From: Malacoraja senta
Lineage: Eukaryota
NCBI GenBank assembly: GCA_038087875.1
Contig: CM075989.1
Location: 17,672,001 to 17,736,000, forward strand
Direction: 5' to 3'
DNA length: 64,000 bases
This document shows, one piece after another, positions 1 through 64,000 of the stretch. Both the position numbers and the translations under genes were made by a program. The notes below the pieces were generated by a model. That model was not told where the DNA came from. It did no database searches and saw nothing but the letters and a program-made list of their open reading frames with translations. Each line of letters begins with the position of its first letter. Positions within the stretch are counted from its first letter, which is position 1.

Positions 1-448
1 TGAAAAATGAAAATCTTCTTAAATTCAATCTCTTGCTGTCATTTGATAAGTGGCATAAATGTACTTTGTGTCAGAATATGAATGGGCAAGCAGCCACAAC
101 TGTTGTATATAACTTAAAATTATTAATAGCTTCATTCCTTCAACCAATGTTAGCACTATAACGCACACTGAAAAGAATAAATAACTTGCATTTATTTACC
201 AACTTACATTCAGTACATCCCAAAGTGCATTACAAAAAATAAATTATTTATTGATTTTTTTGTTATTGATGGAAAAGCAGGAGTCAACAATTATTCTTAG
301 ATATGCAATATAATCACCAGACGACTAAATATGACACATGATTTGAAGCAGGATTCAACTATTCATCTGTGCTCCACCATACAATAAGATCAGGAGCAAT
401 TGTTTATCTTAGTGCCACTATGCACCAATACCAGAATTCTTGATTCCA

Positions 449-1097
449 GAACGTGTTTCCAGCTCCAGGTTCCTGGGGGTCAACATCTCCGATGACCTGT
501 CTTGGACCCACAATACCTCAACTCTGGTCAAGAAGGCTCACCAGCGTCTCTTCTTCCTGAGGAGACTAAAGAAGGTCCATCTGTCTCCTCAGATTCTGGT
601 GAACCTCTACCGCTGCATCATCGAGAGCATCCTTACCAACTGTATCACAGTATGATATGGCAACTGCTCTGTCTCCGACCGGAAAGCACTGCAGAGGGTG
701 GTGAAAATTGCATCACCGGTTCCTCACCCCTCCATTGAGTCTGTCCAAAGCAAGCGTTGTCTGCGAAGGGCGCTCAGCATCGCCAAGGACTGCTCTCACC
801 CCAACCACAGACTGTTTACCCTCCCACCATCCGGGAGGCGCTACAGGTCTCTCCGTTGCCGGACCAGCAGGTCCAGGAACAGCTTCTTCCCTGCGGCTGT
901 TACACTACTCAACACTGTACCTCGGTGACTGCCAATCACCCCCCCCCCGGAAACTCCTCCCACCAGGAAAAAATACTATGATTTATTTATTGCTCATATT
1001 TATGTCGCTCTTCTAGGGAGATGCTAACTGCATTTCGTTGTCTCTGTACTGTACACTGCACAATGACAATAAAGTTGAATCTGAATCTGAATCTGAT
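449..1097 (+). mobile_element. 5'-truncated Rex1/Babar-type LINE 3' end
   Basis: FLGVNISDDLSWTHN..KKAHQRLFFLRRLKK..ESILTNCITV*YG..SFFPAAV RT C-terminus with an in-frame stop, then AATAAA and a (GAATCT)n tail. Confidence 0.85.
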
Positions 1098-1514
1098 ACC
1101 TTTAGTATCTATAGACTAATGGTCTGTCTTGAACATGCTCGGTTCCAAAGATTCACCATCATTTGCCCAGATAAATGCAACACAAAAGAAACTTGGCAGA
1201 ATCTGGTTCAAAGTAGTCTGCTTCACTGACACGCCATCAACACTTCTACCCATCCATTCTCCCCACCATCAACACATGTTGGTTGCAGTATGTATCATCT
1301 TCAAGATGACAGGCAATCACTCACCCAGCCTTTCTGCACCTCTCAAACCTGCTACTTTTAATGTCAAGAAGTGCAAGGACAGCAGATGCATGGCTACATA
1401 GCCATCTACAAATTCCCACCAAAGCATCACAGTGGGAGTACATTCAATAGAAGGACTGCAGTGGTTCTGCAGAAAGCTGCTCACATGATCTTCCCAAGAG
1501 CCCTTAGGAATGGG

Positions 1515-1712
1515 CAATAGACAATAGGTGCAGGAGTAGGTCATTCGACCCTTCGAGCCAGCACCGCCATTCACTGTGATCATGACTGATCATCCACAAT
1601 CAGTACCGCGTTCCTGCCTTCTCCCCATATCCCTTGACTCCGCTATCTAAGTCTCTCTTGAAAGCATCCAGAGAATCGGCCGCCACTGCCTTCTGAGGCA
1701 GAGAATGCCAAT
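1515..1712 (-). mobile_element. CR1-type (HER1-like) LINE 3' end fragment
   Basis: Reverse complement resembles the CR1 3' end at 7090-7290 (..cgaatgRcctactcctgcRccta..). Similar pieces at ~15985-16100 and ~22705-22810. Confidence 0.75.
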
Positions 1713-2083
1713 TGAACGTACTCCCACTGGGATGCCTTGATGGGAATTTGTAGCTGGCCATGTACCCATTCTGCCTGTGTGCTTGAAATAATAGATTTAA
1801 CTTTCCCAGTCAGAAGGAAGAAATGATGACATTCAAGGAAAAATATACCCATGGTCAGAGTCAGGAGAAAGTAATATGTGGAGAAATTACGAGACTAGGC
1901 AGAGATAGCACAAGGACAGAGAGACTGACCTTGGTAAACCTATAACTTAAATAAATCAATTGCTACAGCACTACAATGATACACTAAATGATATACTAAA
2001 TGGATATGCAAGGTGACTTTCCTAGAAAAGAAATTCATGTCCAACGACAGTATGAACATCACTATTTAATTATGAATGCTTAC

Positions 2084-2225
2084 CTTAAGTGATCTGCAAG
2101 AGTTGACTGATTCTTCTCCCATGTGATAACTGGAAATGGGAGTCCATTAATTCCACACTCAAAGCGGGCAGTTCCATTCTCCTCCACAATCTGTGAGTGT
2201 GGCTGCTGATGAAATTGTGACAAAG
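2084..2225 (-). CDS. IGDCC4: IGDCC4 coding exon 3, first half of Ig-like domain 2
   Basis: Acceptor tttatgtttctacAG|CT and donor AG|GTAAGC; 142 nt, phase 1/2. Translates TLSQFHQQPHSQIVEENGTARFECGINGLPFPVITWEKNQSTLADHL(R), matching the IGDCC4 VEENGTARFEC..GLP.P.ITWEK pattern. Not in the ORF track. Confidence 0.92.
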
Positions 2226-2344
2226 CTGTAGAAACATAAATTTCCTTTGAACTTAAGCAGATAAAAATTTGTGTGGTGCCAGTACAACCATATTCTAAAT
2301 TTCTACTTTAGGTTTAAAAATAATACGGCTTTAGCTGCATTATG

Positions 2345-2742
2345 CTACAACGTTGCCTCGGCAGCGTTGAACCAGCGGCAGCGGTGAAGCCTTACGACGA
2401 TGGGGCCTCGGCGGTGGTGAAGCCTGGCGGGTCGACCCACGGTCGACGAGAGCGTGGAGGACCACCGTGAGGGGGGGAGGGAAGAATAATGGAGGACCCG
2501 GCGTGGGGGGACCGCCATGAGGGGGGGAAGAAGAATGGACAATGGGGAAGGTGGGAGAACAAAGGACAATGGGGACCTGGCGTGGGGGAACTGCTGTGTG
2601 GAGGGGAGGGAGTACAAAAGGAGCCGGTGTGCTTTGTAACTTTGTCAGCGCCGTAGATGGTTGCTATTTGTATACATTGGGTATGCAAGCAAAGAATCTC
2701 ACTGTACCTAGTCACATGACAATAAAGTATTCCATTCCAATT
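2345..2742 (+). mobile_element. GC-rich non-coding retroelement fragment with Rex1-like 3' tail
   Basis: GC-rich body ending gaatctcactgtacctagtcacatgacAATAAAgtattccattcc, similar to the tails of Rex1 copies in this window. Confidence 0.55.
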
Positions 2743-2997
2743 AAACCAAATTCAAAATATATATCATCATAGCTTCCAAAAATACACCACCATTCTATTA
2801 ATGGGACTTTCTGCCTTATACAAAACTCAAAACCGGGAACATATGCATTAGAAATATAATGACAGGCTTTAGTTGGTAAGCTCCTGTTGATCCTATTTGG
2901 TACATTATTCTAACGCATTCAACAACCTATAAAAATAGAAATCTGTAAAGATTAAGCAGGAAAGTCAGGATATGTGGGGGGAAAAAGCATGATTAAT

Positions 2998-3564
2998 TAG
3001 GTATGTTACAAAACTTACCTTCAGTCGCGCTGTAATTCTGCCACTGGCCGTGTGCGCGATTTTGGCGCCTTTAAGGGGGGGCGGGGTTAAAACACGGGTT
3101 TCTCCTACCTTGTCCTGAATTATATTTCGTTGGAGTACAAGCGTTTGCTGAAAAATCGTTCCTAGGGGCGTTTTGTGAATTTTTTATTTTTATTAAATCG
3201 TCAATGTCAGCGCTGGAGTAATTTTAAAAGCAGCTCCTGAAGCGTCAACGCCGATAACGGGGACGGATTTCACACACGGGACAGGTAAACGAAAGTGGTT
3301 TCTTTAAATGTATAAAAGTGCTTCTTAAGAAGCCTTTAATTCACATTTTTTCATGCGAAACGGTGATTTTATTCCCCGAACTAACGGCAGTATTTTTCAT
3401 GCCAATATGGGGTTAAATTCACCGCAAATGAACGTTCCAAAAGATCGCGTTCCAGAAATCCTGAAAGTGAATTAGGTGTCAAATTAAACTTCTTTTTATG
3501 CTTTATCTGATGGGATAAATTGCAGACTTTATTTTTAAAATCTCAAAATTTTGTAACATTGCTA
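2998..3564. mobile_element. Non-autonomous TIR DNA transposon (MITE), internally deleted copy
   Basis: Termini TAGGTATGTTACAAAA ... TTTTGTAACATTGCTA with a 7-bp TSD GATTAAT. Near-identical to 8075-9116 except for a ~475-bp internal deletion. Confidence 0.9.
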
Positions 3565-4369
3565 GATTAATGTTTCAGGCCAGAGACTCTTCAACTGAAG
3601 GATTAAGAAATGCTGGAATAGTTCTGGCAAAGGCCCTCAGACATGAAATATTAACTGTTACTTTTTCCACAGATGCTGCCTGACCTGCTGAGAGTTTCCA
3701 GTATTTTCTGCCTTTATTTCAGATTTTGAGCATCTTAAGAGTTCTTTTTGGATTTAATTAATAAATTAGGTCCTCAGATAAAATAATCCTCACATATATG
3801 AATATATTAAAAAATGTATATAAGAATGCCAATGTCTACAATGTCTCAACTAAGAGGCAAAGGATTGAAAACTCGATCGTGTAAACAATTAGTGGGTTAA
3901 CTATGGTTTTCTTTGTTTATTTCCCTACAGCATTAAAATTATGTGGTTGGGAAAATCTTGCAATGGAATCATGTAGGTTATCTCTCTCGTAGATTATATT
4001 CACAAAACCCAGCCACATTAAGAATTAACCATATGTCAGTTGCTAGCAATGTCAGCTCTGGATGAAAAGGTTGCAAGTTCAAGATGCTCAGGAAACTCAA
4101 ATACTAAAACCTAAATGGATTGTTAGCATTGGATTTAGGGAATTCTGCACTGAGGTATCTGAGAATTCAGTACTCTCAGGTATCCAGACCTATATTTATC
4201 CCACAATCACCATGACAAAAGCAGATCCTGACATTATCGTTTGTGAAAACATCTTGCATACTAAATGACTGCCATGTCTCTGAAATTAAACAATGACGAC
4301 ACTTTGAAGTATATAATTACCTATGAAACATTTATGGACAACTGAGGCCTTTAAAGGCTACATAGAAAG

Positions 4370-4690
4370 GCTACACAGAACAGTACATCACAGGAACAGG
4401 CCCTTCAGCCCATCATGTCAGTGCAGAACATGATGCCATGATAAACCGATCTCATCTGCCTGCACGTGATCCATATCCCTCTCTTTGCTGCGTATCCACG
4501 TGCCTATCCAAAGGCATCACGATTGTATCTGCCTCCACCACCACCTGGCAGCTCGTTCAAGGCCTCCATTAGTAAAAAAACTTGCCCAGTACATTCCATT
4601 CAATTTTGCCCCTCTCGCTTTAAAGCCTTTGATATTTTCACCTTTGGAAAAAGATTCTGACAGCCCATGCTTCTCATAATCTTATCAAGA
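4370..4690 (-). mobile_element. Degenerate CR1-type LINE 3' fragment
   Basis: Similar to 41060-41735 and 59135-59405 (acaggcccttc..ccca..atctgcctgcac..ccatatccct). Confidence 0.6.
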
Positions 4691-5809
4691 TGAACGGATT
4701 GAATCTCAAAGACTGACAGCAACATCCTAACAAGGCGTTTCATTAAACTAAATTGACAGGAAGATATGTAACAGCATAAGAACATTAGAGATAGATGTGG
4801 GGATAGGCCATTCAGCTTCTTGTTCCTACTCTGCTATTCAATAACATTATGGCTAAGCTTATACACCCATATCATCTTCTGGCACCAAACCTCGTTCATG
4901 TTAATATCTGGGTGACAGAAAGTAGGAATAAAGTGCACATAAGCATGGGTTGCAATTGCCTTAGAATAGACTATACTGTACTACTGTATATGGAAGGGGA
5001 GAGACAGAAACTATATCTGTATGTAAGAAAAAAAAGTGTGGTGAGTAAGGATTATAAGCTGCTGGCACAAAATTGATTTTAAAGCACCACCATCCACACC
5101 CCCCACCCGTGACAAATGAGTGGCTACCGACTTAACATTCCTGGAGAGAGACTATAAAAAAGGTCAAAGAGGAGAGCAAAAAAAAACGTGGGCAGTGTGA
5201 CAGTACTGATTAAAGAAGATATTAAAGCTCTGGAAAGGATGCCCTTGAAAGGTCAATGAGAGAAACCGTTTCAGTTACTCAGCCAGGAAAGTTGCATTAC
5301 AGAAAACCATCAGGTAATGAGAGGGAGCTGAAGAAGCAAACCTGCAGACTAATGAAAAGAAATTGGAACCAGACTGAATACTGTACGCTAAGAGAAGTGA
5401 AGAGGAAAATAAGGCAGGGAAATAAAATGAAAACCGAATGCCAGTTAACATGAAAGGGAGCCAAAGTTTTCTTGAGGCAATAAACCCATAAGAATATAAG
5501 AAAATAGCATGCATATCAGCCCTTCAAGCCTGCCATGCCATGTAATAAGATTATGCCCAGGCCTCACCTCCCAGGCTGTGCCAGTTCCCCATATCCCTCA
5601 CATCCATGATCTTTCAAAAATGTCTTTACATCTTCTTTCAATATCCCCAATGATTTATCTCCACAACCATCCAGGATAGAGAATTCCAGACATTCAGCAG
5701 CATCTGCACAAAGATCCTATGCACCTCAGTTTTAAGCTCGTCTTTCATTCTTCTAAACTTCAAATATAAATCCAATTTCATTAGCTGCCTGTGACAGGCA
5801 TTTTGGTCA

Positions 5810-6200
5810 GGTTCTGCATGGTGGGCTCCAGGTAAGGAAGCAGAGGGTAATGGCGGAAGTTTGTTTTTCATACTGGAGGCCTGCAACTAGGTGCACCTCA
5901 GAATCCTGCTGCTGTTTATATCAATGTGAATTTAGAAGGCATGATTAGCAAGTTTGCAGATGACACTAAGTGTGTAGTACAGCAGGATGTTGATCAGTCG
6001 GGCAAGTTGGCTGAGGAATAGTTAATGGAGTTTAGTGCAGATAAGTGTGAGGTAGTGTATTTTAGGAAGTTATACCAGAACGGCAGGGCCCTGGGGACTG
6101 TGTTAAAGCAGAAGGATCTATGAGTGAAGGTACATAGTTCCTTGAAAGTGCTGTCATAGGTACATACATAGGGTGGTCAAGAAGGCTTTAGGTACATTGA
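5810..6200 (+). mobile_element. Degenerate CR1 RT fragment
   Basis: attagcaagtttgcagatgacactaag = ISKFADDTK, the RT catalytic motif region, with frameshifts. Confidence 0.7.
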
Positions 6201-6466
6201 CCTGTTTCCCTGATGTATAATTCTATGACTTTAGATTTTGTATATTTTGAAAAGTACGTTCCAAATGTCAAGAATACTTTCTAATATGATTATTATAACT
6301 TAGTAAATGTGTAATTTGGCATGGATATCTCCAGCAATATTTACACATGAGCCAAACAAAAGCATGGTCCAATTAGTGGTTTAAACTAATACAACCCATT
6401 TACACAGAAGATCATAATAGAGGGTTTTCTCTTAAAAGTCATTAAATTAGCCACACATACACTTAC

Positions 6467-6781
6467 TGGAGAATCTGATCAATGCAGTCCTACTAACTAC
6501 GGCTCCAAAGGAATTTTCAGACATGCAGGTATAACTCCTATCACTGCTGCCTCCATCTTGATCTGTAAACGATCTTGACACTCCAGCGATGAATAATGAT
6601 CCATTCGGAATCACACGGTGGTGTTCTTGATCCACGAGAGGAATTCCCTCTTCCTTCCACGTCGTATTAGCAGGCTGATCAACAGCAGGCAGGTTGCAAT
6701 CCAACACCACAGTTTGGTTGGGCTGCAGTATCACCTCGACAGGGCCAACACTGCAACTTAGCTCCAGAGAACTCACATTGT
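6467..6781 (-). CDS. IGDCC4: IGDCC4 coding exon 2, first Ig-like domain
   Basis: Acceptor ttttcatctAG|ACAAT and donor A|GTAAGT; 315 nt, phase 1/1. Encodes DNVSSLELSCSVGPVEVILQPNQTVVLDC...W...IPNGSLFI...YTCMSENSFGAVVSRTALIRFS. The ELSCxVGP start and C-W-YxC Ig core resemble IGDCC4/NOPE as I recall it. Confidence 0.9.
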
Positions 6782-6915
6782 CTAGATGAAAAATAGTAAA
6801 ATGGTAATCACATTAGAAAGTAAAAGCTGAAAACAACAGTTATTGTAGTTCACAATTAACACAGCCCAGCTCATATGGGAGAGGTGAGGGGAACTTGTGG
6901 GTGGAATGTGTTTGT

Positions 6916-7292
6916 AACTTACAAAATTCTTAAAGGGTTGGACAGGCTAGATGCAGGAAGATTGTTCCCGATGTTGGGGAAGTCCAGAACAAGGGGTCAC
7001 AGTTTAAGGATAAGGGGGAAGTCTTTTTGGACCGAGATGAGAAAAAAATATTTCACACAGAGAGTGGTGAATCTGCGGAATTCTCTGCCACAGAAGGTAG
7101 TTGAGGCCAGTTCATTGGCTATATTTAAGAGGGAGTTAGATGTGGCCCTTGTGGCTAAAGGGATCAGGGGGTATGGAGAGAAGGCAGGTACAGGATACTG
7201 AGTTGGATGATCAGCCATGATCATATTGAATGGCGGTGCAGGCTCGAAGGGCCGAATGGCCTACTCCTGCGCCTATTTTCTATGTTTCTATG
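6916..7292 (+). mobile_element. Young 5'-truncated CR1 LINE 3' end
   Basis: Open ORF2 C-terminus TYKILKGLDRLDAGRLFP..RTRGHSLRIRG..FTQRVVNL.NSLPQKVVEA.., 3' hairpin and ttctatgtttctatg tail. Confidence 0.9.
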
Positions 7293-7580
7293 TAATGCGG
7301 TAGAACCAAGAGAGGGAGGATTCAAAAATGGGAGGACTGGAGGACGATCAAATGGAGGGGTAGGGGGGAAACATACGTGGGGTGGGTTATCTAAAATTGG
7401 AAAATTCAATGTTCATGCCATTGGGTTGTGCACTACCCTAGCAGAATATGAGGTGCAGTTCCTGCAGTTTATGTTGGGCCTTACCCTGGCAGCAGAGAAG
7501 GCAGAGGTTCGACACATTGTTGAGGGAGTGAGAAGAGGAATTAAAATGGCACATAACTAGGAGCTTGGATGGTGGTTGTA
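7293..7580 (-). mobile_element. Degenerate Penelope-like element 3' fragment
   Basis: Minus strand reads ..HLIFC*GSAQPNGMNIEFSNFR*, homologous to the GIY-YIG C-terminus at 44220-44295. Confidence 0.7.
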
Positions 7581-8074
7581 GATTCAGGAACAGCTTCTTC
7601 CTTGCTGTTATCAGATTATCAAACGGCCCTTTCCCAATCTACTTTGTTGCAGACATTACACTTTATTAAATACTTCTGTAGTTTCTCTGCAGCTGTAACA
7701 CTATATTCTGCACTCCGTTGATTTTCTCTTTCCACTACCTATTGTATTTGTATTTAGTTTGATTTACCTAGACACCACACACAAAACAAAGTTTTCACTA
7801 TATTCACTATATTACGTGTATCACTATACACGTAACAAAGCATGACCTAAAGTACGAGGAAATGATCCCTTGCAAGCTATATCGTTTGATTTTTTATATA
7901 CTGTTAATATTCAGAAACAGATTAGTGCACAGGTTTCAGGACCACAACTGACTTACTTGCCAAAAAACATTTCTGTATGGATAGATCTGTAATGATGATT
8001 TCTATTTCAACAACTTACAAATGGTTGGTGGTATCTGCCCCCGAGTGCCTCCAGCACTCTATATTTTGTTTATA

Positions 8075-9116
8075 TAGGTATGTTACAAAACGTACCTTCA
8101 GTCGCGCTGTAATTCTGCCACTGGCCGTGTGCGCGATTTTGGCGCCTTTAAGGGGGGGGCGGGGTTAAAACGCGGTTTCTCCTACCTTGTCCTGGGAATA
8201 TTTTGTTGGAGTACAAGCGTTGGCTGACAAAATCGTTCCTAGTGGCGATTTGTGAATTTTTAATTTTTATTAAATCGTCAATGTCAGCGCTACAGTCATT
8301 TTAAAAGCAGCTCCTGAAGCGTCAACGCCGATAACGGGGACGGATTTCACACAATGGACAGGTAAACGAAAGTGCTTTCTTTAAATGTATAAAAGTGCTT
8401 CTTAAGAAGCCTTTAATTCACAATTTTTCATGCGACACGGTGATTTTATTCCCCGAATTAACGGCAGTATTTTTCATGCCAATACGGGGTTAAATTCACT
8501 GCAAATGAACGTTCCAAAAGATCGCGTTCCAGCAAATCCTCACTCGCAAGATGAATTAAATCCCCATTAATTTACAGGTATTAAACATTCAATTCCTTCC
8601 ATTTGGCCTGTAAATTCATGAAAATTAGATTTAAAAATTATGTTATATTGTGAATTATTGTGTGAATGTTATTTGGACACTTAGGCTATTTAAAAATGTT
8701 AATCTATTCTTAAGAAATTGATAGATGTTTAGATCTAGTAATTGAATTTTGTAATTAGCTACAATTAGGTAACTAACTAATTATATGCTTTACTTTCATG
8801 TCTTCAAAGTAAGATTGTTTCATATTTGTTTCAGAATGCTTCAATCTATAATACCTGAAAATTTCTTTCAGTTACCATAATTTTTAAGAAAGTTATGGGC
8901 TTTTAACTGTCCTCGATCACAGCTTTTGTGTTAAGTCAATGGAAAAGCAATAGGGAACTAGATGCTAATTTCTGAGTATGATAATGGCCATAACTTTTTT
9001 AATACTGAAGATATGAAAGTGAATTAAGTGTCAAATTAAACTTCTTTTTATGCTTTATCTGATGGGATAAATTGCAGACTTTATTTTTAAAATCTCAAAA
9101 TTTTGTAACATTGCTA
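8075..9116. mobile_element. Non-autonomous TIR DNA transposon (MITE), longer copy
   Basis: Same imperfect TIRs, with a 7-bp TSD GTTTATA at 8068-8074 and 9117-9123. Confidence 0.9.
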
Positions 9117-10611
9117 GTTTATAGAGCAAATCTGCGCAGGCCAATACTATGAAAGAGCGATCCATCTATTCTTTCTTTTACATATGTTATAATTGAACAG
9201 AGTCCTGTTATAGAATTACCAGAGACCAACAGACACGATGAAGACTACAGAATAAAGGTCTAAATTTGAACCCCAACTAAATCAGATTCAGCAAATTCTG
9301 TATAGTAGTCCAAAGCCTGCTTGGAAAGACATCTGACCCACCAAATAAAACTTGATTGATATGCTGTGAGCTGCAAAAATTCACACAATCAAATTGAAAA
9401 ATGAAAATATGGATAAAAAAGACAAACCAATGCCAATCGAATATTATCGTTGGAAAATAAACATGGAAGAAAGATGAAATAACGAAGTATTTTAATCTCA
9501 TATATGGTCCCACTGTATAAATGGAGGAATTTTTAAAATGATGTCACTGGGCAAGTTCAATGTGTCACCAAATCAAGCATATGTAGAGTTTAATGCAAAG
9601 TATAGCATATAAAATATTTGTAAAGAACAAAGACTAATCATCTGCACAGTTGCTTTCAATATAGTCACATGTTCTATCTCAACAAACACTCAGGTTGGGA
9701 TGAAAGGAATGAAAACACATTTCAAAATGGCTGGGCCATACTTTGCTCATTCACAAAGAGTGATACCAAGCAATTAAGTCTAAATGTTATGCTTTTCATT
9801 ACCAGGCCTGGTTGAATTCGGCTTACACAGTTGAGTGAGCAAAGAAAAAGGGACAAAAAAAAAATTCAAGGTCTACCACAGCTTCTGCCAGCGGGTCGGA
9901 AGTCTCCTTGGGATAAATAGACACTGTAAAACAGCAGTGGTACCCTTTAGAACAGAACAGTTTGCTGATATTTTCTATGTCCAAAAACTGAGATGATACA
10001 TTTTGATAAAATAACAGCGGTAATGAAAATGGAGAGCCGTCTCAAGGACATCGAAGGTCAGGAATATTCAGAGAACATGGTCATTAAACATTAAAGGTAT
10101 TCATGTTTGATAAAGTTGTAAATTAAAAAAAAATTCTACATTCTCTCTTGAGCTGTCCGCAATATAGAAGCCAAAAGATGACCATGAGCCAAGATATGAG
10201 TTGTGTACAGTCCACATTATTGCAAAAAGAATGGGTAAAACATAAAATATGAAAAGAGTTAAAAAAATTATGGCAGAATAATACAAGTGTTTAAAGTAAT
10301 GAAAGAATGCAAAGAAGTCAAAGGAAAGAACATTCTGTTAAGAATGAGTGGTCACAGGTGAAATGCAGGAGATTTGGAACTGAATGCAAGAACATCTTCT
10401 GTACCAGAGTATTGAGAGGCTGTGGAATTTACAGTGGCAAGAAATGTGCCCACATTCAAGATTATAGCAAGTGGGTAGATACTAGAGAAACAATTTAAGG
10501 GATATGGAAACTTGGTATATAAATATAACTGGAACTATTGTGCAGCGGAAAACAAGAACTCTTTGGTCTATCTATGTTTACCCCACATTACTATAAAGAA
10601 TGTCTTGAGTT

Positions 10612-10937
10612 TTTAAGAGTTTAGAGTTTTGAGATACAGCGCGGAAACAGGCCCTTCGGCCACCCGGGTCCGCGCCGACCAGCGATCCCCGCACATTAAC
10701 ACTATCCTACACGCACTAGGGACAATTTTTACATTTACCAAGGAATTAACCTGCAAACCTGTACGTCTTAGGAGTGTGTGAGGAAACCGAAGATCTCTGC
10801 GAAACCCCATGCAGATCACGGGGAGAACGTACAAACTCTGTACAGACAGCACCTGTAGTCTGGTTCGAACCTGGGTCTCCAGCGCTGCATTCGCTGCAAG
10901 GCAGCAACTCTACCGCTGCGCCACTGTGACTGCCCAA
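10612..10937 (-). mobile_element. tRNA-derived V-SINE (HE1-like)
   Basis: Box A TGGCGCAGCGG, box B GGTTCGAACC, V-domain-like ggtgctgtctgtacagagtttgtacgttctcccc, and CR1-like 3' tail gggcctgtttccgcgctgtatctc. Confidence 0.85.
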
Positions 10938-11249
10938 AGTAGGGTATTTGCTTGTGAAAGCAAATCTAAATAGTTTCATGAACTGAGGGTTGAAAACAGT
11001 TGGCAAAGAGGCAAGAAACAAATGGAAAATATTACCTCTAGTTGGGATATAAATAGTCTCATTGAATTAACCCAACCAATTTGACAAATATTATGAACTT
11101 CATGAAAAGATGGCTGCTGGTTAAACCAATTCAATTTAAATTATATTTCTGGTAAATTTACAACAAATAGGCATGTTACCACAGAATAGTTGTGTGTTTT
11201 AAATTTGATCAACTTTTAACTGGTCACCTTTCTAACAACTAGTAAAGAG

Positions 11250-11870
11250 CCAAGAGTTTTATTGTCATGTCCCAAACAATTATATTCTTACTTGCAGCAA
11301 CGCAACAGATATGTAAACATAGTACGCTGTAAGCACCATAATAAACAACAAAAATGTTCAGTATATAAAAAAACAATCATAGTTCAAAGACAAAAACTAC
11401 CCCACCCAAGTCTTTGTAGCTCAAAGCTTATCTGGAAGTTGCAGTGGTTAATAGCCTGATGGTTTTTGGGAAGAAGCTGCTCCTGCACCTGGTCTTTACA
11501 GGTATCAGGTTCCTTCTTCCCGATGACAGGAGTGCAATGAGAGCTTGGTCAAGGTGGTGAGGATCACTGACGATGCTGGCTGTCCTTTTGAGGCAACGAC
11601 TCCTGTATATCCCTTCAATGGTGGGGAGGTCAGTACCCGTGATGGATACTGTTCAGCCAAGTGTTCACCACTTTTTGCAGTCTTCTTCATTTCTGGGCGT
11701 TCGAGTTGCCGAACCAGGCTGTGATGCATCCAGACAATATGCTCTCTGCTGTACAACTACAGAAGTTCAAGAGAGTATTCGTCGACATACCAAATCTCCT
11801 CAATCTTCTAAGGAAGTGGAGACGTTGATGGGCATTCTTTATGATTGCATCAATGCGCTGGGTCCTACCT
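11250..11870 (-). mobile_element. Rex1/Babar-type LINE 3' fragment
   Basis: IIKNAHQRLHFLRRLRRFGMSTNTLLNF..ESILSGCITAWFGNSNAQ; 3' end with gacaataaaa. Confidence 0.85.
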
Positions 11871-12448
11871 AATCTTTTTAAGGCAACCGATTGCTGAAGT
11901 TGATGAGTAAAGCAATGAAATGATTTAATGAAAACCATAGAAACCAACATAGAATTTAAATTAACAAGGAGAATAGTTAAATGTGACATAATTCTGTTAG
12001 GCAAATATCTCAGAGTAGCCACACTGGAACTCTAATGCAAATGTTCCACAAACTCCTCAAGTAGAACATTAAACCACACACCTCAAATTTTCACTGCTGA
12101 CAGCAAAAGTATACGACTCTGAACATAAAGTTCAAGAACACAGCCAAGAACATAGTTGTATCTTGGATGAAGGCAATATATTCAGTTAATATACAAATTT
12201 ACAACACAGATGTTTCAATGAGAAGAATTCACTGCCAATATTGAAAGCCCCTCTGGCATATAATTTTAATGCAGGGAAATAAGGCTGTGCTGATTACCAA
12301 CTGACAAATTCTGGGTTCTAGTGAATACTTCAGGCTCATTAAAAGTGCTTAAGGACTAAACATGTGACACTGCATTGGCCAATAATTTTATACCAAAATC
12401 AAAATGCATACATTCCATTTTAAGTACTTCATAATCAGTGAGTAGGCT

Positions 12449-12568
12449 GGGATGGAAGATTGCAACCTTCGACGAATGCAATCAACCCAGCGTGCACAAT
12501 CAAATAAGATCAAATAAAACAAGTTGTCCTACAACTTTAGGCTGTGCACGCCATACGCAAGAAGAAGA
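12449..12568 (+). mobile_element. Short retroposed 3' tail ending in (AAG)n
   Basis: Flanked by a near-perfect 12-bp TSD AGTGAGT(A/C)GGCT at 12437-12448 and 12569-12580. Confidence 0.65.
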
Positions 12569-13156
12569 AGTGAGTCGGCTTGTCAGTAAATCTTCTGCCT
12601 GTGAAATGGGTGGGAGTGGGGCAGTGAGAAATGTGTATGTTGAGTCAAAGGCTTCCCTTGCATGCTGGAGTCAGCCATTCCCCATCCCCCCAAAGGCAAT
12701 GGCCATTGGTTCCATTTAAGATAATGTAGCATTCTTCTTGTATATGTTGGGCACTAAAGTCAGTTGAGCCTACTCAAAATGCGGATGTAAATGTCTCCAA
12801 AAAAACATGGTATACCTTAGGCTGCTCTAGAAAGCCTGGGGGTGGGAGAGGGTAATTGTGCTGGAGCTGTGACTGATGGTTTTTTTTCATTGTCTGCAGA
12901 AGTGCCAGATGTTCGGTGTTGGGACCCTTCTTCAAACTGATTGTAAAGGGGGAAAAGGGAACTTGATGGCTGGCAAAGACACAATGAATGGCCTGTCATA
13001 AGTTATCCTTACACAATGCATGTGGAATTTCTTCCAATATATTTGTTACCATTATTTTGTATGTATTCTGGCAGAAAAAGCAAAGTTAGAAAGGGCTTTC
13101 TGCCATCTACATACAAAGCACTGAACCCATCCCTTCCTGTTCACCAGCTTTCATTT

Positions 13157-13770
13157 CAGTTCCTGGGCGTGCATATCTCTGAAGATCTGCCCTGGACCTA
13201 GCACAATGATGCAGTCATAAAGAAAGCCCATCAACGCCTCTACTTCCTTAAAAGATTGAAAAGATTTGGTATGTCGACATATACTCTTGAACTTCTACAG
13301 GTGTGGGGTGGAAAGCATATTGACTGGTTGCATCACAGCCTGGTTCGGCAACTCGAACGCCCAGGAACAAAGAAGATTACAAAAAGTGGTCCACGGTCAT
13401 TACTTCCCCACCAGCCAGCATCGTTAAGGGCCCTCACCACCCTGACCACGCTCTCATTTCACTCCTGCCATCGTCAAGATGTAGAGGAGTCTGAAAACTG
13501 TGACATCCAGGTTCAGGAACAGCTTCTTCCCAAAACTCACCAGGGTATTGAACACTATGAACTCCAACTAAACTTCAAACAACGAACTGTCTTGGTTGCA
13601 GCAGGGACTTTGGGCTCTGATTTGTTTTGAACTATATAGATTTTTTTGATTTGTTGAACATTTTTTTGTTTTTTTTACTATTTTATCTATTTAGTACTGT
13701 TTACAAATATGTTGTGCTGCTGCAGGTTAGACATTTTTTGTTTCCGTTTCCATACACATGACAATTGACT
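13157..13770 (+). mobile_element. Rex1/Babar-type LINE 3' fragment
   Basis: FLGVHISEDLPWT..KKAHQRLYFLKRLKRFGMS.. with frameshifts. Confidence 0.8.
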
Positions 13771-14139
13771 AAAAAAATACCAAATATAATAAAGGGATAT
13801 TCAAGAATCCGTTCCATAATGATCTTAAAACATCTAGTGACATTTAAAACCTTGATAATTAGCCAATTGAAGATGAGAAGCAGTGGGTGTAGTGTATCCG
13901 GACTTTCAGAAAGCCTTTGATAAGGTCCCACACAGGAGATTAGTGGGAAAAATTAGAGCACATGGTATTGGGGGTAGGATATTGACATGTAATCTCTTCC
14001 CAGACAGAACTCAAAATTGTGTGTCTGCTTCAGGAATCTGATGCTGGACAAAATGGCCTGCCTAAATGGTCTAGATTTCAGGGTCTAGATGCGGACAATT
14101 TTAGCCTAGGATATGAGACTTTGTTTGCTTATCCTTGGA

Positions 14140-14215
14140 CACAAAGTGCTGGAGTAACTCAGCAGGTCAGGCAGCATCTCTGGAGAGTTTTGGGTTGAGA
14201 CCCTTCTTCAGACTC
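14140..14215 (-). mobile_element. Short Penelope-derived unit (hammerhead-motif family), internally deleted
   Basis: gctggagtaactcagc..gacccttcttcagact, with a near-perfect 12-bp TSD CTTATC(C/T)TTGGA at 14128-14139 and 14216-14227. Confidence 0.75.
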
Positions 14216-14341
14216 CTTATCTTTGGATGCTTATCCAAGGATTTGGAGGATTTTGCAAAGACAATGTTGGTGGTCCAACTCTCCAACCTCTCTTCATTAT
14301 AACATCATGAGATTTTTCCTTCCATTTGAAAGTTCTAGCAA

Positions 14342-14608
14342 ATCCTGGGGGGGGGAGGACAGTGGGGCATATCTACATTTTTTTTCTCTCTCCTTTCTCT
14401 TTTTTCTTCTCGCACTTCTTTGGTAGTTCAGGGGTCTTTTCTTCTCTCTCTTTTGCATCTTTTTCTTCATTCTTTCCTTTTTTCTCTTTTTTTCGATTTA
14501 TGTATCAATTTATAAAATGTTAAAAATGAAGCTGTACGAAAATTGTATAACTCATGCCAATTGCTTTATTCTTGTACAATTGCTTCTAATAAAATAAACA
14601 TAAAAAAA
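14342..14608 (+). mobile_element. L1/Tx1-like 3' UTR retrocopy with poly(A)
   Basis: T-rich body, AATAAA and A-tail, with a 14-bp TSD GAAAGTTCTAGCAA at 14328-14341 and 14609-14622. Confidence 0.8.
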
Positions 14609-15114
14609 GAAAGTTCTAGCAAGACCTTGGTTTATTCCCCAAACAGAGAAAAAGCACTAGCAATGGTGCAGCATCTACTCAATAATGCACTGGAGTGACA
14701 ATGTGGATTTTTGACTAAACCTCATGTCCTGACCCAATTCAGATGTATGTATCACCAACCAATCCAACAATGCACAGAGAAGAAAGATTTAAAAAAGGTA
14801 AACTTGAGACTGTGGAAAGTGAAGCAAAGTTTTAACTATGTTTAAGGGCACAAAGGCAGAAAATTGGAAATATGGACTTATTGATTAGGGTTGGAGAAGA
14901 GAAACAGTGGAATCATTTTTTTGCAACTTTTTCCACTATTATCACCTTGCATTTAAATAAAAATGACAGAGCAACTAAGAGTTGCTAAATTAATGTATAG
15001 TTCATAGCTTCCATTTTTCTTTCTGTAGCTAATCAGATTTTTGAAGTAGTGTTCAGTTGTAGAATCCTCGAACTATATTATGGGACTGCCATTTCCAAAA
15101 GACACAGTACAGAG

Positions 15115-15320
15115 TTAAAATGGGGGGGGGGGACTATGTATTAACTCAGCTGTAATTTCTACATGGTGAAACCAAAATGTATAAAAATACCCTTTAATAA
15201 AATCTGACAATGTGCACTTTAACCACATGTGATTTTTTCTATTACAAATCTCAAATTGTGGAGTACAGAGGCAAATAAATAAATGATGGGTCTTTGTCCC
15301 AAACATTATAGAGGGCACTG
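15115..15320. mobile_element. Tc1/mariner-like terminal fragment
   Basis: Ends ..gggtctttgtcccaaacattatagagggcactg (reverse complement begins CAGTG, a Tc1-like TIR). Second near-identical copy at ~26995-27152. Confidence 0.7.
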
Positions 15321-16299
15321 CAGGTCTATGTTGCAGCTTTACTAAGTTGACATCTGATTTCTAGGTATGTTTAATCGCTTCTTGCCAAGCCCTCATGCAT
15401 TCTTCTGTGAGCAAGGGTTGCTCCAGACTTGACTGTAAGAATGGAGTGAACTACATGCCAGGGCCATGATATAAGAGATTAGGGTGGTATACATTTTTGC
15501 TGCACCTAATGCCCCCCCCCCCCCCCCCGTGTCCCAAGGATGTCCCGTGTTGAGTTGATATTGAAATGGCAGTGCCACATAACATGGCAGTTTTTAACTT
15601 TTTTGCATGTATTGTCATTCAAGGATAAATCAAATTTACAACAATTCACTAGTTTTGCCATATTATAATATTGTAATCAATTTAGGTTTTTATCCTGCAT
15701 TCACCATGGAAAGCAATTAGAAAATAATGTTCATCAGCCTTGTCAAAATCCAAATATAAATAGATTCATATGTTATTGGTAGAGAACATGCATTTATTGT
15801 ATATCTAAACATGCCGAAAGAATAATGATCACTAAAATTATTTTATCCCCTTCCTAAAATTAGCAACGTTGAAACTGGGTGTTCAAAAAATGTTGTGAGG
15901 GCACATAAACAGGTTAATCTAAATTCCTTGAATTCCAATTATATATTTTGTGTTTTCAAAGCATTTTTTGGCTTGCAATATACAATAGACAATCGGCAAT
16001 AGGTGCAGGGATAGGCCATTCGGCCCTTCAAGCCATTTACTGTGATCATGGCTGATCATCCACAATCTGTACCCCGTTCTTGCCTTCTCCCCATATCCCT
16101 TAATTTTTTACAACCTTTAAATTACTGCCTTCAATTTTTCAAGCAAAGTGAATGATGATTGAAACAATTATCTAATAATGACGTGGTCACAATTTTGTAT
16201 GCAGTCATGAACCAGTAGACCATGGGCCAAACTGCCTAATTCTGCTCCTATCACGTATGAACTTTCTGTACTCTCCTTTGTTTTTTGGCATTCAAGTTA

Positions 16300-16685
16300 C
16301 TGAACGCAAGTTTCACAACCAGTCAGTATGCTATCCACCTGCAAAAGCTCGAAAAGAGTATTCAACAAAATGTAAAACCTCCTCAGGAAGTAAAATGGTG
16401 GAGCTCTCTTTGTGATTGCATCAATGTGCTGGGCCCAGGACAGATCACCAGAGATGGGTGCTCCCAGGATCTTGAAGCTGGTGACTCTCTCCACCATTGC
16501 CCAGTCAATGACGACAGGTTCATGGATCTCCATCTTTCCCTTCGTGAAGTCAACAATCAGCTCATTGGTCATGCTCATATTGAGAGCAAGGCTGTTACTC
16601 TGCACCATTCAACCGGATTATTGATCTCCCTCCAGTATCATTAATCCAACGTTATTTGTCCAATGGTGGTATTATCAGTGAATTT
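16300..16685 (-). mobile_element. Rex1/Babar-type RT fragment
   Basis: LALNMSMTNELIVDF..MVERVTSFKILG..ISGDLSWAQHIDAITKR..YFLRR. Confidence 0.8.
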
Positions 16686-17224
16686 AAGGTATATAGTACC
16701 CTATCAATGAGTTATCAATAAACCAAAATGTTTTGGGGCACACTGATCAAAGTCATAGAATAACCAACAACCTTTAGTAAAAACACAAAGGTCACTAATT
16801 TGGTTTGATGGTGGTAACACATGGTGGTTTATTTTCCAAGCAAAATATTTATTTTTGCTATAATTGCAACACAATTTCTTTGCACAAGCTACAATAACAG
16901 GTAAAATCTATTTAAAAATAGACAAATATATAGTTTCAGTGCTTATCATGTAATCACACTTGCAAGTATTTGTTCTGGCACAATACTTCCTCACACACGA
17001 CAGCTCAGCCTTCCAAACCAGTAGGGGGCATTTCCTGGATGATTATTATACCATAATCTGTATCAAAGACTTGAAATTCTATCACCATACATTTTATGTA
17101 CACTGATTGATTTCAATTGCTGAAAAAAATTAAAGTGAGAGCTTGTAGCACAGTAAAATAATAATTTGATAACCCCTAAGTTAAGCCATGGTGGATATTT
17201 TCTTTAAATCATTGTCATATTTGA

Positions 17225-18185
17225 AAAAAAGACAAAATGCTAGAGTAACAGTGGACCTGGCAGCACCCCTGGAGAACATAGATAGATGACGTTTCAGGTC
17301 GGGATCGTTCTTCAGACTGATTGTAGGGGGAGGGGAGGGAAAACTAAAGTTGGCAGAGAGAAGAGGCAGGACAAAGCAGGCAGGTAATAAATAGGTGAAC
17401 ATAGGCGGGGGGGGGGGGGGGTTGATAGACAGATAGTTGGCAAAGGCTACAGATTTTTAAAAAAAGGTGCGAGACAGAAGGATTGCGGAGTTGAAAATTT
17501 CAAGCCAGAGAAAGGAATGTAGGTGAATGGGGAGGGGGGGAAGGAGAAATAGGCGTGTTGAGATGGGGCATGTGGAGGGGGGATTGATACAACACTCAAA
17601 AGATTCCGGGCCTACCATGACGTAGAGCTCGTTTTCCATTGCCTCTGCTTCTGACCCCTTCTCCCGTCTCCAGCATTTTACTTCCCCCTGCTGACCCTCA
17701 ACCCTCTATGGACCTGTTTATTTCTAATAAACAGGCGCCACATCAACCATCTTGACTTCTCTACTCCCCTTACACACTCCAATCTCACCCCCTCTGAACA
17801 CACATACCTCTGTTCACTCAGCAGAAATCCCAACGTTGGTATTAAAACAGCCAACAAGGGAGACTGGTTGTAGACTGGTTGGCTGACCTTGGCTCTTGGA
17901 CACCTCCTCATACTTACCCCTTGACCATGACCCCACAGATTAACACCAGGCCATCATCTCCCAGACTGTTTTCGATCTCAACTCCTCTGACGATCTCCCC
18001 TCCACAACCTCCAATCTTATCGTTCCCAGCCCCACATGCCTCTCATCTATCTCCTCCCCATAACTACAAACAGGACTGCCGCAGCAGGCCCGTTTTTTCT
18101 GCCTGCTCCTGCCTCACTGAACTTATCTCCACATACCTTGATTCCATCCTATCCCTTTTGTCCAGTCCCTTCCCACCTACATCAG
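17225..18185. mobile_element. Penelope-like element remnant: inverted 3' repeat (17225-17570, minus) next to an RT fragment (17640-18185, plus)
   Basis: Plus strand gives IKTANKG.., DPTD*HQAIISQTV and KQDCRSRPVFSACSCLTELISTYLDSILS (PLE RT motif K...RPIVS). The minus part matches the 3' UTR and hammerhead motif. Confidence 0.75.
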
Positions 18186-19984
18186 ACATGGGTGGTCTCA
18201 TTTTCTCAATGACCTGTGCTATTGCAACAGGATTATGGTGAGGTCTTCTGTCTGCTTCATAGACATAAAAGCATCACCTGGACTCGGTGTGACACTGGGA
18301 AGGTGAGAAACTCCCAGCAGAGTCGCTGACATCTTCCACAAGATGCACCAGTGAGCCCTTCTTCACCAGCCGTCCAGTTAACACGGTTGTTGTTGCGACT
18401 CACATTGTAGCCCCTAGTCGACAGCGGTTTCACCAGACCATCGCCATCAACTGGACATGTCCAGACACGGTGGGCTCCCTCCCCTCACCAGCTGCCGCTT
18501 CGTCCTGTTGGCTGACATTTTGTCCACTCCGCCGCTCTCCCAGGCACCACCGTCCCCTCCTCCTTCTCCCCCGAGACCAAGATGGAAGGTTTTTGCCAAT
18601 TCCAGGGAGTAGGAGCAGGTGGTGGAGGGGGGAGTGGTAGAATGCACAAAGTGACGGCCTACGGAAGAAGCTGCAGCTGGTGAGAGGGGAGGGAACCCCA
18701 AGGTAACAGAATGCCCCACGATGTAAGGGAGTGCCTGTATTATCAAGTACACCTAAGTGTTTGCAGTACATGTTAGATAGTAATTCCTTAGCTATTCAAA
18801 TATTCTGTTACCTTCATGCAGAACAGAAAAGAGGAAAATACAGAAGATGCTCGAAATCTGGTTAAAATAGAGAATGCAGGAAATACTCAGCGGGTCAGAC
18901 ACAGCGGGTGGAGCAAGAAACAGCTCGTTTCAGGTCAGTGACCCTGCATCACAGCAAGTTAGACACAGATACATTCAGAGTTGTAACTTTAAACAAATAC
19001 ATTGGTTATAGCAAGCAATAAAAGACTAAATCCCATGCAATTTGTTGCCTTCAGGCCTGTCTTTCTAAACTTGATAAATTCAAAGAGGACTCTTAAACAG
19101 TGCTGTTCCAAAGTATCTGATTCAGCAAAGATCACACTCACTTCATGGTCCCCTGCAAGACTTCTTGATACTGACTCTCATTTTGAGGCCTTCACTCAGA
19201 TTTTCATGTTCTTACACATGGGTCTGTTCAGTTGATATCTTTGTCATTGTGAGTGTACTTTCTAGTATTATACTCAAGTGCTTTCACTTGAAAATGTTCT
19301 TCAGTAACAAAGTGCACTGACCTTCTGTTGTACAGTTTGTGCACAGACGTTTGAAATTTATTTTTCCCCTGAAAGAAAGCTGTCAATGCTTTGTTTAAAT
19401 TGTTTCATCCAGATTCTCATTGAACATCAGAAAACCACAGCCATTCATTACCAAGTTTTGCTCTTGCGACATACAGACTTTTAACCACGTGTCATTTTGG
19501 GAAAGGTTCAGAGGTATTTGCAGCAAGTGCTGGCAAATGGGATTAGTTTAGGTGTGGCATTTCAGTCAGCATGGATGAGTGGGCTGAAGGGCCTGTTTCT
19601 ATCCTGTATGACCATGAATGGGTGATTGTGACCATCATATTTCCTGCAATTTCACTTCCGATCCCTCTGGACACTGCCCATGTCAGTTTGCACTATTGGT
19701 ACATTAGAATGCCCTGTCTCCTTTCTCTAATCAGAAGAGCAAATCATTCCGGACAGAAAGGCTACCAGTCTGTTCCCTCCAAGACTCACATTACTCACCC
19801 AAGCATAAAATTCATACAAAACATGCACCAAGTGACCTTAACGTGTCGCTGCCAAATAATTTTGATTTTAGGGTGTGGTCTGCCTTAATTGTCAGTCGCT
19901 CAATTTTCATTATCAATCTACAGATATATTTCTCTCATCTTTGTTTAGATAAACTATAGAAACACAAGAGGCTGCAGATAGAGT

Positions 19985-20462
19985 TGTCTCAGCCTGGTCC
20001 ATCACGAGCAAAGCCCTCCCCACCATCAAAAGCAATGACATGAGCCATTGTCTCAAGCAGGTGGCATCTATTATCAAGGACCCCCACCATCTGGGCCATG
20101 CCCACTTCTCACTGCTAGCATTGGGCACAAGGTCCAGAAGCCTGAAGTCGCACATCACCTGGTTCAGGAACAGCTAGTTTCCCACAACGATCAGGTTCTT
20201 TCCAGTCCCACATAACCCTAACCCTAAAGAATGGAACTCTACAGGCCACCTTTTGCACGGACGTTATTATGGACGTTATTTTTCTAATTTTGCAGTCTTT
20301 TTTCTTTCTGCTGTTTAGTAGAACTTTGTGTAATTTATATATATATATGCTTTTTGTGTGTTTGTCCAACTATGTGTGCCTGTGACAATGTTGCAAGCAA
20401 GATTTACATTGTACCTGTATCTCACTGAATTTGTATATCTAGCAATAAACTCGACTCGACTT
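19985..20462 (+). mobile_element. Rex1/Babar-type LINE 3' end
   Basis: ..SIIKDPHHLGHAHFSLL..RFRNS; AATAAA followed by a (CTCGA)n tail. Confidence 0.75.
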
Positions 20463-21069
20463 ATGCAAAAGTGAACCTCGTCTCTCTCAGTATGGATGTT
20501 CTGCAAAGTATTCTGTAGTCCATTAACCTTAGTTAGTGATGCTTGGGTAAAGTTGTGAGTGTACATGCCTCCACCCATTACTAAGTAATGCACTGCTACA
20601 ATTTTATTAATGTCAATAGCCTGTCCATTTATCTTAACGTCAGTTGCAAATTCTCTACATTCTTCTACTCTGTTACCAACTCTGTTGCGTATACACGACA
20701 TGCTTTTTTTTCTGCCATATCATTTGCCTCTATGGTGTTCAAGGAACATCTTTACATATTTGTTCAGGGCTCGAAATTAGCGGTTGCTCGGGTGCCAATG
20801 ACCACCCAAAGTGCTGCTGGGCAACCTAAATGCCGAGTCATTTTGCCTGGCTTGGCACGCAGATAAACCAATAGACATAAAAAACTGGAGTAACTCCAGC
20901 ACAGGCAGCATCTCTGGAGAATAGGGACGTGATGTTTCGTGTCGGCGGCGGCTGTATTGTGGGGCAAAGATACTAGGTGTGTGGTGACGAAGTGTTGGAG
21001 CGAATGACAGGCCCCGAACAGCGGCAACAGCAGCCGCGACTCCACCGCCTCCTCCTCCCGCATCGCGCC

Positions 21070-21295
21070 CGGCGGAAGGAGGCCTCCCTCCCTCTGCGTG
21101 CGAGAGGGGTTGTTTTGAAAGCGCCGTTGGCGGATTTGCAAGCAGCGGCCGCTATCGCCCTGATAACGGCCGCTGCTTGCAAATCCGCCAATGGCGCTTT
21201 CAAACAACCCCTCTCGCATGCCGAGGCCGTGAGGAGGGAGGGGGGGGCAAGGGGAGGGGGAGGGGGAGAGAGGGAGGGAGGTCTCCTTCCACCGT
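21070..21295. repeat. GC-rich nested inverted repeat (foldback)
   Basis: Inner ~60-bp arms 21096-21156 and 21162-21221; outer arms ~21070-21095 and ~21268-21294. Confidence 0.9.
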
Positions 21296-21310
21296 CTGAA
21301 GCAGCTGCAC

Positions 21311-21338
21311 CAAAGATCCTATAGCTATAGGATCTTTG
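21311..21338. mobile_element. 28-bp TIR-only DNA transposon remnant
   Basis: Perfect palindrome CAAAGATCCTATAG|CTATAGGATCTTTG flanked by the 8-bp direct repeat AGCTGCAC. Confidence 0.8.
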
Positions 21339-21689
21339 AGCTGCACCGCTCGGCCCCGCACCTTCCTGTCAGCTGGCGGAGGAGGGGGTGCGGTGGCGAG
21401 GAGATCCCAACCGCCACCCCCTTTGGCGGTGGCACTTTGCCGTTGGACAGGGATGGCTAAGGCAGCGAGGCGATGTTGTCCGAGGAGCGCTGACCTTCCT
21501 TCCTCCCCACCTCCTCTGCCCCTTCCCCCCCTCCCTCTCTGTTGTACGCCCCCCTCCACCCCTTATCCTGGGACCCCTCCTCTCCATCCCACACTGATCC
21601 CCATTCCCTCCTCTATTCAGTCCTTACTGACAATCCCTGTGCTCCCCTCCCCATCTACCCCCCCCAATCTATTCATCACCCTACCCGCC

Positions 21690-22345
21690 TCGCATTGATT
21701 CTCCTGCCACCCCCCCCATCCATCCTATACTGGTCCCCCAATTCATCCTGTACTGACCCCCCTTCCCATCCATCCTGCACTTCTCCCCCCATTCATACTG
21801 CACTGATCCTCCCATTCATCCCATACTGACCCACCCTCCATTTACCCTGCACCAATCCCCCCATCCATCCTGTAGTGATCTCCCCATTCATCTTTTACTG
21901 ATGCCCCATTCATCCTGTACTGATCCCCTCATGCATGCTGTACTGATCCCCTCATGCATCCTGTACTGATCCCCTCATTCATCCCGTACTGATCCCCCAT
22001 TCATCCTATACTGATCCCCTCATTCATCCTGTAGTGATCCCCCATTCATCCTGCACAGACCCTCCGATCCACACTGTCCTGACCCCCCCCCCATTCATCC
22101 TGTACTGATTCCCCCCATTCATCCTGTGCTGATCCCCCCCATCCATCCTGTACTGATCCCCCCCATTCAAGAAGAATGTCAACAGTCTGAAGAAGGGTCT
22201 CGACCCGAAACGTTGCCTATTTCCTTCGCTCCATAGTTGCTGCCTCACACGCTGAATTTCTCCAGCATTTTTGTCTGCCCCCATTCATCCTGTACTGACC
22301 CCCTCCCATCCATCCCGTACTGATCCCCCCATTCAACATCACTGA
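21690..22345. repeat. C-rich minisatellite, ~21-23 bp unit CCCCATTCATCCTGTACTGAT
   Basis: Visible tandem array, interrupted by a Penelope-derived unit at ~22170-22278. Confidence 0.9.
22187..22214 (+). ncRNA. Minimal type-I hammerhead ribozyme-like motif in a Penelope-derived unit
   Basis: CUGAAGA-A-GGGU-CUCG-ACCC-GAAAC-GUU. Stem I is weak. Confidence 0.55.
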
Positions 22346-23235
22346 CATCCCCCGTACTCTCCCCTCACAATTTTACATACTCCAACCAACACGTACTAAT
22401 TCACCTGCCTCAATCCATCCATTCCACACCGATTGCCTTCTCAACACCCCCCCCCCCCTCCATCTATCCACCCCGCACTGATTCACACACACCCTGACCC
22501 TATTGTGCTTCATGGTCTTCAGAGCGAACATTGACTATGTTTGATAACGGAATGCAATCAAATGTGTTTTAATTCCCAATGTTATTATTTGTTGTTGACA
22601 CCTTTAAACATATTACCAAAAGAACATTTGCTGCAGTTATGTCCTTTGGCCATCTCTTGTCAGTTAGTGTGATGTTTAACCTGTCAGATGGGTATAGGCG
22701 GTTTTAGAAACATAGAAAAAAGGTGCAGGAGTAGGCCATTCGGTCCTTCGAGCCTGCACCGCCATTCAATATGATCATGGCTGATCATCCAACTCAGTAT
22801 CCTGTACCTATTTTAACAGCTATTATCATAAAATGCCTTTCGAAATTTCCTTGCAACCTGTATATTTTGTTGTGGATAAATTATGCGGGAAGCGAGTGTT
22901 TCTGTGCCAATCGCAATAACGACCCCATGCTATGGCCATGTCACGGTAATTTTCGGTCCTTCACAGAAAACATGCTTGCATCAATCTGTAGTGTGCATGG
23001 TTAAGCATATATGTTACCATGGTCCAGTATTTATTGACACAGGTTGATCATATGCTGAATAATCCAACCACATTTTAGTTTTGGAAGTGGAAAGAACTAA
23101 TAGAAATTGCAATGTGTAAAAAGAGTTGAGATATTGTATTATAATTTTGTTGCATGTCATTGTGGTATATATCATGTCTTGATTGGTGAATATGTTTAGT
23201 TGGTGAGTTATTTGAAGCAGAAATAATATGTGAAT

Positions 23236-23453
23236 GTAGACAAAAGGGCTGGAGAAACTCAGTGGATGCGGCAGCATCTATGGAGCGAAGGAAATAGGCA
23301 ACATTTCGGGCCGAAACCCTTCTTCAGACTGATGCGTTTCGGCCTGAAACGTTGCCCATTTCCTTCGCTCCATAGATGCTGCTGCACCCGCTGAGTTTCT
23401 CCAGCACTTTTGTCTACCTTTGATTTTCCAGCATCTGCAGTTCCTTCTTGAAC
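23236..23453. mobile_element. Head-to-head inverted pair of Penelope-derived units
   Basis: Arms of ~85-90 bp form a long palindrome (23236-23418). Perfect 13-bp TSD ATAATATGTGAAT at 23223-23235 and 23454-23466. Confidence 0.85.
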
Positions 23454-23618
23454 ATAATATGTGAATACTTCATTGAGCATAATTCCGACTGGTAACTACG
23501 CACTTCGTCCGAGCACATTATCGCACGCGTCATGCAAACCGTCTGTCATTTGGTAACCTAAAAAGCTGTCAAGGTTGCCTGGCTGGCAACAGGGAAAAAA
23601 AGTTAAGTGAGAGCCCTG

Positions 23619-24800
23619 GTAGAGGTTTGTAAGATTCATTGGAGACATGTTGAATTTCCTCAATCTCCTAAGGAAATACATGTGTTAATATGCCGTCTTG
23701 GCTGTTGCTTCACTGTGGTTGGTCCAATACAGATCATTGGTAATATTAATACCAAGAAACTTGAAGGTCTCAGCGATTTTCTTCGTCTGCACCAAGTACT
23801 CAAGAAGTCTAGTTCAAGTTCAAGTTCACATTTATTGTCACAGGCACCAATTGGTGCAGTGAAATTTGAGTTACCATACAGCCATACAAATAAAAAAGAA
23901 CACAATACACAATAGAGTTTAACATAAACATCCACCATGGTGGAATCAACATTTCTCACTGTGACGGAAGGCAATAAAGTTCAGTCATCTTCCTCTTTGT
24001 TCACCCGTGGTCGGGGCCTTTGAACCCTCCGCAGTCGCCGCAACGGACGGCCCGATGTACAGGCCCTCTCGTCGGGATGATCGAAACTCCAGCGTCGGAA
24101 CGGATCGGAACACATTCTGCGGCTTGGAGTTTCCGTACTGGCCGCTTCTTACCGGAGACCGCGGCTTCCGAGACCACAGGCCCTGCTGGACGGAGCTCCA
24201 ACACTGCGATCTTCGGCAAGGGATCGCCCCGCTCCGCAATGTTAAAGTCAGCGCCGCGCCCGCAGCTAGAAGCTCCGCAGACCACAGCTCCATGGTGCTA
24301 AAGTCAGCAGGCCCAACACTGGCGATCCCCGGTAAAGGGATCGCCCAGCTCCGCGATGGTAATTCCACGCTGTGCCTGCTGCTGAAGCTCTGGGCTGGTC
24401 TCCGGTAGGAAAGGCCACGTCAATCCAGTTGATAGGCTTCGGGGGGGGGGGGGGTGGGTGGAGGCGAAGATGCGACACAGAGAAAAGACGCATATCCGTC
24501 CAAGTAAGTGACTGAGAAACCGTTTCCCCCTATTGCCCCATCCCCCACCGAAGACATACTAAGAAATATTAAAACATACATTTAGACACACTAAAAATAA
24601 CAAAAAGGGTGAAAGGACTAATGAGCTGCTGGCGAGGCAGCCACTGCGGTGGCGCCACCCTATGGATGGAAAACCCAAAGTCTATAACAAGCTCATTCAT
24701 CTTGCTGACATTGAGGGAGAGGTTGACACCATGACACCATGTTACCAAGTTCTCTATCTTCTTCCTGTACTCCGTCTTGTCATTGTTCATCATCCGGCCC
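23619..24800 (-). mobile_element. Rex1-type RT fragment split by a nested insertion
   Basis: NNDKTEYRKKIENLVTWC..LSLNVSKMNELVIDF (24800-24680) continues as ..ETFKFLGINITNDL.W..YFLRRLRKFNM (23800-23620). Confidence 0.8.
23812..24677 (-). mobile_element. ~870-bp GC-rich non-coding retroelement with Rex1-like tail
   Basis: 7-bp TSD AAGTCTA at 23805-23811 and 24678-24684. Minus-strand 3' end ..ttcactgcacc..tgtgacAATAAAtgt(GAACTT)n. Confidence 0.75.
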
Positions 24801-26186
24801 TTAAAGACTGGCTGAGTAGAGTTCAGGATCGGCATATTCCAGTAAGGAGGAAAGACAAGGACGGCAAGGGAACCTTGGATGACGAAAGTGTAAATTTGGT
24901 CAAATATAAAAAGAATAAAAAGCAACAGAAGATAGAGTGGTAAATAAGGAGTACGGTATGCTTGCCTTCATCAGCCAGTGCCTTGAGTCAGGAAGTTATG
25001 TTGCAGCATTATAAAACTTTGCCTATGCCACATTTGAAGTATAGTGTACAGTTATCCAACAATTACACCAGAGAATCTGCCCCCATTAAAACTGGAACAA
25101 AATCAGCAAGTCAATTTATTTAAATGGAAAAGAAAGATTAACGAGAAGGGTTTTAGTTGATTGACACTTTGCATTTATAGTTTCTTAACAAATCATGTAT
25201 TTAAATTTAGTTTTATATTTAGAGTTTTAATATCTTAAAGTATTCATTCTTTCATATGTTTTAATATTTTAACTTGTTTTTCAGATCATACAAAGTCCTT
25301 GATATTTGAATGCCAGCAAAACCTGGGTGTAATTTAGCCGAGTTAATTTTATCGTCCAATTCTTAGCTGGAATATAACCTGGGCCACCCACATGCTCACC
25401 TCGTGTTGCTGTGCTGGGCATCACGAGGGCGAGCAGGGAACAACTTTGGACAGAAGGTTGACAGAAGATCCAGAAACTATAAATTTGTACTTAATCTACA
25501 GAGCAGCAAGTCTGAGAACCCATCAAAAAAGTAGGCAGTGAATCATTTGTAGCAAAGCCCAGAATCAATTTTTTTTGCTTTGGAACAGCAATACCTATTA
25601 AGTTACAAACCTTGAACAAGTGGGCTGACTGTTCAAATGTCACGATAATTCCTCAAGCCTAATATACCAGCAGTTAACCAAAATAGCATTGCACATTTCT
25701 GAATGATAAGATCACATAACATTTCTGACTGCTGTTTCATACTGTCTCAATGATGTGATCTTACATTTTCAACTGTGTGAGTATGTCGAACGCAACAATA
25801 AAACACTATTACCAGCCAACAGGGTAGGAATATAACTCATCCTGATTTTCCTCAATGTAATTGATCACCGCTTGGTTATTTACCAACAAACAAGGGTGAC
25901 TTTCCTACTACCCATGGATGTGCACTGCAGTATTGTCACCAAGTTGGCCCCACAGCAGAAGCGTCCACGTCGCGGGGCTGGAAACTGAAAGTATCCTGAG
26001 CTAATTCTGCTACCACCATCATCTATTGCAACAAGTGATGGCTCCCACTGACTGTCGCCAGAAGCTTGCATCCTTTTCAGGACGGACGATGACAGCGATG
26101 TCAACATTTGAAACATGGAAAATGGTCACTAAATTCATTATGCGTGTTGTCCAAATGTTATACAGAGCACACAATTTTAATGTTTA

Positions 26187-26784
26187 CTAGACCAAGTGGG
26201 ACCCGTTGGGTCCCTGTCACACGGGAGGCCTGATCCCCCAACGCAACCAGTTCCCCCAACGCAATATTCGACCACTCACCCATAGCCCCCACTGGAGGCC
26301 TGGTCCCCCAGCGCAACCCGTTCCCCAAGGCAATATTCCACCACTCACCCGTTGCCCCAACGCAATATTCCACTACTCACCCATAGCCCCCAATTGTGCA
26401 AGGAGCTACTCATTTCCCCTTATTGACCCTCCCTCATTTTAAACTTTAAAAAAACGATTGTACTTGCAAGGGCTGGCAGGACTCAGTGTCCTGGGATTGC
26501 AACATTGTAGTGGGCAGGGCTACAATGCTACTGTGACATCATAGCTGTAACTGCCAGTGCCGTGGGAAGAAATTTTTCTCACATTGGGACTTTGTAAAGT
26601 TAAAAATGTGAATAACATGTAAAATATAACATCAATCTGAACGAAATGATACACCACAGGAAAATAGTGAGTAAGGTGGTCCAAAAATTGTAGCGCTATC
26701 GTGCACCGTTTTGGCGTAGTTCAGCACAAACAAACACACAAACTCACTCACAGACAAGATGAGAGTTTTTGTAAAATATATAGA
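26187..26784 (-). mobile_element. Non-autonomous Helitron
   Basis: Minus strand A|TC...GGGACCC-AAC-GGGTCCC-acttggt-CTAG|T: TC start, 3' hairpin, CTRR end, AT target and no TSD. Confidence 0.85.
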
Positions 26785-27359
26785 TACAGTACCATTTACA
26801 ATCTTCTGACACATTCAAAAGTGTTTTACAATTAGTGTCATTTAAGAAAATGTGGCATAGCAAATAAAATAACGTGAAAATTATCTGTGATGTTGATTAA
26901 TATGTAAATATTGGACAAGGCATGAGTTTAACCCTTCACTTCAAAATAGTACAATATAATCTTTCAAACCTAAATGACAGTAATAGGTTCTACATCGTGA
27001 AACAAAAATGTATTAAAATGGTCTTTGTTAAAATCTGACAATGTGCACTTTAACCACATGTGATTCTTTTCTATTACAAATCTCAAATTGTGGAGTACAG
27101 AGGTAAATAAATAAATGATGGGTCTTTGTCCCAAACATTATGGAGGGCAATACAAGGCCTTATTTGCAGCAAGTAATGTATCATTGGTAACCTGGGATGA
27201 ACTACATGACTCAGCATTAAAGACAAATACACCACAAGCAAGAACTATTGTCTAAGAATTATATTTGTAATCTGTACAAATTATCTTATTATCTATTTAT
27301 AGACATACTGGTCATAATGTATAGATAATTAAAATCTGAAGCAGAAAATGTAGCAACTC

Positions 27360-27958
27360 ATTGGGTTAATAACTGGAAAAAAGCTAATTCTAAAATTTTG
27401 GAAGAAGGCTCCAATACCAACTATAAATATGTGGATTTCAAATATGTTTGAAACACTACACCTTGAAGAGATAAGACTCCTCCTAGCAGGTAAACCAGAT
27501 CACTTCCACCTGACGTGGTCTGCATTTATAGAATTATTACAAACATAGGGTGCAAAAGTACTTTAAAAAAATAAAAAATTGAGGTCGGGTAAGGGGGGAT
27601 GATAGTTGAAGAGTTGGTATGTCCTATTTACGTGATGCTCAAAAAAAACATTTGTTTTTCTTTTTTTCTCTTTCTCTTTTCTTTTCTTAGGGCCTATTTC
27701 TTAACTCTTTTTCTTTTTGTTTTTAATTTCGCTCTCATAGGGTCTTCGTCCTTTTTTGTTGTTACATTTTCTACACTTTTCTACACTTGCACTTTTTCCT
27801 TCACTTTCTTCTCTCTTTCAATCTTTTCTTTCTTTAGTGTAAAAAAATAAATAAAGGGAGTACATTAATTGTAAGAAGATATAAATGATGAGTATTAATG
27901 TATGTGGCTGTGATGTAATGTACTTCTAATAAATAAAAAAAAAAAAAAATAAAAAAAA
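27360..27958 (+). mobile_element. 5'-truncated L1/Tx1-type LINE
   Basis: ORF2-like end MWISNMFETLHLEEIRLLLAGKPDHFHLTWSAFIELLQT*, T-rich 3' UTR, AATAAA and poly(A). 17-bp TSD AGAAAATGTAGCAACTC at 27343-27359 and 27959-27975. Confidence 0.85.
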
Positions 27959-29122
27959 AGAAAATGTAGCAACTCTACATCTTACATTTTGGTTCCTCAA
28001 GAGTGATATTAGCCATATTAATGAAGATTGTATGCCTTCAGCATGAAATAAATCCTTCCTTTATTCATCCGTGTGGCTGCAATTCATATATAGCAATACT
28101 ACAAATATCACTCTTAAGGCTGATATATGCTTACAATCCAGTTTATGGGCAACCCAGGTTACTGCAGGCAATTATTAAAGCCCATGTTGTGCTTGGATAA
28201 ACTACATCCTATTAGTTGCTCCGTCAATTACAAATTAAAAATCCTAGATCATTGCTGTACATTGAGCTGAACAATTTAATAAAACTCATTATGTCAATTT
28301 GATTATATGTCCTGAATCGCATTAATAATGACCATCCTCTAAAATTTGAAAACCTTAAGTATGCATCATGCTATGGCTAAATCTCAAAAAGTGAACTTTG
28401 GAAGGGCACCTTGGTTGGCCAAAGGGCCTGTTTCTGAGCTGTATGGATCTGACTAGAATAGATGGTTTGAGCAAAGAGGACTCCGTTCAAGCTGTTTTGG
28501 AGGACTGGATTTTGCCAGATTCCAGGTACAAAAAAAAACCCTGTAAATGCATTTTTATCATCCATTTTAAGTCCAACAGAAATGAAAAGCATGCATCTTT
28601 TTCATATTTTGGGTAACTTCTAATTGTGCGAATAGTAGCTACATAAAGGTAGGAGTAGAAGATTGTGCCTTCTCAAAACTATTCCACCAATTAATTAATC
28701 AAGGTATACGTATATTTCAACTCTTTCTCCACAAACCCTTGGTAATCTATTCTATTAATCTATTCAGACTTAAATTTCAAATATCACTCAATGTATTTAT
28801 AACCCTTTGTAGGAAAAAGTTACAGATTTCTCACCAATCCTGATGTGAAAAAATGCTTTACGAGTTCATTTTTCAATGGCTTAGCTAATTTAGCATTACC
28901 GTATTTCCCGGCAACGAAGACGCTATTTTTTACCCTAAAATAAGGCCCGAAAATTTACCTGCATCTTGGAGGACGAAGGTTAAATTGTTAGCTAAGAAAG
29001 ATAGAGTTGGCTATCCCTCAGTACAGCGGCAGTAAAAGGACAGCACCACTGGGGTTGGGGAGAAGAGTTCAGGTTGCGTTGGGGGACTAGGCCTCCCGTG
29101 TGACAGGGACCCAAAGGTCTGA

Positions 29123-29201
29123 TATGTATACAAACATATATACAAACATACATACATATACACACACACATACATATATATACACACACATATATATATA
29201 T
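29123..29201. repeat. (TA)/(CA) microsatellite
   Basis: Directly visible. Confidence 0.9.
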
Positions 29202-30957
29202 AAAACTCATCTTGTTATCTGCAGGTTTGCGTTGTTTTTCTATTTGCGCAAAAACGGTACAAGATAGCGCTAACATTTCCCCCCACCTTACTCACCATTG
29301 TACTGTGCTGTAAATGCAACAGGTTTTGTTCAGATCAATGGTATATTTTAAAAGTTATTAAGGCTTAAAAACCATTAAAAAACATGCATGCGCAATTGGA
29401 GGAGAGTTCCTGTGCGTGTCTTTCCTGGTGTCGCAAAGGGGGCCTTTCCAGAATTGCCTGCGCAGTTGGGGGCCTTTCCAGAATTGAGATTGCAGCGGCG
29501 GCGGTGAGAGGCCATGCCGATGATCCAGTGCCTGGGTGCTGAGGCTGGCGGCAGTAGCGGCGGCTCCGGGGACGGGGGGAGGCCATGCGACGATCCGGGG
29601 CCTGGGCACTGATGCTGGTGGCGGCCGGCTCCGGGCTGACGCCGCGCCGATGACCCGAGGCCTGGGCGGTGAGCCTGGATCGGAGGACGGCGGTGCTGCT
29701 GCTTCCGGGACGCAAAGAGGGAAAGGAGCGTCGCCCTCGAGATCCTGGGGATGTGAGGAGGAGAGTGGGAGCATTGAGGGAGAGGAGAGGGTAGGGAGGG
29801 AGCGGGAAAGTGGTGGGAGGGGAGGAGGGAGAGTGGGAGAGGAGGGGGAATAGAGAAGAGGGGGGAGTGGGGCAGGTAGGGAATGGGGAATAGAGGGAGA
29901 GGAGGGCAGTGAGGAAGGTGAGGAGGGATGGTGGGGGAGATAGGGGAGGTGAGGAGTGGGGGAGGTGGGGGATAGATGGATAGGAGGGGATTAGGGAGGG
30001 GAGAGGACTTAGGGAGGGAGGGAGGGTTGGGTAAAAGAGAGAGTTGGGGAAAAGAGGGAGGGATTGGGGAGGAGGAGGGGGAAAGATCATGTGGAGGTGA
30101 CGAGGGAGAGTGGGAGGATTGAGGGAAAGGAGGGGGTAGGGAGGGAGAGGAGGAAAAGTGGGGGTGAGAGTGGGGGAGGAGGGGGGAATAGAGGGAGAGG
30201 AGGGGGGTTGGGAATAGAGGGAGAGGAGGGGGGAGTTGGGAATAGAGGGAGAGGTGAGGAGTGATAGTGGGGGGGGTAGGGGAGGTGAGGAGTGGAGTGG
30301 GGAGGTGTGGAATAGAGGTATAGGAGGGGGGTAGGGAGGGGAGAGGAGTTATGGAGGGAGGGTGACTGGGTAGGGGACAGGAGAGGGAGGGAGAGGTGAA
30401 GGAGGGATTAGGGAGGGGAGGAGGAGAGAGGAAAGAAGAGGGAGGGTGAAGAGGAAGGGGAGGAAGTGCTGGGGATGAGGGAAAATGAGCCGCGCCAGAG
30501 TGGTGGAATATTGCGTTCGGGGAACGGGTGAGTGGTGGAAACGGGTTGCGATGGGGGAACGGGTGAGTGGTGGAATATTGCGTTGGGGAACAGGGCCCAA
30601 CATGTCAGGGGGTAGGGAGGGGAGAGGGGTTATGGAGGGAGGGAGGGAGTGATTGAGGGTAGGGTGACTGAAGGTAGGGGAAAGGAGAGGTAGGGAGTGG
30701 TGAGGGAGGGAGTGGAGGAGGGGAGGAGAGAGGAGAGAAGAGGGAGGGTGAAGAGGAAGGGGAGTGTTGGGGGATGAGGGAAAATGAGCCACGTCTGTGC
30801 AGTTGGGGGCTATGGGTGAGTGGTGGAATATTGCGTTGAGGGAATGGGTTACGTTGGGGGAACAGGTGAGTGGTGAAAACGGGTTGCGTTGAGGGAACGG
30901 GTGAGTGGTGGAATATTGCGTTGGGGGAACAGGGCCCAACGGGTCCCACTTGGTCTA
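29190..30957 (+). mobile_element. Long non-autonomous Helitron with GC-rich and G/A-rich internal sequence
   Basis: 5' region homologous to the 26784 end (ctcatcttg..aaaacggt..gatagcgcta..ccaccttactcac). 3' end gggcccaacgggtcccacttggtCTA(T). Repeated gggtgagtggtggaatattgcgttg subterminal units. A further 3'-end fragment lies at ~29070-29120. Confidence 0.75.
29750..30780 (+). repeat. Purine-rich, G-run-dense low-complexity tract (G-quadruplex/H-DNA potential)
   Basis: About 1 kb of largely GGAG/GGGA sequence, strongly C-poor, with an internal duplication (~30340-30600 vs ~30620-30940). Confidence 0.85.
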
Positions 30958-33900
30958 TAATTTCTAATGGGGAGTTGATTCGTTATTTAAAAACACAAAC
31001 CTTAAATTTACACAAAAATATGTAGTAGCTCCTTCTGTGCCATAGGTGTCTATATATTCTCCCAAATCAAGAACCCTCCCTTTATTCTTCTGTTTTCTAA
31101 CTGCCCATTGACTTGTCACAAGGTTATCATCAGTCTTGCATACTATCATCTTTGCAAATGATCTTGTGGTAATTTGATAAATGTCTTCTGGAAATCTCTT
31201 ACAGAAACATTCCATTATCTACCATGTAGTGGCCTCCCAAAACAAAATACTAAACTAGATTAGTCAGACGTAACTTGTCTTTTACATATTTATGCTGACT
31301 CAGTTTGATCAGCTAATGCTATCTAATTGTTCAGTCACTCTGTTGCGATTTATCCTTTTGACAGTAACTGAGTAGTTGGACCAGCAAATCCCACAATAAT
31401 ATGCCAAACCACATGCTGTACCAACTTGTTTCTTATATATTTAAATAGTGGCAATTGAAAGAGAAATGTGCTTTAATTGAACATTTTTTTCTACAAACCT
31501 GTTAAGTTCCTCATTCTCAAGTAACTATAATTATAAAAGGAAGTTGGATAATTACTTAGGTGTTAGAATGCACTATCGTTTCAGGTACTGCAAACAAAAT
31601 CCCAGTATTTCCAATAATAATACTCTCAACAACTTCCCTCTAGAATTTTGCTAGTAGTTTTAAATCTGTCCCTCATCAGTTTATAAATGTTAATCCATTC
31701 CTCAGAGGAATAGGCTTTCTCCATATGACCCATGAAACTTCCCATCATCTTGAAAACTTCAATTTTAGCTGTTCAGGGATCAGTAGTTTGTAATGTTATC
31801 AACATTTCTCTCATAATTATGATTGATAATATCTGGTAAAAACTATTTTCTCCTTTTAGGTGCTATCCATTTCTATTTTCCTCATGTTTTCTGCTGTAGT
31901 ATGAGACCTTCAAAAACAGATTTTAAAGATTGTAAAGCTAGGTACAATTCTAGCATTTATCACATAACCACAAGGTGCAATTGAAGTGGTGATAGCGGTG
32001 ATGATAGAGGTGGTGGTGACTGTTGAACCAGTCCAATAATGTTGATGAAGGTACCCCCATAAAGCTATTACACAGGATTCTGACACAGATGCAATGAAAA
32101 AATATCAATCGGGTGAGCTGAGATTCCAAAACAAGAACACAGTGGAAATAATAGTGAACTTGCTTTACTTTCCAACTTTAATAGACCGTGTCATTGGAAG
32201 TCAGTTGACTTGCTGCAGTGTATTCTGTGTACTGCATAACACAGAGCCATGATTTATTTTTAAATTATTTAAGTGGATTCGGAGACAACCGAGGAAGTTA
32301 TTCATTCTGAATAGTATGAAGCATCTTCAGTACTAGAGCCCTACATGTCCAGATAGGTGAACACATCATTCTCCTTACATGGATGGCACAGAGGTTTGAA
32401 GAATCAAGAGAAAGCCATTCCTTACAGAACATCATTCATTAAAATGTTTAACTGTCTTTGCCGTTAACGGATGCCTGAGGACATGTAGAGTTTTTGGTCA
32501 ATGACGACAACTCCCCAACACACTTTTCCTCGTGTTGTTAATGTTGGAGGGTTCAATAACGCTTAATCATATCAAGGAGATATTATTAAGTTGTTGGAAA
32601 TGGTCACTGTGTGGGATTTGTGTTGCACAAATGTTTCTCAACACTTATCAGACCAAATCCAAGTATTATCTAGAACTCACTGCATGCAGGCAGCACTGCC
32701 TCTCTGCCTAGGGAATTAGAATGGAGCTGAACATTGTAGAATCACCAGCAAACAGTTAGTTACACTGCTAACTTTATAATGAAGGCAAATTCACTGAAGC
32801 ACCTGCAGGCTGTTAGGTCCAGGACACTGGGACACTGAGTTACCCCTGCAGCCAAGCTAATTGCCTCCAACAAATATCTTTCCTTTCTGCAGGCTATGAT
32901 TTCAGCCAATAGAAAAATTCCTCCTTCAACTTAAGTTCCACATTAACATTGTTCAACATTGCTGCCGTTGACAGCAGCCACTCTCATCTTACTTAGGGAA
33001 TTGTTTCATTTAAATTTGGACTAAAACAATAAAGAGACCTGGAGCTTCGTGATCTTTGGAGGCCAGTAGATTTGCTTAACAGTATATTATCACTCCCAGC
33101 AAAGCATGCTGCTCCCTTTCCAGATCACCTTTTAGAGTCTGAAATGTTTCAATATAGTTTCCCATTTGTAGAATAAGTTTGTATGATTATTTTGTGACAA
33201 CTGTGCTCATGTCCATTTCAGTCCCCTCTTGTATTTCACTTGTTTTTGCTTTATAGGTGACGCAACTTCATGCCCTATCTCCTCCACAGTTTGCAGTTAT
33301 ACTGTTGATTCCATTTTCAGTAACCATCCCATATGTATTTGCTACAAGTATAAATTCAAATGTTTACCATAGTTTGGTGTTAATCCTTATTGTTCTTGGA
33401 GTGATACAACTGTTACTGTATTGATATTTGCTTTGAAAAATAAAAAAAGACCTGCACATACACTCAAGACACATTTCTGGCTAGAATGGTTTTGCAAATA
33501 TACATCACACTTTTTAGAAGTTATTTCATGTCTCCTAACAACAAACAGGATTTCTTTTTTTTTTATGCGAGAGGATTCCTGAACTTATCAAAATGTTTCA
33601 CAAAAACTTGGCAAAGCACTTCACAGAAGTCATGAAGAAATAAATATGTTATACTGTGTGACAATACTCTTCTGGGAGTTTGTGAAAATATTTCAACAAG
33701 TATTGTATTTATTACTAAACATTAAAATGAAAAGTATAAGGATGGCTACAACAAACCAACAGAACTGGTTGTCACAAGCTGTGACTGCAGTGAACAGACA
33801 GAGCCTTAAGCCATGGATACACGTGACAACTATTATGAAAGGGGCTAGGAATTTATTCTAGAAAAACAAAGGAGGGTCCACCGATGACCTGACCAGCATT

Positions 33901-35285
33901 TGCCGACACATCTAAATTTCCAAACAAAATAACCGTTAGAAAATACCTGCTCCAGTCTGGGGAGCAAAGTGAATCCAAGTCACAAAGCATGCTTGTTTAC
34001 CCTCCTGGAGGCCCACAAGACCTCCTCAACCCAACCAAGCAGCAGCAAAACAAAAAATAGAATGGGGATTTAGACGATTGACATTTTTTCCTCCTTACAA
34101 GGATCTTTGCTATTACGGAGTTCACCGCTTTGTGAGGATTTTGTTGCTTAAGTGGAAACGTGAACAAGAATGGACCAGCTTATTAATTCCATTCTTGTTA
34201 TAAATCAGTGTGTGGAATGATTCCGTGTTATGAATTTGTGTTATGTGGCCCTCTGCCGATAAACAAAACAAATAACTCTCCGACCCCCAACCCTCAGGCC
34301 ACTTAAGAATTTACGTTGTTACACAGCAAGTGGATTTGAATGAAGGACATATTTTGACAGGCTAGCTTCAACTTTTTTTCAACTGGTGCCATTACATTAA
34401 TTTTAGTCATACAATTGAGATTAAAGCTTACCCTTTGGCAGTAATGCTAATGCAAACTCCCAAACTCGACAACATAATCTTTTTCAACAATATAATCTTG
34501 TTAAGGTAAAGTAGATCAAGCAACTGATTTCCTGCTAAGTATTTTCCCACGTTTCCCTTTATTTTATTTGTATTACGCAATTTTCTTCCATCATCATCCA
34601 ACGATCCCTCCTAACACTACATTATTTGCTCAGCTTTCATTATCTCAATCTAATCACCGCAAGCATTCAGGCTTGCTACAACAGTTTTTTCACTCATTTG
34701 CAGCATTAACCTTTTGATATCTCGCTTTCGCTCACACCCAATCTCCCTGCAGCTCCTTTCACTTGATCCAGTCCACGTTATCATCACCCTGTTCCAGCCC
34801 CAACTAATCCCCCCAACCCATACCTGCTATGATCCTGTATGCACTCCCATTGTAGCTGATCCACACTGCAGCACACCTCAATCTGCCCAGATCCAATACC
34901 CCCTCATGACACACTGCCCTATGCGCTGCCAACCCCATCTCAAGCTCATGGATCTCACAAACCTCTCTCATGCAGCACAGGATTTTTCTCCCTCCCTACC
35001 CTCTTTTTAAATTCCAGCCAACTCTCCCGAACCAACACAGAAACGACCCCTCCTTCAATCTCTCATCCCATTATTGCAAAGTTTCATCCTCTTCTGCCAC
35101 TCATGGTACTCGCTCCCAATGTTGACCACAATCAAAGTGCCACCTGTGGGGTGGGAGCTTGCAGTGCGCAAACGGCATGCCGTTTTTTCCCGACATTGCA
35201 ACTACTTCATCGTTGAGGGACGTGAAAGGCGCTGTTTAAATGACGGGCTTTCGCCAGGATCCAGTTGCGTGATTAAATGTGTATG

Positions 35286-35411
35286 AGGGAACTGCAGATG
35301 CTGGTTTAAACCGAAGATAGACACAAAAAGCTGGAGTAACTCAGCGGGTCAGGCAGCATCTCTGGAGAGAAGGAATGGGCGACGTTTCGGGTCGAGACCC
35401 TTCTTCAGACT
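35286..35411 (-). mobile_element. Penelope-derived short unit with an intact hammerhead-like core (35381-35408)
   Basis: Minus strand: agtCTGAAGAAGGGTCTCGACCCGAAACGTCgcccattcc..gctgagttactccagc..ccagcatctgcagttccc. Confidence 0.8.
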
Positions 35412-35905
35412 CACGCATGATTACATGTTGCATTAGTTGCACTGTGTGAGGCCAGGTGGGACTGGAGTTCCCCCCACCCCCCCGGGGGCCGCTCCAACCC
35501 TCCCCAACCCACACAACCTCCACCTGCCTCCCTCAGCAACCAAAACACCAGCGCTTGGGTGGCGGCCCTCGCGGGTGGTCTGTCCGGGACCCTCACCCCA
35601 CACAACCTCAGGCAACCGGGTCCGGGGAGGGGAGGGGAGAGGGGCCTGGGGCAGCGTGGGGAGAGGAGAGTCCGGGCTGGGGTGGGGTGGGGAGGGTCTG
35701 GGTGATGATGGGGAGCTGGGGAGAGGAGACTGTCCTGGGGCAGTGAGGGGAGGGGAGAGTCCGGGCCGGGTGGAGCGGACGGGGAGCTGTCCGAGGAAGA
35801 GGGGGCTGTGAGGAGGGGGAGGGTGGTTTGAGGAGGGGGGTGTGAGAGGAGGGGGGTGTGAGGAGAGGGCACCGACCGACCTCCCTCCCCGTCCCCCCCG
35901 CTCAC

Positions 35906-35975
35906 CTGGGGCCGCCAGCAGCAGGGCGAGGGTGCCGGCGAGCAGGCAGTGCCAGCACAGCTGTCCGAGCGCCAT
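35906..35975 (-). CDS. IGDCC4: IGDCC4 coding exon 1 (signal peptide MALGQLCWHCLLAGTLALLLAAP + 1 nt)
   Basis: ATG at 35975 inside a CpG island. Hydrophobic signal-peptide-like 23 codons, then donor G|GTGAG at 35905. Phase 1 joins exon 2 in frame (G+AC = Asp). Confidence 0.85.
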
Positions 35976-35979
35976 GTAC

Positions 35980-36052
35980 TCAGGCGGCGGCGGCCGAGGC
36001 GTCAGCAGGTACCGCGGGTAGCGCCGGCCCTCCCTCCATCACCCATCGCCAT
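35980..36052 (-). other. Two overlapping upstream ORFs in the putative IGDCC4 5' UTR
   Basis: 36052-36002 encodes MAMGDGGRAGATRGTC* and 36039-35980 encodes MEGGPALPAVPADASAAAA*. Both are out of frame with the main ATG at 35975. Confidence 0.5.
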
Positions 36053-36212
36053 CTTGTGCGTGTGAGGGCGGGCACGCGCCGCCAGCACCAAGCGCGCTCC
36101 CGCCGCCGCCGCCGCCGCGCGCTTTCTCACACCCCCCCCCCCTCCATCCCCATCCGCGTGCACGACGCGCGCCACGAGGTGCAAAGGCGCACCTGAACTG
36201 AAGGCAGGACCC

Positions 36213-37215
36213 TGCTGGACTGTGTTGAGCTCTACTGGACTTTGCTGAGATGGGTTGTGCTGGGCTCTGCTGGACTCAGCTCAGATGGGTTGTGCTGGGC
36301 TCTGCTGGACTCAGCTCAGATGGGTTGTGCTGGGCTCTGCTGGACTCAGCTCAGATGGGTTGTGCTGGGCTCTGCTGGACTCAGCTCAGATGGGTTGTGC
36401 TGGGCTCTGCTGGACTCAGCTCAGATTGGTTGTGCTGGGCTCTGCTGGACTTTGCTGGACTCAGCTCACATGGGTTGTGCTGGGCTCTGCTGGACTCAGC
36501 TCAGATTGGTTGTGCTGGGCTCTGCTGAACTTTGCTGGACTCAGCTCAGATGGGTTGTGCTGGGCTCTGCTGGACTCAGCTCAGATGGGTTCTGCTGGAC
36601 TCAGCTCAGATGGGTTGTGCTGGGCTCTGCTGGACTCAGCTCAGATTGGTTGTGCTGGGCTCTGCTGGACTCAGCTCAGATGGGTTGTGCTGGGCTCTGC
36701 TGGACTCAGCTCAGATGGGTTGTGCTGGGCTCTGCTGGACTCAGCTCAGATGGGTTCTGCTGGACTCAGCTCAGATGGGTTGTGCTGGGCTCTGCTGGAC
36801 TCAGCTCAGATTGGTTGTGCTGGGCTCTGCTGGACTCAGCTCAGATGGGTTGTGCTGGGCTCTGCTGGACTCAGCTCAGATGGGTTCTGCTGGACTCAGC
36901 TCAGATGGGTTGTGCTGGACTCAGCGCAGCTGAGTTGTGCTGGACTGTGCTCGGCTAGGCTGAGCTCAGCTGGGTTGTGCTGGACTCAGCTCAGCTGGGT
37001 TGTGCTGTGCTGGCGTGGGCTCTGCTGGGACATCCTGGGCCGATCTGAGCACTGCTTGGCCGGGCTCTGTTGGAACAGGTGGAGCTCTGCTGGGTTGTGT
37101 TATGATCTACTGGACTGTGCTTGGCCAGCCTCTGTTGGAACAGGCTGAGCTCTGCTGGGTTGTGTAGTGACCTACTGGGCTCTGCTGGAACAGGCCAAGC
37201 TCTGCTTGGTTGTAC
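36213..37215. repeat. 35-bp minisatellite built from pentamers (TGGGT TGTGC TGGGC TCTGC TGGAC TCAGC TCAGA)
   Basis: About 19 near-identical units at 36251-36920, with 25- and 45-nt variants, decaying toward ~37215. Confidence 0.95.
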
Positions 37216-37949
37216 TTGCTGTCCCAGGGCAATGCCAGGGCAGTGGGAGGCTGAGTGAAGTGCACATGGTTGGGTGAGCAGGAGGATCAGGTTGTTCTGA
37301 ACTATTACCCATATCCACTTGGGCTCTAATACGGTAATTTATTTTTGTCTCATGCTTGACAGTATATAGACCTGTTCCAATAGACAGTTTGAGTGAATAG
37401 CTATGTGACCTACATTAAAGGTCCAATTTTTATGTTTTTGCATGAATTGGATATAAATCTGTCAAATAGAATAATATCCGTATAATATCCATATAATATC
37501 CAAACAAGTATGCTTCAACAATTAGTTTATTTAACTTCCAATATATATATTTTTTAATTCAATTGTACCATGCACATTTGTTGGTATTAGTACGTCTATG
37601 TTTTAGTCAAATGCTTTGCTAAAAAAAAATCAATTATCTAAAGCTTACCTATTTTCCATTTAAAAAGAAACAGAACTCAGCAGCTTGCACAAATTTATTT
37701 TTGAGCTTTTCCAGAGAACATCATTAACATAAAAACTAGCAGAGCTCTCATCTGAAATTATTGGTGTTGAGTCCAGAAGCCTAGACTCTGCCGGGTCAAA
37801 GAATATGGCACTATTGCTCATTACTGCACGTGTCCAAAAATTATAGTCTTTGCAGTCCTCAAGTCAGTCCATGATTTTGAATGATGTCTTATTTTTCATA
37901 GAAATTAAATTGAGCAACATATAGAAATAAAGAGTGACAGGATCCATTT

Positions 37950-38195
37950 AGTTTAGTTTTATTTAGGGCAACAGTATGGAACCAGGCCCTTTGGCCCACC
38001 AAATCCTAACTGACTATCGATCACTCGATCGCGCTAGTTCTTATGTTATCCCACTTTCCACATTACAAGGGGCAATTTACAGAGGCTAATTAAGCTACAA
38101 ACCCACACATCTTTGGGGTGTGTGAGGGAACAGGGATACCCAGAGGATACCCACGCAGTCACAAGGAGAACATGCAAACTCCACAAAGACAGCAT
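37950..38195 (-). mobile_element. Degenerate V-SINE
   Basis: Same body and tail as 10612-10937, with a (CTAAA)n tail. Confidence 0.7.
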
Positions 38196-38654
38196 CCAAG
38201 CCCTTTTGCATCTGCAAGAGACTGATCCTTCTTATTCCATTTCCAACCAATCTTGTTTCGCATTATCATTAATTTTATCCTATAATTTCTCTTGCCTTCC
38301 GTCCTTTCTTTTCGCTCCTCGCTTAAACCATTTATTTTAAAACACTGTTCCCATTCTGATAAAGGCTATTAAATTGGAATATTAATTATTTCTCTCCATA
38401 GATGATGCCTGACCTGCTAAGCAATTCCAATATTTTCTATTTCCATTTCAGATTATCAACATTCATATGCGTTAGTTTGGTTTTGCACTTGCTTTATTGA
38501 CCTCCACACCTGCCAGGAATTTCAGCATCTATTTGTGTTAATTTACAATTTGACCCGAGTAGAGTAATCATACAAAATTGCCGTACCTAATCAATTATTC
38601 AATGTCTACTCAATGTCTCCATTAAAAAAACATTATAGATTTTAACATTATAGA

Positions 38655-38870
38655 ATGAGGCCCCTCCCCTCGTTCTTCTAAACTGCAGCGAGTACAGTCC
38701 CAGTGCCATCAAACACTCATCATACTGTATGTTAACCTACACATTCCTGGGATCATTCTTGTAAACCTCCTCTGGGCCCTCTCCAAAGCCAATACATCCT
38801 TCCTCAGATATGGTGCCCAAAACTGCTCACAATATTCCAAATGCAGCCTGGCCAGCGCCTATATGATAAC
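38655..38870 (-). mobile_element. CR1 ORF2 fragment
   Basis: Minus strand ALARLHLEYCEQFWAPYLRKDVLALERAQRRFTRMIPGM. Confidence 0.8.
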
Positions 38871-39839
38871 GTTCTATTGAATCGTATCATACAACCTGCC
38901 TTCCGCTGCCATGGCTCAATGATAAAGCACTTGCGTCTGAGTCCAACAATTCAAATCCAAGTCCACGAAATTTTATTAAAAGTATCTTGGCGACACGCTA
39001 CCGCAGCACTGCAAGATATCTTTTGGATGAACTATTATCTATAATTCAAAAAACACTTTGAAAGGTCAACATATAAGAAGAATATACACAAGAATTACAT
39101 GTCGTCCTGAAACATCCTCTGCTAAGTTTGCTATGTCTCACAGTATTTAGGTCAAGATAGAGCTACCACTGAGACTTACAGCCTAGGAGACAATGTGTAT
39201 CGTTAAAGGACAAACAGTAAGTAATATCAAAGCTGCCTTGGCCTGGAATTCAACCGGTACCTTTTTCAACATGCAGGCCATCACGATGCAGCACCATCCA
39301 GAAATGTTAGCACCATTACTCACGACTATTTGAGGATTCAAAATATCAGCTGTTGAATTATACAATGCAGCCAAGAACTAGGTAGAGACCAGTGATATCA
39401 TGGTTTGTCAAACAGGCTGTGTTACCAATGACTCATCTGTACTTGAGATGTAACCTTCCACACAAAATTACTTATGATCAATCCTGACAATTAGTGGATA
39501 TTTCTTATGTCATTTCAGTGCAATCATGTAATTGCCTTTATGGAAAATACCTTTCTTCAAAGCCGAGTCAGTTATTTCTGGCTTTTACACAACAGTGACT
39601 AGATTGGACAACCTATTGTAAAAGCAGCCATCTTATCAATAGTAATATGAGGCACACTACCCATCAATAATTTCCCCATAAACCAGTGCTGTCATCCACT
39701 ACATTAGCTCATGCACTGATGCACACACAACCAGCCAACCCAAACTGTCACACACACATTAAAAGTTGACATCCTTGGCTTTGGTTCCACCAAGTATGGG
39801 TTTGAAGTTTTCACAATAACCGAGCCTCCTTGTTACAGA

Positions 39840-40048
39840 GGGTGGGTTTTCTCCAAGATCTTCGGTTTCCTCCCACTCCAAAGATGTACAGGTTTGTAGG
39901 TTGGTAAATGTAAAAATGGTAGGTTGGCAAATGTAAAAATTGTCCCGAGTGGGTGTAGGATAGTGTTAGTGTGCAGGGATTGCTGGTCGGCGCAGACCTG
40001 GTGGGCTGAAGGGCCTGTTTCCGGGCTGTATGTCTAAAACTAAAACTA
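39840..40048 (+). mobile_element. 5'-truncated V-SINE
   Basis: cggtttcctccca..gtacaggtttgtagg..gggcctgtttcc..(CTAAAA)n. Confidence 0.75.
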
Positions 40049-41059
40049 GGTGCAGGATATAAAAACTAACTTAAAGAATATTGTGCTTATGTTAAATACG
40101 GAACTCAAATGATTCCTGGCGCTTATCATACCACAAATTGATAGTTATATGTAATCATATCACAGCATATACTTTTCACATACACACACATCTAAATATA
40201 CTCTGTTAGAACTCTATTCATGTGCTTCTTTGGGTTCAGTGACCCCCATCAGGTATGCTAGAGTGTCGTCATTAATGCTTTACCTGTATATGCGAGTGTG
40301 ATCACACAAACGAAGACTGACAGCAACATAAAGTATTAAGAAAGGCATGACATTTCTGTTGAAGGTTCATTGACCTAAAACATAAGCTCTTTTTCTCTCC
40401 ATATAAATGCTGGCTGGTTTGTCGAGTATTCTCCACCATTCCATTTCATGTTACATCAAAAGAACCTGGGTTGCTGTTGCATAAATCATTGTTTGAATCT
40501 CATTTGGATTTCAATTGCAATTCTAATCACCGTAGTCTTAACTTTAACTCTGGTGGGATTTGGTCAGGAGTCACAGAGTCATACAGCACAGAAACATGCC
40601 CTTCAGCCCTACTTGACCATGCCGACCAGGATACCCTATCTAGGCTACTCCTGACCCAGCTGTCTGAAGAAAGATCCTGACTCGAAACATTGTCTGTTCA
40701 TTCCCTCCACCGATGCTGCCTGTCCTGCTGAGTTCCTCCAGGACTATTTTAGACATTAGGCAAATTCTGCTTAAAATAGGCAAAAGAAAGTGTTCAGATA
40801 TCTGTTCTCAGCGGAATGTGGGGTTGGGTCACAGTGAATATTTGCTTCGGAGGAATGGAAGAAGTCACAGGTTGGATTTGGAAGCAGTGTGGTGCCAAAA
40901 CAAAACAAAAATACTACCTGCTGGGGCCTCGTCTATTTTCTATCAAATCCTGACTGGATTTGCCTAGTAAGAAAAACATGATGGTTGTCTGTAATTAAAG
41001 AAGGATACTGTTAGCATTGATAGAGCAACTCAAAGAAGAGGCCAGGAGGCTGTTAAGAG

Positions 41060-41735
41060 CATAGAATAGTAAAGCACACATACAGGTCCTTTGCCCCACA
41101 ATGTTTGTCCCACATGATGCCAAGGTCAACTCTTATCTGCCTGCACATCATCCATGTTCCTCCATCCCTGCATATCCATGTGCCTATCTAAAAGTCTCTT
41201 AAATACCACTATTGTATCTTCCTTCACCACCACGCCTGGAAGTGTTCCAGGCACTCACTGCCCTCTTTGTAAAAAAAAAAAACTTGCCTCTGTTGAACTT
41301 TGCATCTCCCACCGTGAAAAAAACTTTTCCCACACATCTCCTTTAAACTTTGCCCCTCTCACCTCAAATGTCCACTGGTATATGATATTTCCATCTTGGG
41401 AAAAAGGTTCTGAGTATACACCCTATCTATGCCTCTCGTAATTTTATACACTTCTTTCACTTCCTCACACACTGCTGCTTGTGAGAAAACAATCCAATTC
41501 TGTCCAACCTCTCGTTGTGGCTAATATCGCCTAATCCAGACATCATTCTGGTAAACATCTTCTGGTAAACTTTCCAACGCCTCCACATCCTTCCTGTAAT
41601 GAGGCGACCAGAGCTGCGCACAATACTCCAATGTAGCCTAACCAAAGTCCTATAAAGCTGCATCTTGGCTTCCTGACTCTGATACTCAATGCCCCAAGCA
41701 ATGAAGCCAAGCATATCATATGCCTTCTTTACTAA
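41060..41735 (-). mobile_element. CR1 LINE 3' fragment
   Basis: KKAYDMLGFIAWGIEYQSQE..LYRTLVRLH..FTRMMSGL..ERLDRIGLFS. Confidence 0.8.
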
Positions 41736-43129
41736 TTGCAATAACGTAGCAAAACGTTGGCAGGTTGGTAAATTTGAATTACTTTTTAAAACATAGAAGA
41801 CTATTAAATGTTAATAATCGCTCTAATGATGGGATAGTTGCTGCCCGGTAGACCAGGAGACTAGGAGTTGCTTGCTGAGCTTAGAGCCAGAGGCGTTGTG
41901 TCTGCAGGAAGGAACTGCAGATGCTCGTTTACAGTAAATATATGCAAAATGCTGGAGTAACTCAAGGCAGCATCTCTGGATAACAGGAATAGGTAACGTT
42001 TTGGGTTGAGACCCTTCTTCAGACAAAGTCAGTTCACTCAAGAAGCATTCTATTTAAAGAAACAAATAATAGCAACTTCACCCAGTAAAATAACATTTTT
42101 TTTCAGAATATTGCTGATGATTATGTATACATTCAGTGTGTAAAATCAGTCTTCTTAACCTAAAAGCAGTATAACCACCAAGTTCGATTCAATTGGGAAT
42201 TCTGGCTGCTCTGTGTTGTTGCTGTAGGTGGTCCTTATTCGGAGAAGGCACGGGGAGTGTGGTGGGGGTAAAAACACTACTGACCTCCTTCCCCCATAGA
42301 CTCCAACTCATTGCTTGAGGAGGTGACAACAATGAATGACATTTTTGCTTGACCTACGCATTATTCTAAGCCGTCAAGATTGGACCTGAACAGTCTACGA
42401 TGGATCAATAGTATAATCTGTTGGCATGTTGCATCCATAATTTAACCACTCAGCTTTTTCACTTTGGTTGTGAAATTCAATGTTGATGTGACCCAGGCAA
42501 TTTTTCAATTTTAACCGCTCATCCCTGCGACTTATGGAGAGCAAGTTTGATTTAAATTGTCCTGCCAACCTTTAAAATATTATACATTTCTTTGAAATAC
42601 TAAATCAGCACTGAGCAGGCATGCTCCTACATTTTACATCTGAATAATGAAGAAAGGTTTATGAAATATGGGTCTTTGTAAAGAGCATATTCTGTTATAT
42701 AAAGTATTCTGACTATAAAGTATTCTGAAAATATTCTGAATATAAAGTTTTCTGATTGAAATTGCTGGTTTATAAGGATTCAAAAGTCATATGCATCCAA
42801 TAGGAATCAGATCAGATGGATGTCCAATCACGCCATGTCTCATGCAGTCGTGACTTTGTCCGCAATATTTCTTTAGTCAGCCAAAGTACCATTTAGGATC
42901 CCATGAGGCAATATATTAACACACACCGCATAAAATCAATATTCTATTCCATCTCCCAGTCCGCAATAAACCTTACAGGATTCATTTCACATATGATAAA
43001 ATGCAAAGAGGTATTTGTTGGCCTAGAGTAGGTTTTTGGGATTGCATTGATTTTTGACATTGGATACTACTTGCTCTGACGGCTTATTTTTCATATCCCG
43101 ATTAAGCCATTAAGGTTTTTTTTAGGATC

Positions 43130-43305
43130 AGTGTGGAAACAGGCACTTTGGCTCACCGAGTCCACGCCGACCAGCGATCCCCGCACATTAACACTATCCT
43201 ACACACACTGGGGACAATTTACACTTACACCAAGCCAATTAACCTACAAACCTGTTCGTCTTTGGAATGTGGGAGGAAACCAAAGAACTCGGAGAAAACC
43301 CACGA
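43130..43305 (-). mobile_element. V-SINE 3' half
   Basis: Matches 10640-10810. Confidence 0.75.
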
Positions 43306-43439
43306 TTGTTAACTTGGATTTTATTGGACATTAATTGTGAAGGGAATGGTGATTTTTGTTGTCCTCTCACCCACTTCAACCACTTCCCTCATCCAATCTC
43401 AGTTCTTGTCCTTGGAATTTGCACCTGACATATTGTTGA

Positions 43440-44530
43440 GCTCTTCTACCTCTGGTCCTCCTCCATTGCCAGAATGAGGCCACACGCAAATAGGAGAAAC
43501 AGCACCTTGGGTAGCTTACAACCCAATGGTATATACATCTGAAGAAGGGTCTCGACCTGAAACGTTACCCATTCCTTCTCTCCAGATATGCTACCTGTCC
43601 CGCTGAGTAACTCCAGCTTTTTGTGTCAATCTTAGGTATATGCATTGAATTCTCCAATCTTCGGTAACCAACCTACAATTCCAACTCCTGACCCCCCCCC
43701 CCCCCCCTGTTTTTCCCCTCTCTTCCCTGTGCCCTACCTGGACGTACATCCCATTTCTCCCCTTCCCCTTGTATCCCTACCTCTGGTTTCACATTTCATG
43801 GCTCTTCTATCCTTATCTCACACCTTGTCCTTTCATCTTTGGCCTTTGTCCAACCATCAGCCAGTCAAAACCCCTCTTCACATATATCCACCTATCATCT
43901 GCAGAAGATGCAACACCTGTCCCTATACCTCCTCCCTCGATACTGTTCAGGTACCCCGACAGTCCTTTCAGATTAGGCAGAGGTTCACTTGCACCTCTCC
44001 CAACCTCATCTACTGTATCCTTTGTTCAAGATGTGGACTCCTATACATCGGCGAGGCCAAACGCAGACTGGGCGATCGTTTCGCGGAACACCTTCGCTCA
44101 ACCCGCCTGAACCTATCTGATCTCCTGCTTGCTGGACACTTTAATTCTCCTTCCCATTCCTACACAGACCTTTCTGTCCTAGGTCTCCATAATCAGAGTG
44201 AGGCTAAACACAAATTGGAGGAACAGCATCTCATATTTCACTTGGGCAGCTTACAGCCCAGTGGGATGAATATTGATTTCTCTAACTTCAAGTAACCCCA
44301 GCATTCCCTCTCTCTCTCTCTCTATCCCTCCCCCACCCATGGCCCACTAGCATCTCGTTTTCACCCTACAAACAGCTAAATGGCCTGTTTCTTTTATCAT
44401 CGTTACTTTTTTGTATATCTTTCATTCTTCTTTACTTCTCCACATCACTGTCTATATCTCTCATTTCCCTTATCCCTAACCAGTCTGAAGGAGGGTCTCA
44501 ACCCGAAACGTCTGCAGTTCCCTCTTACAC
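43440..44530 (+). mobile_element. Penelope-like element: tandem 3' repeats with an open GIY-YIG endonuclease coding region (~43899-44295)
   Basis: CRRCNTC..FTCTSPNLIYCILCSRCGLLYIGEAKRRLGDRFAEH..HF..H..EEQHLIFHLGSLQPSGMN. An older partial copy lies upstream, and a hammerhead-like motif sits at 44485-44512 in the 3' UTR. Confidence 0.9.
43539..43634 (+). mobile_element. Hammerhead-motif short unit nested in an older Penelope copy
   Basis: CTGAAGAAGGGTCTCGACCTGAAACGTT.., with an 11-bp near-perfect TSD GGTATAT(A/G)CAT at 43528-43538 and 43635-43645. Confidence 0.8.
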
Positions 44531-46099
44531 ATCTGTGAGACTTTGCCCCCACTCCCACCTCTCAAACAACTTTCTGCCCCACCCCTTCACTACAATCAAT
44601 CTGACCCAAAACTTCACCTATCCATGTTCTCCAGAGATGCTGTGCTGTCTGTACCCGCTGAGTTACTCCAGCACTTTGTCATCTTGTTATTATATTAAAC
44701 TTCTATATGCTCTCAGCTCACCGAAACTCATCCTCTCTTGCAATCCTACCTTCACTATTCCAAATATAACCACTCGTACATCTCATCCCATCATCCCAAA
44801 GAGTCCAATGAATAAATTCACCCCAACAAGACCACCCATACATCTCCGCCACATAAATATACCTGTCATACACGAAGATAATGTGTTGAAGAGTGGACAT
44901 TAACCCAAGTCAATCCTCACATGCTAAATAAACTCATTCATGTTAACTACAAACATACCCACTTTTCAATCCCCAAGTGCCAGCCCAGATTCCCACTCAA
45001 TCCTCAAATCCTCCTACACTTAACTTTGTCCATGCGTATCTGTCGCCGTCCTTTCCCCAACACATCCAATGCTGAAAGCGACTCAATGCTTCAAGGTAAA
45101 CATTAGTTTCTTATACTAATGTATAAATTAATGTTTTTGTAATGAAAAATTCCCATTCCCTTTTATGTTGTCAGTTTTACACCGAGAGGGAAAGAAGGAG
45201 CCATTGAGTGTCACCAACAATGCTGCCCTTTTGTTGGGGCCTGCACTGTGCAAACCCTTCTCACCCCCACTTCAGTATGCAGCCTTGTATTAACAAAACA
45301 AGCATCTTGCAATTGGTCTCACTTCAAACATCTTCAAAGACAATCCCAAACGTTGAGCATTTTGTTCCCCCTTTTGCCACGTAAATGGAATTCATAGTGT
45401 GCATCGGTATTAGGCCAGCAGGAACTCGGAATGTCAGCCTGCATTTTTTAAATTTAACCCACAGACATCGAGTTTATTGTTAAGATAACTTCTGTTAGTC
45501 TTGTAATCCAAATGTAAACCTGACCAACATTGCTTGCATAACCAGGCATTGGCTTTCAATGTTATTGGTGCAGAGAGATGCTGGGAAATCAGGGGCCACA
45601 TATCTGAAGTCATTGTATAAGGATTAGAGGGGGGGGGGGGGGGGTTGTGAAAAAAACATTCATCCAGTGGTTCATAGACTCTGCCTGAAAACGTGTCTGT
45701 AGGAAAAACAGCATTGCATTTAAAGTATATTTGGCTATGCAGTTAAAGAGTCTTGGTCTGTGGAGATACTGATGACTGCTCAAAGGTGCCATTAGGTCAC
45801 GTAGCACTTTTTTAACTATCACAGACATGATGGGCTAAATGGCCTTCTCCTGTGACATAAATATGTCTTCTGGGAGAAGTCTCAGGATTAGAGGAAAACA
45901 GCACTATGTAAAGATTGCAGCAGCAGGAGAAGTCAAAATAGACGAGCCGGAGAGATCTCTGCTTGACTCAAAGTGTATATATACATGATAACTCCAACAA
46001 TGATATTCACCCAACAGGGAATACAGTGCTCCTGGAAAAAAGTCTGTCAATAACTTATAAAAAATATCTATCATAGAAGACTATCCCATAGATGACTAT

Positions 46100-46265
46100 C
46101 CTAACATTTAAGAAGCCGTTAAACAGGGTACATGGATAGGACAGGCTTGGAGGGATATGGACCAAGCACAGGCAGGTGGGACTAGTGTAGCTGGGACATG
46201 TTGGCCAGTGTGGGCAAGTCGGGCCGAAGGGCCTGTTTCCACACTGTATCACTCTATGACTCTAA
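46100..46265 (+). mobile_element. CR1 3' end fragment
   Basis: TFKKPLNRVH..gggccgaagggcctgtttcc..(ACTCTATG)n tail. A minus-strand homolog lies at 59135-59405. Confidence 0.75.
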
Positions 46266-47807
46266 GCCAAGAGTCTTTGACAGTGCATTTGGACTTTACC
46301 CCTTTGATAAACTGTTAAAAATTATTTGAACCAATTTTAATAACACTCTGAAGATATAACACAGTTTGTGTAAACATTTCTCAGTATTAATTTTGATACA
46401 AGGGACTGCAGATGCTGATTTACAATAAGAATAAGTGCTGGAGTGACTCAGCAGGTCAGGCAGCATCCCTGGAGAACATGGATAGGTGACTTTTCAGATT
46501 GAGACCCTTCTTCATAATAATGTACTTCGCCAAAATATGGTGACTCGTGCATGTGCGAGCTGTGCAGAAAGAATTTCACTCAGCAGTGCTTAATTGACAA
46601 GAGCCATTGATATTAAATCTTTTAAAAGTAGTAATTGTATCTGCTTCTATCATTTCCTTTGACATCTGTTTCAGGTATGGACGACCTCAGACTGTTGGCA
46701 ACATTATACAGTAGACTGTGACACTGACTGCCCCAGTTCACAGGATGTGCAGTGTTCCACTCGTGACAAGACATTGCTGAAGAAACCAAAATTCCAACCA
46801 AGAGTACGAGTCCCAGAGAAAAACACCTTGATATCCACAGTGTCACTTAGACTCTGGAGAAGGGGCAATCCAATTCAGAAATGCAGTTAGCAGGCACAAT
46901 TGTGAGTTTTCCCAATGTTATCATTCGGTGCCTGAGCTGCCACAGCAGTAGATGATTCCAACACCGTAGTGGTATTCACAGCCAAATTGAATGAGATGGA
47001 GGTATAAACCTTTAGTACTGGGGTTATCAATATGGAAAGATTCTGATGCACCTCGCTGATTATGGCATCCGATTGGAAGAGCTTGATTTTGGTTTGAAAA
47101 TCATAAAGAGGTTTACATTGTCAAAATTACATTTAAATAAACTCTCCCTACGAAGTTGTGCATTGCATATTTGTTAGGGCGAGCAATGTGCACAAAACTG
47201 TGCTGATCCAAATGGATGCTAATCATTTCTGGATAATTAGTTCCATTTTGATATTACAGAGCACACTAGTGAGAATGGCCTGTAGATTGTGCAGCACAGT
47301 GTGGGCAGGGCTCCTGGGCAAAACATCTTTCTTCAATATCCCGGTTTTTATTTGTGCATTCTGCACTTATGGACTGACACAAGCCAGAAAGTATACTCCA
47401 TAGCTTGCAACTAATCTCTGATTTCAACTGCAAATTGTGAAAATTCACTTCATGCGCATTTGAGGCTTTATAAATAAAAAGTAGAGGGCACAATAGACTT
47501 AAGATGATGCCTATTGCTTGTACTATGTGAGATGTTTGCTGCCTCACGGCTGGAGTAAGCCCAACATGGCGAGAGCGTGGGTTTTCTGATTGTCCAAACT
47601 ATTAATTGCCGAGTGATTTCAGGAAGAGAGAGACACAAAATGTTGGAGTAACTCAGTGGGTCAGGCAGCATCTCTGGAGAAAAGGGATAGGTGACGTTTT
47701 CTAGGGCAGTTCTGTTTATGGATTTTGGGGAGAGGGTAAAACCAGGCCATGCAGGGCTGGGGTACGATAAGGTTGGGGGCTGTGGAGGGCAGATAGCCAG
47801 TCAGTCA

Positions 47808-48004
47808 AGGGCCTGTCCCACTTGGGCGTCATTTGCGCGTCATTTACACAACATCATTTACGCGTCACGACGTGCGCAAGGCGTGCTTTACGCGCGCATG
47901 GGGGCGTAGGCAGTGACGCGCGGTGCCCCAGGATTTTGGGATTCTCAAAATCCTCGCGCGCCACCTGCGTGACGCACAAATGACGCTCAAGTGGGACAAG
48001 CCTT
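47808..48004. mobile_element. PIF/Harbinger-like MITE
   Basis: ~35-bp TIRs AGGGCCTGTCCCACTTGGGCGTCATTTG.. and ..CAAATGACGCTCAAGTGGGACAAGCCTT. The 3-bp flanks are TCA and TAA, and the interior is CpG-rich. Confidence 0.7.
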
Positions 48005-48891
48005 TAAGTCAGTTTAAATAAATCCAGCAAACATTCAGATCAGAGAACCAGCCCCATTATTCCTTCAGTTCATTAGAATGGGTTTTACTCATTTTCTGCT
48101 TTGCTTCATTCAGACCCATGTTGTTCTATTCAATTAAACTTGTGCATTCAAATGGTAATTCTTGACACAATCTAATACCCGAGTTACAATCGCAGTGAAA
48201 TATTTCTCAAGAGTATCAGAGCCATTGTCCTCAGTACGTTCTCTATGTCCTTTCCAGATCTGCGGAGAACTCGATTATGATTCAGCGATGCCAGTTTTCT
48301 ACGAGTAATCTGATCAGCGATTGCCTGTGGTCATGTTAAAAGGCATCAGAGTGTCTCACACTGGGCACAGACAGGTTAGTATTACAGTCCAGTTAGAAGT
48401 GCAGGTTTCATTCCCTGCAGCGAACATAATGTTGGTTCCAGACTGCTTCACCTTTCATATCACAAGCACAGAGACATGGTTTTGCCCCGTGGCTCTCAAA
48501 ATCATAAAAAAGATGGCACGGATGATTTCTGGCAGTAATAATCTAGTGATATTAATATTTCAGAAGCAGTCAAACATTGATATAGAAACAATTATTGCGA
48601 TTGCACAGATTTTGAAATCACAACTATTCACAATTATGTTTTCTGACTGAAAGGAAGTGAAATAAATACTCCACGGTTTTCTCTCGTGCACCTTGGGCCA
48701 GTGTGTCCCGGGACACCACTCCCACAGGCACAGCCCCCCCCCTCCCAAGCCCCAAATTCCAGGCACGGCCTCCCCCCCACTGCCCAGAATTTTCTCCACT
48801 CAATCTTTCACAGACAATGTAAATTCACAACTAGTTCACATAACTGCACACAAGCAGACTTCAGACTGGGAGCACGGTCCCCAACCATGCG

Positions 48892-49210
48892 CGGCACTGT
48901 GGCATAGTTGGTAGTGCTGCTGCTTCACAGCGCCAGAGAACGGGTTCAATCCTGACCTCGGGTGCTGTCTGTGTGGAGTTTGTCCGTTCTCCCTGTGACC
49001 ACATGGGCTTCCTCCAGGTGCTCCGGTTTCCTCAAACATCCCAAGGACATACGGGTTTGTAGATTAATTGCCCGCCGTAAATTGCCCCAAGTGTGCAGGG
49101 GGTGGATGCAAAAGTGGGGTAACATAAAACTAGTGATCGATGGTCTGTGTGGACTCCATGGGCCAAAGGGCCTGATTCCACACTGTATCTCTAAACTAAC
49201 TAAACTAAAC
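48892..49210 (+). mobile_element. Full-length tRNA-derived V-SINE
   Basis: Box A TGGCATAGTTGG, box B GGTTCAATCC, V-domain and (CTAAA)n tail. Confidence 0.85.
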
Positions 49211-50797
49211 CAGGGATGGGATTCCTCTGCTCCAGGCCAAGAGTAGTGACCAAATACCAGAACCCTGTCTCAATCCTCCATCCATGTGTTTTGACCAGGC
49301 TCGTCACTGATAAAACCATAAATACATTCATTCATAGCTTGTTAGCATTGTTGCAGCATGAACACTCCTATAACTGCAATGATTATGCTTGCTGGAGCAC
49401 CTCTCCTTTAAGAGCAGCAGACCCAACTTCAATCCGTTACATTTGACTTGTCGTATAGACTCCTGAAATTACTGTTCACCAGCACAAAAAACGCCACAAC
49501 CATTGCTTGAAATGTTTACACTAATCTTCGCTCTGATCTAACAGGAACATACTGGCAAGATTCCTCCTCGCCACCATCGTTTCCCTGCTAGTTGCATTCT
49601 GATTTCAATGCTTGGAAATTACTAAATACCCTCGTTCAACAGATGCCTAAGAGAAGGTAATAAAACATAAACAAGCCTTGTCCTTTGTCCTTAAAAGAAA
49701 ATTCCCCAAAAATTATAATGTTAATTTGAAGACCCAAAAAGCCTTTAGAGTGTTGCTTTGCAGATAGCTACATCAAAAGTAATGCAAACAAGTAAAGTTT
49801 GTTTTCCAACACCACACAAAAGATTGGGGATATAACCTTATGAGGTGGGTTGAAATCAGAGAGGAACAGTGCTGAGCAGAGCAGCCTTGGACAGAATGAC
49901 TAAGTGCACAATGGGCTCTTTATTAACAATTCAAAGGGAGACAGATGGCATCATTGCGAACACCACATCCAAGGGCACACACTATAAAAGTCCTTTGACA
50001 TTGCTCAGTTTCACATAAAAGGTGAAGGATTTATTTAATTTTGGGAGCCATTCTTTTACTTGGCTTCATTTAATAAAGACAACACTCAGAGGACAGACAG
50101 CAAGGAACATGGCCTGCGTCTACAGATTGGACGTTTTCATCTGCCTCATAAATCCTTTTTATATTAATTTATCGTTCATCATTTACACAGGGTTCAGGCA
50201 CTGATGGGAATAACCTTAGATAAAGATTTGATGGGGCTGTTGAAGAAAAACAATGCCACGTATGCACCAGTGGTCATGTGCTGTCACCCTTTCACTTGGA
50301 AAGGCTGGATGATCTGAGAATAATTTATAATCCTTCATAATGCGCAAAAAAAGGAACATGAAAGTCATCAAAATGTTAAGCTGTTAAATCTCTAAGGAGG
50401 CCCCATTGTGAAAAACAAAAAGAAATATTTGGATTAGTTGCTTCTGGGAAAAGTTTTATTCTACTTAATATAAACGATTACAAAGCTCCTTCCTGAAATT
50501 GAAGTGGACTGAACTTTTCTAAGTGAACTTTACTTTCAAAGTATTGGTGTTGGTGAAGCCAAGTGTGCCGTATGGACGTTGAGGCACTGACTGCAGTTAT
50601 TGTAGAAGCAGAGCAGAGGGGGACATTCCACAGAACCATTGAACCACCCAGTTTAAAGGCCAGATGTAACCAAGATTAAAACTGAGAGAAAACAGGAAGA
50701 GACCATATGGACAATGGATTTAGTTCTAATGATTGATTTGACAAGTAACTCAATTGATCCATGTAGCCTGCGGGTGAGCGGACTCTGTGTAGCAAAG

Positions 50798-51062
50798 AGT
50801 TCAGAGATATTGCATGGAAACAGGCCCTTTGACCCACCAAGTCCATGCCAACCAGTGACACCAACACCATCCTACACCTGAGGGACAATTTACAATTTTT
50901 ACCAAAATCAATTGACCTACAAATCTGTACATCTGTAGGAGGAACTCAGAGCACCCGAAGAAAACCCACACGGTCACAGGGAGAATGTACAAGCTCCATA
51001 CGGGCAGCACCCATAGACAGGATCGAACCAGGGTCTCTGGCGCTATGCCACTGTGCCGCCCA
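50798..51062 (-). mobile_element. V-SINE
   Basis: Box B GGTTCGATCC, V-domain and CR1-like tail. Confidence 0.8.
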
Positions 51063-51121
51063 AGAGTGCAATGAACTTGTACAGTGTAGCACAGCAGAGT
51101 ACAGCATTTACTGCCACTTTA

Positions 51122-51522
51122 ATATCAAAACAAACCTTCTACTCCCAGCTTAAAGAAGGCAAACGTAAAAGAGGCGGACAAAAGAGGAGATTCATAGACG
51201 CCTTAAAAGCCAGCATGAAGAAATGTGAAATCGACAACGACAATTGGGAAACCAATGCCAAGGACAGGAAACTCTGGCAAACCATAATCTAAAAAGGAGC
51301 AGCGACTTTCGAAGCCAACAGATGCGCAGGATTAGAAGAAAAGAGAAGAAAATGGAAAGAGAGGCAGCAACAACCAAAGCTCGATCTGCCATCTGGAACT
51401 ACCCATCCTGAATGCCGAAGAACTTTCAAAGCCAGGATTGGACTCATAGGCCACCTGAAAGTCCATAAAAACGATGGAACGTAGACTATCATCCTCGACC
51501 TCGAGGGATAACCACGACGAAT
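51122..51522 (+). mobile_element. RTE-clade (BovB-like) LINE 3' end
   Basis: FYSQLKEGKRKRGGQKRRFIDALKASMK..WET.A.DR..W..GAATFE..C..TFKARIGLIGHLKVH, with a single stop. Short hairpin and (ACG)n tail. Confidence 0.8.
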
Positions 51523-51859
51523 ATTCAGATAAAACTATTTAAGATAGAACTAATAATAACAAATGCAAATGACAAAGGTTCCTCCACCGACATGCTCTGT
51601 CCCCATGATGCTGTCCCCTGATGATCAGGATCCCCAATGAGATTCTGAAAATGCACATCCTTGTCCGTATCTCAGCAACCTGTGTAGACTAGTGATGATG
51701 CAGTTCACCACAATCCCCAGTGCACCAGAACATCCTTTGGTGATTTAAGAACATTCGAAGACTTAAACCTCAAATCCCTCACTCAGCTCAGTCCCCTGAG
51801 AAGCAACAGTTCTGCCTGCCTCTGCAGAAACTAGCAAACAGAAAGATTGGAATCTAGGC

Positions 51860-52332
51860 CATTTCATTCAAATTCAATACTCTCTTCCAGTTCTCTCCCC
51901 GCATCCCTTGATGCTGGTTAACCCTTGGAAAAAAATGTCCAACTGCTTTTTGCATATATTCACTGGCTTGGCTTCTGTTTACGGTAGAGAATACCACAGG
52001 TTCACTACTTTTTGGGAGAAGAAATATTTCCTAATCGCAGGCTTAAGTGACTCATCCCGTCCTTAGGCATGACCCCTGATCCTGGACCTCCTCATCAATG
52101 GGAACATCCTTCCTGCATTTATCAGTTCCGTCTGTTAGAAGTTAGTAGGTTTCTATGTGATCCTCCCTCGGTCTTCTAAACTCTGGTGAGTATGACTCTG
52201 GCTGGTTCAATCTCTCTTCATCTGTTGGACCCGGCATCCTAGGGATCTGTCTGTTGAACCTACACTGATCTCTCTTCACATCATTCCAGTTAGATAGCCC
52301 AAATCTGCACACAATATTCAAGGTGTAGTCCA
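51860..52332 (-). mobile_element. Degenerate CR1 3' fragment
   Basis: ..IPRMPGPTDEERLNQ...SPEFRRPREDHIETY. Confidence 0.7.
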
Positions 52333-52719
52333 AGTACTATGTGTGTGTGTGAGACATGGAACTACAATGGGCAGCTCCAAGCCATAGAGGTTCAGTTGGT
52401 GCTGCCTCTGCAAAAAAAAAACAGCCCACTGGCAGGACCATTAAACCAATTCCAGCTCCAGTGGATAGGCTGTATCATCCACATGCCAGGGACCTGATTG
52501 CCAACACAATTTCCTTCACAGCAAAATATTTCCAGCACGAAATGTGAACACTTCAAAGATATTCAAGACGGTCTCCTTGAAAAAATATGACGGTTCAAAG
52601 GTTTAATGTCATTTATTATCACATTTACCAAAGGTACAAGAAAATGCATATCTTGCATATAGATCACTGCGATTATTGTCATACATCCTCACCAACTCAT
52701 GGCAATTCCTGCCCCGTAA

Positions 52720-53160
52720 CACAAGGGTGGTAAAGAAGACACAATATACTTTATCAGTTGGGGCGTTGAGTATAAAAGTTGGGAAATCACATTGCAGCTT
52801 TATAAAACCTTGGTCAGGCCACATTTGGAGTATTGTGATCAGTTCCGAGAGCCCGATTACAGGAAGGATGTGGAGGTTTTTGGAGAGGGTGCACTAGAGG
52901 CTCACCAGAAAGCTACCTGGATTAGCGAGTATTGGCAATTAGGAGAGGTTAGCCAATTTGGATAGTTTTTTTCTGGAGATTCAGAGGCGGACGACCTGAT
53001 GAAAGTGCAGAAAATTATGTGATCAAGAATTATGTTAAGAGGCATTTTGATAGGAATGTAAATATGGAGGGATGTGGAGGCAAGTGGGATTAGTTTAATT
53101 TAGCATCATGTTCAGCACAGACATTATGGGCAGAAGGGCATGTTCCTCTGTTCCAGGTTC
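52720..53160 (+). mobile_element. Degenerate CR1 3' fragment
   Basis: LQLYKTLVRPHLEYC..YRKDVEVLERVH*R. Confidence 0.75.
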
Positions 53161-54237
53161 CATTGACGTTAGATTGGAACAATCGCACACACTGATTTCT
53201 ATTTTTTGTCCATCACCACTTTTTACAAAGGAGAAGGTCAACTCCACATCAAGGAAAGGTTGAAGACTTGCTATTAGAGACATAGAGTCAAAGCCATATA
53301 GCACAGAAACAGGCCCTTTGGCCGAACTTGTCCATTCTGACCAAGATGCTCATCTATACTAGTTCTACCTATCTTCATTTTATCGAGTTTACGAGAATTA
53401 TGATTGAGCTTCCAACACCTAGGAAGCAACATAATAAAGCAGAGGAATCTATGCAGCAACTGGACAAAGACAACCTGATAACCCCTCTCTGTAGAGAAGG
53501 AAGCTGGGTACAGGTCCGGCATTATTTAAACTAAATATTTATTACCAAAGACCAAATAAATGGTCTCACGAGGCAAATTAATTCCAGCCCATATCTCAGC
53601 AGTACATTCTGCAGTGGGCTGTGGTCTAAGTCCTGCAATGTGTGAGTTTAATTCAGTCCATTTGATTATTATCTCACATAATAACAGCTACTAGAAGCAA
53701 AGATTAAAGAGTGTTAGCCTACTTAGCGAAACCCTTTTTCGTGCGTCCCAATGATTATTGTAAAACATATTATCATCCGATCAGCTAAAGCAGCAGCAGC
53801 AGAGTATTAAATCCAAAGGGATGAGAATGGTCAAGATCAACTTGGTTATATATATTTATCTGACCAAAGAGCCACAAGCTGGAGATTATCCAAGAAAAAA
53901 ACATCACTCTAAAGCAACTTCACATCTTAGAATAGGTCCCAATACAGTAAATGAGCATTACAGTTTAATAGGGAAATAGTGAGGTCAGTTAGCGCACACT
54001 GCAAGATGCCAGATTCAGTAGCCACTGGATATTTAAGGAACTATTACCATGATATCTTTGGAGCCATCTGAAACAGCAAGTCAGATTCCCACTGAACTCA
54101 CTCAAGGACAGTTTGTGTTTTGCTCAGGTGGAAAGCAAGCCGCTTTTAATTTGCAGAGAAGCGGGGAAACATAGATAAGGGTTCTCCCATAGAGCTGGGG
54201 GATGGGGGGGGGGGGGGGGCTGTTACCGTGATAAACT

Positions 54238-54512
54238 ATTTAGACTTTAGAGATACAGCGAGGAAGCAGACCCTTCGGCCCTCCGTGTTGTCCAACAATC
54301 AAACCGTAGACTAGTTCTATCCGACACGCTAGAGACAATTTACCGAAGCCTACGAACCTGCATGTTTCTGGAGTACAGGAGTCTTTGGAGCATCCGGAGA
54401 AAACCCAAGTGGTCACAGGGAGAACATGCAAACTGCACACAGACAGTACCCGTAGTCAGGATTGAACCCGAGTCCCTACTGCGGTAATGCAGCTACTCTA
54501 CCACTGTGCCGC
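54238..54512 (-). mobile_element. V-SINE
   Basis: Box B GGTTCAATCC, V-domain and tail. Confidence 0.8.
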
Positions 54513-54789
54513 ACCTAGTGATGAAGCTCTCTGGTTGATAGATTGTGGTCAGTTATAGATACAGAAAACAAATAAAATGATATGTAAAAAGTGTGAAATG
54601 CAGGTCAGGGCTGCGGGAAACGCACAGCAGATCAAGTAGTATCGGTGGAGAAAGGATGATAGGAATATTAGAGGGTTATAACTTACAGAACTATTCAGTT
54701 GAGAAGCACAGAAAACAACCTGAAATTGTTTGAACTAAATAATCTTGAGCCTGGAATCTATCCAAGCAGGGAAAATAGGTACAGAGGAC

Positions 54790-55110
54790 AATCAGAACCT
54801 TTTCCTCCCCAGGGTGGAAATGTCCAATACAAGAGGGCATTGGCATAAGGTGAGAGCGGTAAGTTGAATGGAGACGTGCGGGGCAAGTCTTTTTTTTTTT
54901 AACATAGTGTAGTGGGTTATCTTAGTTTAGAGATTGCCAGGGGTGGTGGTGGAGGCAGATACGATAGTGGCGTTTAACAGGCTTCTGGATAGGCACATGG
55001 AAGTACAAGGAATAGTGGGATATGGATCATGTACAGACAGACGTGATCAGTTTAAGTTGGGATCATGTTCGACAAACATTGTGGGCTGATTGTGCTGTAC
55101 TGTTTGTTCT
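54790..55110 (+). mobile_element. CR1 3' end fragment
   Basis: TRGHWHKVR..LPGVVVEADTIVAFNRLLDRHM. Confidence 0.7.
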
Positions 55111-57294
55111 ACGTTCAATGAAATGCCGTTCTTCAAGCTGACATCGGCCTGCAGGAAACCACAGACAGTGCGAGTGTGGGACGAAGGAATAAAGTGACGA
55201 ACAACAACCAGAGGCTCAGGGTCACCCGCAGACTGAATGTGGGCACAAAGTGGTCCTATTGTAGAAGAGCTCGCATTGTGCGCATTGAATGCATTGCAAT
55301 AAATTGGAAAAAGCTCACTGCATTTCATTCAGTGTTCATCATCCAGACCTCATCTGCCGATTTGTTCACACTGTTTCTTTCCCCAGAGATGCTGCCCAAC
55401 CCGCTGCGCATTTCCAGCATTTTCTGGTTTTGCACGTGAAATGGATGACTTTCATTTAACCCTCAACCTATCAGGATATGTGAATGTATAATCCACTAAC
55501 ATTTAAGAAGAGTGCAGTGGTGGGAGTTTTAGCATTAGATAACTAACAATGTGTATACAAATTATTTTCAGCCTACAAAGTGTTGCTTCTATATTTTCTG
55601 TTGAACTGCATTCATGTCTTCACACTCCGAGATTCTTCCTTGACATTTTAAATTACAAATTTACTATTAGAGCCACCTCATGACTCTATCAGACTGCTCT
55701 GCAATTCTATATGATTATGGCTCACATAACCTTGGCCTTAAAACCACTTTCCTGATCATGACCTGATCCTAGATTTCTAAAAATAGTCCAGAAATCTATA
55801 CCTATCCTTGGATGTACTGTAATTAATGACCAATTATCTCAGGGGACAAAATTCAAATGACACTCTCATCCTCACAATAATTCTCCTATAGAGTCCCATT
55901 TAAATCTGTTATGCTTCAGAAAAAATAACCAGAAGATATTGGTAGGAAATGTAAATTTCCTGGTCAGGAATCAAATATGAAAAGGCGATTGAAACATTGT
56001 CTTCAAATAGTGCAAGTTTAAATATTTTGCATTGATTTCTGCAGACGCTACAGCATTAGAAAGGATTGTTCAACAAAACTAGTTTGTAACGCTGTCCATA
56101 TTCTACTCGTCTTTCCCCAATGCTCCTTGCTGTCTCCCATCTAGCATCACCTTCCATTCCTCTATCACACCCTTATGACATGGGAGACGACCATTTGGCC
56201 CGTCATGTCTCTCAGAGCAATCCCGACAATCCGATGACCCTACTTGGTTCTCCATAAGCTATTATCTCACACATGCCCATTGTCACACATCACGGCCCCT
56301 TTCACTGACCACCCACTCAGACCGAGGGCAAGTTGCGGTAACTAGTTAATGTACAGTAACAGTCAGTAGGTCTTTGGGATGTAGGAGGAAACTAACACCC
56401 ATGGAGAATATGGCAACTCCACACAGGCAAAATCAGAGGTTAAATTCAAAACCAACTCACTTGGGTTACCAAACAGTTGCACCATCTGCCTTGTTTCTCT
56501 GCTGTCCTATTCAGCTCCCTTCAAAAACATCTCAAACTTTCATCACAATTATTCCTTGCGGGGGGCATTTCCACAGTGTAGCAACTTCTTGGGTAAAGGC
56601 GTTTATCCTGAATTCACTAACAAATTAATTGGAAACTAATCTCCACCGTTGTAATCTCCAAAAAAAAAAACACTTTCCCATTGCCTGTTAACTTTAGACA
56701 TTTTTTTCTTCCACAATTGGTTGCCGTATCAAATCTGTGTACACTCCTTTTAATTGATTTTAGATTGAAAAATAAAAATACTAAAGTCTAGAAAAATAAA
56801 AATACTAAAGACAATTCGATGCGAGCATTCCTCTAGAAGTAACACGGGCAGACTTGAGTTATTTACCATTTCAATTCCCCGACACTATTCTGGGTATCTC
56901 AGAGTGACCGCTGAAGATCAAAGTGCACATTTTCCTTCATCCAGTAATTTTGTTGAATGGTAGATAATTTAATCATGTTCACCATTATAATTTTTCACTG
57001 AAATTAGTCAACCCATTAGTCAACTCCAGAGATGCTGCCTGTCCCACTGAGTTACTCAAGCATTTTGTGTCTATCTTCTTTATAAATTAAAAACAAATTT
57101 TAACTGTGTTTGCAAATTCATCAAAATTAACAATAAGTGCAACATAGAACACCCATTTCAGATGCCCTGCCCCCAGTAATTACCTTACTCAATTATTTTT
57201 TTACACAGGAGGTAATCACATTTGAAAGCATTAATATTCTCATTTTTCCATCAATGCTCTTTAACCAACATAGTAAAATCACTTTCATCTATTG

Positions 57295-57615
57295 ATCAGA
57301 AGGTTGAGTTCAATGTTCTGGGGCAGGGCTGAGGCTGTGCTACACTGTTAGAGGTGTTGTCCCTCAACTGGGATATTAACCCAAGGTCTGGCTTGATCTT
57401 TTGCGGATGTTACAAATAGCTGGCATATCTTATGTCAGATATTTATCCCTCAATCAAAATTTAAAAAAAGATCATTATCACATTGCCCTTGCAGGAATTG
57501 CTTTGTGCAAATTGACTATCTTATTTCCTATATTACAATAGCGACTGCACTTTAAGAGAGTTACTAGCTATAAAAGAGCTTTGGTCCACGAGAGGGACTG
57601 TTTGTATGCCAGTCC
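57295..57615 (+). mobile_element. Old Deu-SINE-like (SacSINE/AmnSINE-related) element
   Basis: ..atatttatccctcaa..attatcacattgc..gtgcaaattg..tttcctatattacaatagcgactgcactt.. recognised from memory of the family. Weaker copies at ~180-300 (minus) and ~4200-4360. Confidence 0.5.
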
Positions 57616-57785
57616 TTATGTACACCAACCTCAGAACAATATCCCCCAGAATAAACAAATATTTTTTGTCCCATAATGTGAACATTCCCCATCAGTTTAT
57701 TATTTACTACCCTACCTTAACTTCAATTTGCCAAGTTCTCTTGCTTTAGTCAATGAAAGGAAGCTCATCCTGGTGATTGAGTGTA

Positions 57786-57879
57786 GACAAAAGTGCTGGA
57801 GAAACTCAGCGGGTGCAGCAGCATCTATGGAGTGAAGGAAATAGGCAACGTTTCGTGCCAAAACCCTTCTTCAGACTGA
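57786..57879 (-). mobile_element. Short Penelope-derived hammerhead-motif unit
   Basis: 94-bp insert with a perfect 10-bp TSD ATTGAGTGTA at 57776-57785 and 57880-57889. Confidence 0.85.
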
Positions 57880-59134
57880 ATTGAGTGTATGCCTGGAGAT
57901 GACGGATTCATTCTGCACAAAACAGTTGCTTTATATTTCTTGATCACATTATGTGCAAATGAAAATCCTGCAGAAATTAATTTACAGATGGACAGAATAT
58001 CTTTTAATTATTTTTAATTCACTAAACACACCATAAAACTGCTGTGTATTTAAACCAAATTCCAAGAACATTTTCAAATAGAGATACACGTTAAAATGCA
58101 GTCGGTACTAATTTATATGATAATGCATCACTTCAGAAAGGCGACAAACTATACATTTTGCAACGTACAAAGTTCTCCTTAATCAGGGACAGTGCAGTTG
58201 TTGCTGCACCACTACATCCATCATTTGAGAAATAGCTGTGTGGGTAACTCTCTATTTCCTTATTAAGCTATTTGCTGCCAAAAGCTTCACTGCATGAAGA
58301 TGGACTTATTATGTTATTGTAGCACAGGGTGACGTAGGATTAATTCATGTTTTAGATCAAAAGGGTATTTGTTCAATAATAGAATATCGAACTGCAGCTG
58401 ATAAACATGCACTTAACAGCATCATTACAGGACCTGTGATTACCATGCTTCAACTGTTTTGTGTATAAAATGATGTTCATTTTCCCCTCATTGACGAATA
58501 GTCTTAAGGAGGTACTAATGGATGGTTGTAAAACTGACAAATAAACTAAAATAAGGTATAGATCACCGCGGTATTGCATGAATTCATAGAAACAGCCAGG
58601 CTTAAATGAGCAATAAATCAACATTTAATAGAAAACCAATTTATCGCTAATCAAGAAATGTTTTTTATTTAAGTTCCTTTACGTAACCAAAATCCCACCA
58701 TATATTTTGCAATTATATTGTTAGTATATTGTGCATCCACATTATACATTTATACTCATAGTGCAAATTCCATCAGTCCCAGAATTGATTTGTGTTGATT
58801 AAATTGTTTACAGTCAGTTTCTGAATGCAACATTTAAACTGATTGCTCAGGGGTTCCAAGATGACATTACAAATTAGATTATTAATTGACCAGCTAGTAG
58901 ATAACATAGAAGAGTCATCAATAATATTAGTTTCAGTTGGGCAGCTGTAACCAGTGGGGTCCTCAAGGACCTGGTCTTACAAACCCCGCTATTCAATAAA
59001 TTAATGTGTTTTAAAAAGAAGTTCAAAGCGTTAAATTTAACCATAGTGCAAAGTTGTTTGTGGAAGCAGGCTCCACAGAATATGTATTAGATTGACAAAT
59101 TAAAGTCAGTCAGGTCTTGAAATAAGGTTTGTCA

Positions 59135-59405
59135 TAGTCATAGAGTGATAGTGTGGAAACGGGTCCTCCAGCCCAACTTGCCCACACTGACCAACATGTC
59201 ATGGTTACACTAGTCCCACTTGCCTGCATTTGGTCCATATCCCTCCAAACCTGCCCTATCCATGTACCTGTCTAACTGCTTCTTAAACGTTGGGATAGAC
59301 CCAGCCTCAACTACCTCCTCTGGCAGCTTTTTCCAAACACTCATCAACCTTTGTGAAAAAAAGTTACCCCTCAGATTCCTATTAAATCTTTTCCCCGTCA
59401 CTTTA
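59135..59405 (-). mobile_element. CR1 3' end
   Basis: GKRFNRNLRGNFFSQR..WKKLPEEVVEAGSIPTFKKQLDRYMD. Confidence 0.85.
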
Positions 59406-59549
59406 AATCTATTTAAGGTTTAATATTGGGATTAATATTCTCTAGTGGGATTAATAATGGAGGATTATTATTCACCCTATAGATCAATAATGTCCTGCAG
59501 TTTCAGCAACGTTTTCAGCTTCACTGCTCCAAATGCAAATCCAGGACGA

Positions 59550-59985
59550 AGGCAGACGACGCCAACAGGATTAACAAACTCATCAAGAAGCCTGGCTCCA
59601 TCCTGGGGGCGGAGTTGGATTCATGGGAGGTGGTCTTGGAGGGGAGGATGCTCCTCAAACTGCAGAGCATCTTGGACAACACAGCTCACCCCTTCATGGC
59701 ACACTGGTCAACCTGAGGAGTACATTTCAGCAACAGACTGGTTCCAAAATGCAATACAGAACGCCACAGGAGATCGTTCTTCCCTATGGCTATCAAACTG
59801 TACAACTCCTCCCCTTCTCTCGCGGGGTAGACTGACTTCCATCCCACACCCCCCCCCCCTCCCAAATCTTTGCACATCCCCAATCCTTTCCACTCGTCAC
59901 TTTAATTTCATGTTTCATATATCTTGTGTTTTATGACTGTTGGAAGATCAATTTCCCTCCTCGTAGGATAAATTTCCTTATCGTA
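59550..59985 (+). mobile_element. Rex1-type LINE 3' end (second subfamily)
   Basis: DANRINKLIKK.GSILG..RMLLKLQSILDNTAHP..TERHRRSFFPMAIKLYNSSP across frameshifts. Confidence 0.75.
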
Positions 59986-61144
59986 GGACAAATTCTGAAC
60001 TTTGTAGAAAAGCCCAGACAGGAGGTGCAGGCTGATTCCAGCATGTTAGTGGTGTTCACAAGGTAAGAAACATTGATATGACCAATCTGACTGGCTTGTG
60101 AAAAGGGAAATATCTGGGGAAAATGATCCATGGAAACCACTTCAATTAACTGCAGAAAGGAGATGAAGAAGTCTTGCTGGGAATGCAGGCAACTTTGTCA
60201 ATAGGGACTGAATGAGCTTCCAAACGAAAAGATTTCAAAGCTACCATGGAAAACACCATGAATGTAGAGGTCAAGAGATGTTTAACAGAAATATTTAGAA
60301 GGTTTTGATTAATACTGTATCTTAGAAATATTAGAAATCTTTGAAAATCAGACAAGTATTTCCTCAAGGGAGTCACAGACATATAGAAGTGATACAGCTG
60401 CTTTGGCCTACCAAGTCCACACAAACCATCAACCACCTATCTGCATTAACCCTATAATAATCCCCTTTTTAAATTCACCCCACATTCTCATCAATTCCTC
60501 CAGTTTCTATCAGTCACATACACACTTGCACAATTTATAATGTCAAATTAATGTGCCAACCCACATCTTTGGAATATGGGAGGAAATTAGAATACCCAGA
60601 AGAACCCACGATGGGTTGTTATGAAGCACTGGCTACAAGTGCTTGACAGAGTGAGGCTTTTGTCCAATGTCAAGAATTCCTAGATGACTGGAAAAGGTTT
60701 AGCGACTCTGATAATTACTTATCAAACGTCTACAACCAAAACACAACCAATGGAATCACAAGCAGAGCACATAGCAAGGACAGCAAGTTATCTTCCATGA
60801 AGTAAGCGAACCAGATGGATTTTGGGGGCATTTGACTATCTGAAAGTTATATATTATTGTGATTAATTCCTGCTTTCCGATTCTAGATATTGATTTGACA
60901 TGAACTTGTATCACTCTGAAGCAAGGCCAGAATTTGAATTCTTGCCTCTGGATCATTTATTTTTTGGATGAGTAATCCAGCAACGTAACCACTTCTTAAA
61001 GCTTGGGCTTTTTGGACAATTATTCAGGTAATCCTTGGTGAATGTTGACGACTTTCGCTGCTCACAAGAGTGCTTTCAGTCTGAACTGAGATCAGCAAGT
61101 GAAGAGGCAGCTTAGTAAAACATCGAAGAGGCAACACAAGAGGT

Positions 61145-61642
61145 GACTGCATCATGGCCTGGTTCGGCAACTTGAACGCCCAGGAACAAAAGAGTATACA
61201 AAGAGTGGTGAACACTGCTCGATCCATCATGGGTACTGACCTCCCCACCTTCAAAGGGACCTTCAAGAGGCGCTGTCTCAAAAAGGCAAAGCATCATCAA
61301 AGACCCACGCAATCCTGGCCACGCTCTTATTTCACTCCGGCCATCAGGAAGAAGGTACAGAGGAGTCTGAAATCTGTAACATCCTGGTTCAGGTGCAGCT
61401 TCTTCCCAATAGCCATCAGGCTGTTGACACCACGAGTTCCAACCAAACTCTGAACTACAAACTGCCTGGGTTGCACTAGTGACTTCTGGCTTTTTGTATT
61501 TGCACTATATTGTTTTGTTTTTTTAATTTATTGAACTTTTTGATTTTTATATTATCTATTGAGTTCTTGATTTACAAACCTGTTGTGCTGCTGCTGCAAG
61601 AATGTCATTATTCCATTCACACATGACAATAAAACACTCTTG
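61145..61642 (+). mobile_element. Rex1/Babar-type LINE 3' end
   Basis: AWFGNLNAQEQKSIQRVVNTARSIMG..SFFPIAIRLL; gacaataaaa tail. Confidence 0.85.
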
Positions 61643-62409
61643 ATACCCGAGACATTAGATCTTACCTTTGTTACAGCAACTCAGTGGCCATTTTCCCTTC
61701 ACGGTAAACACAATTTGAATTGCAGTTTGGAAAGCAAAGGGACCGATCAGTCCCAGGCAATAGGTTCAGGAATCTTCATTCCCCATATGATAAGATCACC
61801 TTCTGCTGCCCGAAATATATCTCTGGCGTTTAAAGCTACAGATAGAATATTTTACTGACATGTCAATGTCCATTTCAATGGCAATATTTCACCACTGGAT
61901 TAGATAGAAAAGGGCGATTGAAGGCAACATATATTCACCCTCAGGTTACAATATTGTTGTGAACGCTGCTTGACGTGGTTCAGTTTATAATTGGCTCTCC
62001 CTGCTGTTAGAAAGCAGCTTAGGAATGAGAAGCTAATTATCTTTATCCTACTCAAGTAGAGTTCTTCTCTTCATTGCCTCTGATGCATTTTCATCTACTG
62101 ATAATGATCAGTGATGCTGGTTCATGAGGCCCATTTCTTACTACTAACATCCTACATAGGGTAAATGTTATGTTGCATGCTATGCAATCTCTCCGCGGTA
62201 CATCTGTAATAAGATCGTACAATATCCTACCTAATCATGGAATTGATCCCTCTACCTTGAACAGCTCAGCCCAGGTTCTCTTCAATCACACTGGCACCAA
62301 GGCCAAGCAGACAATGAAGAGCATTTTAACCAAAAATTCTTCATAGGATTTCCATCTCCACATCAGTGGTTCTATTGTTAAGAAAGTCATCCAATTTTCA
62401 AAAACATCA

Positions 62410-62690
62410 TACAGTGTGGAAACAGGCCTTTCGGCCTACCGAGTCGCCGTTGACCAGCAATCACCCGCACACTAGCTTTATCCTACACACTAAGGGCAAT
62501 TTACAGAAGCCAATTAAACCTACAAACCTGCACGTCTTTGGAATGTGGGAAGAAACCAGAGCACCTGGAGAAAACCCACGAGCTCACAGGGAGGACGTGC
62601 AAACTCTGTACAGACAGCACCTGTAGTCAGGATCGAACCTAGGTCTCTGGTGCTAAAAGGCAGCAACTCTACCGCTGCACCATTGTGCCA
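62410..62690 (-). mobile_element. V-SINE
   Basis: Box A TGGTGCAGCGG, box B GGTTCGATCC and V-domain. Confidence 0.85.
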
Positions 62691-64000
62691 ACAAATGCAT
62701 AATGTTAGTTCATAACATCTTTTACAAATTAAAAGGGTACGGTTAACATAAGCAGCAAAGAAGACTCTGAATAGGTTTTCCTGCAGTTGTGATTTTCCCA
62801 ATATTCCTGTCCAGTAGTAATTCCAATGGACTGTTACCTGGTGACATCTTCCGACTGACAACTGCAGACCTGGTTAACTGCTGACAAGCCCTAATCATGT
62901 TATAATGGTCACCTCAAACATTGCAACCCAAGATTAATCCTTTGGATTAAAAAAAAAGAAAATTTCTCCACTCAAGACAAAATTGAATAGGATTATTTTT
63001 TATTTGGAGAATTGTGAAAATTATTCGATGGTTTACAATCCTGCAACCATCACTGACCGTTTAAGTATGTTCATCATTCACAAAATACCATCATATTTTA
63101 CTGAACGGTAGCACTTAAAAACATAAAAGAAATTCAGTGTTAAAATTCAATGATCACTCTGGCAAACCTGTGTCTGAGTCACAATTTTCCTAAGGTACGG
63201 CGATGTACCTTGTGCCTGTGATCTCTCTTATAAACACTAGAACGGAAAGTTTGCTGAAATTATAGTTCTACTTTGCACCTATGACTTCTGAACACAATTT
63301 ATCCCGTTTCAAAGTATAAAGACTAAATTCACGCTAAGCATGAATGCAGATCACTATTGTTAAAGTCCCGTCACATAGATGCTTGCTCTCTACAAAAATC
63401 TTCATTCAAATCAAAAAAATACTGTTTACACACAATATATCACTAATGTGCAATAGACCAGGGCTGGCCATTCAGGTGCACAATGTAGACACTTCTTTCT
63501 GTGCATCTTCATAGATCTCTCAGGATGCTCCGTCAGTGTGTACCGAAGAATTGGATTGAATGCTCCTTGTTTTCAAATACACAGGACGAGATGTTAAAAG
63601 TCCAAAGTGCCAAATATCAATTTACTCCCGATGGTGATGGGAGCCTTCTGCACTCACCTATGCTCCTCCGATGTTGAGAAAGGCTTGGCAGACACGTCAT
63701 TGGGGTTATCAAGTGGGCACCTACTTTCATCGACATTTCGCTGGTTGAACCCACGACGTCTCCAACATAGAGCAAATCAAAGGATGGGATCATGCGGGAA
63801 TGGGTTTGTGAGACAGAAGATTATCTCCGATTATTGTGAATTGTAGAAGTGACTCAAGAGGTCACTTGGTCAGTTCGGCGTCTATTTCTTACACCCTTAA
63901 TAAAAATACGTCCATTTACTTTGTGATACTGTTTGTAGGTAATTTTCAAGAAAATTTTTCACTAATGGTGCAAATTGTCCAAAATTGTATGAAGCAAAGC

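Follow-up and report, generated by a model that had tools for sequence, protein, structure and literature searches.

A repeat of about 100 bases in the skate Malacoraja senta represents the 3′ ends of a Neptune-type Penelope-like element (PLE) with a hammerhead motif that is broken in most copies. Each unit consists of the last bases of the pLTR, a minimal hammerhead and the next 60–105 nt. In the window, a 64-kb stretch of contig CM075989.1, the units have a clustered 5′ edge just before the hammerhead, which goes beyond the descriptions of PLE hammerheads that we found in the available parts of the published papers.

Motif searches of the window gave 6 matches at up to 3 mismatches, compared with 0 in 100 shuffles, and 12 matches at up to 7 mismatches, compared with a shuffled mean of 0.02. 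The 12 matches are located at 12909(−), 14185(−), 17289(−), 22187(+), 23301(−), 35382(−), 40664(+), 41996(−), 43539(+), 44485(+), 46489(−) and 57848(−), and they include all 11 places at which the original prediction had reported the motif. A profile of the 3′ part, without the hammerhead, found 19 members in the window (E < 0.01). Together with the pieces at 12935 and 44485, both lacking the 3′ part, the family reaches 21 pieces. The high copy number proposed for it is supported. The units fall into two length classes, of ~90–95 and ~130–135 bp. An optional tail of ~40 bp was recognized by pattern in four copies, and a remnant of it at 44485. Motif scans of viral contigs and metagenomes gave no match, and a prokaryote match (L001) was dismissed as chance, flanking similarity being absent.

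Two fragments of Neptune-type GIY-YIG endonuclease lead into the motif, which supports its predicted Penelope origin. One belongs to a 5′-truncated PLE insertion (43897..44535, +), with a GIY-YIG frame at 43897–44295, a pyrimidine-rich 3′ UTR/pLTR at 44296–44484, the hammerhead core at 44485–44512 and a tail to ~44535. The core begins 189 nt after the stop codon (TAA, 44293–44295), close to the ~190 nt originally estimated; its A9 is changed, and ~80 nt are deleted right after the cleavage site. This insertion sits in the pLTR of an older PLE, with CATCTG at both junctions. The 3′ end of the older element (43461..44690, +) was split by two later insertions and provides the second link between endonuclease and unit. 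It comprises the GIY-YIG C-terminus (43461–43665), the pLTR (43666–43896 and 44536–44600) and, about 300 nt after the GIY-YIG stop, a unit with a partly deleted stem II (44601–44690).

The GIY-YIG frame matched the Pfam GIY-YIG family with E = 0.0013, below the curated cut-off. Homologues in batoids were 63–69% identical, and relatives have an RT, a full Cys linker (CX2-5CxxC) and the CCHH residues; the Cys and His columns are invariant. Because the window contains no RT, the Neptune-type placement is that of the endonuclease and linker sequences only. With EN+ PLEs of the Neptune clade (Craig et al. 2021, PMC8557442), the skate elements share the C-terminal GIY-YIG, the Cys linker and the CCHH residues, as well as 5′ truncation, an inverted adjacent copy, an optional tail of 30–40 bp and insertion into older PLEs.

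The copies themselves show PLE hallmarks, namely target site duplications (TSDs) of 10–13 bp, the optional ~40-bp tail and a head-to-head inverted pair. Five TSDs of 10–13 bp support the proposed insertion by PLE RT/EN, with a chance of 1.9% per site for a match of at least 10 bp this near both ends. The four TSDs named originally, at 14128, 23223, 43528 and 57776, are real (10–13 bp, 0–1 mismatch). In the following, 5′ ends are given relative to C3. The solo unit at 14140..14215 (−; TSD 14128–14139 / 14216–14227, 12 bp, 1 mismatch) has its 5′ end at −3, preceded by a single additional G; its G12 is changed, and 16 nt are deleted internally. The TSD at 23223 (23223–23235 / 23454–23466, 13 bp, exact) encloses not a solo unit, as had been thought, but a head-to-head inverted pair inserted as one (23236..23453, both strands). 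Its minus copy (23333–23236) starts at −6 and has no tail; the plus copy, which is tailed, extends from 23336 and has its 5′ end at +11. The tailless solo unit at 43538..43634 (+; TSD 43528–43538 / 43635–43645, 11 bp, 1 mismatch) starts at −1 and lies within the old GIY-YIG frame. The solo unit at 57786..57879 (−; TSD 57776–57785 / 57880–57889, 10 bp, exact) starts at −5 and keeps 3/4 stem II pairs. The fifth TSD (35270–35280 / 35418–35428), additional to those four, flanks a tailed solo unit with an intact core (35281..35417, −; C3 at 35408), whose 5′ end is at −3 after a 6-nt filler.

Further solo units were found at 22183..22276 (+; intact core, 5′ end at −4; within a 23-bp tandem repeat, which makes its TSD unreliable), at 41900..42024 (−; tailed, 5′ end at −2, G12 changed; a TSD was looked for and none found) and at 46386..46516 (−; tailed, 5′ end about −1, C3 changed). 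The last copy is common to a second organism, via a bridging contig. An older solo unit at 40662..40748 (+) starts at −2 and keeps 2/4 stem II pairs. The unit at 17232..17454 (−) continues ~140 nt upstream into the pyrimidine-rich pLTR, and the piece at 12909..12975 (−) is a damaged core with upstream pLTR and no 3′ part. Units truncated downstream lie at 20871..20944 (−; within stem II, 5′ end near +15), 47627..47699 (−; near +21), 55370..55426 (+; near +29 to +35, the sole piece that may start near the cleavage site) and 57024..57086 (+; near +42). The 5′ ends were not scorable in a decayed old inverted pair of an older subfamily (3566..3745, both strands) and in decayed old copies at 18845..18960 (−) and 38350..38460 (+).

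The motif fits the published PLE consensus (CUGANGAH, G..C, GAAAN, palindrome, NU H), which supports its original assignment as a minimal type I hammerhead. The extra A and the stem I of ~2 bp noted originally are both present, stem I being measured at 2 bp (GU with AC or GC), and neither is an oddity: in the available part of the 2014 description (PMC4209133) an extra base after position 9 and a 2-bp stem I are traits of PLE hammerheads. Helix I ranges there from 2 to 5 bp, with 2 bp listed for Drosophila, Culex and Oikopleura. The same source agrees with the skate motif in CUGANGA, the extra base after 9, G10.1-C11.1, GAAA, the palindromic CG without loop 3, UH and the short helix I. It also agrees in the position after the GIY-YIG ORF and in the mostly dispersed single copies, and it counts thousands of motifs in coelacanth and Xenopus. 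The skate helices (II of 4 bp, I of 2 bp) are at the short end of the range given there, the 56 motifs of its Fig. S3 include no cartilaginous fish, and the available part does not mention a fixed 5′ edge of single copies. The link between hammerhead and Penelope has been known since 2014, therefore our main claim adds a lineage and not a mechanism.

Only 2 of the 12 cores (22187 and 35408) are wholly intact, and most copies, judged by their sequence, could not be active in self-cleavage. The covariation suspected in stem II was not borne out: in the GGGUUUCGGCCC variant only one side of the pair differs (U-A to U-G). Changes on both sides occurred in 0/6 pairs in A2 and 1/6 in A3, the latter from two old copies and not above shuffles, and no significant covariation was found for the helices among the window copies. 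The best predicted fold hides the hammerhead core, and shuffled sequences folded as well as the units did (z between −0.8 and +1.4). Rfam gave no hammerhead match at gathering level, nor, for the surroundings of the best copy, with E relaxed to 10, as expected because the variants are loopless. Mismatches to the subfamily consensuses affected 2/104 core positions and 52/807 elsewhere (P = 0.08), and between subfamilies 1/11 core positions were changed, compared with 20/75 elsewhere (P = 0.28). An initial count suggesting selection on the core (1/99 core vs 78/542, P = 2e-5) was dropped as biased; its copies were chosen by the motif, those at 12935 and 44485 were left out, and subfamilies were mixed.

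Half of the scorable 5′ ends (9/18) lie at −1 to −6 before CUGA, which bears out the prediction that units begin within a few nucleotides of it. This zone is a pyrimidine-tract/CAG site. The remaining ends stop downstream (5/18) or continue upstream (4/18), therefore the stop is not absolute. The stop rate was ~0.10 per nt in the zone and 0.007 downstream (binomial P ~2e-6, for a zone picked post hoc). Thirteen of the 18 copies cross the cleavage site from upstream of C3, and at most one starts near +29. At 43538, more than 1,000 loose-ended contigs were found in each of three DNA runs, with only ATCAG in common upstream; such counts are biased towards copies whose flanks are unique, at the expense of those that have the upstream pLTR in common. 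Solo flanks had no common sequence (mean identity 0.26), and an origin from spliced templates, with a common exon 1 upstream, was rejected as they share nothing. Where present, the upstream pLTR is pyrimidine-rich (0.83–0.87 vs 0.39–0.70). No empty site or intron-skipping joint was found among the 15 joints listed, beside which there are 9,462 more; this is no evidence either way.

We consider it probable that the units are PLE 3′ ends made by an RT that begins inside an uncleaved PLE RNA and, as a rule, goes no further than −1 to −6, leaving stubs of ~95 or ~135 bp. The PLE endonuclease would nick AT-rich DNA, and the RT would initiate within PLE RNA at one of two sites, near +90 or near +130 relative to C3, hence units without or with tail. 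It would then copy through the hammerhead, which implies a template that is uncleaved or re-ligated, and usually halt at −1 to −6, where the pyrimidine tract ends in CAG. By its sequence, this site resembles a 3′ splice acceptor and also an initiator-like RNA start, so the RT could be blocked by a protein bound to unspliced RNA or could run off at the RNA 5′ end; we lean slightly towards the acceptor roadblock. A minority of cDNAs would extend beyond the site, producing longer truncated PLEs of the ordinary kind. In solo copies the hammerhead would be a decaying passenger that has no loop on stem III and depends on a partner RNA and probably on the PLE protein.

Elements of this scheme are known from other PLEs. 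In D. virilis Penelope, the intron (416–491) ends 5 nt before the hammerhead C3 (496). For Anolis Poseidon PAc (Frangieh et al. 2024, PMC11167929), the available part of the study defines the tail by two internal initiation sites, with insertion in vitro without hammerhead cleavage; internal initiation was thus demonstrated for a Poseidon element, not for Neptune. PAc, as described there, resembles the skate units in having a tail, downstream of the hammerhead, that is delimited by two neighbouring 3′ ends, in its AT-rich targets and in copies spanning an uncleaved hammerhead. It differs in its clade and in an ORF that begins in stem II, no such start being evident in the skate units, and a stop favoured upstream of the hammerhead is not among the features described in the available text.

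The main competitor, to which we give a clearly smaller chance, is a self-propagating, SINE-like non-autonomous family with an internal promoter starting at an initiator-like TCAGT and PLE RT/EN acting in trans, the fixed 5′ end being its own transcription start. It would account for the sharp 5′ edge with own TSDs, and Penelope with an internal promoter has been described (PMC2377424). Each of the four subfamily-B pieces found in the window is either solo or inverted, without ORF links, which fits such a family, and read depth in unit bins was 5- to 10-fold that in GIY-YIG bins, a step confounded by subfamily divergence. Two copies have G instead of C at −4, as a copied cap would give; however, a clean single extra G was present in only one of the four TSD-bounded solos, and a cap-derived G was rejected. 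Moreover, the 3′ ends and tail of the units are those of the PLE itself, and D. virilis Penelope has its start 125 nt upstream of C3, the feature abutting the hammerhead being the intron end. According to the available part of the anole work (PMC11167929), the PLE template needed the first 172 nt of the ORF, as against starts at 111–118; solo units do not have such sequence, which counts against the family if the rule holds here.

Far less likely is plain random 5′ truncation, with clustering as an artefact of motif search and fast upstream divergence. PLEs are indeed heavily 5′-truncated (PMC8557442, PMC8969392), Cervera and de la Pena took dispersed single motifs as truncated PLEs in the available part of their paper (PMC4209133), and our sample is 18 copies. 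Yet members were found again by a profile without the hammerhead, in four solos the TSDs define where the 5′ edge lies, the upstream pLTR is easily recognised where present, and the edge recurs in contigs of three organisms. We give the least credence, and very little, to a true non-LTR retrozyme, in which the hammerhead cuts tandem arrays and PLE RT copies the circularised monomers. Such elements (Cervera and de la Pena 2020, PMC7229834; Li, Clavereau and Pollet 2026 preprint) are likewise non-coding, hammerhead-bearing, PLE-related and TSD-flanked, with dispersed monomers. Their origin lies in PLE pLTRs, and they were found in the one chondrichthyan that was sampled (bioRxiv 10.64898/2026.07.22.740005); the skate core positions are nearly invariant between subfamilies. 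However, retrozymes are tandem units of 150–450 bp, each with a hammerhead, processed to linear and circular monomers (PMC7229834), and the reported chondrichthyan consensus averages 363 bp, whereas the skate units are 95–135 bp, have a minimal motif with minimal, not canonical helices, and end at positions unrelated to the cut. Among the 19 members there were no head-to-tail pairs, the nearest same-strand neighbours being more than 1 kb apart, and TRF found no array in the 64 kb. The units are unpermuted, with 5′ ends 29–34 nt upstream of the cut. The label "retrozyme-like" was therefore abandoned: tandem arrays are absent from the window, and the units, instead of beginning where the hammerhead would cut, span the cleavage site and have the ordinary PLE 3′ end, with or without tail.

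Nine pieces of the family lie in intron 1 of the host gene IGDCC4 (97% identical to Amblyraja radiata), whose first coding exon, with the signal peptide, is at 35906..35975 (−), with later exons near 6456–6770 and 2083–2220. An orientation bias against sense copies was not seen in IGDCC4, 6/9 being sense. The intact copy at 35281..35417 is in sense, about 490 nt into the intron; its sequence and position suggest that host pre-mRNA is not efficiently cut by solo motifs.

The value of these results lies in the fixed 5′ edge. Intron retention and the role of the hammerhead in PLEs are open questions, and a very abundant repeat that is sharp at both ends makes both testable by counting ends. Tentatively, and with less confidence than in the stubs as such, we suggest that the commonest retrotransposition product of skate PLEs may be a discrete strong-stop-like stub, whose synthesis halts where a 3′ splice acceptor, or else an RNA start, adjoins the hammerhead. 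If true, hundreds of thousands of genomic copies would be the fossil footprint of a PLE RT meeting the splicing machinery or an RNA 5′ end, and this would bear on why PLEs keep introns and form pseudo-LTRs.

The hammerhead motif was found at every place where the original prediction had put it, by a mismatch-tolerant search of the window and of shuffled sequences. With up to three mismatches, the window held 6 copies, versus none in 100 shuffles. With up to seven, it held 12, versus a shuffled mean of 0.02. A profile built from the 3′ part only, without the hammerhead, detected 19 family members in the 64 kb (E < 0.01), and a single match, of 6 bits, in five shuffled windows. Together with two copies lacking the 3′ part, the family amounts to 21 pieces per 64 kb. 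Scaled up to a skate genome that we take to be 2–2.5 Gb, this density would give some hundred thousand copies, from a window that may be atypical.

The four target-site duplications (TSDs) claimed previously were real, and a fifth was found at 35270/35418. A TSD-like match occurs by chance at 1.9% of random sites. The AT content of the five TSDs was 58–85%, versus 58% for the window; an anole Penelope-like element (PLE) is described as favouring AT-rich targets (Frangieh et al., PMC11167929).

The window contains exons of the host gene IGDCC4. The exon at 6456–6770 shares 97% identity with Amblyraja radiata IGDCC4, which identifies the host as a skate, and the first coding exon, on the minus strand, ends at 35906. 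Among members from the 3′-part profile search, six of the nine intragenic ones were in sense orientation. One of these six is the intact-core copy at 35408, ~490 nt into intron 1. Directly upstream of the IGDCC4 start is a minisatellite of ~20 copies with a 35-bp period (36221–37011), and a GC-rich island without an identified exon (20700–21600) is found in the middle of intron 1.

The proposed Penelope origin was borne out, as a GIY-YIG stop codon precedes the unit twice, at 189 nt and ~300 nt. It does so twice because an older PLE end (43461–44690), which contains a solo unit (one without an ORF of its own) at 43538, also harbors a nested younger insertion (43897–44535). The frame at 43897–44295 showed 63–69% identity to Leucoraja, Mobula and Hypanus proteins and matched GIY-YIG with E = 0.0013, a score short of the Pfam cut-off. 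Its more distant relatives contain a reverse transcriptase (RT). In the alignment, a Cys linker precedes the nuclease, and the Cys and His residues are invariant. Among elements with a C-terminal endonuclease, this linker is given as a mark of Neptune and Nematis (PMC8557442), and vertebrate PLEs are listed as Neptune and Poseidon only (Li et al. preprint, bioRxiv 10.64898/2026.07.22.740005). Two younger PLE insertions within the older end, one in its endonuclease frame and one in its pseudo-LTR (pLTR), suggest self-targeting. Another decayed GIY-YIG C-terminus with a pLTR start is located at 7371–7500 (−), with no hammerhead unit nearby.

The skate motif agrees with the PLE hammerhead consensus, CUGANGAH G..C GAAAN palindrome NU H, as given by Cervera and de la Peña (PMC4209133). 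That study also describes the base added after position 9 as conserved, lists examples with a helix I of 2 bp, and reports ~4,000 motifs in coelacanth and ~9,000 in Xenopus, single for the most part. The PLE motif tested in that study is reported to show no cleavage as a monomer and low cleavage as a dimer. In the skate, 2 of 12 copies had wholly intact cores. Stem II variants changed one side only: no pair was changed on both sides in one alignment of copies (A2), and one was in another (A3), via two old copies and not above shuffles. After removing bias, no evidence of selection on the core was left (P = 0.08 and 0.28). In predicted folds of subfamilies A and B, the purine-rich core GAAGAAGGG (35364–35412 (−) and other copies) pairs with the pyrimidine tract directly 3′ of the predicted cut site. 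For the best copy, the hammerhead fold was 7.6 kcal/mol costlier than the best predicted fold. In 10 of 12 copies, the predicted probability of the outermost pair of stem II was below 0.15. The pairing of core and tract is a predicted off-state, and its opening would require a partner RNA or a bound protein. The anole PLE hammerhead is reported to cleave only with protein present, and its RNA to be inserted uncleaved (PMC11167929).

Positions of unit ends were counted from C3, the first base of the core CUGA. The 3′ ends fell at ~+89 to +96 without the optional tail and at ~+128 to +135 with it. In the anole PLE, reverse transcription is reported to begin at two internal sites, the interval between them being the tail (PMC11167929). 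The insertion at 23223–23466, with the tail on a single side, is a classic PLE inverted pair as described in PMC8557442 and PMC3846280.

The 5′ ends were scorable in 18 of the 21 pieces, three old ones being left out. Nine ended at −1 to −6, four continued into the pLTR, and five lay between +11 and +42. Per nucleotide, stops at −1 to −6 were ~15 times as frequent as downstream (binomial P ~ 2e-6, with positions assigned partly by eye and the zone chosen post hoc). Contigs from four runs were placed on 41800–47800, and those of the three large runs showed the same edge. At 43538, at least 1,013, 1,233 and 1,551 contigs were loose-ended in these three runs; their consensus was common only in ATCAG, beyond which agreement dropped to 0.34–0.35. 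The TCAGT at this edge resembles the initiator consensus. At 47699–47700, the consensus extended to about −5 to −7 and then broke up into AT-rich letters. Depth in unit bins was 5–10-fold that of the GIY-YIG bin and ~100,000-fold that of unique bins, depth not being equal to copy number, and contig counts are biased toward copies with unique flanks. Contigs from another organism spanned two of the junctions, one near 46516 and one near 44685, differing by 3–5%; therefore, both insertions are old and shared.

All four run-on copies had a pyrimidine tract (0.83–0.87) and three had CAG immediately ahead of −1. In Drosophila virilis Penelope, the start is placed at 371 and the intron at 416–491 (PMC2377424), with C3 at 496 (PMC4209133), and thus the skate edge corresponds in position to an intron end. 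A spliced-in exon or transduced leader upstream of solo units was excluded by their unrelated flanks (mean identity 0.26, no common sequence). The retrozyme-like character proposed originally did not hold. Retrozymes are described as tandem units of 150–450 bp, cut into monomers and circles (PMC7229834; Li et al. preprint), whereas the 64-kb window had no tandem pair of the unit and 13 of the 18 copies crossed the cut site from 5′ of C3. A self-propagating SINE-like family is possible. We favor a scheme in which RT would initiate internally and then stop preferentially at −1 to −6, either at a roadblock on unspliced RNA or by run-off at an RNA start.

Other repeats were present. An abundant dispersed SINE-like family of 200–300 bp, unrelated to the hammerhead units, was found at 10620–10930, 39840–40040, 43120–43305, 48900–49210, 50800–51050, 54240–54510 and 62410–62690. 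A ~580-bp repeat, probably a young element, occurred twice with 94–98% identity, at 2990–3569 and, split by a 470-bp insert, at 8067–8540 and 9014–9121. A single CPEB3-like fold of the HDV ribozyme type (25946–26011 (+); Rfam RF00622, 36.4 bits versus a gathering score of 35) lies antisense within IGDCC4 intron 1, outside any CPEB3 gene. It has a 6-bp P1 with a G-U at the cut and both-sided changes relative to the Rfam consensus, P2, P3, a catalytic-type C in J4/2, a possible two-pair P1.1 and a weak P4. We found no paper on a CPEB3-like ribozyme in skate or shark, and the fold may offer a clue to how the CPEB3 ribozyme of mammals arose.

None of the 56 motifs listed in PMC4209133 is from a cartilaginous fish. 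We found no paper that describes the skate units, nor one that reports a fixed 5′ edge for PLE hammerheads, although Repbase, Dfam, figures or the Li et al. supplements may already contain the unit. The skate family adds another member to the already known PLE hammerhead elements, and what was not expected of it is the clustering of its 5′ ends.
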